Below are positions 1 to 64,000 of a stretch of 64,000 nt of DNA, one piece after another. The stretch comes from Heterodontus francisci. Lineage: Eukaryota. The notes below the pieces were generated by a model, which was not told the origin of the DNA, searched no databases, and saw only the letters and a program-made list of their open reading frames with translations. The translations under genes and the position numbers were made by a program. The number at the start of each line of letters is the position of its first letter. Within the stretch, counting starts at the first letter, position 1. The stretch covers positions 1,674,001-1,738,000 of the forward strand of contig NW_027140807.1 in NCBI RefSeq assembly GCF_036365525.1, read 5' to 3'.

Positions 1-2690
1 TAAGGGGACTGGGAAGTAATGATTGAGGGCAGTGGGAAGAAGTGATTAGGGGAGTGGCATGTAGTGAGTGAAGGGAGTGGGAAGTAGTGAGTGAGGGAAG
101 TGGCGTGTAGTGAGTGAGGGGAGTGGGATGTAGAGACTGAGAGGAGTGCGATGTAGAGACTGAGGGGAGTGGCATGTAGTGGCTGAGGGGAGTGGGATGT
201 AGTGACTGAGGGGAGTTGGATGCCGTGACTGAGGGGAGTTGGATGCCGTGACTGAGGGGAGTTGGATGCCGTGACTGAGGGGAGTGGGATGTAGAGACTG
301 AGGGGAGTGGGATGCAGTGACTGAGGGGAGTGGGATGTAATGACTGAGGGGAGTGTGATGTTGAGACTGAGGGGAGTGGGATGTAGAAACTGAGGGGAGT
401 GCGGTGTAGAGACTGAGGGGAGTGGGATGTAGTGGCTGAGGGGAGTGGGATGTAGAAACTGAGGGGAGTGCGGTGTAGAGACTGAGGGGAGTGGGATGTA
501 GTGGCTGAGGGGAGTGGGATGTAGTGACTGAGGGGAGTTGGATGTAATGACTGAGGGGAGTGTGATGTTGAGACTGAGGGGAGTGGGATGTAGAAACTGA
601 GGGGAGTGCGGTGTAGAGACTGAGGGGAGTGGGATGTAGTGGCTGAGGGGAGTGGGATGTAGAGACTGAGAGGAGTGGGATGTAGTGAATGAGGGGAGTT
701 GGATGCCGTGAATGAGGGGAATGGGATGTAGAGACTGAGGGGAGTGCGATGTAGAGACTGAGGGGAGTTGGATGCCGTGACCGAGGGGAGTGAGATGTAG
801 AGACTGAGAGGAGTGGGATGAGGTGACTGAGGGGAGTGGGAAACAGCGACTGAGGGTAGTATGAGACAGTGACTGAGGGGTGTGATACAGTCACTCAGGG
901 AGTGTGATACAGTGACTGAGGGGAGTGTGATACATTGTCTGAGGGTAGTATGATGCAGTCACTGAGGGGTGTGTGATACAGTCACTCAGGGAGTGTGATA
1001 CAGTGACTGAGGGGAGTGTGATACAGTGACTGAGGGGTGTGATACAGTCACTCAGGGAGTGTGATACAGTGACTGAGGGGAGTGGGAAACAGCGACTGAG
1101 GGTAGTATGAGACAGTGACTGAGGGGTGTGTGATACATTCACTCAGGGAGTGTGATACAGTGACTGAGGGGAGTGTGATACAGTGTCTGAGGGTAGTATG
1201 ATGCAGTCACTGAGGGGTGTGTGATACATTCACTCAGGGAGTGTGATACAGTTACTGAGGGGAGTGTGATACAGTGTCTGAGGGTAGTATGATGCAGTCA
1301 CTGAGGGGTGTGTGATACAGTCACTCAGGGAGTGTGATACAGTGACTGAGGGGAGTGTGATACAGTGACTGAGGGGAGTGTGATACAGTGTCTGAGGGTA
1401 GTATGGTGCAGTCACTGAGGGGAGTGTGATACAGTGTCTGAGGGGGATGTGATACAGTGACAGAGGGGAGTGTGATACAGTGACTCAGGGAGTGTGATAC
1501 AGTGACTGAGGGGAGTGTGATACAGTTACGGAGGGGAGTGTGATACACTGACTGAGGGGAGTGGGATACAGTGACTGAGGGGAGTGTGATACAGTTACGG
1601 AGGGGAGTGTGATACACTGACTGAGGTGAGTGGGACACAATGACTGAAGGGAGTGTGATACAGTGACTGAGGGTAGTATGATACAGTCACTGAGGGGATG
1701 TGATGCAGCGACTGAGGGTAGTGTGATACAGAGTCTGAGGGGGATGTGATACAGTGACTGAGCGTAGTGTGATACAGAGTCTGAGGGGGATGTGATACAG
1801 TGACTGAGCGTAGTGTGATACAGAGTCTGAGGGGGATGTGATACAGTGACTGAGGGTAGTGTGATACAATGACAGAGGAAGTGTGATACTGTGACAGAGG
1901 GGAGTGTGATGCAGTGTGTAAGGGGAGTGTGATGCAGTGACTGAGGGGAGCATGATACAGTGACTGAGGGGAGTGTGATGCAGTCACTCAGGGAGTGTGA
2001 TACAGTGACTCAGGGAGTGTGATACAGTGTCTGAGGGGTGTGTGATACAGTGACTGAGGGGTGTGTGATACAGTCACTCAGGGAGTGTGATACAGTGACT
2101 GAGGGGAGTGTGATACAGTTACGGAGGGAGTGTGATACACTGACTGAGGGGAGTGGGATACAGTGACTGAGGGGTGTGGGATGCAGTGACTGAGGGGAGT
2201 AGGATACAGTCACTGAGGGGAGTGGGATGCAGCGACTGAGGGTAGTGTGATATAGTGACTGAGGGGAGTGCGATACAGTGACTGAAGGGAGAGTGATACA
2301 CTGTCTGAGGGGAGTGTGAGACACTGTCTGAGGGGAGTGGGATACGGTGAACTGAAGGGTGTGTGATACAGTGACTGGGGGAGTGTGATACAGTGACTGA
2401 GTAGAGTGTGATACACTGTCTGAGGGGAGTGGAATGCAGTGACTGAAGGGAATATAATGCAGTGACTGAGGGGATTGTGATACAGTGAGCTGAAGGGAGT
2501 GCGATGCAGCGACTGAGGAGAGTGTGATACAGCGACTGAGGAGAGTGTGATACAGCGACTGACGGGAGTGGGATACAGCGACTGAGGGGAGTGTGATACA
2601 GTGACTGAGGGGAATGTGATAAAGTGACTGAGGTGAGTGTAATGCAGTGACTGAGGGGACTGTGATAGAGACTGAGGGCAGCATGATGCT
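1..2690 (+). repeat. 23-bp G-rich minisatellite (GTGACTGAGGGGAGTG[T/G]GAT[A/G]CA)
   Basis: Direct inspection; source of the SHSPQSL/HTPLSHC pseudo-ORFs. Confidence 0.95.
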
Positions 2691-2771
2691 CAAACTCAGG
2701 AATCCGAGGAACAATTGACTAGAGAATCTACTGAGGTTTCATCCACTATCCACCGGGCTCTGGAAGCTAAG
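2691..2771 (+). pseudogene. 5'-truncated mucin-like exon of the upstream paralog
   Basis: CAAACTCAGGAATCCGAGGAACAA...GGAAGCTAAG|gtatct matches the 96-nt exon family. The acceptor and first ~14 nt are deleted (fused directly to minisatellite), and there is a further 1-nt deletion. Confidence 0.75.
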
Positions 2772-2819
2772 GTATCTGCTTTGTGGGGTTATCATCGCAG
2801 AATCATGGAATCAAAGACT

Positions 2820-4010
2820 GGTTACGGCACAGAAAGTTTCTGTTCAGCCCATCTTCACCGTGCCAGCTCTCTGGCAGTGCAACTCACCTACTCCCACTCC
2901 TGCCATTTTCCTGTCGCCCTGCAGATTTTTTCTGCCATGACAATTTTCCAATTCCCTTTTGAAAGCCTCAATTAAACCTGCCTCCAGCACACTCTCATGC
3001 AGTGCATTTCAGATCCTAACCACTCGCTGTGTGAAAAGGTTTCCCTGCCTCTGTTGTGACTTTTACCACTCACCTAAATGCGTTGCTCTCTAGTTCTGGA
3101 TCCTCCCACCAAGAGGAACAGTTTTTCCCTGACTACTCTGTCCAGTTCCCTCTTGATTATGAACATCTTGCTCAAATCTCGTCTTAATCGTCTCTTCTCC
3201 ACGGAGAACAGCCCCAGCTTCTCCGATCTATTCATGTCACTGACGTCCCTCATCCCGGGAACCATTCTGGTAAATCTTCTCTGCACCCTCTCGAATACCT
3301 TAACATCCTTCCTAAGTATTGACCGCTCTCTCGACCTGTCTTGCCACCTTCAATGATTTGTGCACATGTCCCCCCAGGTCCCTCTGCCCCTGCACCTCCT
3401 TTAGAATTGTAGCCTTTATTTTATATTGCCTCTCGTTCGTCCGACCAAAATGAATCACTTCACAATTCTCTGTGATAAATTTCATTTGCAAGTGTCTGCC
3501 CATCCCACCAGCCTGTCTATGACCTCCTGACGTCTATCACTGTCCTCCTCACAGTTCACAATACAACCAGGTTTTGTGTCATCTGCAGAATTTGAAAGTG
3601 TGCCCTGTACGCCCCAGTCTATGTCATTAATATATACATCAGGAAAAACAGTGGTCTGAGCAATATTAGAGAGCAAAGCACAGATGCACAGAGAATTAGG
3701 AGGGACAGATAACACTGGAGTCGATAAGAGTATCGTATTAGACGGGGGCAGTGGAAGAGGAAAGGAGATAAGCTGTAAATTCAGTTTAATGTGTGTGTAT
3801 ATGGATGCACGGAGAGTGGTAAATAAGGTTGTTGAGCTTCAGGCGCAGATAGCCACGTGGAAATATGATGTTGTGGCAATAACAGGGTCCTGGCTCTAAG
3901 TGGGGCAGGACTGGGTAGTGAATATTCCTGACTACAAGGTGTTCAGGAAAGAGAGGGGAGGAAGGAAAGGAGGAGGGGTATCAGTATTGATTAAGGGGAA
4001 CATTGCAGTG
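2820..4010. mobile_element. Antisense CR1 3' fragment (~2820-3650) followed by a sense CR1 endonuclease fragment (~3780-4010); the pair recurs after most mucin exons
   Basis: QRRFTRMVPG/LGLFSVEKRRL on the - strand and KYDVVAIT/YKVFRKER on the + strand. Homologous copies at ~42590-44070, 45310-47045, 52490-54200 and 55580-56730. Confidence 0.85.
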
Positions 4011-4395
4011 CTGTTTTCTTTTCTCTCTCTTGTTCTCACTCATTCCAGATCTCCCTTACTCTTTTCTGTCTCACTCCTGTCGCCTTCCCTCCTTTTCTCT
4101 CATTCCTGCTCTCTGTTGTTCTCTGACTCCACTTTCCCCCTGTCGTTTCGCTGATCACTTTGATAATCTCCTGAATTTTCTCTGTTAGTTTTTTTTCCTT
4201 GTCGGAGTCGTAACTGATTCTGCAGCCGATGATGTCTGGTGTCTCCCCTCGGTAAAGGCTGGTATACATTGATTCAGTGTGTCGAGGGAGTTAGATTACA
4301 TACGAGAGGAGGTTCTGTGTTAAAACACTTCTGTCCACTCATCCAGCGTTCTGAATCCCAGTGAAATTCCTCTTGTCTTTATTTGATCCTCTCAG

Positions 4396-6225
4396 ACTCG
4401 GGGATTCCGTCTACTCCCGAGGAACCTCCCGACTCCCAGCCTGTTTCTGATGATGGTGGGAACATTTCAGATTCTCCACATTTCAGGAATATTAAATCCC
4501 TCCTCCTGTCTCAGTCTGGCACAAATATATCAGGACCGAGGGCCTCCAAACAGCTGTGTGATCGTTCTGTGTAGGGAAACCCATCGTTCTCACTCTCTCT
4601 CTCTGCCTTGTCTGTGCTGTCAGACAAGAGTTGCAGTCGCTTGTGTTCAGTCTGAGTGGAATCATTGGGAAACACAGAAACGTAAACGTTCAGAAATTCC
4701 TTCAGAAATATCTTTGAGCTTCTTTCTCACATCCCTCTCTCTCTTACTCTCAGTTTTATCTCTGTCTCTCCTTTATCTGCCTTTCACACGCATATATAAA
4801 TATATTTCATTTCTGTAACCGCCTCTCTCCGATGCGGGTCTCAGTTTCTCCAGCTCCCTCTTTCGCCTCACTCTGTCTCCCACTCTCTCTGATGTTCTGT
4901 CTCCCTGTCTGTCTCTCTGACTCTCACTTTCTCTCTCTGTCTCTCTCACAGATGCTCTTTGTCTGTCTCTCTGTCTTTGTCTTTGTCAGAGGGACAGAGA
5001 GCATCAGAGAGAGAGAGAGAGAGTGAGAGTGAGAGACAGAGACAGAGAAAAGGGCAGTGAGACCGGAGTAAACACGGAATGCAAATGATCTCGGGAGATG
5101 GAACAAGAGGCAACGGAGAAGAGAGTGCAGGATAGAGGATGATAACACAGGGAGGGCAGATTAGAGACAAGACGAGTTGAGATAGAGAGAATAACAGAGA
5201 CAGATGAACAAACGAGTGGATGACAAACTGGAGGAAAGAGAGTTTAAATTAGAGAGGCGAGATCATTCGAAATACGTCCCGTGCCCTGTGCTAAACTCTG
5301 GGTGTGTTCAACCTGTTGATGTTGTGACTGTTGTGTTTAGATACCAAATACAAGAGGATTAATGTGAAGATCACTTCAATGACTGATCTGGATGATGAAA
5401 CTGCAAAGAGAATCGTTGTGGAGAGGGTAAGAGACTGCACTGTACTGAGGAGAAACACGGGAGACAACAGATCCTCCCTCTCACTGTCTGTATTCACTGA
5501 ATGGGAACTCCAGGTCATTATTTAAACAGCTCTAATTCCCCTCTGCTTATCAACTGGTCCCCCAGATCAGGCTTGTGAGGGGTTGAATGGGCTTCCTCCT
5601 GAGCCTGTGTGAAAGGCTCGAGAGCGGGTGAGGGGGCTGAATGGCCTTCTCCTGTTCCTGTGTAAGAACTCGAACGAGGGGCTGAATGGCCTCCTCCTGT
5701 TCCTGTGTAACAGACTCGAGGGGATGAATGGCCTCCTCGTTGTACGGTAACCTCTCTCTGATCTTCCCTCTCACTCTCCCCATTCTCTCTTTATGTCCTT
5801 TCTATCTCTGTCTCTTTCTCTGCCTCGCTCACCCACTCTGTATTTCTCTTTCTTTGTCTTTCTTTCTGTCTGTGTCTGTCTCTCCCTCACTGCATCTCTG
5901 ACGACCTCTCGCTCTCACGCCCTCTGTTTCTCTGCCTCTGTCACAATCCCTGTAGCTCTCCCACCCTCCCTCTGCATCTCTCCCTCTATCTGAGTATCTT
6001 TGCCTCACCCTGTCTCTCACTGTCTTGTCCCCACCCTCTCTCCCGATCTCTGTCTGTATGCTCTCTGTCTATTTCTATTCACTCCTCCCCTTGCAGTAAT
6101 ACTCATCGTTTCTCCTCTCTGCGATGCAGATGAAGCACATGTTCCAGGATCAGTGTCCACACACGAAGCTCGAATTGGATCCAGAAGACGTTCAGTGCTC
6201 GGCTAGTGAGCCTGTGGAAGTGTGA
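4396..6225 (+). CDS. 3' end of an upstream tandem paralog: exons 4396-4455, 5341-5426, 6130-6225
   Basis: Spliced translation: DSGIPSTPEEPPDSQPVSDD|DTKYKRINVKITSMTDLDDETAKRIVVER|MKHMFQDQCPHTKLELDPEDVQCSASEPVEV*. Phases 1-1-0, all GT-AG. The 5' exons lie outside the window. Confidence 0.75.
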
Positions 6226-6859
6226 AGGTGTTTGGACATGTCAACAAGCACCCGACACGTGTGATCCAGTCTCTGTGTGTTTTACATCCTCACTCAATCA
6301 CTGTACCATCTTATCTTCACCTTGTTTAACTCAAGGAAATTGTCAGCAAAGGGTTAATCTCCAACTAGAAGTATGCTAATGTTATACTGTAATTGGTGTG
6401 TCTTTATACTGCAGGGGTGTGGGAGCTTTAAGCTATTGCTTTGTTAAATAGAGAAGTACGATCCCATTTGTATACAGTGACCACTGGTCAGCTGAACCCA
6501 GACTAACCTGACAGCTCTGGCCACTTTCAGGATGAAGTGATCTCAGGTTTAATGAGGGAGTTTCTTTAAAGATCTACCATTGAGTAGAGGTCCCTAAGCT
6601 TCATGGAGCTGTCAGCACTGAGAACAGAGGCAAGGAAAACAGTTCGTCCTTGTCCATGGAGAACCTCAGGGTAGATAACATCTTTTAAATTGAGGGTTCA
6701 TGCAGAATGGGGGATTGGTTGATGCTGAACTTTGCAGAATCAAAATATATTGAAAAGGAAAGCTTTCATTGAGTACAAAGCATTTATGTGTGGCATATGT
6801 CAAATGTTTAATAACAAAGGAAGGGAGTTATACTGAGCTCAGGAACCTAATGCTGACAA

Positions 6860-7400
6860 CACTCCATCTCAATAACACCTCTGTGAATGCTTCCATTGTC
6901 TCTGCTCTGCCACACTGCTTGTCTAACATCCAATACTGGATGAGCAGTTATTTTCTCCTACTAAATATTGGGAAGACTGAAGCCATTGTCTGTGGTCCCC
7001 GACACAAATGTCATTCTTGGACCACCGACACCATCTCTGGTACCTGTCTGAAACTGATCAAGACAGTTTTCAGCCTTTGTTGTTGTGTTTGACCCCGAGA
7101 TGAGTTTTCGACCACATATCCACACCATCACCAAGACTGTCCATTTCCACCTCCACACCATCTCTCGACTCCGCCCCTGCTTCAGCTCATCTGCTGCTGG
7201 AACCCTCATCAGTGCCTCTGTTACCTCCAGACTGGACGATACCAATACTCTCCTGGCCAACCGCACATCCTTCACACTTCCTGATCAGATCCTCATACAA
7301 ACATTTGCTGCCTGTGTCTTAACTCACTCCGAACCCTGTTCACCCATAATCCCTGGAACTATTGCCATTCACTGACTCCCTGCTCCTCTCCAATTTCCCA
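6860..7400 (+). mobile_element. L2-clade LINE RT fragment (paralog at ~59610-60120; further L2 pieces at ~10930-11395 and ~26500-27930)
   Basis: CLSNIQYWM..LNIGKTE, FDPEMSF..HI and SVTSRLD motifs. Confidence 0.75.
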
Positions 7401-7934
7401 ATATTAACATCCTGATCAGTCTGTTGAACTGTTGTGAAATGACTCATTGGTCACAACTCTCTGGTGCAACAATGTAAAACGTCTGCAATAAGTGAACATG
7501 GCTGTGTATCTTCCATTGATGGACATTCAAACAAGGAGAGCTGCAGCATGGAAAGGCCTTTTAACGTGTTTGACTCCCTGACCACCCAGTGTGATTGTAA
7601 ATCTGATTGTAAACTGTGTGTTTAAAGTTTTATTGCATTCTCTGTCTGCTCAATATATCTATGAACGCTAAACCTGACCGTCTCAAGAAGCTGATTGATT
7701 TTGCTGGAATGACTTTCCCATCTGATCATGGAAATCCAGTGTTTTTTTGTTCAGGGAGGGAACACTCACTGTTAAATGATTGCTGAGGGCTGAGATCAGA
7801 AGGGATGTGACTGTACATAGTGGGACTGACCAGCATTCCCCAAACCTTGTGCTACTCCATTCTATTCTGGTCTGTGCTTCCACCCTGGATAATCCAGCTC
7901 ATTCAAGGCCTGACAGAGGAAAATGAGAAATCCT

Positions 7935-9550
7935 GGCATTTCAAAAGGCATTTGATACAGTTCCACACATCAGACTTGTGAGCAAACATGTAGCTCTTGG
8001 AATACATGGGACGGTAGCAACATGGATTACGAAATTGGCTGAGTGACAGGAAACAGAGAATAGTGGTTAATGGATGTTTTTCGGACTGGAGAAAGGTTTG
8101 TAGTGGAGTTCCCCAGGGATCAGTGTTGGGACCCTTGCTTTTCCTGATATATATTAATGTCCTCGACCTCGGAGTACAGGGCACAATTTCAAAATTTGCA
8201 GATGATACGAAACTTGGAAGCATTGTGAACTGTGAGGAGGATAGTGTAGAACTTCAAAAGGACAGAGACAAGTTGGTGGAATGGGCAGACAAGTGACAGA
8301 TGAGGTTCAATGTGGAGAAATGTGAAGTGATTAATTTTGTTAGGAAGAACATGGAGAGAAAATATAGAATCGAGGTTACAATTCTAAAGGGGGTGAAGGA
8401 GCAGAGAGACCTGTGTGTTTCTGTGCATAAGTCATTGAAGATGGCAGGACAGGTTGAGAGAGTGGTTGATAAAGCATACAGTATACTGGGCTATATTAAT
8501 AGGGGCATAGATTACAAGAGCAAGGAAGTTATGTTGAACTCGTATAAGACACTAGTTTGTCCTCAGCTGGAGTATTGCCTCCAATTCTGGGTGTTGCACT
8601 TGAGAAAAGATGTGAGGGCATTTGAGAGAGTACAGACGAGATTCACAAGAATGGTTCCAGGGTTGAGGAATTTCAGTTATGAAGATAGATTGGAGAAGTT
8701 CGGACTGTTTTCCTTGGAGAAGAGAAGGCTGGGAGGTGATTTGAGAGAGATATTCAAAATCATGAGGGGCCTGGACAGAGTAGACACTGTTCCCACTCGT
8801 GAAATTATCGAGAACGAGAGGGCACAGATTTAAAGTATTTGGTAAGAGAAGCAAAAGTGACATGGGGAAACAAGTTTTCATGCAGCGAATGGTTAAGGTC
8901 TGGGATGCGCTGCCTGGGAACATGGTGGAGGCAGATTCAACTGAAACATTTAAAATAAAATTAGACAGTTACATGAAATGGAAGAATTTGCAGGGTTACA
9001 GGAAGAGGCCGGGGGAGTGGAACTGAGGGCGTTGCTCTTTCAGAGAGCCGGTGGGGAGACGATGGGCCGAATGGCCTCCTTCGGCATGGTCACAATTCTG
9101 TGATTCTTTGATTATTATGAGGAATGTTTGAAGAGGTTGGGCAGATACTCATTGGAGTTTAGAAAAATGAGCCACGTAAGATTCTGAGGGGGCTTGACTG
9201 GGTAGATGCTGAGTGGATGTTCCTTCTCGTTTGGGAATCTAGAACTAGGTGTAACAATTTCAGAATAAGGGGGTCTCCCCTTTAAGATGGAGATGAGGCG
9301 GATATTTTTCTCTCAGAGAATTGTGAGTCTGTGGAACTCCGTTCCCTGGAGAGCAACGGAGGCTGGGTCATTGAATATATTCAAGCCTGACTTAGACAGA
9401 TTTTGATTCGACAAGGGAGTCGGGGTTATCGAGGGCAGAAAGGAAAGTGGAGTTAAAGCGACAATCAGATCAGCCATGATCTTATAGAATGGCTGAGCAG
9501 GCTCGAGGGGCCGAATGGCCTACTCCTTGCTCCCATTTCGTATAATCTTA
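7935..9550 (+). mobile_element. CR1 LINE 3' fragments (paralogous copy at ~60740-61625)
   Basis: GVPQGSVLGPLLF, KFADDTKLG, PQLEYC and GLFSLEKRRL motifs with stops; CR1-type 3' UTR GATGGGCCGAATGGCCTCCT. Confidence 0.9.
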
Positions 9551-9974
9551 CTGACTGCCCAATTCAATATCGGGGTAGTTAAAGTCTCAAATCATCACAT
9601 AATTTTTTTCACCCCTCAGTTATTTCTTTGCAGCTCTGCTCCTCCATGTCCTTCCTGCTCTATGGCAGCTGATAAAATACCTGCAAAGTAAAAATGTTTG
9701 TCAGAAGATGCTCACAGTCGGAGAACAGTGGACTGTTCATATCAGAGGCACAGATAAGATCTCCCACAGGCCACAGGTACACATTCAGCAACATATGCAA
9801 ACAACAATGAGCAAAGCCAGAGAGCTGGGAGAAGGCTTTTGTAGGCAGTACACACGACACTGTGAGGCCCCTGAGCAGATATCAATGTCCCTGCTGCGGC
9901 CACCAGTGGTTGAACGATTAAGGTCGGGGTTGCTCAAAAGCCCAGTATTAGAGGAGTGCAGAGATTGCGGGAGG

Positions 9975-10930
9975 TTGTCGGGGCTGGAGGACGTTACAGA
10001 GGGAGGGAGGGATTTAGGTGCAGGTGGAGGTTACAGAAATAGGGAGGGCTCGAGGTGCTGGAGGTGGTAAAAGATATGGAGGGCTCTAGGGACTGGAGGA
10101 GGTTTCAGAGATAGGGGGGATGTTGGGGCTGGAGGCGGACACAGAGATAGGGAGGGTTTTCGGGCTGGAGGCTGTTACAGAGTTAGGGAGGGTTGCAATG
10201 GCTGGAGGAGGTTACAGAGATAGGGATGGTTGTTGAGACTGCAGGAAGTTTCAGATATAAGGAGGGTTGTCAGGGCTGGAGGAAGTTAAAGAGATATCGA
10301 GAGTTGGAGGGACTGAAGGGGGTTACATCGATAGGGAGTGTTGTCGGGCTGGAGGCAGTTACAGAGATAGGGAGGGTTGCAATAGCTGGAGTAGGTTATT
10401 GAGACAAGGGAGGGTTGTAGGTGCTGGAGGACGTTACAGAGGAAGCGAGGGCATTAGGGGATGGAGGCAGTTACAGAGATAGGGAGGGTTGTAGGAACTG
10501 GAGGTGGTTACAGCGATAGAGAATTTGCAGAGACTGGTGGAGGTTACAGAGATAGGGAGGTTTGCAGAGACTGGTGGAGGTTACAGAGATAGGGAGGGTT
10601 GTAGAGACTGGAGGAGGTTACAGAGATAGGGAGGGTTGTAGAGACTGGTGGAGGTTACAGAGATAGGGAGGGTTGGAGAGACTGGTGGAGGTTACAGAGA
10701 TAGGGAGGGTTGGAGAGACTGGTGGAGGTTACAGAGATAGGGAGGGTTGTAGAGACTGGTGGAGATTACAGAGATAGGGAGGGTTGTAGAGACTGGAGGA
10801 GGTTACAGAGATAGGGAGGGTTGTAGAGACTGGTGGAGGTTACAGAGATAGGGAGGGTTGCAGAGACTGGTGGAGGTTACAGAGATAGGGAGGGTTGTAG
10901 AGACTGGTGGAGATTACAGAGATAGGAAGG
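9975..10930 (+). repeat. 36-37-bp tandem repeat embedded in an L2 3' region (second array at 22742-23352)
   Basis: Unit GGAGGTTACAGAGATAGGGAGGGTTGTAG(A/G)GACTGG(T); homogeneous over ~10530-10925. Confidence 0.9.
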
Positions 10931-11412
10931 GGAAAGGCCATGGGGGGATTTGAGGACAAGGACGAGAATTTTAAAATGTGGATGTTGCTTGACCGGGAGC
11001 CAATGTCGGGCAGCGAGCACAGGAGTGACAGGGGAACGGGACTTGGAGTAGCTGAAGACACAGGCAGAAGAGTTTTAGATTACCTCAGGTTTACAGAAAG
11101 TGGGAGAGCATCAGGAGTGTCTTGACATTGTGAAGTCTAGAGCTGACAAAGGCGTGAATGAAGGTTTCAGCCGCAGATCAGCTGAAACAGGGGCGAGTTT
11201 GGGTGATGTTACAGAGGTGGAAATGGGCAGCGTTAGTGATGGTGCCTACATGAGGTCAGAAGCCCATTTCGGCATCAAATGTGACACCAGCCTTTCGAAC
11301 AGACTGGCTTAAACTCAGACTGCTGCCAGGGAGAGGGATAGAGTCAGTAGTTAAAGAGTGGAGTTTGGAGCGGAAACTGGAAACAATAGCTTCAGTCATG
11401 AGGGCAGGACTG

Positions 11413-11661
11413 AGGGAGTGCTGCACTGTCAGAGGGTCAGTACTGAGGGCGTTTGCACTGTCAGAGGGTCTGTACTGAGAGAGTGCTGCACTGTCAGAGG
11501 GTCAGTACTGAGTGAGTGCTGCACTGTCAGAGGGTCAGTACTGAGGGAGTGCTGCACTGTCAGAGGGTCAGTACTGAGGGCGTGTTGCACTGTCAGAGGG
11601 TCTGTACTGAGTGAGTGCTGCACTGTCAGAGGGTCAGTACTGAGTGAGTGCTGCACTGTCA
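11413..11661 (+). repeat. 33-bp tandem repeat (~7.5 copies) amplified from the SINE 5' part
   Basis: Unit GAGGGAGTGCTGCACTGTCAGAGGGTCAGTACT; produces the spurious RECCTVRGSVL ORF repeat. Confidence 0.92.
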
Positions 11662-11975
11662 GGATGCCCTCTTTCAGATGTCACATTAAACAGAGACTCC
11701 ATCCTCTTACTCCCGTGGATATAAACAGTCCCATTGGACTATTTTGAAGAACAGCAGGGGAGTTCTCCCTGGTGTCCTGGCCAATAATTATCCCTCCATC
11801 AACGTCATTAAAACAGATTACCTGGTCATTCTCACATTGCTGTTTGTGGGAGCTTGCTGTGCACAAATCAGCTGCCATGATTCTTACATTACAACAGTGA
11901 CTGCACTGCAGCAAAACAAGCATTTCATTGGCTGTGACGCACTTTGGCAGGTGGTCGTGAGGGACGATATAAAAT
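11645..11975 (+). mobile_element. Deu-domain SINE fragment (SacSINE1/AmnSINE-like)
   Basis: GAGTGCTGCACTGTC..TGCC.TCTTTC.GATG...TTAAAC, GGGGAGTTCTCCCTGGTGTCCTGGCCAATA and GCTGTTTGTGGGA.CTTGCTGTGC segments, recognised from memory. Confidence 0.7.
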
Positions 11976-12849
11976 AGCCTGTCAATAACTCCCTCTTTCT
12001 ATTTGATATTGAAAGTCCAAGTGAATCGCTGTTTCACCTGGAAGGAGAGTTTGGGGTCCTGGACGGTTGCTGACATATTGAAGCAATTTATCATGAGAAT
12101 GATCTGTCTGGGACACTCAGTGTCCATTTATGATCTAATATACACAGCCTATTGCTCAATACTGACACATTACTGATATGGGAGGTATTTATCCTGTGAA
12201 TATTTTATGTCAGATACTCAGTGTCCATTAATCTGAGAGGATACAGAGCACATTGCCCCAATTTGACCCAGTACTGATGTCGTGCTTGTCAGATGAGTCT
12301 CACAGACTGAGGACAATGGACTGTTTCGATCAGAGGCACAGAGAGGATCTCCCGAAAAGGCACCGGTACATATTCAGGTACATAGGCAAACAAGAGGGAA
12401 GACAGCCAGAGAGAGAGAGAGAGAGAGGGAGAGAGCTGTGAGAGTCGCTGTGCAACCAGGAAACGTGACATTGTGAAGCCTCTGCCCAGCTATCAATGGA
12501 CCAGAGACTGACTGCTGGTCACACCCTAACATTGGGACAGTGATGGGACTGCGATGGGCTCTGTATTTAAATGTCAAGTCAAACATTGCCAAGGGTGTAT
12601 TTCTCGAAGCATTAGTCTGTATATCTGAGGGAGTTATTGACAGGCTATTGTCAAATACTGACCCATTACTGATATGGCTGGGATTAATATCAGAACCATA
12701 GCAAGGGGCTGATGGATTCAAACATGGAATTCTAGGAAAGCTGGGCACAGCTTGTTCCAGGATTTCGGAAAGGAAAGGGAGGTTGGAGATGGGACAGTAT
12801 TTTGTAAGGACAGAAGAGTCAAGGGTTGCTTCTTTTGAAGGAGTCATTT

Positions 12850-14400
12850 ACGGCACTGAAGAAGGCCATTCGGACCATCGGGTCCATGCTGGCTCTTCAC
12901 GGTGCTGTGCAGTCAGTCCACTCCCCTGGCTCGATCCCTGTAGCCCTGCAAGTCTATTTCTCTCAGGTGGCTATCCGACTATATCTTGAAGTCATTGATC
13001 ATCTCCGCTTCCACCATCCTGTGGGCAGTGAGTTCCAGGTCATTAACACTCTCAGTGCAAAGAAAGTTCTTCCTCATATTTCACTGCATCTCTTACCCAA
13101 ACCTTCAACCTCCTGATTGTACCATTAGTTAATGGGAACCGTTTTTCCTTGTCTGAGTTATCTGTACCCGGTGCCTTTATTTATGAAGCCCAAGATCCCA
13201 CATGCTTTCCTAACCAAGCTCTCACTATGTCCTGCCATTTCCAAAGATGTGTGCACATACACCCCCAGGTCCCTCTGTCCCTGCACACTCTTTACAACTG
13301 TGCCATTAAGTATATATTGTCTCTCCCTATTCCTTCTGCTAAAATGCATCACCTCACACTTGTCAGAATGAAATTCCATTGGTCACCTTTCTGCCCATTC
13401 TGCTCGTCTATCTATGACCTGATCCAGGCAGTTCATATCATCTTCACTGTTTGCTGCACCTCCAGGTTTGGTGTGGAGAGCAAATGTTGAGATTCTGCTC
13501 TGTATTTCAAGATCCAAGTCATTTATATGTTGCAGAAAAAGCAGTGGTCCCAGCACTGACCCATGGGGGAACACCAGTGACTACCATCCCTCAGTCAAAA
13601 AAGCAACCATTTACTACGATTCGCTGTTTCCTGTCCTGACGGCACTTTTTCACCCAATTGAACACTGACCCTCTCATCCATGAGCCTCAGTTGTGTTAAC
13701 CAGCCTTTTATGTGGTAAATTGTCAAGCGCTTTCTTAAAATCCACATAAACAACATCCACCACATTCACTCCATCGACCTTCTCTGTTGCTTCATCAAAG
13801 AATTTAATTAGATTAGTCAATAATGTTCTGCCTTTTAAAAATCCATGCTGGCTACCCTTAATTAAACTCGAACCTCTATAACAGTCTATTGATTTTTCTC
13901 TGATTATTGTTTCTAGAACCAAACTCATCACTGATGTTAAACTAAGTGGCCTGTAGTTGCTCGGACTGTCCTTACACCCTTTCCTGAATATGGGTTTGCC
14001 ACTCTGTCGTCTCTGGCACCTCCCCCATAACCAGGGAAGATATAAAGATTACGGCAAGCCCTTCTTCTCTCTCTACCCCCCAATTCCTTTCGCAACCTGG
14101 GATACAAGTTATCTGAACCAGGTGACTTATCCACCCAAAGCATAGCCAGCCTTTTTAGTACCAGCTCCCAATTGTTATCCTATCCATTGCCTCTACTCTC
14201 TCTGCTTCTGCAGATAATTTTCAGCCTCCAGTTCCTTCGTGAACACTGATACAAAGTTCTCATTAAGTATATTAGCTTTGCCCTGTGCCTCAAAGCACAT
14301 ATTACACTCTCCGTCCTTACTTGACCCCTCTTTACCTCTTACTACTCACTTACTATTTACGTGCTGGTAGAAGATCTGTGAGCCCCTTTTATGAATCTCC
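12850..14400 (-). mobile_element. Decayed CR1 LINE fragments
   Basis: DKSPGSD, SQHGFLKGR, DFKKA, HGSVLGPLLF and DKCEVMHF motifs in short - strand ORFs. Confidence 0.8.
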
Positions 14401-17340
14401 CTCTCCGCTTTCCACATTGAGGCTGAAATGGGCTTTGTTTGCAACGATTACATCATCCAGGTCTGATCAGATACTCGGAGCTTTTGTGAACGAATTCCCA
14501 TCAACCTCAACAAGTTGTGCAATTTCCCCATTTGTCAGTGTTTTACCCCCTTCTGATGTTGTTCAATTTGTTAGTGTTTTTCCCCTGCTGAAGTTGTTGC
14601 TGTATTTATTGTCTTTTTTTCACTGAAGTTGTTGTTGAACCTGTTGGTGTCTTTGCCCAGCTGAAGTTGCTGCTGCATTGCTTGATGTACTTCCCTAAAG
14701 TTGTTGGTGAAGTTGTTGGTGTTTCCCCTGCTGACGTTGTGAGAATATTAGTTGTTTTCTTTACTCCCCCTTCCCCTAAAGTTGCAGGATTTGTTGGTGA
14801 TTGCTTCCTGAAGTTGTTGTTGAATTTGTTGGTGTAATTTTCCTGTTGAAGTTGTTGTGATGTTTGTTTTTATTTCTCCTGAAGAAGTTGTTGAATTTGT
14901 TGGTGTCTTTCTGCTCCTGAAGTTGTTGTATTTGTTGTTCTTTTTCCCCCTCCTGAAGTAGTTGTTGAATTCCCCTGTTCCTCCTGAACATGTTACACTC
15001 ACCACCCCTCATGACTCAGCTTTCACTCTCAGTGTATCCCTGAGTGAAATCTCTCTAATATCTGCTTCCAGCGTCTCCCTGGGACCCTGTTCCACAGAGT
15101 GAACTCCTTCTCATTGAAATAACCTTTCTGCAGGTTCGTTTCCAGGTCAAATAATTAAAACATTAAGTAACTATTACAACAAAGAGTATTGTCCCTTTTC
15201 CCTCAAGGGAGCTGGAATAGAAAGCGCTGGGTGTTGTGTTACTGTTGTATGCAGCTCGGATTAGTCCCCTTCTGGAGAAACCATGTTGAGTTCTGTGCAT
15301 CAAAACTCAGGAAGGATGTCTCAGCCTTGGAAGTAATGACACCAGGTCTAAAAGGGTTAAATTAGCTTCACAGTTTGCATGGCCTAATGTCATATTCTCT
15401 TAAGTATAGGAGATTAAAGGGTGATCTCATTGAAATATTTAGGGCGATTAAAGGATTCGATGGTGTTAATGGACAGAAACAATTTCCTCTGCTGGGGGAG
15501 TCCAGGGCAAGGTGGGGTGGGGCTGTTTAGGAGTGATGTCAGGAAACGCTGGTTCACACAGCAGGAAGTGGAAATCTGGAACTCTCTCCCTCAAAAAGCT
15601 CTACAGATGGGGGTTTGAGGGGTTTAATCAGACATTCCAAAGCAGAGATTGCTAGATTGATGTTAGGTGAGGGTATTAAATGATATGGAATTCAACAACA
15701 ACTTCAGGAGAAAAACAACAACATCGAGAAAAAACACCAATAGATTCAACAGCAACTTTAGCAGGAGACAAACAGGAAAAAATACAAAAACAACTGCACC
15801 AGAAAAATAACCCACTAACAAGCTCAGCCATAACTTCAACAGGAGAAAAATAAAGTACTAATAAAATCAACAACAACTTCAACAGGAGAAAAACACCAAC
15901 AAAGTCAACAACAACTTTAGCAGGAGAAAAACACCAACAAATTCAACAACAACCTCAAGGAAAAAAGCACCAACAAATTCAACAACAAGAAAAACACCAA
16001 CAAATTCAACAACAACTTCTGCAGGAGTAAACAACAACAAATTCAAAACAACAACCTCAACAGGAAAAACACCAAAAATTTCAACAACAACCTCAGCAGG
16101 AAAAACAGCAACAAATGCAACAACAACTTCAACAGGAAAAACACCAACAAAGTCAACAACAACTTCAGCAGGAGAAAAAAACAAAAGAAACAAAAACAAC
16201 TTCAGCAGGATCTGCACATTGTCAGTTCGTGGGATCTTGCCTTGTGGAAACTGGCTGCCACACTTCCTGCATTACAGCAGCGCCTGTACTTCGAAACAGT
16301 AGCAAAGAATATGGGAATAGCAAAACATATGAGATGAGCAAAACTGTGAGATCTTGGGCTTCATAAATAGAGGCACTGCCTACAAAATATGGGAAGTTAT
16401 GCTGAATCTTTATAAAGCTCTAGTTAGGCCACAACTGGACAATTGCATCCAGTTCTGCTCACCACACTTTAGGAAGGAGGTGAGTTTCCTTGAGAGGGTG
16501 TAGAGGAGATTTACCACAATGGTTTCGGGGATAGGGGATTTTAATTACAAGGTTAGGTTGGAAAACCTGGAGAAAATGAGATTGAGTGGAGACCTGATAG
16601 AGGTGTACACGATTGTGACAGGTTTAGATGAGGATCACAAAGAAAAGCTGCTCCTCACCCAGGAGTCAGTTCCCCAGTTCCACTGACTAGTCCCACAGTG
16701 TTGGTGTTCCTGCTCCTCGCTCCAGCTGCAGGGAATTTACAGCACAGAAACAGAGCATTCGGCCAGACACGTCCATGCAGGCCTTTTTGGTCCACACGAA
16801 CGTCGTTCCACGCCCTCTTCATCTCGCCCCCAGCCACATCTCCTTCTGTTCCTCTCTCCCTCATGTCCTATGCAGCACGCCCCCCCGACCCCCCATCCCC
16901 CCGCCACCCCCAGCTTAAATACATCTTGCCTATTCCCCTCAGCCTGTGGTAATGAGTTCCACATTCTCCTCACTCTCTGGGTGAAGATGTTTCTCCCGAA
17001 TTCCCAATTGGATTTATTGGTGACTGTCTTATATTGATGACCCCTCCCCCTTTTTCTGGACGCGCCCGCAAATGGAAAAAATCTTCTCTACATTTATCTG
17101 ATCGAAACCCCTTTCATAATCTTAAAGAGCTCTATCAGGTCACTCCTCAGCCTTCTCTTTTATGGAGAAAAGAGCCCCAGTCTGTTCAGTCTTTTCCTGA
17201 TCATTATCACCTCTCAGTTCTGATATCATCCTTGAACATCTTTCTGTGTCTTCATGTGGAAGACATGTTCACACTGCAACAGATAAACCGAACAGGATAC
17301 AGAGCTGCAGGCTTTTATCTGAAACAGGTGTTTCTGTTGG

Positions 17341-17379
17341 TGTTTTTGTTGAACTGCTCCGTCTCTCTGAGTCACTGTG
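17341..17379 (-). other. 23-bp-spacer recombination signal sequence of the TRBV segment
   Basis: CACAGTG-actcagagagacggagcagttca (23 nt)-ACAAAAACA directly after CAWS. Confidence 0.95.
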
Positions 17380-17872
17380 CTGACTCCAGGCACAGAAATA
17401 CAGGGCCGAGTGATTCTCCCGCAGGCTGGTGGTCTCCAGGTTGAACTGGGAACCAGTCGGTCGTTTGGCATTGAAGCCCTCCACCATCCCCTCTGAGTTC
17501 ACACCTGGTGTAGCTGCAGAGTAAAACATCAGCCGCGGCTCCTTCCCCGGGTCCTGTCTGTACTAGAACATGTAACCGCTACTCTCACCCTCCACATGGC
17601 ACTCCAGTCCCACTCCCTCCCCAGGAAATCTGGAGACGGCGGTGTGAGTCTGGTGGACCCTCGCTGAGATCGCGCCTGCGGGAAGAGACCGGGAGAGAAG
17701 AAGGTCAGTGAACAGGGACAAACTGGGATGTGAAGAATGAAGGAAGGAGAGAAAGATAGAGAGAAAGAAAATAAGAAAGAGAGCTGTTAACACAAACAAT
17801 GGGTGTGTGGGGTGGTGGTGAGAATGATCCCTTACTTTGAAATCAGACCATGAGACTCAGTAACAGATACAT
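17380..17872 (-). pseudogene. TRBV: T-cell receptor beta variable segment (TRBV30-like, CAWS type), pseudogene
   Basis: Leader exon 17872-17836 (MYLLLSLMV*FQ, donor gtaagg). V exon 17675-17380 after cccgcag acceptor: SAISARVHQTHTAVSRFPGEGVGLECHVEGESSGYMF*YRQDPGKEPRLMFYSAATPGVNSEGMVEGFNAKRPTGSQFNLETTSLRENHSALYFCAWS. Stops: TGA 17843-17845 in the leader, TAG 17563-17565 at the conserved Trp. Confidence 0.92.
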
Positions 17873-18911
17873 CTTCCACTGGAAGCTGATCCTGCAATTG
17901 GGAAATCAGTGGAAAGAAGAGAGTTGAGTCCTGTGAGAAGCCACATGAAGACTCAAGCAAGTGATTCAGGTTTGTCCAACACCTCCCTCCCTGATGGGGA
18001 TCCCACACCCCTCTCTCTACCATTGGCTGCCAGTAGTTGTCGTTGCATTTGTTGGTATCGCTCTGCTGCTAAAGTTGTTGTTGTATTTGTTGTTGTATTT
18101 GCTGGTGTTTTTCTCCGACTGAGGTTGTTGAATTTGTTGGTGCTTGAATCTCCTGCTGATCTGTTGTTGAATTTGTTGGCGTTGTTCGCCTGCTGAGGTA
18201 GTTGTTGTGTTTTCCCTGCTGGGGTTTTTGTTGTGTTTTTTGTTTTCTTCCCTGCTTAAGTTGCTGTTGGAATTTTTTTAATGTTGAGTTTGTTGTTGCA
18301 TTATTTCGAGGTTTTTTTGCCCCCTGCTGAGGTTATTTTCTCTTTTTTAATTCATTCATGAGATTTTGGGCGACGCTGGTTGAGGCCAGCATTTATTGGC
18401 TATCCTTAATCGCCCTTGAGAAGGTGGTGGTGAGCTGCCTTCTTGAACCACTAGGTCCATGTGGGGTAGGTACACCCACAGTGCTGTTCGGAAGGGTGTT
18501 CCAGGATTTTGACCCACGAAAGTGAAGGAACGGTGATATAGTTCCAAGTCAGGATGGTGTGTGACTTGGAAGGGAACTTGCAGACGGTGATGTTCCCATG
18601 CGTCTGCTGCCCTTGTCCTTCTAGATGGTAGAGCTCATGTGTTTGGACGGTGCTGTCAAAGGAACCTTGGTGCGTTACTGCAGTACATCTTGTAGCTGGT
18701 ACAAACTGCTGCCACTGTGCGTCGGTGGCGGAGGGAGTGAATATTTAAGGTGGTGTTTGTTTAATTAGATTCCCCCAGCTGCTGTGGTGGGATTTGAACT
18801 CCTGTGCTCTGGATCATTTGGTCGAGGCCTCTGGATTACTAGTCCCTGTAAAATAACAGCTGTGCCACCGTACTCCCAGAGACTGGGGTTAGGTGTATTA
18901 CACAATTCCCA

Positions 18912-18950
18912 AGTTTTTGCCATGTTTCCTTGCATTCTAGTTACACTGTG
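18912..18950 (-). other. 23-bp-spacer RSS of the second V segment
   Basis: CACAGTG-taactagaatgcaaggaaacatg (23 nt)-GCAAAAACT, a few codons after YYC. Confidence 0.88.
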
Positions 18951-19233
18951 TGTATCCTTGTGAGCCCCACAGTAGTAAGTGCTGTTGGCTTGGACCCGGG
19001 AGCTTTTCAATGACAGAGTGAAAATGTTTGCCTGAGTCTCGTGCTGGGTTTCAATCCTTTTCCTGTCGTTCAATGAAGAAAGTACACTCTACCTGATCCA
19101 TTCCATGCAGTCACCAATCTGCAAGTACCAGTCCAAGCAACACTCAGTCATGTTGCCCTGCCCAATGCTTCTGTGGAACGTGGCTTCCTCCACGGGAACC
19201 AGGGTTTTTGACCACCGGGGACTGGAGAACCAT
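18951..19233 (-). pseudogene. Degenerate antigen-receptor V segment, probably TCR delta-like (TRDV2-type)
   Basis: VLQSPVVK..(frameshift)..VPVEEATFHRSIGQGNMTECCLDWYLQIGDCMEWIR*SVLSSLNDRKRIETQHETQANIFTLSLKSSRVQANSTYYCGAHKDT. WY.Q, EWI, FTL and STYYC framework motifs are present; the first Cys is lost; stop at 19089-19091. Class assignment is by recalled motif resemblance only. Confidence 0.75.
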
Positions 19234-19939
19234 CTAACAAGATTCTTGACACAGGATCCAAATCAATGGGGAGAGAACGACCGCGGGTTACAGGGCGGGA
19301 CAGAGGCAAAAGCAGAAGAGAGGGAATAAGAAGGAGACAAATTATTCTTCTCCAGTCACGCTGCTACATTCACACTTATATTTGCTCCACAGGTTAAGCC
19401 CAATTATAAATCAGATTTATGGCATTGATAAAACTATAAATGCACCAAACTCGGAAGGATTAACACAAACCAGCTCAGTCTGCATCTGAGAAAAATGAAA
19501 ATTGGTAATGTTTAATGATGATACTCTGTCAGAATAATCCTAACTGCTGTTCACATCAAGGAACAGTAAATTATTTCAATTTGGTTGACGAGGAGATTAT
19601 GTATAGCAATGCAAAAAGTAACTATTACGAACATTAATTTCATCAACAATGGGACCAAATGGGGATAGTGGTGTTTCCTGTCTTAAAGCTGGAAAGCAGT
19701 AATATGGAAAGCAGATCTCAAACTACTTTGAGATTCTTTTCAGAGGTGGAGGCTCGTTATAAGCAGTGTGATCAAACCGCCCCTGCTGCTGTGGAAACTG
19801 CAGATAGGTCAAATAACCAGTGTCACTGGCGTTGTATTCCTTGCAGAGCACCCTCTGACCACATCATACCAACAAAACCTTAGAGGGGAACAGAGCCGGA
19901 CAGGCAGAGGCCATCCCGGGGAACCCCACATAGGGAGAA

Positions 19940-20520
19940 ATAAAGAGAGAATGAGAGAGAGAGAACAACTGAGAGAGAGCAAGGGAGAGGTAGACTGAGG
20001 CAAAGACAGAGAGAGAGAGAGAGACAGACTGATTAACAAAGCCACTGAGAGATGGAATGATTCAGGGAAAATTAGTTCGAAAGAGAGAGAGAGAGAGATT
20101 GAGAGAACGAGTGACAGATGGAGAGAATGAGGCAATAGGAGGTGCAGAGACAGACAGGGAGAGACAGAGACAGAGCAACACAGAGACAGGAAATGAGAGG
20201 AGATAGGCAGAATTAATTAGAGACAGAGAGACAGAATGAGACTGAGTGCGTGTGAGAGAGAAATAGAGACAGACAGCAAGAGAAAGCGTGGAAATGAGAG
20301 GCGAGAAAGAGAGGGGATGGAAAGAAGAGAGTGAGATAAAAAGGGAGAATGAGAATGGGTGTGTGTGTGAGAGACAGAAAGAGCAACAGAGCTGAGAGGA
20401 AATGAGAGAAGGAAAGAGAGACAGGGATAAAGAAAGAGAATGAGAGTGAGTGTGTGTGAGAGAGGAAAGATAACAAGAGCAACAGAGACAGAGAAACAGG
20501 CATGAAGAGAGAGAGAAAGG
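19940..20520 (+). repeat. GA-rich low-complexity tract (similar CT/GA tracts at ~4700-5270, 5750-6100, 41200-41585, 57300-58010 and 58500-58830)
   Basis: Direct inspection. Confidence 0.9.
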
Positions 20521-20721
20521 AAACAATTTTACAGAACAATGTAAACGATGTTTTTTATAATCAATATTGGTGAAGTCTGATGTGTTTCCTGGTCCTAGCT
20601 CGCCCTCTGCTGTCCCCCTGGAGGAGAAAACACCCCAAAAATACAAAAACAACTGCAGCAGAAAAAAACACTAACAATTTCAACAATAACTTCAACAGTA
20701 AAAATAAAAGCACCAATGAAA

Positions 20722-20990
20722 AGGGCGGTACAGTGGCCCAGTTGTTAGCACCGCAGCCTCATAGCTCCAGCGACCCGGGTTCAATTCTGGGTACTGCCTG
20801 TGTGGAGCTTGCAAGTTCTTCCTGTGTCTGCGTACTTTCCTCTGGGTGCTCCGGTTTCCTCCCACATGCCATTATAAATTGCCCGTGGTATAGGTAGGTG
20901 GGAGGGAAATACAGGGACAGGTGGGGATGTGGTAGGAATATGGAATGAGTGTAGGATTAGTATAAATGGGTGGTTGGTGGTCGGCCCAGA
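20722..20990 (+). mobile_element. tRNA-derived V-SINE (HE1-like)
   Basis: A/B-box-like head (GTGGCCCAGTTGTTAGC...GGTTCAATTC) and V-domain core TGTGGAG.TTGCA.GTTCT...GCTCCGGTTTCCTCCCACA. Confidence 0.85.
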
Positions 20991-21394
20991 CTTGTCGACT
21001 CAAGCAAGTGATTTAGGTTTGCACAACGCCTCCCTCCCTGATGGGGAACCCACGCCCCTCTCTCTACCATTGGCTGCCAGTAGTTGCTGTTGAATTTGTT
21101 GGTATCATTCTGCTGCTGAGGTTGTTGTTGTATTTGCTGGTGTTTTCCTCCGACTGAGGTTGTTGAATTTGTTGGTGTTTGAATCTCCTGCTGATCTGTT
21201 GTTGAATTTGTTGGCCTTGTTCTCCTGCTGAGGTAGTTGTTGTGTTGGTTGGTGTTTTCCCTGCTGAAGTTTTTGTTGTACTTGTTGTTTTCTTCCCTGC
21301 TTAAATTGTTGTTCAATTCGGTTTTTGCATGCTGAGGTTGTTGTTGTATTTTTGGTGTTTTTCTTTCCCTGCTGAGGTTATTTTCTCTTTTTTA

Positions 21395-22345
21395 ATTCAT
21401 TCATGGGATTTTGGGCGATGCTGGTTGAGGTCAGCATTTATTGTCCATCCCTAATTGCCCCTTCAGAAGGTGGTGGTGAGCTGCCTTCTTGAACGACTGC
21501 AGTCCATGTAGTGTAGGTACACCCACAGTGCTGTTAGGAAGGGAGTTTCAGGATTTTGACCCACAGTTAGTGAAGGACAGCCGATATAGTTCCAAGTCAG
21601 GATGGTGTGTGACTTGGAGGGGAACCTGCAAGTGGTGGTGTTCCCATGCATCTGCTGCCCTTGTCCTTCTAGGTGGTAGAGGTTGCGGGTTTGGAAGGTG
21701 TTGACGGAGGGAGCCTTGGTGCATTGCTGCAGTCGATCTTGTAGATGGTACACACTGCTGACACTATGCATCAGTGGTTGAGGGAGTGAATGTTTGTAGA
21801 TGGGGTGCCAATCAAGCGGGCTGCTTTGCCCTGGATGGTGTCGAGCTTCTTGAGTGTTGTTGGAGCTGCACCCATCCAGGCAAATGGACAGTATTCCATC
21901 ACACTCCTGACTTGTGCCTTGTGGATGGTGGACAGGCTTTGGGGAGGCAGGAGGTGAGTTACTCGCCGCATGATTCCTAGCCTCTGACCTGCTCTTGTAG
22001 CCACAGTATTTATATGGCTACTCCAGTTCAGATTCTGTTCAATGGCAATCCCCAGGATGTTGATAGTGGGGGATTCAGCGATGGTAATGCCATTGAATGT
22101 CAAAGGGAGATGGTTATATTCTCTCCTGTTGTAGATGGTCAATGCGTGGCACTTGTGTGGTGCGAATGTTACTTGCCACTTATCAGCCCAAGCCTGGATG
22201 TTGTCCAGGTCTTGCTACATCTGAACACGGGCTGCTTCAGAATCTGAGCTGTCGCGAATGATGCTGAACATTGTGAAATCATCAGTGAACATCCCCACTC
22301 TGACCTTATGATTGAAGGGAATTTCATTGATGAAGCAGTTGGAGA
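21395..22345 (-). mobile_element. 3' part of a CR1-superfamily LINE (RT C-terminus + 3' UTR); related fragment at ~18350-18755
   Basis: ORF 21771-22142 contains ILGIAIEQNLNWSSHIN and KAQVRSVMEYC, typical LINE RT C-terminal motifs. Confidence 0.75.
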
Positions 22346-25300
22346 TGGTGGAACAGGACGTACCCGGGGATGGCGATAGCGAGCTCTGTGACATTGTCTG
22401 TAAGGCATGATTCCCTGAGTATGACTATGTCAGGTTGTTGCTTGACAGCTCTCCCAACCTTGGCACAAGGCCCGAAATGTTGGTAAGGAGGACCGTGCAG
22501 ATTCAACATGTTGTTGCATCTGCTGCTGTTTTTCACCTGCTGAAGTTGTCTTTGTTGCTTTTCTCCTCCTGACGCACTTCTTGAATTCTGTTGGTGTTTT
22601 TTTCTCCTCCTGACATTGGTTGGTGAGCTTTTGTTTGCCAACGTTGCTTCTGAATTTGTTGGTGTTTTCCCCCGCTGAGGCTGTTGTTGAATGTGTTGAT
22701 GCTTTTCGTGCTGAGGTTTTTGTTGTATTTGTTGTATTGCCCGGAGGAGGTTACAGAGATAGGGAGGGTTGTAGGGCTGGAGGAGGTTACAGTGAAAGGG
22801 AGTATTGTAGGGGCTGGAGGAAGTTTAAGAGATAGGAAGGGTTGTAGGTCTGGAGGAGGTTACAGCGATAGGGAGGGTTGTAGGGCTGGAGGAGGTGACA
22901 GAGATAGGGAGTATTGTAGGGGCTGGAGGAAGTTACAGAGATAGGGAGGGTTGTAGGGATGGAGGATGTTACAGAGATAGGGAGGGTTGTAGGGCTAGAG
23001 GAGGTTTCAGAGATAGAGAGGATTGTCGGGGCTGGAGGAGGTTACAGAGACAGGGAGGGTTGTTGGGCTGGAGAAGGTTACAGAGATAGGGAAGATTGTG
23101 GGGGCTGGAGGAGGGAACAGAGATAGGGAGGGTTGTCGGGGCTGGACGAAGTTACAGAAATAAGGAAGTTTGTTGGGGGCTGGAGGGGGTTACATCGATA
23201 GGGAGCGTTGTCGGGTCAGGAGGAGGTTACTGAAACAGGGAAGCTTGTAGGGGGCTGGAGGGGGTTACGGATAATGGGAGGGTTGCGTTACCTTAAGCAG
23301 GATACAGACATAGGGAGGATTGGAGGAGCTGGAGGAGGTTACAGAGACAGGGATAATTGTCACTGTTCATCGAGTGCACTCAGTGTTAACCCCAGTATCA
23401 TTCTGGTGAATCTCAGCTGTATCTGGTCTCAGGCAAACAGCTGCTTGTTGAGGAAGGTGCCCAGACTGTGTGCAATATTCCAAATGTAGTCTAACCAGAG
23501 CCTCCGACAACTGTGGCATTACCTCCAAACCCTTTGTATTGTAGCTTCTTCCATTAATCACACGTTCCATAATGCATGACTGGATGCACGCATACACCAC
23601 ACACACTCTCCCAACACTCTCTCTCTCCCACCCCCTCTCTCTCAGTTTGTTTGACTATGTTGTTAGTTGTGCATCTTTGTCCTTCAGCTGATCTTATCTG
23701 TGCCTCTGATATGAAGAGTCTATTGTTCTCAGTCTTTGACAAACACAATAGCTTCCTGCTTTGTAAAAGTTGACATTTTCCGAGTTGACACACGGCACAA
23801 CATTCAAATCTGTTAATCCCAGGGAATGCAAATATCAAAGCCGGCTCAGAAGAGCTAATGGGCCCATTGTGGGACTGAATGAATATCTGACAACCTGGCA
23901 TGGACTCAGGGGCACTGACAGAATCAGCAATCCAGTGAGAATGGAAACTGTGGAAACTATCAAGGACTAGGCGTTGGACATGGGCTGGTTGGGACCGAGA
24001 TGCACATTCAGACGCCCCTTTTCACAGGCAGTGTAACATTGAGTAACAATGTGCTGCAAGGTGATTGTGATTACTGAGGGGACAGTGACATTGTGATTCT
24101 GTCACAGGAATATTATCTAGAACCCTGGACTGACTGCACTGCCCAATGTGCTAATGATCGAACAGAGAAATGTGGGGTCAGACGAATCCCACCCCATCAG
24201 AAACAAATCCTAGAATAGTACAACAGAGGGAGGCCATTCGGGCCATCGAGGGTTTGTCATCTCTTTCGAAAATCAACTCAGTTAATCCAACTCCGTTCTC
24301 TTTCACCATTTCCCTCATTTAATTCCCCTTCAAGTATTGAGTCAATTCCCTTTTTGAATAATACCATTGAATTTCCACCACCCTATCAGACATTGCCCTC
24401 CAAATCCAAACCACTCATGATATTAAAAAACATTTATCCTCATGTCACCTCTGGTACCTTTGCCCATCACATTAAAGATGTGCCCTCTGGTGATCTATCG
24501 AATCTCCCCTTAACCTTCTCTGCTCTAAGGAGAATGTCCCTTTCTAGCCCAGTCTTTTTACTTGACTGAAATTCCTCACTAACTGAACCATCCGAGCAAA
24601 TCTCTGCTGCACCCTCTCCAAAGCCTGCAGGTCTTTCCGAAAGTGTGGTGCCCTGAATTGGGCACAATGTTCCAACAGGGACCGAACTGGTGTTTTATAC
24701 AGGTTTGGCATGACTCCGGGAGTTTTGTACTTGACCTCTCTATTTACAAAGCCCAGAATGCAATATGATTTATTAATCGCTTTCTCAACCTACCCTGCCA
24801 CCTTTAAATATTCCTGCACAAGCACCCCCAGGTCTCTCTGTTCTTGCACCACTTCACAAATTGTATTGTTTCCTCTCTCCTCATTCTTGCAGTCAAAATC
24901 AAACATATCAAAGACTAATCCCACCCCTATCTGGGACAAATTATCTGCTTATTATTATTCGGTCAGTAATGGACAATGGTCTGCCAGTAACTCTATAAAG
25001 TTTACATACAACACTTTTACTTCCATAAAACAACATCCTGGGTGGTTCTTGTATTGAAGTTTATACCTGAAGCCCACTGCTATCTCAATGTTGGCAGTTG
25101 AGGAGCAGTCAGTGACTGAGACATTAATATCTAGTCAGGGACCCCTCACAATATCCCATGTCCTGAATACTCAAACACTCTCTCACTGAGACATTTATGT
25201 CCTCCTCATTCTGGTTTGTATGTGTTACTAACGCTGTATCTGTGCTATTTAGGAGATGGTATCACTGTCGCTGATGTGAGGATTTCATTGTTCTCATTCT

Positions 25301-25785
25301 GTGACTATATTCTGAAAAACACAATCATTTACTTTAACCCCAACGATCTCAAGGAGGAAAATGGATGTCCGATCATTTGTCTCTCCGGAACATCTTGTTT
25401 CTCTGCCCCCTCTCATCATCCCCCCAATGCTGACCCACTACTGATAAGAGAGGCACGTCTCCTGTGAATATTCTCTCCTTAATACTTAATGCCTATGAAA
25501 GATCAAATATACACAGCCAACTGGCAAATACTAACTATAATATTCAGAGTCCCAGCCCCAGGCTCCAATCTCCCTACACACTCTCTGTTGGGTAACTGAA
25601 GACAAGTTATGTTACAACAGCAAACCCCGTGGGTTAGCATGGTCCCAGGAGAAATATTAATTTGGTTTATTATGGCAGCTACTTTAACCAAAAGGCCTTC
25701 GTTTGCATAGATTATGTAATGTCATTCATCATTACTAAATGTTAATATTTCAGCCAACCAGCACTGCAGTCAATCCGTCGTGGTG

Positions 25786-25915
25786 TATATAGGGGTTGGA
25801 GCTGACACTGAGACTGACACTGTTCACAGCAGAGTGGACCCGAGACTGAGGAGCAAGCAGCTGGAACTGAACCGACAACATCTCCCACCCAGTCACACCT
25901 CCATTGGAGACTCTG
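25786..25915 (+). promoter_or_regulatory. Candidate TATA box and non-coding first exon of the GP2/UMOD-like gene
   Basis: TATATAG at 25786-25792 and a strong donor CTG|GTAAGC at 25915/25916. The next exon (acceptor tttccag|26348) carries the ATG. Confidence 0.55.
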
Positions 25916-26347
25916 GTAAGCAGTCGGGTATGGGAGGACTGTTAGAAAAAGCAAAGGATTTTGTCACTTGCTAGGTGTTGACCCAAGGACTGTGTGTCCT
26001 GCTTCTCCTGAAACAACACCATCTCCATGAATAACCTTTGTCAGAAATTCAAAGAGGTTCGTGACAGGAATGCAGGAGACAGACCTGGAGGAGAGAGTCA
26101 GGAACACATGTGGTTTATTCATAAAAGTTTTGGAGAGTGGAAAGGGTGAAGGATTGGAGTCAAGTTCCTGATGTTTAACAAGAACATGTAGCTGAACTCT
26201 CCTCTGTCTCTAAGAGCCCCAGTGAGAGAGAGATAATTAGATGGAGCTCACTCTCTGAACTCCTCGGCAACTCCCTATTTTATATTCCCTCCAATTTCCC
26301 TACTCGGTAATCTCTCTCAAATGTTTGTCTTGTGTTTCCCTTTCCAG

Positions 26348-26396
26348 AATCTCACCAGTAAGATGTGGACTCTGCTGATCATTCTGGGTTACCTGT
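26348..26396 (+). CDS. Signal-peptide exon (MWTLLIILGYL|YSALT-DPC)
   Basis: Polypyrimidine tract + AG at 26346-26347; ATG at 26363 in AAGATG context; hydrophobic stretch; phase-1 donor GTGAGT at 26397. Confidence 0.85.
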
Positions 26397-29300
26397 GTGA
26401 GTAACTTTCATTCTCGACAAAGTTCACGCCCAGTACAACTGGAACAAGCTGTGCTTATTCACGCCATTAAATAGAATAATCTCCCAAATCTGATTGAAGA
26501 AATGTCTGCCACGGCAGGGAAGGAGATGATTGGAGGTCTGACTGTTAGTTTAAAAGAGCAGACGGAGGTGGAGAGGCAGAAAGGTTTAGGAGGCCAGACA
26601 TCTTGAAGCCACATCAGACAGTGTTGGAGGAAAGGGAGTGGAGGGAAGTTCGACAGGAGGCTTGGGTCAGAGAAACAGAGAGTTGGTGAAGATTACAGAA
26701 ATGAGGTGGGAGAGGCCGTAGAGGTCATGAAAGAATTTGAACAGGAAGATGGAAATTGTACATCAAAGGCATTTGCAGCTGTGAACCAATGTGTGTCAGT
26801 GAGCACAGGGGTGATGTGTGACTTCAACTTTCTGCAAGATAACATACAACAGCAGTGTGTTGGAGGAGACCTGACTTCTGGAAAGTGGAAGCTGGGAGGC
26901 TGGCCAGGAGAGGATTAGAAGATTTGATTCTCTCGAAGGTTGAGGGTTTTAGATAGAGGATTGGCTGAGGCAAAATCAGTGATGGCGGATATTAAGGAGG
27001 TTGTAATTGGCTGCCTTTGTGATGAAGAGGCTTCAGGGAAGGAAGCTGGGCTCAGTCGGAAGCAGGGCCGTGTGCTGATGAGAAATAGGAGAGGGGCAAG
27101 ATAGATTCTCGGGGTACCCTCGAGGTAACAGTGCCGGAGTGGGTAGGGAAGACACTGCAGGAGATTCTCTGGCTGAGACGAGGTTGGGTTGAGTGGAAGT
27201 AGGTGAGAGCAGTTCCACCCAGCTGGACTTGGAACGAGAGGTGTTGGCAGAGGGTAATGTGGTGAATTGTGTCAAAGACTGCCGACAGTTCGAGAAGGAT
27301 GATCAGAAACAGTATTCCTGACTTGGCTCTTGCAGCTTCACTGCTGCTCAAACCCTTCACCAGTTATTTGGCACCTCTAGACTTGACTATTCCAAAGACC
27401 TCCTGGCTGATCTCTCACATTCCACCTTCCGTACATTGAGGTCATCCAATACGATACTGCCCAAGTCCCGTTCACCTTTCATCTCCGTGCTCACTGACCG
27501 ACACTGGCTCCCGGTTCAGCAAGGCCTGGATTTCAATATTCTCACAATCGTTTTCAGATCCTTCCATCACCTCGCCGTTCCCTACTGCTGAAATCATCTC
27601 CAGCCCCACAACCCTCAGAGATCTCTGCGCTACTCTAATTCAGGCCTCTTGAGTATTCCCGATTTGAATCCCTTCCACCATTGGCAGCTGTGCCTTCACC
27701 TGCCGAGGCTTAACGCTATGGAATTCTATCCCTCAACTTCTCCGTCTCTCCACCTCTCTTTCATCCTTTCAGAGACTCCTTAAAACCTCCTCTTTGACAT
27801 TGCATTTGGCCACCTGCCCTACCAGCTGCTTCTGTGGATCAGTGTCAGTTCGGGATGGTAACACACCGATGAAGTGCCTTGGGGCATTTTATTCCATCAA
27901 AGGCACGACATAAATGCATATTGTTGTTGGTTTTGGGACTAAACGTTCCCTCTCCAGGACCCACCATTCACATTGGGTCGCTTGTTCTCCACCTGGCAGT
28001 TCTCGCTCCTCCTCCACTTTACATCTTTCCGACTGGGACGAAGTGAAGCTGAGATATTTACTGCTTTCTGTTACCTGAGAGCTGGTGGTTAATCCAGAAT
28101 AGGGAGGACTGTCTGTGAGCAGTGAGTTAGAGGGGGAGGCTGAGCTGGGAGACAGATGGAAACCCCATTCAAAGAAGGAGGAAATTTTCCAGCTTTAATC
28201 TGGGGGGTTTTGACCAGGGCGGAGGTTGTAACTGAGATTATTGGTATTTTGGGATGGTGAAAGGCGCTGTGTAACATTAACTGTACTTTATATTAACATT
28301 AAACATCTTTGTGTCACTCAATCACAGACTCTGCACTCACTGACCCGTGTGTAAATCATACAGTCCTGGACCAGCCCTGGAGGAGCATCGATTGTACAGG
28401 GACTGAGTGCTCCGGTCAGGTGAAGTGTGATCGGTATCTTGTTCAAGGATGGTACAGATTTAACAGGTAATGTAAAGGAACAAATTCTGGGTAAATCAGT
28501 TAATGAGGGAGGATTAAGGGATTTCCCCCAGTTTCTGGTACTCTCTGCTGGTACCAGTCTCTCTAAAAATTAATATTTACCATCAGTTCAAGGACTGACT
28601 CTGTGATTGTTGTTTCAGTTCTGGTGGATGGAAGATTCCGGACACTGTTGTCCCAGATAGCCACTGCTCCACAAAGCGTCCAGGCTGGTTACAGGGTAAT
28701 TTCAGCCTTTATAATATCAGATTTACATTCACTGTCCAGCACTGTTCACATGGGTTACATTCTTCAATATTTATAAACTCTCATTTCAGGTTCCCATCCC
28801 AGTGTGGGACAGGGGGAAGTAACACGGACAGTTTGTTTCAACAGGGATGGAAATCGCTGCCACAGGACCCAGAAAATAAAGATCAAAAACTGCAGCAGTT
28901 ATTTTGTTTATGCGCTGAAGCCTCCACCCGTCTGTAACGCTGCTTATTGCACAGGTAGATTGCTGTTTGTATATGGTGCAGATGGGTGATTCTGGGATGT
29001 CACATGTCACCCACAAAAATGAGACAGTTTGCGCACTGCCCTCCTTTTTGTGAGGGACACAGTGAATATCGGATCTGTAAAACAGGGTGAACTCTTCACT
29101 AAAACTCTAGGGAACTGAACCAGATGCTCGCTGTCTGGAGAGAGGGCTGGCATGTCTGGGTATTATTCTGTCAAGAATGCACTTGAGGATTCAGGTTTTC
29201 TAGTGAGTGTCAGACACAGCAGCAGGATCCTGACAGACTCTATGTGAAGGGCAGTCACTCTCGTCTCACCTCTTGAGTTCCACTCTTTTGTCCGTGTTTG

Positions 29301-32300
29301 AACCACAGCTATGATGAGGTCTGGAGCTGAGTGACCCTGGCGGAGCACAAACTGACCATCACTGAACAGGTAATTGCTGAGCAAGTATCATTTGATAGCA
29401 CTGTCGATGAGACCTTCCATCATTTTACTGATGATAGAGAGTAGACTGATGGGACGGTAATTGGGTGGGTTGAACTTGCCCTGCTTTGACTTGTCATGCT
29501 TTTTATGCACAGGACGTGCCTGAGCAGATTTACACATTGCAGGGTAGATGCCAGTGTTGTAGCTGTACCAGAATAGCTTGGCTCAGGATGCAACAAGTTC
29601 TGGAGCACAGGTCTTCAGTACTACTTCAGGGATATTGTCAGGGCCCATAGCATTTGCAGTATTCAATGCCTTCAGTCATTTCTTGATATCACCTGGAGTG
29701 AATCGAATTGTCATCTGTGATGTTGGGGACTTCAGGAGCAGGCCGAGGTGGATCATCTACTCGGCACTTCTGGCTGAAGATGGTTGCAAATGCTTGAGTC
29801 TTATCTTTCGCACTAATGTGCTGGGCTCCCTGATCTTTGAGGATGGGGATATTTCTGGGGCCTCCTCCTCCAGTTAGTTGTTTAATTATCTACTGCCCTT
29901 CATGACTGGATGTGGCAGGACTGCAGAGCTTAGATCTGATCCGTTGGTTATGGGATCGCTTAGCTCTGTCTATCACATGCTGCTTCTGCTGTTTGGCACG
30001 CAGATTGTCCTGGGTTGTAGTTTCACCAGGCTGACACCTCATTTTGAGGTATGCCTTGTGCTGCACTTTACATGCCCTCCTGCACTTTTCATTGAACCAT
30101 GTTTGGTCTCCTGGCTTGATGGTCATGAAAGAGTGGGGAATATACCGGACCATGAGGTTACAGATTGTGGTTGAGTACAATTCTGCTGCTGCTGTTGTTC
30201 CCACAGCACCTCATGGATGCCCATTGTTGCATTGCTAGATTTGTTTGAATCTATCCCATTTAGCATGGTGATAGTGCCAGACAACACGATGGATGGTATC
30301 CTCAATGTAAAGGCGGGACTTCGTCTCCACAAGGACTGTGCGGTGGTCACTCCTACCAATTCTTCTTTTTCTTTTGGGCCTCCTTATCTCGAGAGACAAT
30401 GGATACGCGCCTGGAGGTGGTCAGTGGTTTGTGAAGCAGCGCCTGGAGTGGCTATAAAGGCCAATTCTGGAGTGACAGGCTCTTCCACAGGTGCTGCAGA
30501 GAAATTTGTTTGTTGGGGCTGTTGCACAGTTGGCTCTCCCCTTGCGCCTCTGTCTTTTTTCCTGCCAACTACTAAGTCTCTTCGACTCGCCACAATTTAG
30601 CCCTGTCTTTATGGCTGCCCGCCAGCTCTGGCGAATGCTGGCAACTGACTCCCACGACTTGTGATCAATGTCACACGATTTCATGTCACGTTTGCAGACG
30701 TCTTTATAACGGAGACATGGACGGCCGGTGGGTCTGATACCAGTGGCGAGCTCGCTGTACAATGTGTCTTTGGGGATCCTGCCATCTTCCATGCGGCTCA
30801 CATGGCCAAGCCATCTCAAGCGCCGCTGACTCAGTAGTGTGTATAAGCTGGGGGTGTTGGCCGCTTCAAGGACTTCTGTGTTGGAGATATAGTCCTGCCA
30901 CCTGATGCCAAGTATTCTCCGAAGGCAGCGAAGATGGAATGAATTGAGACGTCGCTCTTGGCTGGCATACGTTGTCCAGGCCTCGCTGCCGTAGAGCAAG
31001 GTACTGAGGACACAGGCCTGATACACTCGGACTTTTGTGTTCCGTGTCAGTGCGCCATTTTCCCACACTCTCTTGGCCAGTCTGGACATAGCAGTGGAAG
31101 CCTTACCCATGCACTTGTTGATTTCTGCATCTAGAGACAGGTTACTGGTGATAGTTGAGCCTAGGTAGGTGAACTCTTGAACCACTTCCAGAGCGTGGTC
31201 GCCAATATTGATGGATGGAGCATTTCTGACATCCTGCCCCATGATGTTCGTTTTCTTGAGGCTGATGGTTAGGCCAAATTCATTGCAGGCAGACGCAAAC
31301 CTGTCGATGAGACTCTGCAGGCATTCTTCAGTGTGAGATGTTAAAGCAGCATCGTCAGCAAAGAGGAGTTCTCTGATGAGGACTTTCCGTACCTTGGACT
31401 TCGCTCTTAGACGGGCAAGGTTGAACAACCTGCCCCCTGGTCTTGTGTGGAGGAAAATTCCTTCTTCAGAGGATTTGAACGCATGTGAAAGCAGCAGGGA
31501 GAAGAAAATCCCAAAAAGTGTGGGTGCGAGAACACAGCCCTGTTTCACACCACTCAAGATAGGAAAGGGCTCTGATGAGGAGCCACCATGTTGAATTGTG
31601 CCTTTCATATTGTCATGGAATGAGGTGATGATACTTAGTAGCTTTGGTGGACATCCGATCTTTTCTAGTAGTCTGAAGAGACCACGTCTGCTGACGAGGT
31701 CAAAGGCTTTGGTGAGATCAATGAAAGCAATGTAGAGGGGCATCTGTTGTTCACGGCATTTCTCCTGTATCTGACAAAGGGAGAACAGCATATCAATAGT
31801 CGATCTCTCTGCACGAAAGCCACACTGTGCCTCAGGGTAGACGCACTCGGCCAGCTTCTGGAGCCTGTTCAGAGCGACTCGAGCAAAGACTTTCCCCACT
31901 ATGCTGAGCAGGGAGATTCCACGGTAGTTGTTGCAGTCACCGCGGTCACCTTTGTTTTTATAGAGGGTGATGATGTTGGCATCGCGCATGTCCTGGGGTA
32001 CTGCTCCCTCGTCCCAGCACAGGCATAGCAGTTCATGTAGTGCTGAGAGTATAGCAGGCTTGGCACTCTTGATTATTTCAGGGGTAATGCTGTCCTTCCC
32101 AGGGGCTTTTCCGCTGGCTAGGGAATCAATGGCATCACTGAGTTCCGATTTGGTTGGCTGTATGTCCAGCTCATCCATGACTGGTAGAGGCTGGGCTGCA
32201 TTGAGGGCAGTCTCAGTGACAGCATTCTCCCTGGAGTACAGTTCTAGGTAGTGCTCAACCCAGCGGTCCATCTGTTTGCGTTGGTCAGTGATTATGTCCC

Positions 32301-35300
32301 CCGATTTAGATTTGAGGGGGGTGATCTTCTTGATGGTTGGCCCAAGAGCTCTCTTCATGCCATCATACATTCCTCTGATGTTTCCGGTGTCTGAGGCCAG
32401 CTGAATATGACTGCATAGGTGTTACCAGTAGTCGTTTGCGCAACGCCTAGCTGTTCTTTGTGCAGTACTTCTGGCTGCTTTAAGTGCTGCGGATGTTAAA
32501 TCGCTGGGGGCTTTCTTGTAGTTCAAAAGTGCAATGCGCTTAGCGGCTATGACAGGTTCCAGCTCTTCATTATGAGATTGGAATCAGTCTGCATTTCTCT
32601 TCGCACTTTTGCCGTAGGTGGTCAAAGCTGACTCATAGATGGCGTCTCTGATGTGGGCCCACTTGGTCTCAGCATCCCCTGTGGGAGTGTTTTGAAGGGC
32701 TGTTACAAGTGAATTTAGAAATTTTTGTAACAGCTGTGGGTGAGAAATTCTGCTCGTGTTGATGCGCGGGTGGCCCTTCTGCTTGGAATGATGCAACTTC
32801 TTTGGTCTGAGTCTAACCTTGCTGCACACCAGGGAGTGGTCGGTGTCGCAGTCCGCACTGTGGAAGCTGCGTGTGATTGGAACACTGTTGAAGGCGGCTC
32901 GCCTTGTGACAATGAGGTCTAGCTGGTGCCAGCGACGTGATCTTGGGTGCCTCCATGAAACCTGGTGACAGGGTTTAGTGTGAAAGAACGAGTTGGTGAT
33001 GCAGAGGTTATGATAGGTACACAACTCAAGCAGTCTCTGCCCGTTCTCATTCATCCTTCCAACGCCATAGCGCCCAAGGCAGGAGGGCCATGAGTCATGG
33101 TCGGCCCCAACCCTGGCATTAAAGTCCCCCAGCAGGAATAGGTGTTCGGTGTTGGGGATGCTGCTAATGATGTTATGGAGTTGTTCATAGAACTGGTCTT
33201 TAGCTTCAGGTGCGGAGCAGAGTGTTGGAGCATAGATGCTGAGTAGGTGTACTGGACCAGAGGTGGTGAGCAGTCGGATGGACAGTATGCGTTCCGAGCC
33301 ATTTGAGGGAGGCTCTATCATGCTGAGCAAGGAGTTTCTGATGGCGAAGCCCACTCCATGCTGTCTTGGTTCTTCAGGATCCCTGCCCTGCCAGAAGAAG
33401 GTGTAGTCTTGCTCTGCTAGAGAGCCACTCGCGGGGAGGCGAGTCTCCTGAAGTGCTGCAATGTCCACATTGAATCTACTGAGCTCGTTGTTAATGATGG
33501 CGGTCTTCCGAGAATCGTTGATTTGTGTAAGGTCTTCCGACAGGCCAGGACACATAGTTCTGACGTTCCAGCTTGCAAAGCGAAGGGCTGGTACCTTCTT
33601 TCCTTTTTTCATGTTGTTTGGTGCGGTGTATCAGTCCACCTTTCGGGCAATGACCCTGAGCTCCAAGCACCCATTGAAGCAGGCAGACTGTGGCGGGACA
33701 GAACCTTATTGAGCGGAGGCTGCCCGGTTTGAGGCGGGCGGTAGCTGTCCAGTGAGGTGCAATGACCTCTCCCACCGACAAAGGCAACCCGTGGCGCCCA
33801 GTTTCTACGCCAATTTATCTGGACTTATAACCCGTAACTGCTGCCTTCCGTGTTGTTTCAGTCGCTGTGAGGCAACTATGGAGTGACCTCTCCATGGCGC
33901 ATGCCTGGGCAAATTTATGGAGGTTGAGAGTTGCCCAGTCGTCAAAGCCCCCCTCTCGGCCTTTCTGGTGGGGTCCAAAGGAGTGCAGGACACGACGTTT
34001 GGCACCAGTATGGCTGCAGGAACTGCCGGAAACATGCCAAAGGTGACACATGACCGCCTATGGGGTTCCGCTCCGGATTTTCTGTTAGGGTTTACTCCTT
34101 TAGCCTTGGTCTCTCCCGAGACGCCCACAAGGCAGTGGGCACTCCTACCAATACTGTCATGGATATGTGGCAGGCAGATTGGTGAGGATGAAGTCAAGTA
34201 TATTTTCACCTCTTGTTGATTCTGTCATCATCTGCCACAGTCGCAGACTAGCAGCTATGTCCTTTAGGACTCAGCCAGCTCGGTCAGGAGTGGGCGGCAG
34301 TGATTGAGGGGAGTGGGATGTAGTGAATGTGGGGAGTGGGATGTCGTGACTGAGGGGAGGGGGATGCAGTGACTGAGGGGAGTGGGATGCAGTGACTGAG
34401 GGGAGTGGGATGCTGTAATTGAGGGAAGTGGGATGTAGTGACTGATGAGTGAGATGTGGTAACTGATGGGAGTAGGATGTAGAGATGCGGGGAGTGAGGT
34501 GCAGTGCTTGAAGGAAATGGTACGGAATGATTCGGTGGACTGGGTGTGGTAACATAGAGAAGTGGGATGCAGTTATTGAGGGGAGTAGGATGCCGTGACT
34601 GAGTGGAGTGGGATACACAGACTGAGGGGAGTGGGATGCAGTGACTGAGGGGAGCTGGATGCAGTGACTGAGGGGAGTGTGATATAGTGACTGAGGGGAG
34701 TGGAATACAGTGACTGTGGGGAGTGTGATGCAGTGACTGAGGGGAGTGTGATACAGTGACAGTGGGGAATGGGATACAGTGACTGAGGGGAGTGTGATAC
34801 AGTGACTGAGGGGAGTGTGATACAGTGACTGAGGGGAGTGGGATACAGTGACTGAGGGGAGTGGAATACAGTGACTGTGGGGAGTGTGATACAGTGACTG
34901 AGGGGAGTGTGATACAGTAACTGAGGGGAGTGTGATCCAGTGACTGTGGGGAGTGGGATAAAGTGACTGAGGGGAGTGGAATACATTGACTGAGGGGAGT
35001 GGAATACAGTGACTGTGGGGAGTAGGATACAGTGACTGAGGGGAGTGTGATACAGTGACTGAGGAGAGTGTGATACAGTAACTGAGGGGAGTGGAATACA
35101 GTGACTGAGGGGAGTGGAATACAGTGACTGTGGGGAGTGGGATGCAGTGACTGAGGGGAGTGTGATCCCTTACATTTATCTTCACATCCTCCTCGCTTTC
35201 ACTTGTCACTTGAACTTTTCCCAGTTCTGATGTCAGGTCACATATTAACATTAAACATCTTTCTGTCACTCAGTCGCAGACTCTGCATTCACTGACCCGT

Positions 35301-38300
35301 GTGTAAATCACACAGTCCTGGACCAGCCCTGGAGGAGCATCGATTGTGATGACACTGGGTCCGGTCAGGTGAAGTGTGATGATAATCTTCACTTCGGATG
35401 GTACCGATTTAAAAGGTAATGTAAAGGAACAATTTCAGGGTAATCTAGTCAATTTGGGCAGAGTAAGGGACTTCCCCCAGTTTCTGGTCCTATTTGCTGG
35501 TACCAGTCTCTCTAACAGTTAATATTTACCATCAGTTCAGGGACTGACTCGATGATTGTTATTTCAGTTCTGTTGGATGGAAGATTCCAGAGACTGCTGT
35601 CCCACATCATCGCTGCTCCACAAATGTTACAGGCTGGTTACAAGGTAATTTCAGCCTTTATAATATCAGATTTACATTCACTGTCCAGCACTGTTCACAT
35701 GGGTTACTGTCTTCAATATTTATAAACTCTCATTTCAGGTTCCCATCCCAGCGTGGGACAGGGGGAAGTAACACGGACAGTTTGTTTACACTGGGGTACA
35801 AATCACTGCTACAAGGTCCATGAGATAAAGATCAAAAACTGCAGCAGTTACTTCGTTTATGAGTTGAAGTCGTTGTTTCGTTGTGCTGCGTATTGTACAG
35901 GTACTTTGATGCTTCTATATCATCCAGAGGGTGAAACTGGGATGTCCCGTGTCACCCACAGAAATGAGACGGTTTACTCGCTCCCCTCCTTATTGTCAGG
36001 GACACAGTGAATAAAGGATCTGAAACACAAAGTGTACTTCACTGAAACTCTCGGGAACTGAACCAGACTCTGCTGTCCCTGTCTCTCAGGCACTCTGATC
36101 CCTGCAGTGTTCATGGCTCACGTCAGGTCCCCACTGCAGTGCTGGGCACCTCACACTCCCTCTCCAGGAAACAATGTTCATGAAGAGTCGGATTGGATGG
36201 TCGAGTGTTTGATAAAGATGAAAATCTGACACTGTCTGGACTCGAGTACTGAATACATGAGCTCTTTGGGTTTTCTCCACTCTACCCTCTTCCTTTATTA
36301 CAGATCCAGAGACTGTCGCAACTGAGGAACCCGAGGAACAAACAACTCGAGAATCCACGAGGGGATCATCGTCTACCCCTGCGGTGTCTGGAACATCAGG
36401 TACCCCCCTTGTGGGTCCATTCGAAACAGGTTCCACACCCAATGTTACATCATAGAAGATCAGTCCTGGAGATCATCCAGTCTCTCACTGAGGGAAGTGG
36501 GATGGAGTGATTGAGGGAATTGGGATGGAGTGACTGAGGGGAGTGGAATGTAGTGACTGAGGGGAGTGGATGCGGTGACTGAGGGGAGTGGGATGGGGTG
36601 ACTGAGGGGAGTGGGATGGGGTGACTGAGGGGAGTGGGATGTAGTGACTGAGTGGAGTGGGATGTAGTGACTGAGGGGAGTGGGATGTGAACAAAGAACA
36701 AAGAACAAAGAAAATTACAGCACAGGAACAGGCTCTTCGGCCCTCCAAGCCTACGCCGATCCAGATCCTCTATCTAAACCTGTCGCCTATTTTCGAAGGG
36801 TCTGCATCTCTTTATTTCCTGCCCATTCATGTATCTGTCTAGATACATCTTAAAAGACGCTATCGTGCCCGCGTCTACCACCTCCACTGGCAATGCATTC
36901 CATGCACCCACCACCCTCTGCGTAAATAACTTTCCACGCATATCTCCCCTAACCTTTTCCCCTTTCTCTTTGAACTCGTGTCCCCTTGTAATTGAATCCC
37001 CCACTCTGGGAAAAAGCTTCTAGCTATCCACCCTGTCTATACCTCTCATGATTTTGTGCACCTCAATCATGTCCCCCCTCAAGCTCCTTCTTTCTAATGA
37101 AAATAATCCTAATCTACTCAACCTCTCTTCATAGCTAGCGCCCTCCAAACCAGGCAACATCCTGGTGAACATCCTCTGCACCCTCTCCAAATCATCCACA
37201 TCCTTTTGGTAATGTGGCGACCAGAACTGCACGCAGTATTCCAAATGTGGCCGAACCAAAGTCCTATACAACTGTAACATGACCTGCCAACTCTTGTACT
37301 CAATGACCCGTCCGATGAACGAAAGCATGCCGTATGCCTTCTTGACCACTCTATTGACCTGCGTTGCCACCTTCAGGGAACAATGGACCTGAACACCCAA
37401 ATCTCTCTGTACATCAATTTTCCCCAGGACTTTTCCATTTACTGTATAGTTCACTCTTGAATTGGATCTTCCAAAATGCATCACCTCGCATTTGCCCTGA
37501 TTGAACTCCATCTGCCATTTCTCTGCCCAACTCTCCAATCTCTCTATATTCTGCTGCATTCTCTGACAGTCCCCTTCACTATCTGCTACTCCACCAATCT
37601 TAGTGTCGTCTGCAAACTTGCTAATCAGACCACCTATTCTTTCCTCCAAATCATTTATGTATATCACAAACAACAGTGGTCCCAGCACGGATCCCTGTGG
37701 AACACCACTGGTCACACGTCTCCATTTTGAGAAACTCCCTTCCACTGCTACTCTCTGTCTCCTGTTGCCCAGCCAGTTCTTTATCCATCTAGCTAGTACA
37801 CCTTGGACCCCATGCGCCTTCACTTTCTCCATCAGCCTACCATGGGGAACCTTATCAAACGCCTTACTGAAGTCCATGTTTCCGACATCTACAGCCCTTC
37901 CCTCATCAATCAACTTTGTCACTTCCTCAAAGAATTCTATTAAGTTGGTAAGACATGACCTTCCCTGCACAAAACCATGTTGCCTATCACTGATAAGCCC
38001 ATTTTCTTCCAGATGGGGATAGATCCTATCCCTCAGTATCTTCTCCAGCAGCTTCCCTACCACTGACGTCAGGCTCACCGGTCTATAATTACCTGGATTA
38101 TCCCTGCTACCCTTCTTAAACAAGGGGGCAACATTAGCAATTCTCCAGTCCTCCGGGACCTCACCCGTGTTTAAGGATGTAGCAAAGATATCTGTTAAGG
38201 CCCCAACTATTTCCTCTCTCGCTTCCCACAGTAACCTGGGATAGATCCCATCCGGACCTGGGGACTTGTCCACGTTAATGCCTTTTAGAATACCCAACAC

Positions 38301-41300
38301 TTCCTCCCTCCTTATGCCGACTTGACCTAGAGTAATCAAACATCTGTCCCTAACCTCAACATCCGTCATGTCCCTCTCCTCGGTGAATACCAATGCAAAG
38401 TATTCATTTGGAATCTCACAGATTTTCTCTGACTCCACACATAACTTTCCTCCTTTGTCCTTGAGTGGGCCAATCCTTTCTCTAGTTACCCTCTTGCTCC
38501 TTATATATGAATAAAAGGCTTTGGGATTTTCCTTAACCCTGTTTGCTAATAATATTTCATGACCCCTTTTAGCCCTCTTAATTCCTCGTTTCAGATTGTG
38601 CCTACAATCCCGATATTCTTTCCAAGCTTCGTCATTCTTCAGCCGCCTAGACCTTATGTATGCTTCCTTTTTCCTCTTAGCTGGTCTCACAATTTCACCT
38701 GTCATCCATGGTTCCCTAATCTTGCCATTTCTATCCCTCATTTTCACAGGAACATGTCTCTCCTGCACACTAATCAACCTCTCTTTAAAAGCCTCCCACA
38801 TATCAAATGTGGATTTACCTTCAAACAGCTGCTCCCAATCTGCATTCCCCAGCTCCTGCCGAATTTTGGTATAGTTGTCCTTCCCCCAATTTAGCACTCT
38901 TCCTTTAGGACCACTCTTGTCTTTGTCCATGAGTATTCTAAACCTTACGGAATTGAGATCACTATTCCCAGAGTAGTCCCCTACTGAAACGTCAACCACC
39001 TGGCCCGGCCCATTCCCCAACACCAGGTCCAGTATGGCCCCTTCCCGAGTTGGACTATTTACATACTGCTCTAGAAAACCCTCCTGGATGCTCCTTACAA
39101 ATTCTGCTCCATCTAGACCTCTAACACTAAGTGTATCCCAGTCAATGTTGGGAAAATTAAAATCTCCTATCATCACCACCCTGTTGCTCTGACAGCTTTC
39201 CATAAACTGACTGAGTGGACTGTGATGTCGTGATTGAGGGGATTGGGATGTAGAGAATGCGGGGAGTGGCATGCAGTGATTGAGGAGAGTGGGATGATGT
39301 AATTGAGGGGAGTGGGATGTAGTGAAGGAGGGGAGTGGGATGAAGTAATTGAGGGGAGTGCTATGCAGTGACTGAGGGGAGTGGACTGAGGCAATTGAGG
39401 GGAGTGTGATTGAGCGACTGAGGGGAGTGGGATGCAGTGACGGAGGGGTGTGGGATGATGCAGTTGAGGGGAGTGGGATGATTCAATTGAGGGGAGTGGG
39501 ATGCCGTGACTAAGGGGAGTGGGATGCAGTGACTGCGGGGCGTGGGATGCATTGACTGAGGGGAGTGGGATGCAGTGACTGAGGGGAGTGGGATGATGTA
39601 ATTGAGGGGAGTGGCATGCAGAGACTGAGGGGAGTGGGATGCAGTGGCTGAGGGGAATGGGATGGAGTGACTGAGGGGAGTGGGATGGGCTAACTGAGGG
39701 GAGTGGGATGCAGTGACTGAGGTGCATGGGATGCAGTGACTGAGGGGAGTGGGATGAAGTAATTGAGGGGAGTGGGATGCAGTGACAGAGGGGAGTGGGA
39801 TGCAGTGACTGAGGGGAGTGGGATGATGTAATTGAGGGGAGTGGGATTTCGAGACTAAGGGGATTGAGAAGATATGATTGAAGGGAGTGTGATTCAATGA
39901 CTGAGGGCAGTGACATTTTATGACTGGGTAAAATGTAATGCAGTTCCTGTGCCAACTGGGATACAGTGAGTGTGGACATGTGGATTGTCTCACAATGGTT
40001 TTTATATACACTAGCATCTGTGATTTACTGTACTCTAATCTATCCAGTTCGAACTTTCTCTCACTCCTTCCCTCCCCCATGTTTCTTTCCCTTTATTACA
40101 CATCCAGAGACTTCAACAACCTCAAGAACCAAGGAGCAAACAACTCCACAATCCATTGAGAAAGCACCATCTAACCCAATCGATACTTTCACCTCAGGTG
40201 TCAGTTTTATGTTGTTCAATCGGGACGGGTTGATTCTTACACTGACTGCCTGATTTGGGTGAATGGAATCTACCGCACAGGAAGAGGCCACTCGGCCCCT
40301 CTTGCTACTCCTCTTCATCTAACCTTTTCCTTCCTTTTCCTTTCTCCCTCAGGTGTTTAACCAGATTTACCTTAAATTTCATTTCCCTCGACCATTCAGG
40401 ATTAATTCTACATTCTCACTACACCTTGGTGTACTTGTCCATAGTTCACTGAAGGCAGCAGCACAGGTCGATCATGTGGTTTGGAAGGTATATGGGATAC
40501 TTGCCTGTCTTAGCCGAGGCACAGAATATAAGAGCAGGGCGGTTATGATGGAGCTGTACAAAACGCTAGTTTGGCCACAGCTGGAGTACTGAGAACAGTT
40601 CTGGGCACCACAATATAGGAAGGATGTGATTGCACTGGAGAGGGTGCAGAGGAGATTCACCAGGAGGTTGCCTGGGCTGGAGCATTTCAGCTGAGAAAAG
40701 AGGCTGGATAGGCTATGGTTGTTTACCTTAGAGCAGAGAAGGCTGAGGGGGGACCTGATTGAGGTATACAAAATTATGAGGGGCGTTGATCGGTTAGATT
40801 GGAAGAAACTATTTCCCTTAGCGGAGGGGTCAGTAACCAGGAGGAATAGACTTAAGATAAAAGGCAAGAGGTTTATAGGCGATTTGAGGAAACAGATTTT
40901 CACCCTGAGGGTGGTTGGAATCTGGAACACACTGTCTGAAGAGGTGGTAGAGGCATGAACCCTCACAACATTTAATAAGTATTTAGATAAGCACTTGAAA
41001 CGCCGCAGCATACATGATTACGGGCCAAGTGCTGGAAAATGGGATTAGAATAGCGACGTGCTTGATGATCGGCATGGACACGATGGGCCGAAGGGCCTGT
41101 TTCCATGCTGTATAATTGTATGAGTCTAGGGCTGTGACGCACTTTTGAGTAAAGAGGCTTCCTCTGAAATCACCACTGGATTTACTTGTGACAGTTTTAT
41201 TTTCTATCCCTCTCTCTCCACCCTCCTCTCCCACTACCTCTTTCTGCACTTCCTGTCAGTATCTCTTTTGCTCTCTGTGTATCTTTCTCTTTATATCTCT

Positions 41301-44300
41301 ATATTTGCTCTCTCTCTCACTGCCATTTTCACTCAGTCTCTGTCTATCTCTATCTGACAATTTCGTTTTCCCTCTGTCTCTCTCTTTATCTCTGTAACTC
41401 ACTGCTCTCACCCTTTCGCTTCTTCTCTCGCTGTCTGTATCTGTTGCTCTCACTCTCGGACTCTTTCTTGATCTCTCACATTTTCTATCGCTCTCTTTCT
41501 TCTCATTTTTCTCTCCCTCTGTTGCCCTCTTTCACTCTGTCTCCCACTCTCACTGTCTCTAACTCTCACACATTATCTCTCACTCGCAGTGACTGAGGGC
41601 AGTGGGATGCATTGACTGATGGGAGTGGGATGCATTGACTGAGGGGAGTGGGATGTAGTGACTAAGGGCAGTGCAATGTAAAGGCAGAGGGATGGTGGGG
41701 TGTAGTGACTGAGAAGAGTGGGATAGACTGATGGAGGTGAACGGGATGCAATGACTGAGGGGACTGGGATGGAGTGGCTGAGCGGAGTTGTGTGAAAGGT
41801 TTGAGGGGAGTGAGTTGCAGTGAATGAGGGGAATGGAATACTGTGACTGATATTAGATCCAGAGAGTGAGGGAGAGTGGGATGCCGTGACTGAGGGCAGT
41901 GCGATGGCCTGACTGAGGGAGTGGGATGTTGTGACTGAGGGAAGTGGGAGTGCGAGTTAGAGCCTGAGAGGAGTGGGATGTAGTGACAGAGGGAGGTGGG
42001 ATGCAGTGACTGAGGGGAGTGGGATAGACTGACGGAGCTGAGTGGGATGTAGTGACCTATGGGAGTGGGATGCGGTGACTGAGGGGAGTGGAATGTAGAG
42101 ACCGAGGGTTGTGGGTTACACAGGCTGAGGGGAGTGTAATACAGTGACTGAGGGGAGTGTGATACAGTGACTGAGGGGAGTGGGATACAGCGACTGAGGG
42201 GAGTGGGCAAAAGCGACTGAGGGGAGTGGGATACAGCGACTGAGGGGCATGGGACACAGCGACTGAGGGGAGTGGGATACAGTGACTGAGGTGAGTGGGA
42301 TACAGTAATGTAGTGATAAGGATGGAAGATGATGGATTTATAAAGATTGATATCTCACTTTCTCCTGACACTCGTACCATCCTGTCGAAATGTTGTGTTT
42401 TTCTCCATCTCTCACTCTGCAATGTTTGCCTCCCTTTCTAACAGAGCCCATGACTTCCCAAACTCAGGAATCCGAGGAACAATCGACTGGAGAATCCATT
42501 GAGGTTTCATCCTCTATCCTAGTGGGCTCTGGAACCCTAGGTATCTGCCGTGCCGGACTATAATTATAGAATGATGGAATCAGAGACTGGTTACAGCACA
42601 GAAAGAGGCCATTCAGCCCATCGTCACCGTGCCAGCTCTCTGCCAGAGCAATCCACCTACTCGCTCTCCTGCCATTTCCCCATCACCCAGCAGACTGTTT
42701 CTCCTATGATAATTTTCCAATTCCCTTTTGAAAGCCTCAATTGAACCTGCCTCCAGCGCACTCTCAGGCAGTGCACTCCAGACCCTAACCACTCGCTGTG
42801 TGAAAAGGTTTTCCTGTCTCTGTTGCTACTTTTACCACTCACCTAAAACCGGTGTCCTCTGGTTCTGGATTCTCCCACCAATGGGAACAGTTTCTCCCTG
42901 TCTGCTCTGTCCACATCCCTCGTGATTTTGAAAACCTCCATCAAATCTTCTCTTAATCTTCTCTTCTCCAGGGAGAACAGCCCCATCTTCTCCAATCTAT
43001 CCAAGTAACTGACGTCCCTCATCCTGGGAAACATTCTTGTAAATCATCTCCGCACCCTCTCGAATACCTTAACATCCTTTCTAAGTATTAACCGCTCTCA
43101 CGACCTGTCTTGCCACCTTCAATGATCTGTGCACATGTGCCCCCAGGTCCCTCTGCCCCTGCACCCCTTTCCAATTGTATCCTTTATTTTATATTGCCTC
43201 TCCTCCTTCTTCCGACCAAAATGCATCACTTCACAATTCTCTGCATTAAATTTCATCTGCCACTTGCCTGCCCATTCCACAGGTCTGCCTAAGTCCACTT
43301 GAAGTCCATCACTATCCTTCTCACTGTTCACAACACTTCCAGGTCTTGTGCCCTCCACAAATAAGGTTGTTGAGCTGCAGGCGCAGATAGCCACGTGGAA
43401 ATATGCTGTTGTGGCAATAACCGAGTCCTGGTTCTAAGAGAGGCAGGACTGGGTAGTGAATATTCCTGACTACAAGGTGTTCAGGAAAGAGAGGGGAGGA
43501 AGGAAAGGAGGAGGGGCATCAGTATTGTTTAAGGGGAGAATTACAGTGCTGGAAGGAGATGATGTCGCAGAGGAACCAAGGATAGAATCCATCAGATTAA
43601 AGTGAAACAACGAAAGAAATACCATGACCTTTCTGGGTGTATGTTCTAGGCCAACAACTAGTGGGAAAGATATAGATGAACAGATTTGCATAGAGCAACC
43701 AAGAGATGCAAGAGTTAAAGTGTAGATATATCATTGGGCAATAATTATCTGAATATAGTCTGGAATAGTAATAGTGTAAAGGGCACAGAGGGACAAGAGT
43801 TTCTCGAATATGTTCAGGAGAATTTCCTACGTCAGTTTGTTTCCAGTCCAACGAGGAAGGAGGCATTGCTGGATCTGATTCTGGGAAATGAGGTTGGACA
43901 AGTGAATTAAGGGTCAGCCGGGGAATATTTGGGGACAGTGACCAGCGTATCATATGGTTTAGGTTGGCAATGGAAAGTGACAAGGAGAAATCCAGAGGAA
44001 AGATAATTCATTGAGGGAGAACCAATCTCAATAGAGTGAGAACAGATCTGACCCAAATAATCTGGAATCATATTACAGAGTCCCACACTGTGACGCCTGA
44101 AGTGCTCATTCCAAGAGACGCATCCAGTCTCTTAATGATGGAGTGTGGGGCAATGATAGAGGGCAGTTGGAAAACAGTGACTGAGGGGAGAGGGATCTCG
44201 TGACTGAGGGGGGCGGGGTGGGATGCAGTGACCGAGGGGATTGGGATGCAGTGACTGAGGGCAGCGGGACATAGTGACTGAGGGCAGTGGGACATAGTGA

Positions 44301-47300
44301 CTGAGGGCAGTGAGATTTAGTGACTGAAGGGAGTGTGATGTATTGACTGTGCGCATTGGGATACAGTGACTGAGGAGATTGGGATACAGTGACTGAGGAG
44401 ATTGGGATACAGTGTCTGAGGGGAGTGTGATGCAGCAACTGAGGGGAGTGTGATACAGTCAATGAGGGAAGAGCGATACAGCGACTGAGGGAACGGTGAT
44501 ACAGTGACTGAGGGAAGTGTGATACACTGACTGAGGGAAGAGCGATACAGTGAGAAAGGGGAGTGTGATACAGGGACTGAGGGAGTGTGACATAGTGACT
44601 GAGGGGAGAATGATACAGCGACTGAGGGGAGTGTGATACAGCGACTATGGCAGTGTGATACAGTGACTGAGGGGAGTGTGATACAGGGACTGAGGGGAGT
44701 GGAATACAGTGACTGAAGGGAGTGTGATACAGTGACTGAGGGGATGGGACACAGTGACTGAGGGGAGTGTGATGCAGCGACTGAGGAGAGTGTGATACAG
44801 CGACTGAGGGGCGTGTGATTCAGTGACTGAGGGGAGTGTGGAACAGTGACTGAGAGGAGTGTGATACATTGACTGAGGGGAGTGCGATACAGTGACTGAG
44901 GGGAGTGGGATCGGGCGACTGAGATGACTGTGATACAGTGACTGAGATGAGTGTGATGCAGTGACTGAGGGGAGTGTGATAGAGACAGAGGGGAGTGTGA
45001 CGCCGTGACTGAGGGGAGTTTGACACAATAATGTAGTGAACAGATGGAAGATTATGGTTTTATAAAGATTGATATCTGACATTCTCCTGACACTAGTACC
45101 ATCCTTTTGACCTGTTGTGTGTTTCTCCGTGTCTCACTCTGCAATGTCTCCCTCCCTTTATTACAGAACCCGTGACTTACGAAACTCAAGAATCCGAGGA
45201 ACAATCGACTGCAGAATCCACTGAGGGGCCCTCCTGTATCCCAGCGGGCTCTGGAAGCTCAGGTATCTGCCTTGTGGGGTTATCATCGCAGAATCATGGA
45301 ATCATAAACCGGTTACAGCACAGAAAGATGCCGTTCAGACAATCGTCACCGTGCCAGCTCTCTGCCTGAGCAACTCAACTGCTCCCACTCCCGCTCCCAC
45401 TCCCACTCCCACTCATTTCCCCATCTCCCTGCAGATTGTTTCTCCTATGATAATTATCCAATTCCCTTTTGAAAGCCTCAATTGAACCTGCCTCCAGCAC
45501 ACTCTCAGGCAGTGCATTCCAGACCCTAACCACTCGCTGTGTGAAAAGATTTTCCTGTCTCTGTTGCTACTTTTACCACTCACTTAAAGCCAGTGCCTTC
45601 TGGTTCTGGATCCTCCCACCAATCGGAACAATTTCTCCCTGTCTACTCTGTCCACATCCCTCGTGATTTTGAACATCTCGGTCAAAACACCTCTTAATCT
45701 TCTCTTCTCCAGGGACAAGAGCCCCAGTTTCTCCAATGTATCCATGTTACTGACGTCCCTCATCCCAGGAACCATTCTCGTAAATCATTTCCGCACCCTC
45801 TCGAATACCTTCACAGCCTTCCTAAGTATTAACCGCTCTCTCGACCTGTCTTGCCACCTTCAATGATTTGTGCACACGTCCGCCCAGGTCCCTCTGCCCC
45901 TGCACCCCCTTTGCAATTGTATCCTTTATTTTATATTGCCTCGCCTCGTTCGTCCGACCAAAATGAATCACTTCACAATTCTCTGCGTTAAGTTTCATCT
46001 GCCACTGTCTGCCAATCCCACCAGCCTGTCTATAACCCCCTGACGTCTATCACTATCCTCCTCACAGTTTACAATACTTCCAGGTTTTGTGTCATCTGCA
46101 AATCTTGAAATTGTGGCATGTACACCCCAGTCTATGTCATTAATATACATCAGGGAAAACAGGGGTCCGAGCAATATTACAGAGCAAAACACAGATGCAC
46201 AGAGAATTAGGAGGGACAGATAACACTGGAGTAGAAAAGAGTAACGTATTAGACAGGGACAGTGTAAGAGGGAAGGTGATGAGCTGTAAATTCAGTTCAA
46301 TGTGTGTGTATATGAGAATGCAATGAGAGTGGTAAAAAAGGTTGTTGAGCTGCAGGCGCAGATAGCCGTGTGGAAATATGCTGTTCTGGCAATAACAGAG
46401 TCCTGGCTCTAAGAGGGGCAGGACCTGGTAGTGAATATTCCTGACTACAAGGTGCTCAGGAAAGGGAGGGATGGAAGGAAAGGAGGAGGGGTATCAGTAT
46501 TGATAAAGAGGAACATTACAGTGCTGGAAAGAGATGATGTCGGAGAGGAACCAAGGATAGAATCCATCAGATTAGAATGAAACAACGAAAGAAATACCAT
46601 TACCTTTCTGGGTGTATTTTATAGGCCAACAAGTAGTGGGAAAGATATAGAGGAACAGATTTGCATAGAGCAACCAAGAAGTGCAAGAGTTAAAGTGTAG
46701 ATATATCGTTGGGCTTTAGTTATCTGAATATAGACTGGGATAGTAATAGTGTAAAGGGCAGAGAGGGACAAGAATTTCTAGAGTGTGTCCAGAAGGATAC
46801 CCTCCGTCAGTTTGTTTCCAGTCCAATGAGGAAGGAGGCATTGCTGGATCTGGTTCTGGGAAATGTGGTTGGACAAGTGAATTATGGGTCAGTCGGGGAA
46901 CATTTAAGGGACAGTGACCATCATATCATGTAGTTTAGGTTGGCAATGGAAAAGGACAATGAGAAATCCGGAGGAAAGATAATTCATTGAGGGAGAACCA
47001 ATCTCAATAGAGTGAGAACAGATCTGACCCAAATAAACTGGAATCATATTATAGACACACATAGCGTGACAGCTGAAGTGCTCAGTCTCAGTGACCCATC
47101 CAGTCTCTTACTGATGGAGTGTCGGCAAATGACAGAGGACAGTGGGATATAGTGACCGAGGGGAGTGGGATGTAGTGTCTGAGGGGTGAGGGATGTAATG
47201 ACTGAGGGGAGAGGGATATAGTGACTGTGGGCAGTGGGATATAGTGAGTGAGGGGAGAGGGATGCAGTGACTGAGGGGAATGGGACATCGTGACTGAGGG

Positions 47301-50300
47301 GAGTTGGATATAGTGACTGTGGGCAGTGGGACATAGTGATTGAGGGTACTGTGATAAAGTGACTGAGGGGAGTATGATACAGTCACTGAGGGGAGTGGGA
47401 TGCAGCGACTGAGGGTTGTGTGATAGTGTGACTGTGGGGAGTGGGATACAGTGACTGAGAGGAGTGTGATACAGTGACTGAGAGTGTGATGCAGTGACTG
47501 AGGGGCGTGTGATGCAGTGACTGAGGGGAGTGTAATACAGCGACTGAGGAGAGTCTGAGACAGCGACTGAGGGGAGTGAGATACAGCGACTGGCGTGTGC
47601 GTGATACAGTGACTGAGGTGAGTGTGATACAGTGAGTGAGGGGAGTGTGATAAAGGGACTGAGGTGATTGTGATTCAGTGACTGAGGGGAATGTGATACA
47701 GTGACTGAGGGGAGTGTGACATAGGTACTGAGGTGAGTGTGATACAGTGACTGAGGGGAGTGTGACGCAGCAATATATTGAACAGGATGGAAGATAATGG
47801 TTTTATATAGATTGTTATCTGTCATTCTCCTGACACGAGCACCATCCTGTTGACCTGTTGTGTTTTTCTCCATGTCTCACTTGGCAATGTCTCCCTCCCT
47901 TTATTACAGAACCCGTGACTTCCCAAACTCAGGAATCCGAGGAACAATCGACTAGAGAATCGACTGAGGTTTCATCCTCCACCCCAGCGGGCTCTGGAAG
48001 CTCAGGTACCTGTCTTGTGGGGTCATCATTGCAGAATCATGGAATCAGAGACTGGTTACAGCACAGAAAGAGCCCGTTGAGCCCATCGTCACTGTGACAG
48101 CTCCATGCCTGTGCAACTCACCTACTCCCACTCCTGCTATTTCCCCGTCGCACTGCAGATTGTTTCTCCAATGACAATTTTCCAATTCCCTTTTGAAAGC
48201 CTCAATTGAACCTACCTCCAGCACACTCTCAGGCAGTGCATTTCAGATCCTAACCACACGCTGTGTGAAAAAGTTTTACTGTCTCTGTTGTAATTTTTGC
48301 CACTCACCTAAAACCGGTGCCCTCTAGTTCTGGATCCTCCCACCAATGTGACTTAGGGGAGTGGGGCATAGTTAGTGGGGGAGAGAGATGTAGTGACTGA
48401 GGGGAGAAGGTTGCACTGACCGAGGTGAGTGGGATATAGTGACTGAGGGAAGTGGGACATTGTGACTGAGGGCAGTGGGATATAGTGAGTGAGGGGAGAG
48501 GGATGTAGTGACTGAGGGGAGTGGGACATAGTGACTGAGGGGAGTGGGATGTAGTTACTGAGGCCAGTTGGACATAGTGATCGAGGGCAGTGGGATGTCG
48601 TGACTGAGGGGAGTGAGATATAGTGAGTGAGGGGAGAAGGATATAGTGACTGAGGGGAGTGGGACATAGTGACTGAAGGGTGTGGGATATAGTTACTGAG
48701 GGCAGTAGGACATAGTGATTGAGGGCAGTCGGATATAGTCATCGAGGGGTGCAGAACATAGTGACTGAGGGCAGTGGAACATAATGAATGAGGACAGTGG
48801 GACATATTGTCTGAGGGCAGTGGGATATAGTCATTGAGGGCAGTGGCACATAGTGACTGAGGGCAGTGGGACATAGTGACTGAGCTCAGTGGGATATAGT
48901 CATTGAGGGCAGTGGGACATAGTCACTGAGATGAGTGGGATATAGTGACTGATGGGATAGGGATGCAGTGATTGAGGGCAGTGGGATATAGTGACTGAGG
49001 GCAGTGGTATGTATTCACTGCGCGGAGTGGGATGTGGTAGCTGCGGAGAGTGGGATGCAGTGATTGAGGTGAGTGGGATACAGTGACTGACGGGAGTGGG
49101 ATACAGCGACTGAGGGTAGTATGATACAGTGACTGAGGGGAGTGTGATACAGTGTCTGAGGGGAGAATGATACAGTCACTGAGGGGAGTGTGTTGCAGCG
49201 ACTGAGGGTAGTGTAATCCAGTGACAGAGGGAGTGTGAAACAGTGACAGAGGGGAGCGTGATGCAGTGACTGAGGGGATTGTGATGGAGACTGAGGGGAG
49301 CGTGACGCCGTGACTGAGGGGAGTGTGACATAGTTATGTAGTGAACAGGATGGAAGATAATGGTTTTATAAAGATTGTTATCTGTCATTCTCCTCACACG
49401 AGCACCATCCTGTTGACCTGATGTGTTTTTCTCCATGTCTCACTTTGCAATGTCTCCCTCCCTTTGTTACAGAACCCGTGACTTCCCAAACTCAGGAATC
49501 CGAGGAACAATCGACTGGAGAATCTACTGAGGTTTCATCCTCCACCCCAGCGGGCTCTGGAAGCTCAGGTACCTGTCTTGTGGGGTTATCATCGCAGAAT
49601 CATGGTATCAGAGACTGGTTACAGCACAGGAAGAGGCCATTGAGCCCATCGTCACTGTGACAGCTCTATGCCTGTGCAACTCACCTACTCCTACTCCTGC
49701 CATTTCCCCGTCGCACTGCAGATTGTTTCTCCGATGACAATTTTCCAATTCCCTTTTGAAAGCCTCAATTAAACCTGCCTCCAGCACACTCTCAGGCAGT
49801 GCATTTCAGATCCTAACCACACGCTGTGTGAAAAGATTTTCCAGTCTCTCTTGTGACTTTTACCACTCACCTAAAACCGGTGCCCTCTAGTTCTGGACCC
49901 TCGCACCAATGGGACTTAGGGGAGTGGGACATAGTTACTGAGGGGAGAGGGATGCAGTGACTGAGGGGAGAAGGTTGCACTGACCGAGGGGAGAGGGATA
50001 TAGTGACTGAGGGCAGTGGGACATAATGAGTGAGGGCAGTGGGATAAACTGAGTGAGGGGAGAGGGATGTAGTGACTGAGGGGAGTGGGACATAGTGACT
50101 GAGGGGAGTGGGATGTAGTTTCTGAGGGAAGTTGGACATAGTGATTGAGGGCAGTGGGATGTAGTGACTGAGGGGAGTGAGACATAGTGAATGAGGCAGT
50201 GGGATATAGTGACTGAGGGGAGTGAGACATAGTGAATGAGGCAGTGGGATATAGTGACTGAGGGGAGTGGGATATAGATACTGAGGGCCGTAGGACATCG

Positions 50301-53300
50301 TGATTGAGCGCTGTGGGATATAGTCATTGAGGGGCGAGGGATATAGTGACTGAGGGGAGTGGGACATAGTGACTGAGGGCAGTGGGACATAGTGACTGAG
50401 GGCAGTGGGATATAGTGAGTGAGGGGAGAGGGATGTAGTGACTGAGGGGAGTGGGACATAGTGACTTAGGGTAGTGGGATATAGTGAGTGAGGGGAGAGG
50501 GATGTAGTTACTGAGGGCAGTTGGACATAGTGATTGAGGGCAGTGGGATGTCGTGACTGAGGGGAGTGAGATATAGTGAATGAGGGGAGTGGGATATAGT
50601 GAGTGTGGGGAGAGGGATATAGTGACTGAGGGGAGTGGGACACAGTGACTGAGGGGAGTGGGATATAGTTACTGAGGGCAGTAGGACATAGTGATTGAGG
50701 GCAGTGGGATATAGTCATCGAGGGGTGCGGAACATAGTGACTGAGCAGAGTGGGACATAATGAATGAGGACAGTGGGACATATTGACTCAGGGCAGTGGG
50801 ATATAGGCATTGAGGGGAGTGGGATATAGTCATTGAGGGCAGTGGGACATAGTGACTGAGGGCAGTGGGACATAGTCACTGAGGTGAGTGGGATATAGTG
50901 ACTGATGGGATATGGATGCAGTAATTGAGGGCAGCGTGAGATAGTCACTGAGCAGAGTGGGTCGTAGTGACTGAGGGCAGTGGGATATAGTGACTGAGGG
51001 CAGTGGTATGTATTCACTGTGCGGAGTGGGATGTGGTAACTGCGGAGAGTGGGATGCAGTGACTGAGGTGAGTGGGAGACAGTGACTGAGGGGAGTGGGA
51101 TGTAGTCACTGAGCGGAGTGGGACGTCGTGACTGAGGGCAGTGGGATATAGTGAGTGAGGGGAGAGGGATGTAGTTACTGAGGGCAGTTGGACATAGTGA
51201 TTGAGGGCAGTGGGATGTCGTGACTGAGGGGAGTGAGATATAGTGAATGAGGGGAGTGGGATATAGTGAGTGTGGGGAGAGGGATATAGTGACTGAGGGG
51301 AGTGGGACACAGTGACTGAGGGGAGTGGGATATAGTTACTGAGGGCAGTAGGACATAGTGATTGAGGGCAGTGGGATATAGTCATCGAGGGGTGCGGAAC
51401 ATAGTGACTGAGCAGAGTGGGACATAATGAATGAGGACAGTGGGACATATTGACTCAGGGCAGTGGGATATAGGCATTGAGGGGAGTGGGATATAGTCAT
51501 TGAGGGCAGTGGGACATAGTGACTGAGGGCAGTGGGACATAGTCACTGAGGTGAGTGAGATATAGTGACTGATGGGATATGGATGCAGTAACTGAGGGCA
51601 GCGTGAGATAGTCACTGAGCAGAGTGGGTCGTAGTGACTGAGGGCAGTGGGATATAGTGACTGAGGGCAGTGGTATGTATTCACTGTGCGGAGTGGGATG
51701 TGGTAACTGCGGAGAGTGGGATGCAGTGACTGAGGTGAGTGGGAGACAGTGACTGAGGGGAGTGGGATGTAGTCACTGAGCGGAGTGGGACGTCGTGACT
51801 GAGGGCAGTGGGATATAGTGACTGAGGGCAGTGGTATGTATTCACGGCACGGAATGGGATGTGGTAACTGCGGAGAGTGGGATGCAGTGACTGAGGTGAG
51901 TGGGATACAGTGACTGAGGGGAGTGGGATACAGCGACTGAGGGTAGTATGATACAGTGACTGAGGTGAGTGGGATACAGTGACTGAGGGGAGTGGGATAC
52001 AGCGACTGAGGGTAGTATGATACAGTGTCTGAGGGGAGTGTGATACAGTGTCTGAGGGGAGTATGATACAGTCACTGAGGGGAGTGTGATGCAGCGACTG
52101 AGGGTAGTGTGAAACAGTGACAGAGGGGAGTGTGATGCAGTGACTGAGGGGAGTGTGATGGAGACTGAGGGGAGCGTGACGCCGTGACTGAGGGGAGTGT
52201 GACATAGTAATGTCGTGAACAGGATGGAAGATAATGGTTTTATAAAGATTGTTATCTGTCAATCTCCTCACATGAGCACCATCCTGTTGACCTGATGTGT
52301 TTTCATCCATGTCTCACTTTCCAATGTCTCCCTCCCTTTATTACAGAACCCGTGACTTCCCAAACTCAGGAATACGAGGAACAATCGACTAAAGCATCTA
52401 CTGAGGTTTCATCCTCCACCCCAGCGGGCTCTGGAAGCTCAGGTACCTGCCTTGTGGGGTCATCATCGCAGAATCATGGTATCAGAGACTGGTTACAGCA
52501 CAGAAAGAGGCCATTGAGCCCATCATCACCGTGACAGCTCTATTCCTGAGCAACTCACCTACTCCCACTCCTGCCATTTCCCCATCTCCCTGCAGATTGT
52601 TTCTCCTATGATAATTATCAAATTCACTTTTGAAAGCCTCAATTGAACCTACCTCCAGTACACTCTCAGGCAGTGCATTCCAGATCCTAACCAATCGCTG
52701 TGTGAAAAGGTTTTCCTGTCTCTGTTGCTACTTTTACCACTCACTTAAAACCGGTGTCCTCTGGTTCTGGATTCTCCCACCGATGGGAACAGTTTCTCCC
52801 TGTCTACTCTGTCCACATCCCTCTTGATTTTGAACACCTCGATCAAATCTTCTCTTAATCTTCTCTTCTCCAGGGGAAAGAGCCCCAGCTTCTCCGATCA
52901 ATCCATGTAACTGACGTCCCTCATCCCGGGAACCATTCTTGTAAATCATCTCTGAACCCTCTCGAATACCTTCACATCATTCCTAAGTATTAACCGCTCT
53001 CTCGACCTGTCTTGCCACCTTCAATGATCTGTGCACATGTACCCCCAGGTCCCTCTGCCCCTGCACCCCCTTTACAATTGTATCCTTTATTTTATATTGC
53101 CTCTCCTCCTTCCTCCGACCAAAATGCATCACTTCACAATTCTCTGCATTAAATTTCATCTGTCACTTGCCTGCCCATTCCACAGGTCTGTCTATGTCCA
53201 CTTGAAGTCCATCACTATCCTCCTCACTGTTCACAATACTTCCAGGTCTTGTGCCCTCCACAAATTTTGAAATTCTGCCCTGTACACACAAATGCAACAC

Positions 53301-56300
53301 ATACATATACATCAAGAAAAACAGGGTTCGAGCAATATTAAAGAGTAAAACACAGATGCACAGAGAATTAGGAGGGACAGATAACATTGGAGTAGAAAAG
53401 AGTAACGTATTGGACTGGGACAGTGCAAGAGGGATGGTGATGAGCTGAAAATTCAGTTTAATGTGTGTGTATATGGATGGACGGAGAGTGGTAAATAAGG
53501 TTGTTGAGCTGCAGGTGCAGATAGCCACGTGGAAATATGCTGTTGTGGCAATAACCGATTCCTGGTTCGAAGAGAGGCAGGACTGGGTAGTGAATATTCC
53601 TGACTACTAGCTGTTCAGGAAAGAGAGGGAAGCAAGGAAAGGAGGCGGGTTTCAGTATTGATTAAGGGGAGCATTACAGTGCTGGAAAGAGATGATGTCG
53701 CAGAGGAACCAAGGATAGAATCCATCAGATTAAAGTGAAACAACGGAAGAAATACCATGACCTTTCTGGGTCTATTTTATAGGCCAACAACTGGTGGGAA
53801 AGTTATAGAGGAACATATTTGCATAGAGCAACCAAGAGATGCAAGAGTTAAAGTGTTGATCGATCGTTGGGCTATAATTATCTGAATATAGTCTGGAATA
53901 GTAATAGTGTAAACGGCAGAGTGGGACAAGAGTTTCTCGAGTGTGTTCAGGAGAATTTCTGACGTCAGTTTGTTTCCAGTCCAACGAGGAAGGAGGCATT
54001 GCTGGATCTGATTCTGGGAAATGAAGTGGGACAAGTGAATTTAGGGTCCACCGTGGAACATTTGGGTACAGTGACCATTGGACCATGCGGTTGAAGTTGG
54101 CACTGGAAAAGGACAAGGAGAAATACGGAGGAAAGATAATTCATTGAGGGAGAACCAATCTCAATAGAGTGAGAACAGATCTGACCCAAATAATCTGGAA
54201 TCACATTACAGAGTCCCACACTGTGACGCCTGAAGTGCTCAGTCTCAGAGACACATCCAGTCTCTTAATGATGGAGTGTGGGGCAATGATAGAGGGCAGT
54301 GGGATATAGTGACTGAGGGGAGTGGGATGTAATGACTGAGCGGAGTGGGATCTCGTGACTGAGGGGGATGGGATGCAGTGACCGAGGGGAGTTGGATGTA
54401 GTGACTGAGGGCAGTGGGACACAATGACTGAGGGCAATGGGACAAAGTGACTGAGGGGAGTGAGATTTAGTGACTGAAGGGAGTGCGATGCATTGACTGA
54501 ACGGAGTGGGATGCAGTGACTGAGGAGATTGGGATCCAGTGACTGCGGAGCGTGGGATACAGTGTCTGAGGGAAATGTGATACAGTGACTGAGGGGAGTG
54601 TGATGCAGCAACTGTGGGGAGTGGGATACAGTGACTGAGGGAAGTGTGATACAGTTGCTGAGGGGAGTGGGATACAGTGACTGAGGGAAGTGTGATACAG
54701 TGACTGAGGGAAGTGTGATACAGTTACTGAGGGAAGAGTGATACAATTGCTGAGGGGAGTGTGATACAGTGACTGAGGGAAGTGTGATGCAGCGACTGAG
54801 GGGAGGGTGATGCAGCGACTGAGCGGAGTGTGATACAGTGACTGAGGGAAGTGCGATACAGTGAGAAAGGGGACTGTGATACAGTGATTGAGGGAGTGTG
54901 ACATAGTGACTGAGGGGAGCATGATACAATGACTGAGGGGAGTGTGATACAGTGACTGAGGGGAGTGTGATACAGTGACTGAGGGAATGGGATACAGTGA
55001 CTGAGGGGATGGTATACAGTGACTGAGGGGAGTGTGATACATTGACTGAGGGGAGTGGGATACAGCGGCTGAGATAAGTGTGATGCAGTGATTGAGGTGA
55101 GTGTGATGCAGTGACTGAGGGAAGTGGGATACAGTGAATGAGAGGAGTGGGATACCGCGACTGAGGGGAATGGGATGCAACGACTAATGGGAGTGTGATA
55201 CAGTGACTGAGGAGAGCTTGATAGAGTGACTGAGCAGAGTGTGACAGAGACTGAGGGGAGTGTGACGCCGTGACATCGGGGAGTTTGACACAGTAATGCA
55301 GTGAACAGGATGGAAGAGTATGGTTTTATAAAGACTGCTATCTGACATTCTCCTGACACTAGTACCATCCTGTTGACCGGTCGTGTTTTACTCCATATCT
55401 CTCTCTGCAATGTCTCCCTCCCTTTATTACAGAACCCGTGATTTTCCAAACTCAGGCATCCGAGGAACAATCGACTAGAGAATCTACTGAGGTTTCATCC
55501 TCTATCCCAGCGGGCTCTGGAAGCTCAGGTACCTGCCTTGTGGGGTTATCATCGCAGAATCATGGATTCATCGACTGGTTACAGCCCAGAAAGAGGCCGT
55601 TCAGCCCATCTTCACCGTGCCAGCTCTCAGCCTGAGCAACTCACCGACTCCCACTCCTGCCATTTCCCCATCGCACTGCAGATTGTTTCTCCTATGATAA
55701 TTATCCAATTCCCTTTTGAAAGCCTCAATTGAACCTGCCTCCAGTACACTCTCGGGCAGTGCATTTCAGATCCTAACCACTCGCTGTGTGAAAAGGTTTT
55801 CCTGTCTCTTTTGCTACTTTTACCACTCACCTAAAACCGGTGTCCACTGGTTCTGGATCCTCCCACCAATGGGAACAGTTTCTCCCTGTCTGCTCTGTCC
55901 ACATCCCTCGTGATTTTGAACACCTTGATCAAATCTCCTCTTCATCTTCTCTTCTGCAGGAAGAACAGCCACAGCTTCTCTGATCTATTCATGGAACTGA
56001 CGTCCCTCATCCCGGGAACCATTCTCGTAAATCTTTTCCGCACCCTCTCGAATACCTTAACATCCTTCCTATGTATTCACTACTCTCTCGACATGTCTTA
56101 CCACCTCTGCCCCTGAACCTCCTTTACAATTGTATCCTTTATTTTATATTGCCTCTCCTCCTTCTTCCTACCAAAATGAATCACTTCACAATTCTCTGCA
56201 TTAAATTTCATCTGCCACTTGCTTGCCCATCCCACAGGTCTGTCTATGTCAACTTGAAGTCCATCACTTTCCTCCTCACTGTTCACAATACTTCCAGGTC

Positions 56301-58978
56301 TTGTGCTCACTACAAATTATGAAATTCTGCCCTGTACACACAAGTGTAACTCATTAATATCCATCAAGAAGAACAGGGTTCGAGCAACATTAAAAAGTAA
56401 GACACAGATGCATAGAGAATTCTGAGGGACAGGTTGCAAGGCAGTAAAATAGAATAACGTATTAGATGGGGTCAGTGTAAGAAGGAAGTTATTAACCTCT
56501 AACTTCTGTTTAATGTGTGTGGATATGAATGCCCGGAGAGTGTTAAATAAGGTTGGTGAGCTGCAGGCGCAAATAACCATGTGGAAATATGTTGTTGTGG
56601 CAATAACAGAGTCCTGGCTCTAAGAGGGGCAGGACTGGGCAGTGAATATTCCTGACTACAAGGTGTTCAGGAAAGAGAGGGAAGGAAGGAAAGGAGGAGG
56701 GGTATCAATACTGATTAAGGGGAACATTACACTGCTGTTTTCTTTTCTCTCTCTTGCTCTCACTCACTACAGATCTCCCTCACTCTTTTCTCTATCACCC
56801 CTGTCGCCCTCCCTGCTTTTCTCTCTCACTCCTGCTCTCTCTTGTTCTCTGACTCCACTTTCCCCCTCACGGCATTCTTCCTCTCCTTTTGCCGATCACT
56901 TTGATAATCTGCCGAGTTTTCTCTGTTAGTTTTTTTTCCTGTCGGAGTAGTAACTGATTCTGCAGACAATGATGTCTGGTGTCTCCCCTCGGTAATGGCT
57001 GGTACACATTGATTCAGTGTGTAAAGGGAGTGAGATTACATACGAGAAAAGGTTCTGTGTGAAAACAGTTCCCTCCACTCATCCAGCGTTCCGAATCCCA
57101 GTGAAATTCCTCTTGTCTTTATTTGATCCTCTCAGACTCGGGGTCTCGTCTACTCCTGAGGAACCTCCCACTCCCAGCCTATTTCTGATGACGGTGGGAA
57201 CATTTCAGATTCTACGCATTTCTGAATATGAAATCCCTCCTCCCGTCTCAGTCTGGCACAAATCTATCAGGTTAGAGTGTCTCCAAACAGATGTGTGATC
57301 GTTCTGTGTCGGAAAACCCATCGTTCTCTCTCTCTCTCTCTCTCTCTCTGTGCCTTGTCTGTGCTGTCGGACAAGAGTTGCAGTCACGTTGTATTCAGTG
57401 TGAGTGGAATCATTGGGAAAAGACTGAAACGTAAACCTTCAGAAATTCCTTCAGAAATATCTTTGAGCTTCTATCTCGCATCCCTCTCTCTGTAACTCTC
57501 AGTTTTATCTCTGTCGCTCTGTTTCTCCTTTATCTGCCTTTCACACGCATATATAAATATATTTCATTTCTGTAGCCGCCTTTCTCCTTCTATGTGGCTC
57601 TCAGTTTCTCCAGCTCCCTCTTTCGCCTCACTCTGTCTCTCACTTTCTCTCTCTGATGTTCTGTCTCCCTGTCTGTCTCTCTGACTCTCACTTTCTCTCT
57701 CTCTCACAGATGCTCTTTGTCTCTCTGTCTTTGTCTTTGTCAGAGGGACAGAGAGCATCAGAGAGAGAGAGAGAGTGAGAGTGATCGACAGAGACAGAGT
57801 AAAGGGCAGTGAGACCGGAGTAAACACGGAATGCAAATGATCTAGGGAGATGGAACAAGGAGGCAACAGAGAAGAGAGTGCAGGATAGAGGATGATAACA
57901 CAGGGAGGGCAGATCAGAGACAAGACGAGTTGAGATAGAGAGAATAACAGAGACAGATGAACAAACGAGTGGATGACAAACTGGAGGAAAGAGAGTTTAA
58001 ATTAGAGAGGAGAGATCATTCGAAATACGTCCCGTGCCCTGTGCTAAACTCTGGGTGTGTTCAACCTGTTGATGTTGTGACTGTTGTGTTTAGATACCAA
58101 ATACAAGAGGATTAATGTGAAGATCACTTCAATGACTGATCTGGATTATGAAACTGCAAAGAGAATCGTTGTGGAGAGGGTGAGAGACTGCACGGTACTG
58201 AGGAGAAACACGGGAGACAACAGATCCTCCCTCTCACTGTCTGTATTCACTGAATGGGAATTCCAGCTCAGATATTTAAACAGCTCTAATTCCACCTCTG
58301 CTTATCTTCTGGTCCCCAGTTCAGGCTTGTGAGGGGCTGAATGGGCCTCCTCCTAAGCCTGTGTGAAAGGCTCGAGAGGGGGTGAGGGGGCTGAATGGCC
58401 TTCTCCTGTTCCCGTGTAAGAACTCGAACGAGGGGTTGAATGGCCTCTCCTGTTCCTGTATAACAGACTCGAGGGGATGAATGGCCTCCTCGTTGTATGG
58501 TAACCTCTCTCTGATCTTCCCTCTCACTCTCCCCATTCTCGCTTTATGTCCTTTCTATCTCTGTCTCTTTCTCTGCCTCGCTCACCCACTCTGTATTTCT
58601 CTTTCTTTGTCTTTCTTTCTGTCTGTGCCTGTCTCTCCCTCACTGCATCTCTGACGACCTCTCGCTCTCACACCCTCTGTTTCTCTACCTCTGTCTCAAT
58701 CCCTGGAGCTCTCCTAACCTCCCTCTCCATCTCTCCCTCTATCTGAGTATCTTTTCCTCTCCCTGTCCCTCACTGTCTTGTCCCCACCCTCTCTCCCGAT
58801 CTCTGTCTGTATCCTCTCTGTCTCTTTCTATTCACTGCTCCCCTTGCATTAATATTCATCGTTTCTCCTCTCTGCGATGCAGGTGAAGCACATGTTCCAG
58901 GATCAGTGTCCACACACGAAGCTCGAATTGGATCCAGAAGACGTTCAGTGCTCGGCTAGTGAGCCTGTGGAAGTGTGA
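26363..58978 (+). CDS. Secreted GP2/uromodulin-like protein: signal peptide + 2 D8C/D10C decoy modules + 7 mucin-like 32-aa repeats + short C-terminal tail; no ZP domain (multi-exon, ~547-567 aa)
   Basis: Manual GT-AG exon chain with consistent phases: 26363-26396, 28328-28466, 28619-28695, 28790-28954, 35280-35415, 35568-35644, 35739-35900, 36304-36399, 42445-42540, 45167-45262, 47910-48005, 49473-49568, 52347-52442, 55433-55528, (57136-57193, frameshifted), 58094-58179, 58883-58978. Open from ATG to TGA (1644 nt, 547 aa) if 57136-57193 is skipped. DPC.N.T.LD.PWRS, CD..L..GWYRF, GWL.G.HP, V.RTVC, I.IKNC..YFVY.L and YCT match the GP2/UMOD Cys-rich module. Confidence 0.85.
28328..28954 (+). 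CDS. Decoy module 1 (D8C/D10C), exons 28328-28466, 28619-28695, 28790-28954
   Basis: Spliced translation: YSALTDPCVNHTVLDQPWRSIDCTGTECSGQVKCDRYLVQGWYRFNSSGGWKIPDTVVPDSHCSTKRPGWLQGSHPSVGQGEVTRTVCFNRDGNRCHRTQKIKIKNCSSYFVYALKPPPVCNAAYCT. Phases 1-2-1-1, all GT-AG, 10 Cys. Confidence 0.92.
29225..34285 (-). mobile_element. Older CR1-superfamily LINE fragment (29225-30360 + 34140-34285) interrupted by the RTE insertion
   Basis: Decayed ORF2-like peptide IPHSFMTIKPGDQTWFNEKCRRAC...; sequence continues across the RTE TSD. Confidence 0.65.
30361..34139 (-). mobile_element. Full-length or near full-length RTE-clade LINE (APE endonuclease + RT + C-terminal zinc-finger-like motif) with 13-bp TSD
   Basis: Single frame 33612-30421 with APE motifs (SWNVRT, LQETR, GDFNA, DTDH), RT motifs (GVKQGC, LFADD) and CSTC..HSRIGLYSHSRRC. 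Only two in-frame stops (32584-32586, 32422-32424). GAA-like tail at 30361; TSD CACTCCTACCAAT at 30348-30360 and 34140-34152. Confidence 0.95.
35280..35900 (+). CDS. Decoy module 2 (D8C/D10C), exons 35280-35415, 35568-35644, 35739-35900
   Basis: Spliced translation: DSAFTDPCVNHTVLDQPWRSIDCDDTGSGQVKCDDNLHFGWYRFKSSVGWKIPETAVPHHRCSTNVTGWLQGSHPSVGQGEVTRTVCLHWGTNHCYKVHEIKIKNCSSYFVYELKSLFRCAAYCT. Same intron positions and lengths (152, 94 nt) as module 1; 9 Cys. Confidence 0.92.
36304..36399 (+). CDS. Mucin-like 96-nt exon 1 (DPETVATEEPEEQTTRESTRGSSSTPAVSGTS)
   Basis: cctttattacag| acceptor, |gtaccc donor, phase 1-1, open. Confidence 0.8.
36690..39205 (-). mobile_element. Young 5'-truncated CR1 LINE (end of endonuclease + RT)
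   Basis: About 730 uninterrupted codons with GDFNFPNIDW, KSPGPDG, YRPVSLTS, GVPQGSVLGP, KFADD and RPHLEYC; premature stop at 37020; (TTCTTTG)n 3' tail at ~36690-36712; inserted within the 23-bp minisatellite. Confidence 0.95.
40102..40197 (+). pseudogene. Diverged 96-nt mucin-like exon with inactivated acceptor (pseudo-exon)
   Basis: Homologous to 36304-36399 (PETSTTSRTKEQTTPQSIEKAPSNPIDTFTS) but the acceptor reads cctttattacaC instead of cctttattacaG; weak donor gtgtca. Confidence 0.65.
40425..41130 (+). mobile_element. CR1 3' fragment
   Basis: ELYKTLVWPQLEY and FTLEQRRLRGDLIEVYKIM motifs; 3' UTR GATGGGCCGAAGGGCCTGT. Confidence 0.85.
42445..42540 (+). CDS. Mucin-like 96-nt exon (EPMTSQTQESEEQSTGESIEVSSSILVGSGTL)
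   Basis: tctaacag| ... |gtatct, phase 1-1, open. Confidence 0.75.
45167..45262 (+). CDS. Mucin-like 96-nt exon (EPVTYETQESEEQSTAESTEGPSCIPAGSGSS)
   Basis: ttattacag| ... |gtatct, phase 1-1, open. Confidence 0.8.
47910..48005 (+). CDS. Mucin-like 96-nt exon (EPVTSQTQESEEQSTRESTEVSSSTPAGSGSS)
   Basis: ttattacag| ... |gtacct, phase 1-1, open. Confidence 0.8.
49473..49568 (+). CDS. Mucin-like 96-nt exon (EPVTSQTQESEEQSTGESTEVSSSTPAGSGSS)
   Basis: ttgttacag| ... |gtacct, phase 1-1, open. Confidence 0.8.
52347..52442 (+). CDS. Mucin-like 96-nt exon (EPVTSQTQEYEEQSTKASTEVSSSTPAGSGSS)
   Basis: ttattacag| ... |gtacct, phase 1-1, open. Confidence 0.8.
55433..55528 (+). CDS. Mucin-like 96-nt exon (EPVIFQTQASEEQSTRESTEVSSSIPAGSGSS)
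   Basis: ttattacag| ... |gtacct, phase 1-1, open. Confidence 0.8.
57136..57193 (+). CDS. Pro/Ser/Asp linker exon, 58 nt (2 nt shorter than the paralogous 4396-4455 exon; frameshifted as assembled)
   Basis: ctctcag| ... |gtggga. Adding one G to the G-run and one C to the C-run restores DSGVSSTPEEPPHSQPISDD. Confidence 0.55.
58094..58978 (+). CDS. C-terminal exons 58094-58179 and 58883-58978 (DTKYKRINVKITSMTDLDYETAKRIVVER|VKHMFQDQCPHTKLELDPEDVQCSASEPVEV*)
   Basis: gtgtttag| phase 1, |gtgaga phase 0; long pyrimidine tract + gatgcag| acceptor; TGA at 58976-58978; near-identical paralogous exons at 5341-5426 and 6130-6225. Confidence 0.75.
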
Positions 58979-61625
58979 AGGAGTTTGGACATGTCAACAA
59001 GCACCCGACACGTGTGATCCAGTCTCTGTGTGTTTTACAACCTCACTCAATCACTGTACCATCTTATCTTCACCTTGTTTAACTCAAGGAAATTGTCAGC
59101 AAAGGGTTAATCTCCGACTAGAAGTATGCTAATGTTATACTGTAATTGGTGTGTCTTTATACTGCAGGGGTGTGGGAGCTTTAAGCTATTGCTTTGTTAA
59201 ATAGAGAAGTACGATCCCATTTGTATACAGTGACCACTGGTCAGCTGAACCCAGACTAACCTGACAGCTCTGGCCACTATCAGGATGAAGTGGTCTCAGG
59301 TTTAATGAGGGAGTTTCTTTAAAGATCTACCATTGAGTAGAGGTCCCAAAGCTTCATGGAGCTGTCAGCACTGAGAGCAGGGGCAAGGAAAACAGTTAGT
59401 CCTTGTCCAAGGAGAACCTCTGGGTAGATAACATCTTTTAAATTGAGAGTTCATGAAGAATGGGGCATCGGTTGATGCTGAACTTTTGAGAATCAAAATA
59501 TATTTAAAAGGAAAGCTTTCATTTGGTACAATAGCATTTATGTGTGACAAGTGTCAAATGTTTAATAACAAAGGACGGAGTTATAGTGAGCTCAGGAAAC
59601 GAATGCTGACAACACTCTATCTCACAAACATCTCTGTGAATCCCTCCATTGTCTCTGCTCTGTCACACTGCTTGTCTAACATCCCATACTGGATAGCAGA
59701 TATTTTCTCCGACCAAATATTGGGAAGACTGAAGCCATTGTCTGTGGTCCCCGACACAAATGTCATTCTTGGACCACCGACACCATCTCTGGTACCTGTC
59801 TGAAACTGATCAAGACAGTTTTCAGCCTTTGTTGTTGTGTTTGACCCCGAGATGAGTTTCCGACTACATATCCGCACAATCACCAAGACTGTCCATTTCC
59901 ACCTCCATACCATCTCTCTACTCCGACACTGCCTCAGCTCATCTGCTGCTGAAACCCTAATCCGTGTCTCTGTTACCTCGAGCCTGGACTATTCCAATGC
60001 TCTCCTGGCCAAGCTCACATCTTTCACACTTCCTGATCTTATACTCATGCAATCATTTGCTGTGTCTTAACTCACTCAGAACCTTGTTCACCCATCCCCC
60101 TGAAATGATTGTCATTCAGTGACTCCCTGCTACTCTCCAATTTCCCAATATTAACATCCTGATCAGTCAGTTGCACTGTTGTGAAATGACTCATTGGTCA
60201 CAACTCTCGAGTGTAACGATGTAAAACGTCTGCAATAAGTGAATATGGCTGCGTATCTTCCATTGATGGACATTCAGACAAGGAGAGCTGCAGCTTGGAA
60301 AGGGCTTTTAACGTGTTTGACTCCCTGAACACCCAGTGTGATTGCAAATCTGATTGTAAACCGTGTGTTTAAAGTTTTATTGCATTCTCTGTCTGCTCAA
60401 TATATCTATGAATATTGAACCTGACCGTCTCAAGAAGATTATTGATGTTGCTGGAATGGCTTTCCCATCTGATCATGGAAATCCAGTGTTTTCTTGTTCT
60501 GGGAGGGAACACGCACTGTTAAATGATTGCTGAGGGCTGGGATCAGAAGGGATGTGACTGTACGTAGTGGATCTGCCCAGCATTCCCCAAACCTCATGCT
60601 GCTCCATTCTATTCTGGTCAGTGCTTCCACCCTGGATATTCCAGCTCACTTGAGGACTCACAGAGGAAAATGAGAAATCCTGGCAACAGGAGTGGACCAT
60701 TCGGCCCATTCCAGCTTGCTGTTGACGTGATGAACCTGGCCCTTCAAAAGACATTTGATACAGTTCCACACAACAGACTTGTGAGCAAACATGTAGTTCA
60801 TTGAATAAAAGGGATGGTAACAACATGCATATAAAACTGGCTGAGTGACAGGAAACTGAGAATAGTGATTAATGGATGTTTTCGGGCTGGAAGAAGGTTT
60901 GTGGTGGAGTTCCCCAGGGATCGGTGGTGGGACCCTGGCATTTCCTGATATATATTAATGTCCTAGACCTCGGTGTACAGGGCACAACTTCAAAATTTGC
61001 AAATGATACGAAACCTGGAAGCATTGTGAACTGTCAGGAGGATAGTGTAGAACTTCAAAAGGACATCGACAAATTGGTGGAATGGGCGGACAAGTGACAG
61101 ATGAGGTTCAATGTGGGGAAATGTGAAGTGATTAATTTTGGGAGGAAGACCATGGAGAGACAATATAGAATAGAGGTTACGATTCTAAAGAGGGTGCAGG
61201 AGCAGAGAGACCTGGATGCATTTGTGCATAAGTCATTGAAGGTGGCAGGACAGGTTGACAGAGTGGTTCATAAAGTATACAGTATCCTGGGTTTTATTAA
61301 TAGTGGCACAGATTAAAAGAGCAACGAAGTTATTTTGAACTTGTGCAAGGCACTAGTTCGTCCTCAACTGGAGTATTGCCTCCAGTTTTGGGTGCTGCAC
61401 TTGAGAAAAGATGTGAGGGCATTGGAGAGAGTACAGACGAGATTCACAAGAATGGTTCCAGGGATGAGGAATTTCAGTTATGAAGATAGATTCGAGAAGT
61501 TAGGGCTGTTTTCCTTGGAGAAGAGAAGGCAGAGAGGTGATTTGAGAGAGATATTCAAAATCATGAGGGGTCTGGACAGAGTAGATAGAGAGAAACTGTT
61601 CCCACTCGTGAAAGGATCAAGAACA

Positions 61626-61854
61626 GGGTGCACAGTGATGTAGTGGTTAGCACTGCAGCCTCACAGCTCCAGCGACACGGGTTCGATTCTGGGTACTGCC
61701 TGTGCGGAGTTTGCAAGTTCTCCCTGTGACCGTGTGGGTTTCTGCTGGCTGCTCTGGTTTCCTCCCACAGCAATGACTTGCAGGTTGATAGGTAAATTGG
61801 CCATTGGAAATTGCCCCGAGTGTAGGTCGGTGATAGGGAATATGCAGGGTTAGT
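61626..61854 (+). mobile_element. V-SINE (HE1-like) inserted into CR1 and cut off by the RTE copy
   Basis: Same head and V-domain core as 20722-20990. Confidence 0.85.
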
Positions 61855-64000
61855 CTTCATGGGTGGTTGTCATGGACTGCGACACCGACCAGCCCCTGGT
61901 GTGCAGCAAGGTTGGACTCAAACCAAAGAAGCTGCATCACTCCAAGCAGAAGGGCTGCCCGCGCATCACACTGGCAGAATTTCTCATCCACAGCGGTTAC
62001 ATAAGTTTCTAAATTCACCTGAAAAAGCCCTTCAAAACACTCCCACAGGGGATGCAGAGACCAAATGGGCCCACATCAGAGACGCCATCTATGACTCAGC
62101 AATGACCACCTATGGCAAATGTGTGAAGCGGAATGCAGACTGGTTTCAATCTCACATTGAAGATCTGGAACCGATCATAGCCGCTAAGCGCATTACACTG
62201 CTGAACTACACGAAAGCCCCCAGCGAGTTAACATCCGCAGCACTTAAAGCAGCCCGAAGCGCTGTGCATATGACTACTGGCAGCCCCTATGCAGTCATAT
62301 TCAGCTGGGCTCGGACACTGGAAATATCAGAGGAATGTATGATGGCATGAAGAGAACTTTTGGGCCAACCATCAAGAAGATCGCCCCTCTCAAATCTGAA
62401 TCAGGGGACACAATTACTGACCAACGCAAGCAAATGGACCGCTGGGTGGAACACTACCTAGAACTGTACTCCAGGGAAAATGTTGTCACTGATACCACCC
62501 TCAATGCAGCCCAGTCTCTGCCAGTCATGGATGAGCTGGACGTACAGCTAACAAAATCGGAACTTGGTGATGCCATTGATTCTCTAGCCAGTGGAAAAGC
62601 CCCTGGGAAAGGATAGCATTACCCCTGAAATAGTCAAGAGTGCCAAGCCTGCTATACTGTCAGCACTGAACGAAGTGCTTTGCCTGTGCTGGGATGAGGG
62701 AGCAGTACCACAGGACATGCGCGATGCCAATATCATCACCCTCTATATGAACAAGGGTGACCACGGTGACTGCAACAACTACCGTGGAATCTCTCTGCTC
62801 AGCATAGCAGGGAAAGTCTTCGCTCGAGTCGAATTAAACATGCTCCAGAAGCTGGCTGAGCATGTCTACCCTGAGGCACAGTGAGGCTTTCGAGCAGAGA
62901 GATCTACTATTGACATGCTGTTCTCCCTTCGCCAGCTACAGGAGAAATGCTGTGAACAACAGATGTCCCTCTACATTTCTTTCATTGATCTCACCAAAGC
63001 CTTTGACCTCGTCAGCAGACGTGGTCTCTTCAGACTACTAGAAAAGTTTGGATGTCCACCAAAGCTACTAAGTATCATCACCTCATTCCATGACAATATG
63101 AAAGGCACAATTCAGCACAGCGGCGCCTCATCAGACCCCTTTCCTATCCTGAGTGGCGTGAAACAGGGCTGTGTTCTCGCACCTACACTGTTTGGGATCT
63201 TCTTCTCCCTGCTGCTCACACATGCGTTCAAGTCTTCAGAAGAAGGAACTTTCCTCCACACAAGATCAGGGGGCAGGTTGTTCAACCTTGCCCGTCTAAG
63301 ACCGAAGACCAAAGTACGGAAAGTCCTCATCAGAGAACTCCTCTTTGCTGACGATGCAGCATTAACATCTCACACTGAAGAGTGTCTGCAGAGACACATC
63401 GACAGGATTGCGGCTGCCTGCAACGAATTTGACCTCACCATCATCCTCAAGAAAACGAGCATCATGGGACAGGATGTCAGAAATGTTCCATCCATCAATA
63501 TCGGCGTCCACGCTTTGGAAGTGCTTCAAGAGTTCACCGACCTAGGCTCAACTATCACCATTAACCTGTCTCTCGATGCAGAAATCAACAAGCGCATGGG
63601 AAAGGCTTCCGCTGCTATGCCCAGACTGGCCAAGAGGGTGTGGGAAAATGGCGCACTGACACAGAACACAAAAGTCCAAGTGTATCATGCCTGTGTCCTC
63701 AGTACCTTCCTGCATGGCAGCAAGGCCTGGACAACGTATGTCAGCCAAGAGCGACGCCTCAATTCATTCCATCTTCACTGCCTCCGGAGAATGCTTGGCA
63801 TCAGGACCGTATCTCCAACACAGACGTTCTCGAGACGACCAACATCCCCAGCATATAAGCCAGCGGAGCATCAGATGGCTTGGCCATGTGAGCCGCATGG
63901 AAGATGGCAGGATCCCCAAGGACACATTGTACAGCGAGCTCGTCACTGGTATCAGACCCACCAGATGTCCATGTCTCCACTTTAAAGACGTCTGCAAATG
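61855..64000 (+). mobile_element. 5'-truncated, decayed copy of the same RTE LINE family (runs off the window)
   Basis: ORF fragments 61859-63985 closely match the 30421-33612 protein, with frameshifts and stops. Confidence 0.93.

Follow-up and report, generated by a model that had tools for sequence, protein, structure and literature searches.

In the literature we consulted on human GP2 and uromodulin (UMOD) the D10C decoy module is described only as a branch of ZP-module filaments, which trap fimbriated bacteria, and Asn65 of GP2 is the site of a FimH-binding oligomannose glycan, and its mutation impairs the interaction of the decoy module with the FimH lectin domain (PMC8930769). In zebrafish, the multi-D10C omcins (omc1-15) have multiplied in tandem and are upregulated by E. 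coli, and resistance falls when omc5 is lost; a mucosal anti-bacterial role was proposed for the group, with experimental support only for omc5, which retains EGF IV and the ZP module and has a predicted GPI anchor, and its authors called the omcins teleost-specific (PMC11415648). For another D8C protein, LZP/OIT3, a metabolic, non-immune role is reported (PMC7909667). Our literature search turned up no relevant work on such proteins, whether D8C/D10C or uromodulin-like, from sharks, skates or rays.

We argue here that the window, by which we mean the whole 64-kb stretch of horn shark DNA analysed, carries an intact member, together with the tail of the next member, of an elasmobranch-wide tandem family, and that its product would be a secreted, soluble and non-polymerising D10C decoy or agglutinin, a reading to which we give a probability of roughly 0.5. 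With the human GP2/UMOD decoy module (7P6R, 7PFP, 7Q3N; PMC8930769) the shark protein shares the modelled D10C fold and a signal peptide for secretion, but it is without the pre-D10C beta-hairpin, EGF, ZP module and GPI signal, and has instead two tandem heads, a stalk of acidic repeats and, at the C-terminus, a small domain outside Pfam. With the omcins it has in common a lineage-specific tandem expansion of multi-D10C genes in a fish, tandem copies being seen in the shark as well, whereas ZP, EGF and GPI parts are missing from the shark genes, which differ in stalk and tail and are located among TCR V segments.

Gene structure, transcripts and family

The plus strand from 26363 to 58978 holds one intact gene of 16 required exons (1650 nt, 549 codons), each of which is open, has AG/GT borders and is in phase with its neighbours (Table 1). 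Exon 1, the only signal-peptide exon in the window, ends in phase 1 with a GTGAGT donor and encodes the same signal peptide as P0156, a horn shark paralog in the database; at the other end the 3'UTR runs past 59400. The window exons were searched singly and P0156 served as proxy for the whole-protein search and the fold. The 5' junctions (signal peptide-head, head-head and head-stalk) are predicted from database gene models. A preliminary description of this DNA had proposed one complete gene with a signal peptide, two D10C-type modules and seven Ser/Thr/Glu repeats, and the exons, phases and splice sites agree with it, including the stop codon at 58976-58978, where that description had placed the end. 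It had also spoken of a short tail; the tail is present, but it spans two exons and not one, and comprises 59 residues.

Table 1. Features located in the window, with strand and basis or remark
Feature	Position	Strand	Basis or remark
Upstream paralog, 3' end	2692-6225	+	duplication alignment
Upstream paralog, last stalk exon	2692-2787	+	truncated and frameshifted
Upstream paralog, 60-nt cassette exon	4396-4455	+	intact
Upstream paralog, tail exons	5341-5426, 6130-6225	+
V pseudogene 1, TRBV-like	17342-17675	-	Trp41 codon is TAG; RSS intact at 17342-17379
V pseudogene 2, weakly VH-like	18913-19262	-	in-frame stop after FR2, Cys23 lost; 23-RSS intact at 18913-18950
Exon 1, start codon and 11-residue hydrophobic signal peptide	26363-26396	+	tblastn of P0010, exon table
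D10C module 1, three exons	28328-28466, 28619-28695, 28790-28954	+	381 nt, phase 1-1
D10C module 2, three exons	35274-35415, 35568-35644, 35739-35900	+	381 nt, phase 1-1
Stalk, seven open 96-nt phase 1-1 Ser/Thr/Glu exons	36304..55528	+	alignment, exon table
Stalk exons 1-4	36304-36399, 42445-42540, 45167-45262, 47910-48005	+
Stalk exons 5-7	49473-49568, 52347-52442, 55433-55528	+
Divergent eighth stalk exon	40102-40197	+	open; acceptor AC, not AG
Dead 60-nt cassette exon	about 57136-57193	+	two 1-nt deletions
Tail exon 1, 86 nt, phase 1 to 0	58094-58179	+	RNA joints on both borders
Last coding exon, 31 codons and TGA	58883-58978	+

RNA contigs on 55400-59400 are joined at 55528|58094 (GT..AG) and 58179|58883 with no cover of the introns, and run through the stop codon into the 3'UTR; an 861-nt contig covers 58884-59397 and extends further. 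The contigs are spliced family transcripts ending at this stop codon. They match a paralog better than the window copy, being mostly 95-99% alike to the window with paralog letters in the tail exon and the 3'UTR, such as T>G at 58147. Mapping of reads to the predicted junctions had been proposed in the preliminary description, and in these paralog-type contigs the stalk-tail junctions are spliced, with no continuation to ZP or GPI exons and no further splicing over more than 500 nt past the stop.

The paralog letters are what would be expected if the window copy were a duplicate that is silent or in decay, with function confined to other members of the family. Two cassette exons are also dead in the window gene, the annotated horn shark proteins compared (P0156 and P0108) have heads unlike its own, and no protein was flagged as encoded by the window in the protein database search. 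Nevertheless we consider a silent copy unlikely, though a serious contender, for the 16 exons keep open frames, canonical splice sites and phases that match, the two dead exons are symmetric cassettes and the frame is therefore kept when they are skipped, and the contigs drop rare variants and come from small runs.

That the gene belongs to a tandem family is seen within the window itself, where a 6.1-kb duplication pairs 2691-8827 with 55447-61635 at an offset of 52,756 bases, with about 91% identity overall and 98-99% around the tail exons; this is the paralog 3' end that had been placed some 52.7 kb upstream. P0156 has a tail identical to that encoded by the upstream paralog's tail exons. 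Database relatives at E <= 1e-10 number 95, almost all of them elasmobranch, and precomputed Pfam assignments list ZP only for two frog uromodulins among them. The family extends across sharks, skates and rays as proteins annotated 'uncharacterized', and the RefSeq/GenBank entries from horn shark (P0156, P0010), Mustelus asterias (P0154) and Rhincodon typus (P0165), all unnamed, have the same architecture and tail. The multi-copy family claimed earlier is thus present both as tandem copies and as database relatives.

The D10C heads

The third exon of each module matched Pfam PF23283 (D8C_UMOD) above the cut-off of 27 bits, with 33.5 bits for module 1 (E = 4.9e-8) and 35 bits for module 2 (E = 1.6e-8), and paralog P0156 scored 75 bits (E = 5e-21). 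The AlphaFold2 model of P0156 reached pLDDT >90 in both heads, and its best structural matches were the GP2 decoy module 7P6R (E = 7e-15, rmsd 1.3 Å, 40% identity) and uromodulin. Modelled on this closest database paralog, the heads are predicted to have the GP2/UMOD D10C fold. Module 1 contains 10 cysteines and module 2 an odd number, 9; in alignment to GP2 and UMOD eight of the ten canonical cysteines are kept, C3 and one of C6/C7 being gone, and extra cysteines occur in loops, two in module 1 and one in module 2. The five-disulfide set (C1-C8, C2-C9, C3-C6, C4-C10, C5-C7) is incomplete, as C3-C6 is absent, and the framework of C1-C8, C2-C9, C4-C10 and C5-C7 can still form. There is no disulfide-stapled beta-hairpin before the D10C: neither module has a Cx-Cy pair, the signal peptide is separated from Cys1 of module 1 by at most about eight residues, and module 2 follows directly after module 1.

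Both modules carry an N-H-T sequon two residues past the first cysteine, which in the sequence alignment falls on N65-Y-T of GP2. The column of UMOD Asn275 is occupied by Ala or Glu in the shark modules, and a W-L-x-G-S/T-H-P motif corresponds to the UMOD Asn232 site (numbering of PMC8930769 and alignment). Together, the fold match and the retained Asn65 sequon bear out the initial assignment of these Cys-rich modules to the GP2/UMOD type, and the sequon makes the glycan-decoy question directly approachable. Since the hairpin that shelters the oligomannose glycan in GP2/UMOD is absent here, a glycan on the heads may be processed to complex type. We also considered whether the two heads are cassettes used alternatively or come from two genes that fused, and rejected both, as there is one signal-peptide exon, the phases are symmetric and the module types are common to paralogs and species.

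Modules 1 and 2 are about 85% identical in DNA, with the loop-coding patches of the exons only 72-80% alike and the intervening intron 98% alike; dN/dS between them is about 0.6, and dS of the module exons exceeds the divergence of the intron, a pattern that speaks less for clean positive selection than for mosaic gene conversion. A comparison of eight horn shark modules showed an invariant framework, the paralogs differing mainly in four or five surface loops; the variable ones, with 3-6 states each, lie after Cys2, before Cys4, between Cys5 and Cys7, and before Cys9. Most differences between module 1 and module 2 are old, because they are common to paralogs. The 'diversified heads' of the preliminary description are suggestive only, given the dN/dS of about 0.6 and the age of most module differences.

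The same data bear on whether the heads are direct recognition domains, with loops rather than glycan binding the ligands and the tandem family serving as a germline repertoire of specificities. An invariant framework with multi-state loops, and loop patches so much less alike than the intron beside them, are features such a repertoire could have. On the other hand, the dN/dS and the excess of dS over intron divergence point to mosaic gene conversion, and many head differences are specific to the module type and common to paralogs. We know of no D10C domain with a ligand other than its glycan, and this too counts against direct recognition, which we regard as improbable.

Stalk, tail and the nature of the secreted product

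The stalk consists of seven 32-residue repeats, each encoded by one symmetric exon, and contains 27% Ser, 16% Glu, 15% Thr and 7% Pro. Compared with a Pro/Thr/Ser mucin stalk, on composition only, the repeats are tandem and Ser and Thr together make up 42%, but Pro is low and Glu high. Six of the seven repeats have one or two S-x-E motifs, sites of the type on which FAM20C, a kinase of the secretory pathway, acts. With its few prolines and its S-x-E motifs, the stalk would fit a secreted phosphoprotein as well as a mucin.

It is conceivable, then, that the protein is secreted with no anti-microbial role, as a structural or physiological component, for instance of the matrix of mucus, egg cases or urine, or as an acidic phosphoprotein binding calcium or mineral, the heads acting as protein-protein modules as in liver OIT3/LZP. 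Besides the Ser, Glu and Pro contents and the S-x-E motifs of the stalk, the metabolic role described for LZP/OIT3 (PMC7909667) and the occurrence of D10C arrays in corals, a scallop and amphioxus agree with such a role. Less easily reconciled with it are the GP2 N65-type sequon in both heads, the concentration of paralog variation in surface loops, and the high copy number of tandem genes, as in the zebrafish omcins that affect bacterial resistance; we hold it to be rather improbable.

Six of the seven stalk exons lie within tandem cassettes of 1.6-3.1 kb, each made of the exon, an old LINE fragment and a 23-bp satellite, and alignment of the stalk exons showed that acceptor and donor are conserved. 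As the cassettes are satellite-flanked, stalk length could change easily by unequal crossing-over. The eighth stalk exon is probably skipped, because its acceptor AG is AC; its counterpart is included in the paralog model P0108. The RNA joint 55528|58094 skips the 60-nt cassette exon, which is dead in the complete gene and intact in the upstream paralog. An exon-per-repeat stalk in satellite-flanked cassettes illustrates clearly how unequal crossing-over and exon skipping may change the number of repeats. An origin of the stalk exon from a LINE 3'UTR was rejected, as about 200 nt separate the exon from the start of the LINE fragment downstream of it, and the match to the first stalk exon takes in no more than the exon and its splice sites.

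At the C-terminus the tail forms a small strand-helix-strand domain that has two cysteines and opens with the strand, loop and helix encoded by tail exon 1; it is conserved across species and falls into three subtypes. A Pfam search of this domain gave no match, and a search of a protein-structure atlas returned only generic strand-helix-strand look-alikes below useful scores. One profile-profile comparison of subtypes A and B was weak and suggestive only (P = 0.0044, HH-suite probability 3%, expected register). A two-copy complex prediction on tail dimerisation, for P0156 residues 298-360, scored 0.10 against a mark of 0.32, which speaks neither for nor against a dimer. Frog uromodulin queries matched the window only in the D8C exons, with no ZP or EGF similarity; P0156 has no hydrophobic segment beyond the signal peptide and its tail is hydrophilic; and D8C was the only Pfam domain in the six relatives searched and the sole one in relatives from more than 15 elasmobranch species. 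Hence the earlier remark that no ZP, TM or GPI segment is visible holds for the window and the relatives alike, and because the ZP module is absent no filament would be formed.

Returning to the soluble decoy or agglutinin that we favour, the protein would be secreted as a heavily glycosylated molecule at an epithelial surface, where, without polymerising, its heads might offer glycan to microbial lectins or bind ligands via their variable loops. The stalk could act as a spacer for the heads, its length being adjusted as cassette exons are gained, lost or skipped. We infer that binding of microbes, or a decoy function, may be the role of the family. An elasmobranch-wide family with a D10C head and no polymerising part suggests that the head can function in soluble form, or did so at first, and in the ZP-less shark protein nature would supply a minimal construct with which to study the role of D10C.

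V pseudogenes between the two family members

Between the two family members lie two V segments, both with a CACAGTG heptamer, a 23-nt spacer and a nonamer; the window contains two such 23-spacer RSS matches against 0.02 expected by chance. Both segments are pseudogenes, because of the TAG at Trp41 in the first and the stop and missing Cys23 in the second, and so the two RSS-bearing V pseudogenes reported earlier on the opposite strand were seen again with their signals and defects. The best PDB matches of V pseudogene 1 were mostly TCR beta chains (E down to 2.7e-11), those of V pseudogene 2 were weak (E >= 0.015) and mostly Ig heavy chains. By its PDB matches the first is beta-like; the 64-kb window alone does not separate TRB from TRA/TRD.

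In the mammalian TRB locus, trypsinogen (PRSS) genes are duplicated in tandem with, and among, TCR V segments. The likeness is that unrelated secreted-protein genes lie among V segments in both cases; the differences are that the shark protein family is another one and that the shark V segments seen are opposite-strand pseudogenes. Most simply, the interleaving would reflect co-amplification of neighbours and need not mean a functional link. A bolder reading, which we rate as a long shot, is that the ZP-less D10C genes form a germline-diversified soluble repertoire of cartilaginous fish, with loops varied by mosaic gene conversion and a cassette-tuned stalk, co-amplified with TCR V segments under pathogen-driven selection in one recombination-prone region; if true, it would place an innate partner system inside a locus of adaptive receptors. 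The shark D10C genes among V segments would give a second example, after the trypsinogens, of secreted-protein genes carried in an antigen-receptor locus, and they are a practical warning for the annotation of shark TCR loci.

Gene structure and the tandem copy

The plus-strand gene at 26363-58978 consists of 16 open exons totalling 1650 nt (549 codons), and the exon table confirmed the reading frame and stop assigned to it in the preliminary description. Using tblastn of P0010, an annotated "uncharacterized" horn-shark relative, against the window we located the signal-peptide exon (26363-26396), all stalk exons and two tail exons, and at 28.3-29.0 kb and 35.25-35.9 kb the stretches between plus-strand stop codons were found to resemble uromodulin D8C. 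Pfam D8C_UMOD (PF23283) scored above cut-off on the third exon of either module (E 4.9e-8 and 1.6e-8). Each module is built of three exons totalling 381 nt, in phase 1 at entry and exit and with canonical AG/GT borders. The gene has seven usable 96-nt Ser/Thr/Glu exons. The short tail that had been described is present, but it comprises two exons rather than one. Both the gene and the architecture described for it are real. Coordinates of the individual features are collected in the table.

Self-comparison of the window revealed a 6.1-kb duplication (2691-8827 versus 55447-61635, ~91% identity), which bears out the earlier claim that the 3' end of a paralog lies upstream. This copy, offset from the intact gene by 52,756 bases, retains at 2692-6225 its last stalk exon (truncated and frameshifted), a cassette exon and both tail exons. 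The tail exons differ between the two genes by one residue each, and identity rises to 98-99% around them as against ~91% elsewhere in the duplication. The intron DNA directly upstream of tail exon 1 (57801-58093; 5050-5340) was also noticed to be 96-99% identical between the copies.

Features of the window
Feature	Position	Strand	Remarks
Eighth Ser/Thr/Glu exon, divergent	40102-40197		acceptor AG replaced by AC
60-nt cassette exon	4396-4455		intact in upstream paralog; two 1-nt deletions in intact gene's copy
Tail exons (two)	58094-58179, 58883-58978		
Tandem cassettes (starts)	42449, 45182, 47924, 49487, 52361, 55447		
23-bp satellite arrays, first five	3-2678, 34287-35166, 36487-36687, 39208-39912, 41586-42306		
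23-bp satellite arrays, last five	44174-45027, 47130-47765, 48348-49334, 49913-52208, 54292-55294		
37-bp minisatellite	two of 9969-10931, 22743-23360, 11395-11662 (the other is the 33-bp repeat)		in V-pseudogene spacer; scored also at 74 and 111 bp
33-bp repeat	one of the same three intervals		in V-pseudogene spacer; separate from 37-bp minisatellite
First LINE	30421-33612	-	two long open frames: 342 aa endonuclease-like, 649 aa reverse transcriptase
Copy of first LINE	61859-63985	+	at window end; inverted, decayed, 89% identical
Second LINE type	37020-39272	-	750-aa open frame: endonuclease remnant and reverse transcriptase
V1	17380-17675	-	TCR-beta-type V, TAG at Trp41; PDB matches mainly TCR beta chains
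V2	18951-19262	-	stop after FR2, Cys23 missing; weak resemblance to VH

A D10C family without ZP module or anchor

The preliminary description had noted the absence of a ZP module and of a membrane anchor, and three observations agree with this. Frog uromodulins carrying EGF and ZP domains matched the window at the D8C exons only; Pfam detected D8C alone in the six relatives tested and in nearly all of the 95 listed; and in P0156, a second annotated horn-shark relative, the signal peptide is the sole hydrophobic stretch and the last 20 residues are hydrophilic. That the family lacks both ZP module and anchor is well supported.

The composition of the stalk includes 27% Ser, 16% Glu, 15% Thr and 7% Pro, and most repeats contain S-x-E motifs. 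Self-comparison resolved six copies of a 1.6-3.1 kb tandem cassette; in each, the repeat exon has an array of the 23-bp satellite on one side and a fragment of an old LINE on the other. A LINE origin of the stalk exon was considered and rejected, since the alignment with the first stalk exon is limited to the exon and its splice sites. In sharks and rays alike the tail is conserved, as three subtypes that share one strand-loop-helix-strand pattern; it matched no Pfam family, and the protein atlas returned nothing useful for it.

A HMMER search with one head exon against 1.84 billion representatives gave 1143 matches with E ≤0.001, the nearest being "uncharacterized proteins" of Heterodontus francisci. 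The same architecture occurs in at least 10 shark and at least 7 ray or skate genera, where the database labels of relatives read uncharacterized, uromodulin-like, GP2-like, OIT3-like or mucin-5AC-like, and uncharacterised D10C arrays are also found in corals, Nematostella, a scallop, amphioxus and teleosts. Among families that have been studied, the zebrafish omcins come closest, and their genes have expanded in tandem; omc5, for which a detailed description exists, combines five D10C domains with EGF IV, a ZP module and a predicted GPI anchor, is induced by E. coli and is required for resistance (PMC11415648). No paper found in our literature search treats the elasmobranch D10C family. The shark gene is a new architectural variant within the D10C family, and its own family is already in databases, yet unstudied.

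Fold and variation of the heads

As proxy for the window protein we modelled P0156, a paralog from the database that is 360 aa long and comprises signal peptide, two heads, a single stalk repeat and tail, using a 60-sequence alignment. Mean pLDDT was 84, exceeding 90 in both heads and ranging from 69 to 89 in the tail, and the model has one helix at 319-337. Foldseek placed the human GP2 decoy module 7P6R first (E 7e-15, rmsd 1.3 Å over 124 columns, 40% identity) and uromodulin next, and a PDB sequence search returned the same four entries at E ~1e-24. In the latter alignment the shark N-H-T sequon falls on N65-Y-T of GP2; N65 of GP2 bears oligomannose, and when it is mutated the interaction between the GP2 decoy module and the lectin domain of FimH is impaired (PMC8930769). 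The decoy module is defined as a disulfide-stapled beta-hairpin plus the ten-cysteine D10C (PMC8930769). In the shark heads the hairpin is absent, as are C3 and one of C6/C7, and there are extra cysteines, a pair in the loop after Cys1 in module 1 and a single one in module 2. A decoy function may reasonably be inferred; the GP2-type sequon, which is kept, adds to its likelihood, and the absence of the hairpin detracts from it.

In an exon-by-exon alignment of eight horn-shark modules the framework was invariant and four or five loops varied. The paralogs have the module-1 and module-2 types in common, so the two-head arrangement is old. Between the two modules of the intact gene dN is 0.18 and dS 0.30, and identity is mosaic: 98% in the 94-nt intron that separates head exons two and three, and 50-80% in the flanking loop-coding exon parts. 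Because dS in the exons is higher than the divergence of the intron, patchy gene conversion is no less likely than simple positive selection. We also noticed a ~150-nt tract, 98-100% identical between the heads (28680-28835 versus 35630-35785). It extends from the last part of head exon two through the whole 94-nt intron into the first part of exon three, and it resembles a short gene-conversion tract or, alternatively, an intron under constraint.

Transcripts and genomic setting

One public RNA sample (three small runs, X1-X3) contains part of the window, and its runs were compared with 55400-59400. Contigs covered exons and repeats and left unique intron DNA uncovered. They joined 55528 to 58094 (GT..AG after resolving a 2-nt ambiguity) and 58179 to 58883, and an 861-nt contig ran from 58884 to beyond 59397, across the stop into a long 3'UTR. 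Paralog-type letters occur in these contigs (58147 T>G, 58982 A>T, 59040 A>T), which therefore prove that spliced transcripts of the family end at the stop of the intact gene, but not that the intact gene itself is expressed. Support for the 5' junctions comes from gene models of several species in databases. An X2 contig (307 nt, depth 6.5) aligned at 57801-58071, just before tail exon 1; it might represent an alternative exon, intron retention or antisense transcription. A low-depth X1 contig (58150-58263) passed the tail exon 1 donor and joined 58263 to 58880 at a non-canonical joint (CA..TG); it may be an artefact or paralog-derived.

The window is vertebrate DNA rich in repeats. It contains ~10 arrays of the 23-bp satellite, minisatellites of 37 and 33 bp, and two LINE families in which long open frames occur. 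The satellite arrays, all in one orientation and with within-array matches of 72-90%, fill the stalk introns; spurious long minus-strand ORFs also arise from them. The first LINE lies in the intron separating the two heads, and the second has satellite on either side, its open frame beginning within satellite-derived sequence.

Two recombination signals (heptamer, 23-nt spacer, nonamer) were observed in the window against 0.02 expected. Both are on the minus strand and belong to V1 and V2, each of which is defective as a V segment. The two V pseudogenes reported on the strand opposite to the gene stand as described. Upstream of V1 we noticed its likely leader exon (17838-17872, minus strand), with an ATG start, a GTAAGG donor at its end and a TGA at codon 10, which would be a second defect of V1.

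What the first reader, a model, noticed from the sequence alone, without database searches (positions are those of the whole stretch)
17341..19233. A TRBV30-like segment and a probable V-delta-like segment sit side by side, both with intact 23-RSS
Seen: two co-oriented V pseudogenes ~1.1 kb apart. The first (LECHVEG..YRQ..LMFYS..AKRP..QF.L...FCAWS) resembles the mammalian TRBV30 type, which is the inverted V at the 3' end of TRB. The second (ATF..SI..GNM....WY.Q....EWI...FTL...STYYCGA) lacks V-beta hallmarks and looks more like a TRDV2-type or shark V-delta. TRB and TRA/D are normally separate loci, so adjacency would indicate a mixed or orphon V cluster. Cartilaginous fish are known to mix V types in TCR-delta rearrangements. 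The delta assignment is inference from a degraded sequence.
Basis: partly seen in the sequence, partly recalled or inferred. Interest (0 to 1): 0.7.

Follow-up and report, generated by a model that had tools for sequence, protein, structure and literature searches.

The report
Dead delta-like V in multiplied TCR-beta
Two broken T-cell-receptor variable gene pieces, one ordinary beta-type and one delta-like, sit at the edge of a shark beta-chain gene array that the genome assembly repeats with 21 constant genes, so they are likely a dead passenger pair copied along with an unusually multiplied beta locus rather than a mixed beta/delta locus.

Summary
Observation confirmed: two co-oriented V pseudogenes with 23-RSS, 1.04 kb apart. 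Neither is an orphon. They end a 62-hit V-beta array on contig C761, 315 kb from a C-beta that is 99-100% identical to horn-shark records. TRA/D (C34) and TRG (C5) lie elsewhere.

V1 is a pseudogenised shark TRBV. V2 is delta-like: it scores 38 bits with Vdelta2-type genes, 34 with an intact neighbour V3, 19 with this shark's TRA/D Vs and 11 with canonical TRBV. V2 lacks Cys23 in 41 of 41 copies examined and is likely an old dead duplicate of V3. V3 has a catshark orthologue and relatives beside TRBV in bony-fish gene models. Tree tests cannot fix V2's origin.

The larger result is the context. At least 21 stop-free C-beta exons, each with D-J upstream (13 sequence types, 6 on one contig), lie among multi-V arrays on seven contigs; bamboo shark has 2 and bichir 5. 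All 17 V2-then-V1 pairs are doubly dead passengers of this amplification. The scan had already noted multiplied TRB units and a Vdelta2-like beta-resident V on other DNA of this genome. The direct counts are new here.

The parts
17836..17872 (-). V1 leader exon, with premature TGA at 17845-17843
   Evidence: 21 of 30 paralogues examined have an open leader plus V exon
17380..17675 (-). V1: pseudo-TRBV of the shark CAWS-ending family, TAG at Trp41 (17565-17563)
   Evidence: 99/95 clade with a C-beta-joined bamboo shark V; 117 bits to canonical TRBV profile
17341..17379 (-). V1 23-RSS (heptamer perfect, nonamer 1 mismatch)
18350..18850 (.). high-copy interspersed repeat between the two V segments (approximate limits)
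   Evidence: very high depth of unrelated contigs over this stretch
18912..18950 (-). V2 23-RSS (heptamer perfect, nonamer 2 mismatches)
18951..19236 (-). V2: delta-like V pseudogene (no Cys23, two TAG, +1 frameshift; leader exon not identified)

Best explanation
Both segments are broken V genes at the outer edge of a TCR-beta V array that this shark's assembly repeats around at least 21 D-J-C-beta units, and V2 is likely an old dead tandem duplicate of an intact delta-like V (V3) that lives in the beta arrays, not an import from the delta locus. Shown: the lesions, the array, the D-J-C-beta units, the separate TRA/D locus, the copy numbers. Inferred: V2 died before the amplification, and the V2-V1 cassette was then copied as a passenger by segmental duplication. 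Inferred: the RSSs could still be cut by RAG, and joining to the nearest D-beta (335 kb left or about 277 kb right, both in opposite orientation) would go by inversion and give only non-productive chains. Inferred: working beta chains come from intact Vs, probably including V3, each unit acting as a small translocon.
For: Context: 62 V hits, all minus strand, C761:1,483,515-1,693,211, ending in this pair. One D with 12- and 23-RSS, 16 J and C-beta at 1.356-1.376 Mb. C-beta is 99-100% identical to Heterodontus francisci records, including a rearranged cDNA. TRA/D transmembrane exons and J clusters are on C34:3.18-3.46 Mb, TRG on C5. Amplification: 38 V1, 42 V2, 21 V3 and 21 C-beta copies; 21 of 21 C have a D-J match upstream within 32 kb; C loci differ by a median 2.1% and fall into 13 types. 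V2 death: 41 of 41 copies examined lack Cys23 and carry a TAG at the exon start; in 17 of 17 V2-then-V1 pairs V1 is broken too. V2-V3 link: V3 is the best non-self pairwise match of the V2 majority sequence (120 vs 108); colinear nucleotide match, score 108 vs codon-shuffle maximum 100; both have the short FR2; 18 of 21 V3 copies have a V2 within 5 kb. V3: stop-free in 19 of 20 copies, catshark orthologue at 63% identity (100/99), fish relatives fused with TRBV or C-beta in gene models, one spliced germline contig in a probable RNA run. Bamboo shark TRB also has V arrays inverted 3' of C (PMC10322711 supplementary file 16).
Against: The ML tree puts V2 with the gar/bowfin/bird/crocodilian Vdelta2-type genes (86/87, unstarred, long branch), not with V3. 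The window copy scores slightly higher with that group than with V3 (38 vs 34 bits) and pairwise 90 vs 89. AU tests reject no placement (p 0.14-0.32). Several canonical TRBV reach nucleotide scores equal to or above V3 (up to 116 vs 108). An intact bird gene shares the short FR2. No V3-D-J-C-beta junction was seen. The TRAC region is duplicated at 100% identity on a small contig, so the assembly holds some redundant sequence and 21 may overcount.
Confidence: 0.72

Rival explanations
1. V2 is the shark orthologue of the TRA/D-resident Vdelta2-type gene of bony vertebrates. It moved into, or was left behind in, the beta locus early, separately from V3, then died and was amplified.
For: Tree groups V2 with Vdelta2-type genes at 86/87; profile score 38 vs 34 bits for the window copy, tie at 47 for the majority sequence; no Vdelta2-type V was found among the C34 stretches read, so the lineage may be missing from this shark's TRA/D.
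Against: Long branch and unstarred support; V2+V3 is not rejected (p-AU 0.19); tight physical linkage to V3 (18 of 21); best pairwise match of the least decayed copies is V3. Only parts of C34 were read.
Confidence: 0.17
2. The many beta units are mostly an assembly artefact (uncollapsed haplotypes); the true locus has 2-4 units as in bamboo shark or salmonids.
For: The seven contigs appear unplaced (C761 is 1.99 Mb, against 59 Mb for C34); 14 of 21 C loci have a partner within 10 differences in 3.3 kb; TRAC is duplicated at 100% on C1869.
Against: Six C-beta of five types on one contig, four each on two others; 13 types with median 2.1% divergence; TRG C gave one hit and TRA/D transmembrane exons four.
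Confidence: 0.06
3. V2 is simply a very decayed canonical V-beta, making this an ordinary array.
For: AU test does not reject V2 plus canonical TRBV (p 0.318).
Against: 1-8 bits against each canonical TRBV family profile and 11 against all, versus 29-38 for delta-like groups; no canonical TRBV among the top 22 pairwise matches.
Confidence: 0.03
4. The pair is an orphon, a mixed TRB/TRD cluster, or a NAR-TCR-like double-V cassette.
For: V2 is delta-like and lies 5' of V1; the array has no D-J-C directly at its own 3' end.
Against: No D or J lies between the two, and V1 has its own leader; D-J-C-beta units flank the array on the same contig; no TRA/D constant exon on these contigs.
Confidence: 0.02

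Closest known systems
Bamboo shark (Chiloscyllium punctatum) TRB, PMC10322711 supplementary file 16 (part 1 of 5 read)
   Same: D-J-C units in both orientations with V arrays inverted 3' of C
   Different: 2 C and 2 D there; at least 21 C and 40 D-J matches here
Bichir TRB (five V-D-J-C units, same file) and salmonid TRB (up to four V-D-J-C loci, PMC10464911, passages read)
   Same: several mini-translocons, each with many V
   Different: about 4-5 times more units here, near-identical C, spread over seven contigs
Salmonid TRBV6 (PMC10464911, passages read)
   Same: atypical TRBV with long CDR1 and very short CDR2, used in beta rearrangements; V3-like fish genes fit this description
   Different: orthology to V3 not tested (no sequence); TRBV6 has introns in its V exon, V2 and V3 do not
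Vdelta2-type V genes of TRA/D (bowfin gene model joined to C-alpha, P0141; bird and crocodilian genes, delta label recalled)
   Same: best-scoring group for V2; V3 copies are the best genome matches of the bowfin V
   Different: here the lineage sits in beta arrays and V2 is dead
3'-inverted TRBV clade including mammalian TRBV30 (PMC11754216, passages read)
   Same: V1 lies inverted 3' of the nearest C-beta and ends in CAWS (TRBV30 motif recalled)
   Different: V1 belongs to the largest shark family, found in both orientations; orthology untested
Shark Ig cluster organisation (V-D-J-C repeated up to 100 times, PMC6795676, passages read)
   Same: repetition of the whole rearranging unit
   Different: each unit here carries several to dozens of V and about 16 J or more, so combinatorial joining is kept

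Membership tests
TRBV (V1) | 23-RSS and position in an array served by D-J-C-beta | tested here: met
TRBV (V1) | groups with V domains joined to C-beta | tested here: met
   99/95 clade with bamboo shark P0019; 117 bits to TRBV profile
TRBV (V1) | open frame with Cys23, Trp41, Cys104 | tested here: not met
   TAG at Trp41 and TGA in leader: pseudogene
TRBV30 / 3'-inverted TRBV clade (V1) | inverted position 3' of C-beta | tested here: met
   C-beta on + at C761:1,376,239, V1 on - at 1,691,380
TRBV30 / 3'-inverted TRBV clade (V1) | phylogenetic grouping with TRBV30 | not testable with these tools
   no labelled TRBV30 sequence was returned; PDB list dominated by scFv
TRDV of the TRA/D locus (V2) | location in the TRA/D locus | tested here: not met
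   TRA/D on C34; 42 of 42 V2 matches on the seven TRB contigs
TRDV of the TRA/D locus (V2) | affinity to this shark's TRA/D V families | tested here: not met
   19 bits vs 38; separate in tree, though AU p 0.23 does not reject
Vdelta2-type V lineage (V2) | sequence grouping with Vdelta2-type genes | tested here: inconclusive
   best profile score and 86/87 tree support, but tie with V3 and no AU rejection; human TRDV2 itself not available
TRDV of the TRA/D locus (V2) | rearranges to D-delta/J-delta/C-delta | not testable with these tools
   only contigs of four runs of one sample, no repertoire reads
canonical TRBV families (V2) | membership in a canonical V-beta family | tested here: not met
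   1-11 bits
NAR-TCR double-V cassette | D and J between the upstream V and a leaderless supporting V (definition recalled) | tested here: not met
   no D or J between the two; V1 has a leader
orphon | V outside a locus with D-J-C | tested here: not met
multi-unit translocon TRB (bichir/salmonid kind) | several V(n)-D-J(n)-C units | tested here: met
   one unit mapped in full; 21 of 21 C with D-J match upstream
shark Ig-type cluster organisation | one V and one J per C | tested here: not met
   31 V hits and 16 J before one C

The most novel reading that the evidence does not exclude
The horn shark builds TCR-beta from about 13-21 or more active V-D-J-C mini-translocons spread over roughly 10 Mb, a half-way state between translocon and shark Ig clusters that poses a large allelic-exclusion problem. 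Each array also carries one intact and up to two dead members of a Vdelta2-type lineage, relics of an ancestral beta/delta locus, with the intact V3 making delta-like beta chains.
Probability: 0.4. Interest if true: 0.75.

Novelty: new variant of a known kind. Interest (0 to 1): 0.52.

Why it matters
The pair itself makes no protein, but it marks two testable things. First, reviews describe cartilaginous-fish TCR loci as translocons (PMC6795676), and the highest TRB unit counts I read are 4-6. Thirteen to 21 near-identical units would make this shark a natural test of how one beta chain per T cell is enforced, a question left open for four loci in salmonids (PMC10464911). Second, a Vdelta2-type V lineage resident in beta arrays of sharks and bony fish bears on the proposed common origin of beta and delta loci by cis duplication (PMC12227049).

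Tried and rejected
Pfam scan failed on stop codons and the first PDB search used a wrong frame. PDB searches were dominated by scFv constructs and could not assign chain class. A protein search for an intact V2 orthologue gave 0 of 6 candidates, which is weak evidence. The ESM Atlas gave only generic V-set clusters. AU tests had no power: four placements of V2, none rejected; three long-branch rows were dropped before these tests. No run is on record as RNA. Four probable RNA contig sets of one sample were laid: V1-family and one low-depth V2-family contig came from paralogues, and no V-D-J junction could be read. The spliced V3 contig matched no copy exactly (best 15 of 17 listed letters). 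Rast and Litman 1994 and Hawke et al. 1996 were not held; one PMC id recalled for a nurse shark paper was wrong and gave an unrelated article. NAR-TCR, orphon and TRB/TRD fusion readings were rejected as above.

Full report
Observation. Both segments are real and lie on the minus strand as described. V1 has a leader (ATG 17872), V exon 17675-17380 and a 23-RSS at 17379-17341, with stops in the leader and at Trp41. V2 spans about 19233-18951 with a 23-RSS at 18950-18912. It has a +1 frameshift, two TAG codons and Arg in place of Cys23. I found no V2 leader exon in the roughly 500 bases read upstream. No D or J lies between them; a high-copy repeat does.

Setting. The window is G000:C761:1,674,001-1,738,000. 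I read C761 from 1,174,001 to its end at 1,986,717 (813 kb). The pair is the 5' end of 62 V hits, all on the minus strand, from 1,483,515 to 1,693,211 (56 longer than 250 bases). No D-J-C lies directly at the 3' end of this array. To the left, a full unit on the plus strand has 31 V hits, one D flanked by 12- and 23-RSS at 1,356,015, 16 J, and C-beta exon 1 at 1,376,239 with a transmembrane exon near 1,378,300. To the right, D-J blocks begin near 1,969,700 on the plus strand and run off the contig. The window Vs are therefore inverted with respect to both nearest D-J blocks. C-beta is 99-100% identical to records labelled Heterodontus francisci, including a rearranged cDNA. Three alpha/delta-type transmembrane exons, J clusters and VH-like Vs lie on C34:3.18-3.46 Mb (alpha versus delta inferred from position). 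TRG lies on C5 near 199.49 Mb (label from recalled motifs).

Amplification. Genome searches gave 38 V1, 42 V2, 21 V3 and 21 full C-beta exon 1 matches, all on seven contigs (C761, C407, C779, C1317, C1675, C2233, C876). The searches score only their best candidates, so these are lower bounds. All 21 C exons are stop-free and differ at a few residues at most. 21 of 21 have a D-J match upstream in the same orientation within 32 kb, and 15 of 21 have two. Over 3.3 kb the C loci differ by a median 2.1% and form 13 types at a cut of 10 differences; C407 alone carries six C of five types. Against this, the TRAC region recurs at 100% identity on small contig C1869, so some redundancy is likely an artefact. 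The true haploid number is at least 6 and probably 13-21 (inference). Only one unit was mapped in full.

Class of V1. It sits in a 99/95 clade with horn shark CAWS-ending Vs and a bamboo shark V joined to C-beta in a gene model, and scores 117 bits against a profile of 90 canonical TRBV (the window copy is among those with stops and was not in the profile, but close paralogues were). 21 of 30 paralogues examined are intact. Every V1 that directly follows a V2 is broken: 5 by the same TAG and 12 by a frameshift, 17 of 17. TRBV30 orthology was not testable.

Class of V2. Profile scores for the window copy: Vdelta2-type 38.0, shark V3 33.8, fish V3-like 29.1, IgL 21.2, VH 20.4, horn shark TRA/D V 18.9, TRG 14.2, canonical TRBV 11.4 (small groups of 4-11 sequences except TRBV). 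The Vdelta2-type group is 8 proteins; one is a bowfin model joined to C-alpha, and the delta label of the bird and crocodilian genes is recalled. In a 64-row ML tree (three long-branch rows of 67 dropped) V2 joins that group at 86/87 on a long branch, while V3 joins a catshark gene at 100/99 and the fish V3-like genes at 90/85. AU tests reject none of four placements. V2 lacks Cys23 and has a TAG at the exon start in 41 of 41 copies examined of 42, so it likely died before amplification. I prefer descent from V3 for four reasons: V3 is the best pairwise match of the less decayed copies, the two align without net gaps and share a short FR2, and 18 of 21 V3 have a V2 within 5 kb. The tree and the window copy's own scores lean the other way, so separate descent from a Vdelta2-type gene stays open.

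V3. It is stop-free in 19 of 20 copies examined, all with a 23-RSS. V3 copies are the 16 best genome matches of the bowfin TRA/D V, ahead of any C34 V. Fish gene models fuse V3-like domains with canonical TRBV domains, and in Nibea with J-C-beta, which implies residence in bony-fish beta arrays (inference from automatic models). One contig of probable RNA run X1 splices the V3 leader to the exon and runs on through the RSS, a germline transcript of a paralogue; no rearranged V3 was seen.

Comparison with print. Bamboo shark TRB has 2 D-J-C units with inverted V arrays and bichir has 5 units (PMC10322711, passages and supplementary file 16 part 1 of 5; lead from earlier notes). Salmonids have up to four V-D-J-C loci and an atypical TRBV6 with long CDR1 and short CDR2 (PMC10464911, passages). 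A newt has six C-J-D units (PMC12698447, passages). A review calls cartilaginous-fish TCR loci translocons (PMC6795676, passages). PMC11754216, PMC12227049 and PMC8656973 were read as passages. I recall that Rast and Litman 1994 and Hawke et al. 1996 reported several horn shark TCR-beta constant genes or clusters from blots; neither was held, so this is recalled only and lowers novelty. Eight searches listed no genomic description of horn shark TRB; subscription papers and unseen supplements may hold one. Earlier notes of this scan on other DNA of this genome proposed multiplied units (five C by annotation), a Vdelta2-like beta-resident V and doubled D-J blocks; I had reached the first two readings before seeing them.

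Verdict. The value lies in what it marks: a TRB locus multiplied well beyond the cases I read of, carrying a conserved delta-like V lineage. New variant of a known kind; interest 0.52.

Noticed in passing
G000:C761:1,745,109-1,906,848 and 1,207,659; window flanks: A roughly 32 kb tandem segmental repeat, six copies right of the window, each holding a 5' fragment of V1; much of the window belongs to this repeat family.
   Followed up: partly
G000:C761:1,246,886 (-), 1,436,335 (+), 1,940,187 (-): An intact V1 copy stands at the 5' end of three V arrays in the opposite orientation to the array.
   Followed up: partly
G000:C761:1,392,395 and eight other places: A divergent partial C-beta-like exon lies inverted 16-20 kb downstream of C-beta in 8 of 9 places found.
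   Followed up: no
G000:C761:1,602,018 (-): A stop-free TRBV carries an RSS with a 12-base spacer instead of 23, which would change its joining partners.
   Followed up: no
G000:C34:3,301,761 (-) and 3,461,831 (+): Two delta-type transmembrane exons with their own J sets in opposite orientation, with VH-like Vs between them.
   Followed up: partly
G000:C1869:25,911-29,024: 100% identical copy of the TRAC transmembrane region of C34, probably an assembly duplicate.
   Followed up: partly
window 30424-33630 (-) and 62885-63982 (+): Long frames resembling LINE endonuclease and reverse transcriptase, by recalled motifs.
   Followed up: no
window 25994 (-) and 2862 (-): Isolated 23- and 12-spacer RSS-like matches with no V, D or J beside them; the latter recurs in the 32 kb repeat.
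   Followed up: no
G000:C8:115-125 Mb, C46:15-17 Mb, C23:54-56 Mb, C36:41.6 Mb: Large runs of Ig constant-like exons; V-J with 12-RSS on C46 and C36 fit light-chain clusters.
   Followed up: no
L098:2910-3719: Spliced, unrearranged V3 transcript contig in probable RNA run X1, matching no assembled copy exactly.
   Followed up: partly

What the first reader, a model, noticed from the sequence alone, without database searches (positions are those of the whole stretch)
28328..35900. Two decoy modules differ mainly by clustered amino-acid replacements, a signature of diversifying selection
Hand alignment of ~125 codons gives about 34 replacement codons and 2 clean codon indels, against about 10 synonymous-only differences. 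Changes cluster in inter-cysteine segments (TGTEC/DDTG-, RYLVQ/DNLHF, DSHC/HHRC, KRP/NVT, FNRDGNRCHRTQK/LHWGTNHCYKVHE, PPPVCN/SLFRC-), and several codons differ at all three bases. Framework stretches are unchanged, and the 94-nt intron differs at only 2 positions (the 152-nt intron is ~86% identical). Inference: CDR-like loops on a GP2-type scaffold, as expected for ligand or pathogen recognition.
Basis: partly seen in the sequence, partly recalled or inferred. Interest (0 to 1): 0.85.

Follow-up and report, generated by a model that had tools for sequence, protein, structure and literature searches.

The report
Two shark D10C domains, patchy divergence
Two neighbouring three-exon cassettes encode the two uromodulin/GP2-type (D10C) head domains of one secreted shark protein. 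They differ in a few family-wide hypervariable patches on an otherwise frozen scaffold, which fits selection for diversity but is equally explained by old domain-type differences plus gene conversion, so positive selection is not shown.

Summary
There are 80 identical, 10 synonymous-only, 34 replacement and 2 indel codons. Eight codons differ at all three bases. Intron 2 differs at 2 of 94 positions and intron 1 is 86% identical.

- Pairwise dN/dS is 0.61 (NG86) or 0.75 (ML). That is not above 1, though far above 0.2.
- Exons (17.6% different) are no more diverged than intron 1 plus the 3' flank (15.9%).
- Only a 157-nt tract around intron 2 is anomalously alike (4 differences), which points to a gene-conversion tract.
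- Sites that vary among seven other Heterodontus francisci modules hold 33 of the 36 A/B differences.
- At the 19 most variable sites dN is 0.80, about 4.5 times noncoding divergence, but omega against local dS is 1.3 and not significant.
- At the 72 invariant sites omega is 0.09.
- Five differences are ancient markers of the stalk-proximal module type, shared with other shark orders.
- About twenty are variants re-assorted among modules (PHI-type test p=0.004).

Both modules have the GP2 D10C fold and the GP2 N65 sequon, but lack the beta-hairpin and the ZP module. RNA contigs of paralogues show both modules spliced in tandem.

The scan noted the same signature on other DNA of this genome (s1-872564, s1-873622; family follow-up s1-872196).

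The parts
26363..26396 (+). Signal-peptide exon (MWTLLIILGYL plus one base, phase 1; donor GTGAGT at 26397)
   Evidence: Phase-1 donor scan and sequence. The peptide equals the N-terminus of H. francisci paralogues P0010 and P0162. A paralogue RNA contig joins 26395 to 28321.
28328..28466 (+). Module A exon 1. Holds C1, the N9-H-T sequon, hypervariable patches 1+2 (codons 22-39, 28393-28446) and beta strand GWYRF
   Evidence: RNA contigs of paralogues cover it, and depth is zero in the flanking intron.
28467..28618 (+). Module A intron 1 (152 nt), 13.8% different from B intron 1
28619..28695 (+). Module A exon 2. Holds hypervariable patch 3 (codons 54-67, 28641-28682)
   Evidence: A weak Pfam D8C_UMOD hit. 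Paralogue contigs replace exactly this patch (table 5c).
28681..28837 (+). Low-divergence tract (end of exon 2, all of intron 2, start of exon 3): 4 differences in 157 nt. Candidate gene-conversion tract. The B counterpart is about 35630-35786
   Evidence: 0 of 5000 permutations as low. Intron 2 against intron 1, Fisher p=0.0014.
28790..28954 (+). Module A exon 3. Holds patch 4 (codons 88-100, 28837-28875; beta-hairpin tip) and patch 5 (codons 113-121, 28912-28938)
   Evidence: Pfam PF23283 at 28.0 bits (cut-off 27). Also.
30421..33612 (-). LINE retrotransposon in the A-B intron (endonuclease plus reverse transcriptase; ORF broken)
   Evidence: ORFs. Pfam RVT_1 at 1.3e-32 and Exo_endo_phos at 6e-13.
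34287..35166 (.). 23-nt satellite, 38 copies, just upstream of module B
35280..35415 (+). Module B exon 1. It probably begins at 35274, using the upstream acceptor CTCAG, which adds the codons V-A. One codon (Cys27) is deleted
   Evidence: Paralogue RNA uses the equivalent upstream acceptor (joint 28954->28322). The linker YCT-V(T/A)DSA appears in P0010, P0162 and P0012.
35568..35644 (+). Module B exon 2 (patch 3 reads PHHRCSTNVT and creates an N-V-T sequon)
35739..35900 (+). Module B exon 3, with the B-type signature (V-H-E, K-S-L-F-x-C, one-codon deletion)
   Evidence: Pfam PF23283 at 30.9 bits. The B-type clade has SH-aLRT 96. Diagnostic sites are listed.
36304..55544 (+). Eight ~96-nt phase-1 stalk exons (starting near 36304, 40103, 42446, 45168, 47911, 49474, 52348, 55434), acidic and Ser/Thr-rich
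   Evidence: blastn self-hits. tblastn of P0010, P0162 and P0108.
58093..58978 (+). Two tail exons (about 58093-58185 and about 58883-58978 with the stop). The C-terminus KHMFQDQCPHTKLELDPEDVQCSASEPVEV is identical to that of P0162

Best explanation
A and B are the first and second D10C (uromodulin/GP2-type) domains of one secreted shark protein. Its order is signal peptide, D10C-A, D10C-B, eight-exon acidic Ser/Thr stalk, then a small conserved tail. There is no EGF or ZP module.

Each domain is a three-exon, phase-1 cassette, and the pair goes back to an old cassette duplication. Their differences have three layers:
1. A few ancient, conserved markers of the stalk-proximal (B) domain type.
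2. Many differences at five patches that are hypervariable across the whole family. Their variants are re-assorted between modules by gene conversion or unequal exchange.
3. A scaffold held by strong purifying selection and in part homogenised between the two cassettes by conversion. This explains the near-identical intron 2.

The patches flank the cysteines of the disulphide-rich pole of the domain. The conserved N-glycan sequon equivalent to GP2 N65 sits at the other pole.

The likely function is inferred, not shown: a secreted, mucin-borne glycoprotein that meets microbes or other ligands, with a constant glycan-bearing scaffold and a variable protein or glycan surface. Selection favouring or preserving diversity at the patches is probable, but this pair of sequences does not demonstrate it.
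For: Architecture:
- Exon map and phases.
- H. francisci models P0010 and P0162 have the same order of parts.
- In RNA contigs, exon 3 of one module is spliced to exon 1 of the next (joint 28954->28322 in two runs). The signal exon is joined to exon 1. Depth is zero in unique intron sequence.

Fold and family:
- Pfam PF23283.
- GP2 and UMOD chains at E=1e-24.
- Model against 7p6r: TM 0.83, rmsd 2.0 A, 40% identity.

Layer 1:
- On columns 87-130 the B-type forms one clade across Heterodontus, Hemiscyllium and Mustelus (SH-aLRT 96).
- Five diagnostic differences.

Layer 2:
- 33 of the 36 A/B differences lie on sites that vary among seven other modules (p=7e-13).
- dN is 0.80 at the 19 predefined hypervariable codons, against 0.18 for intron 1 plus flank (p=2.5e-6).
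- Mosaicism: P0182 carries A's patch 1 on a B-type body, and the two modules of P0162 share patches 1-2.
- A PHI-type test gives p=0.0044, with 109 of 378 site pairs incompatible.

Layer 3:
- Omega is 0.09 at 72 invariant codons.
- The 157-nt tract holds 4 differences.
- Framework residues in that tract are species-specific in both module types (SHPSVGQGEV in Heterodontus, SHPT(L/M)EQG(E/I)V in Mustelus).

Spatial inference:
- GP2 disulphides C2-C9, C3-C6, C4-C10 and C5-C7 (PMC8930769) join residues aligned to the edges of patches 1/2, 3, 4 and 5.
Against:
- Omega at the hypervariable sites against local dS is only 1.1-1.3.
- Silent change also looks raised in replaced codons (four-fold sites 2/8 against 2/39, p=0.13). 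That favours deeper ancestry of the patches over selection, but it is not significant.
- On the N-terminal 86 columns the B-type is not one clade, yet the AU test does not reject one (p=0.29). Concerted evolution of that part is therefore suggested, not proven.
- The near-identity of intron 2 could reflect a functional intronic element instead of conversion.
- No contig near-identical to this gene's own module A was found, so expression of this particular copy is not shown.
- The one-surface claim rests on disulphide topology, not on coordinates.
Confidence: 0.55

Rival explanations
1. Pure diversifying (positive) selection. After a fairly recent cassette duplication, the amino-acid patches were driven apart by selection for new ligand or pathogen specificities, while introns and scaffold simply kept their original similarity.
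For: - dN at the predefined hypervariable sites is about 4.5 times noncoding divergence and 2.7 times overall dS.
- Eight codons are changed at all three bases.
- The hot spots are shared family-wide and across sharks.
- Ten or eleven differences are private to A or B, so they are recent.
- Sequons are gained and lost (A has N45, B has N64).
- The overall omega of 0.75 is far above 0.2 (p=8e-6).
Against: - Overall omega is below 1 and not distinguishable from 1.
- Omega at the hypervariable sites against local dS is not significant.
- The duplication is not recent, because the B-type is shared with other shark orders.
- Intron 1 and the flank are as diverged as the exons.
- About twenty of the differences are variants also present in other modules, which fits exchange and not new mutation.
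Confidence: 0.2
2. No adaptive diversification. There are two old, sub-functionalised domain types whose distinguishing patches are kept apart by purifying selection, while recurrent gene conversion homogenises introns and scaffold. This is the 'islands of divergence in a sea of conversion' pattern known from X-linked opsin genes (from my own knowledge). Loop positions otherwise drift nearly neutrally.
For: - B-type markers are conserved across orders.
- The 157-nt tract is almost identical.
- Framework residues are species-specific in both types.
- Omega at the hypervariable sites is about 1.
- Silent differences tend to be higher inside replaced codons.
- There is a recombination signal.
Against: - Only 5 (at most about 9) of the 36 differences are type-diagnostic.
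- Same-type modules of different genes differ at the same patches. For example, winB and P0108 differ at 3 residues in patches 1+2 and 4 in patch 4.
- Neutral drift does not readily give dN 4.5 times intron divergence unless the patches are much older than the introns.
Confidence: 0.2
3. Module A of this particular gene is decaying or being lost from the transcript. In that case part of the A/B divergence would be relaxed constraint on A.
For: - Seven A residues are seen in none of the 33 other modules. They include K100 and A113, where nearly all others have E.
- The upstream acceptor used by paralogue transcripts is destroyed before A1 (CAA for CAG).
- No RNA contig near-identical to A was found.
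Against: - The reading frame, all ten cysteines, the splice sites GT/AG and the N9 sequon are intact.
- A/B differences at sites invariant among the other Heterodontus modules are few (about 3 nonsynonymous changes in 72 codons).
- Contigs cannot show absence.
Confidence: 0.05

Closest known systems
D10C domain of the human GP2 / uromodulin decoy module (PDB 7P6R, 7PFP; PMC8930769)
   Same: - The fold matches. The model of paralogue P0162 against 7p6r gives TM 0.83 and rmsd 2.0 A at 40% identity.
- The sequence matches at E=1e-24.
- Eight cysteines align to C1, C2, C4, C5, C7, C8, C9 and C10.
- The sequon at GP2 N65 (DPCxNxT), which carries the FimH-binding oligomannose in GP2, is kept in both A and B.
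   Different: - There is no beta-hairpin in front of D10C, so the hairpin/D10C groove that shelters the glycan is missing.
- The C3-C6 disulphide is absent.
- An extra cysteine pair sits in a 4-residue insertion (C22, C27), and it is broken in B.
- Two D10C domains stand in tandem.
- There is no EGF or ZP polymerisation module; the heads sit on a mucin-like stalk.
- The hypervariable patches have no described counterpart in GP2 or UMOD.
Zebrafish omcin family (omc1-15; PMC11415648)
   Same: - It is a lineage-specific tandem expansion of multi-D10C proteins in a fish.
- The gene cluster is proposed to act in antibacterial defence of mucosal tracts, and the omc5 mutant is infection-prone.
   Different: - Omcins carry five D10C domains, an EGF IV domain, a ZP module and a predicted GPI anchor, and are described as teleost-specific.
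- The shark proteins are ZP-less, have one to five D10C domains on an exon-amplified stalk, and lie among TCR V segments according to earlier notes of this scan.
Duplicated genes whose introns are homogenised by gene conversion while selected exon sites stay different (primate red/green opsins, MHC class II exon 2); from my own knowledge, not tested here
   Same: - Introns or parts of them are more alike than neighbouring coding patches.
- The sequence similarity is mosaic.
- Divergent sites are clustered at functional positions.
   Different: Here the units are domains within one protein as well as paralogous genes, and the function of the variable patches is unknown.

Membership tests
D8C/D10C domain (Pfam PF23283 D8C_UMOD) | Profile match above Pfam's gathering score | tested here: met
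   Exon 3 of A scores 28.0 bits and exon 3 of B 30.9 bits (cut-off 27), each covering profile positions 34-88. Paralogue P0162 scores 75 bits with two stretches. Exons were searched one by one; the joined protein was not sent to any database tool.
D8C/D10C domain (Pfam PF23283 D8C_UMOD) | D10C fold as in the GP2 crystal structure | tested here: met
   AlphaFold2 model of paralogue P0162 (module pLDDT 80-95) against 7p6r_A/B: TM 0.83-0.84, rmsd 2.0-2.1 A over 127 columns. This was tested on the closest database paralogue, not on the window's own spliced protein.
D8C/D10C domain (Pfam PF23283 D8C_UMOD) | Ten conserved cysteines forming C1-C8, C2-C9, C3-C6, C4-C10 and C5-C7 | tested here: not met
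   The alignment to GP2, read with the connectivity in PMC8930769, shows C3 replaced by V56 and C6 by R94 in A. Eight cysteines are conserved. A reaches ten only through a new pair (C22, C27) in an insertion. B has nine.
GP2/UMOD 'decoy module' (beta-hairpin + D10C presenting a high-mannose glycan to FimH) | Disulphide-stapled beta-hairpin packed against D10C | tested here: not met
   Only about 6 residues lie between the signal peptide, or the previous module's YCT, and the DPC motif. GP2 has residues 45-60 there (PMC8930769).
GP2/UMOD 'decoy module' (beta-hairpin + D10C presenting a high-mannose glycan to FimH) | N-glycan sequon at the GP2 N65 (or UMOD N275) position | tested here: met
   DPCVN-H-T in A and in B aligns with GP2 61-DPCQNYT-67. 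The sequon is kept in 6 of the 7 other H. francisci modules.
GP2/UMOD 'decoy module' (beta-hairpin + D10C presenting a high-mannose glycan to FimH) | The glycan is oligomannose and binds a bacterial lectin | not testable with these tools
   This needs glycoproteomics and binding assays.
Uromodulin/GP2/omcin ZP-module filament proteins | EGF plus a C-terminal zona pellucida polymerisation module | tested here: not met
   Downstream exons are eight stalk exons and two tail exons. P0162 has Pfam PF23283 only. The shark relatives carry PF23283 almost alone (P0002 also PF25809), whereas the frog uromodulins there also carry PF00100.
Gene families under diversifying selection (criterion: dN/dS above 1 at a class of sites) | Omega significantly above 1, pairwise or at predefined sites | tested here: inconclusive
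   Pair: 0.61 by NG86 and 0.75 by ML, with p=0.37 against omega 1. Predefined hypervariable sites: 1.34 against local dS (19 codons) and 1.11 (54 codons). dN there exceeds noncoding divergence (p=2.5e-6) and overall dS (p=0.01). Mosaic ancestry confounds this. Multi-sequence site models were not possible because no paralogue DNA was available.

The most novel reading that the evidence does not exclude
The shark ZP-less D10C heads are a germline-encoded, diversified recognition family. In this reading a constant glycan-bearing scaffold carries five patches around the disulphide-rich pole that form one variable binding surface. Patch-wise gene conversion between dozens of cassettes, many embedded in the T-cell-receptor V arrays, creates combinatorial diversity that is kept by pathogen-driven selection. 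That would make it an innate counterpart of variable receptors, built on the uromodulin fold.
Probability: 0.2. Interest if true: 0.8.

Novelty: new variant of a known kind. Interest (0 to 1): 0.5.

Why it matters
Uromodulin and GP2 are the textbook soluble 'decoys' against bacterial adhesion. Their D10C domain is regarded as a constant scaffold for one glycan.

A large, unnamed elasmobranch family uses the same fold without the polymerising ZP module, in tandem copies on a mucin stalk. It has reproducible hypervariable patches and patch shuffling. This would extend the decoy idea to a diversified family in the oldest jawed vertebrates, placed within an antigen-receptor locus.

It also offers a clean system for separating gene conversion from positive selection, because there are dozens of three-exon cassettes with short introns. 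If the patches turn out to be merely tolerant loops, the finding reduces to an ordinary duplicated-domain gene.

Tried and rejected
No DNA of paralogous cassettes could be fetched, so PAML-type site models, GARD and intron trees were not run.
- The joined (spliced) A and B proteins were never sent to a database tool. Exons were searched one by one by reference. P0010 and P0162 served as proxies for the homologue, PDB and structure searches. The joined translation was used only inside sandbox scripts, for alignment, codon counts and a local profile to cut modules out of fetched proteins.
- The look-up of sequencing runs found only three small runs of one sample, with a 0-12% word share. When laid, they behave as RNA but hold paralogues 85-95% alike, and none is near-identical to this gene's module A. 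This copy's own expression and its own A3-B1 junction therefore remain unshown.
- Loop enrichment of the variable sites was tested and found not significant, so 'CDR-like loops' was dropped as a description.
- The AU test for B-type monophyly on the N-terminal part was not significant.
- Excess silent change in replaced codons was not significant.
- A literature search for a described shark D8C family returned nothing relevant.
I did not pursue this.
- Searches failed on a stop codon that lies in the intron ahead of the last exon. This was resolved by translation.

Full report
**What is there**

The window is shark DNA. The closest proteins are Heterodontus francisci RefSeq models.

Reading the stretch gives two three-exon cassettes.
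- Module A is 28328-28466, 28619-28695 and 28790-28954.
- Module B is 35280-35415, 35568-35644 and 35739-35900.
- Introns are 152 and 94 nt in both, and both cassette ends are phase 1.
- tblastn finds no third copy in the window.

The duplicated DNA runs from about 28289 to 29125, against 35241 to 36068. Between the cassettes lie a broken LINE on the minus strand and a 23-nt satellite.

**Check of the observation**

- 80 codons are identical, 10 differ only synonymously, 34 are replacements and 2 are indels.
- Eight codons differ at all three bases.
- Intron 2 has 2 differences in 94 nt. Intron 1 is 86.2% identical.
- Changed codons are clustered: 35 runs against 52.5 expected, p=0.0001.

**The gene**

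- A signal-peptide exon lies at 26363-26396.
- Eight ~96-nt phase-1 stalk exons lie between 36304 and 55544.
- Two tail exons end at the stop at 58976-58978.

Together with A and B these give a protein with the same order of parts as the H. francisci models P0010 and P0162: signal peptide, D10C, D10C, acidic Ser/Thr stalk, small tail.

Three small runs of one sample behave as RNA. Depth is zero over unique intron sequence and the contigs are spliced. They come from paralogues 85-95% alike and show three things:
- the signal exon joined to exon 1;
- exon 2 joined to exon 3, with P0162-type letters in patch 3;
- in two runs, exon 3 of one module joined directly to exon 1 of the next ('goes back 633').

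Tandem inclusion of two modules in one mRNA is therefore real for the family. This copy's own transcripts were not seen.

**Family and fold**

- Exon 3 of each module passes Pfam D8C_UMOD.
- P0162 matches human GP2 and uromodulin chains at about 1e-24.
- Its AlphaFold2 model superposes on the GP2 decoy-module crystal structure at TM 0.83 and rmsd 2.0 A.

I read the alignment with the disulphide map of PMC8930769.
- The shark module keeps C1-C8, C2-C9, C4-C10 and C5-C7.
- It lacks C3-C6.
- It has a new pair (C22, C27) in an inserted loop.
- B has lost C27 and so has nine cysteines.
- The sequon that carries the FimH-binding oligomannose in GP2 (N65, DPCQNYT) is conserved as DPCVNHT in both modules.
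- The beta-hairpin half of the decoy module is absent, and so are the EGF and ZP modules.

Relatives are numerous in sharks and rays. They are annotated only as 'uncharacterized', 'uromodulin-like', 'GP2-like' or 'mucin-5AC-like'. I found no paper on them. The nearest described parallel is the zebrafish omcin cluster, which keeps the ZP module.

**Is it diversifying selection?**

For the pair, dN is 0.179 and dS is 0.295, giving omega 0.61 by Nei-Gojobori. A maximum-likelihood codon model gives omega 0.75. This is not different from 1 (p=0.37) but is far above 0.2 (p=8e-6).

Exons (17.6% different) are no more diverged than intron 1 plus the 3' flank (15.9%). Only intron 2 stands out, at 2.1% (p=0.0014 against intron 1). 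It belongs to a 157-nt tract, 28681-28837, with 4 differences (0 of 5000 permutations as low). Its longest identical run of 64 nt is purely intronic.

To avoid circularity I defined variable sites from seven other H. francisci modules and then measured A against B.

| Site class | Codons | dN | dS | Omega |
|---|---|---|---|---|
| At least three states among the other modules | 19 | 0.80 | 0.60 | 1.34 |
| Invariant among the other modules | 72 | 0.018 | 0.20 | 0.09 |

- 33 of the 36 A/B differences fall on sites that vary in the other modules (p=7e-13).
- dN at the hypervariable sites exceeds noncoding divergence about 4.5-fold (p=2.5e-6) and overall dS 2.7-fold (p=0.01).

The hot spots and the frozen scaffold are therefore real. 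Whether the hot spots evolve faster than neutral depends on whether they share the genealogy of the introns.

**Evidence that they often do not share that genealogy**

(i) On the C-terminal 40 columns, the stalk-proximal modules of Heterodontus, Hemiscyllium and Mustelus form one clade (SH-aLRT 96). Five A/B differences are diagnostic of that ancient type: T98V, Q99H, P116S, P117L and the one-codon deletion.

(ii) About twenty differences are variants also found in other modules of either type.
- P0182 combines A's patch 1 with a B-type body.
- The two modules of P0162 share patches 1-2.
- A PHI-type test on the nine Heterodontus modules gives p=0.0044.

(iii) Framework residues in the low-divergence tract are species-specific in both module types, as expected from recurrent homogenisation.

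(iv) Silent differences tend to be commoner inside replaced codons, but not significantly.

On the other side, ten or eleven differences are private to A or to B. Same-type modules of different genes also differ at the same patches. Ongoing change at the patches is therefore real.

**Structure**

The variable sites are not enriched in coil (p=0.45). Patch 4 is the distal part of a long beta-hairpin, and patches 1-3 and 5 are mostly loops.

No coordinates are returned by the tools, so exposure could not be computed. There is an indirect argument. The GP2 disulphides C2-C9, C3-C6, C4-C10 and C5-C7 connect residues that align to the edges of patches 1/2, 5, 3 and 4. PMC8930769 describes a disulphide-rich region at the end of D10C opposite the hairpin/glycan groove. 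The patches therefore probably surround one pole, away from the conserved N9 sequon. This is an inference.

The patches also move N-glycan sequons. A has N45-S-S and B has N64-V-T.

**Verdict**

The reading 'signature of diversifying selection on CDR-like loops of a decoy module' is partly supported.
- There is a constrained D10C scaffold with family-wide hypervariable patches and unusually high replacement rates.
- The A/B pair gives omega below 1.
- Part of the contrast is ancient domain-type identity.
- The intron identity is best explained by gene conversion.
- The modules lack defining parts of the decoy module.

The most likely picture is a mosaic produced by old duplication, patch shuffling and conversion, with diversity-favouring selection probable but unproven.

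Other readers of this scan noted the same exon-faster-than-intron pattern on other pieces of this genome (s1-872564, s1-873622). A follow-up confirmed the family as real and unstudied (s1-872196). Those are leads, not evidence used here.

Noticed in passing
window 35349-35351 region (B exon 1, codon 27 deleted); A codons 22 and 27 at 28393-28410: Module B has nine cysteines. The family-specific extra pair C22/C27 in the inserted loop is broken by deletion of the C27 codon, leaving C22 unpaired. P0162 module 1 has the same state, and P0010 module 2 has lost both. A free cysteine could allow intermolecular bonding.
   Followed up: partly
It is destroyed before A1 (CAA), so A1 must use the AG at 28326-28327.
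   Followed up: partly
window 28432-28437, 28657-28659, 28843-28845, 28873-28875, 28912-28914, 28930-28932: Module A carries seven residues seen in none of 33 other shark modules: R35, Y36, S60, R90, K100, A113 and V119. At positions 100 and 113 nearly every other module has E. This could be a new specificity or relaxed constraint on this copy.
   Followed up: partly
window 34188-34298 and 45166-45366: The RefSeq model P0108 (H. francisci) starts its ORF in sequence 97% identical to 34188-34298, which is repeat-adjacent DNA just before the satellite. Its last 67 residues are 100% identical to a read-through of the stalk exon plus intron at 45166-45366. The model is probably a mis-built annotation of a near-identical locus or haplotype.
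   Followed up: no
window 28462-28464 (A N45-S-S) and 35620-35628 (B N64-V-T): The variable patches move N-glycosylation sequons between modules, while the GP2-N65-type sequon (N9) and N105-C-S stay fixed.
   Followed up: partly
window 26700-27915 and 29229-29300: Interspersed repeats in the signal-exon intron and just after module A draw very deep RNA-contig coverage, up to about 16,000 summed depth. These are expressed transposon families, unrelated to the gene.
   Followed up: no
window 2688-6222: A stalk exon and three tail exons of the upstream paralogous gene lie here (tail exon 93% identical to P0162 and a last exon with an identical C-terminal peptide).
   Followed up: partly
The three longest ORFs there gave no Pfam hit. 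The V exons may lie in other frames or be pseudogenes.
   Followed up: partly
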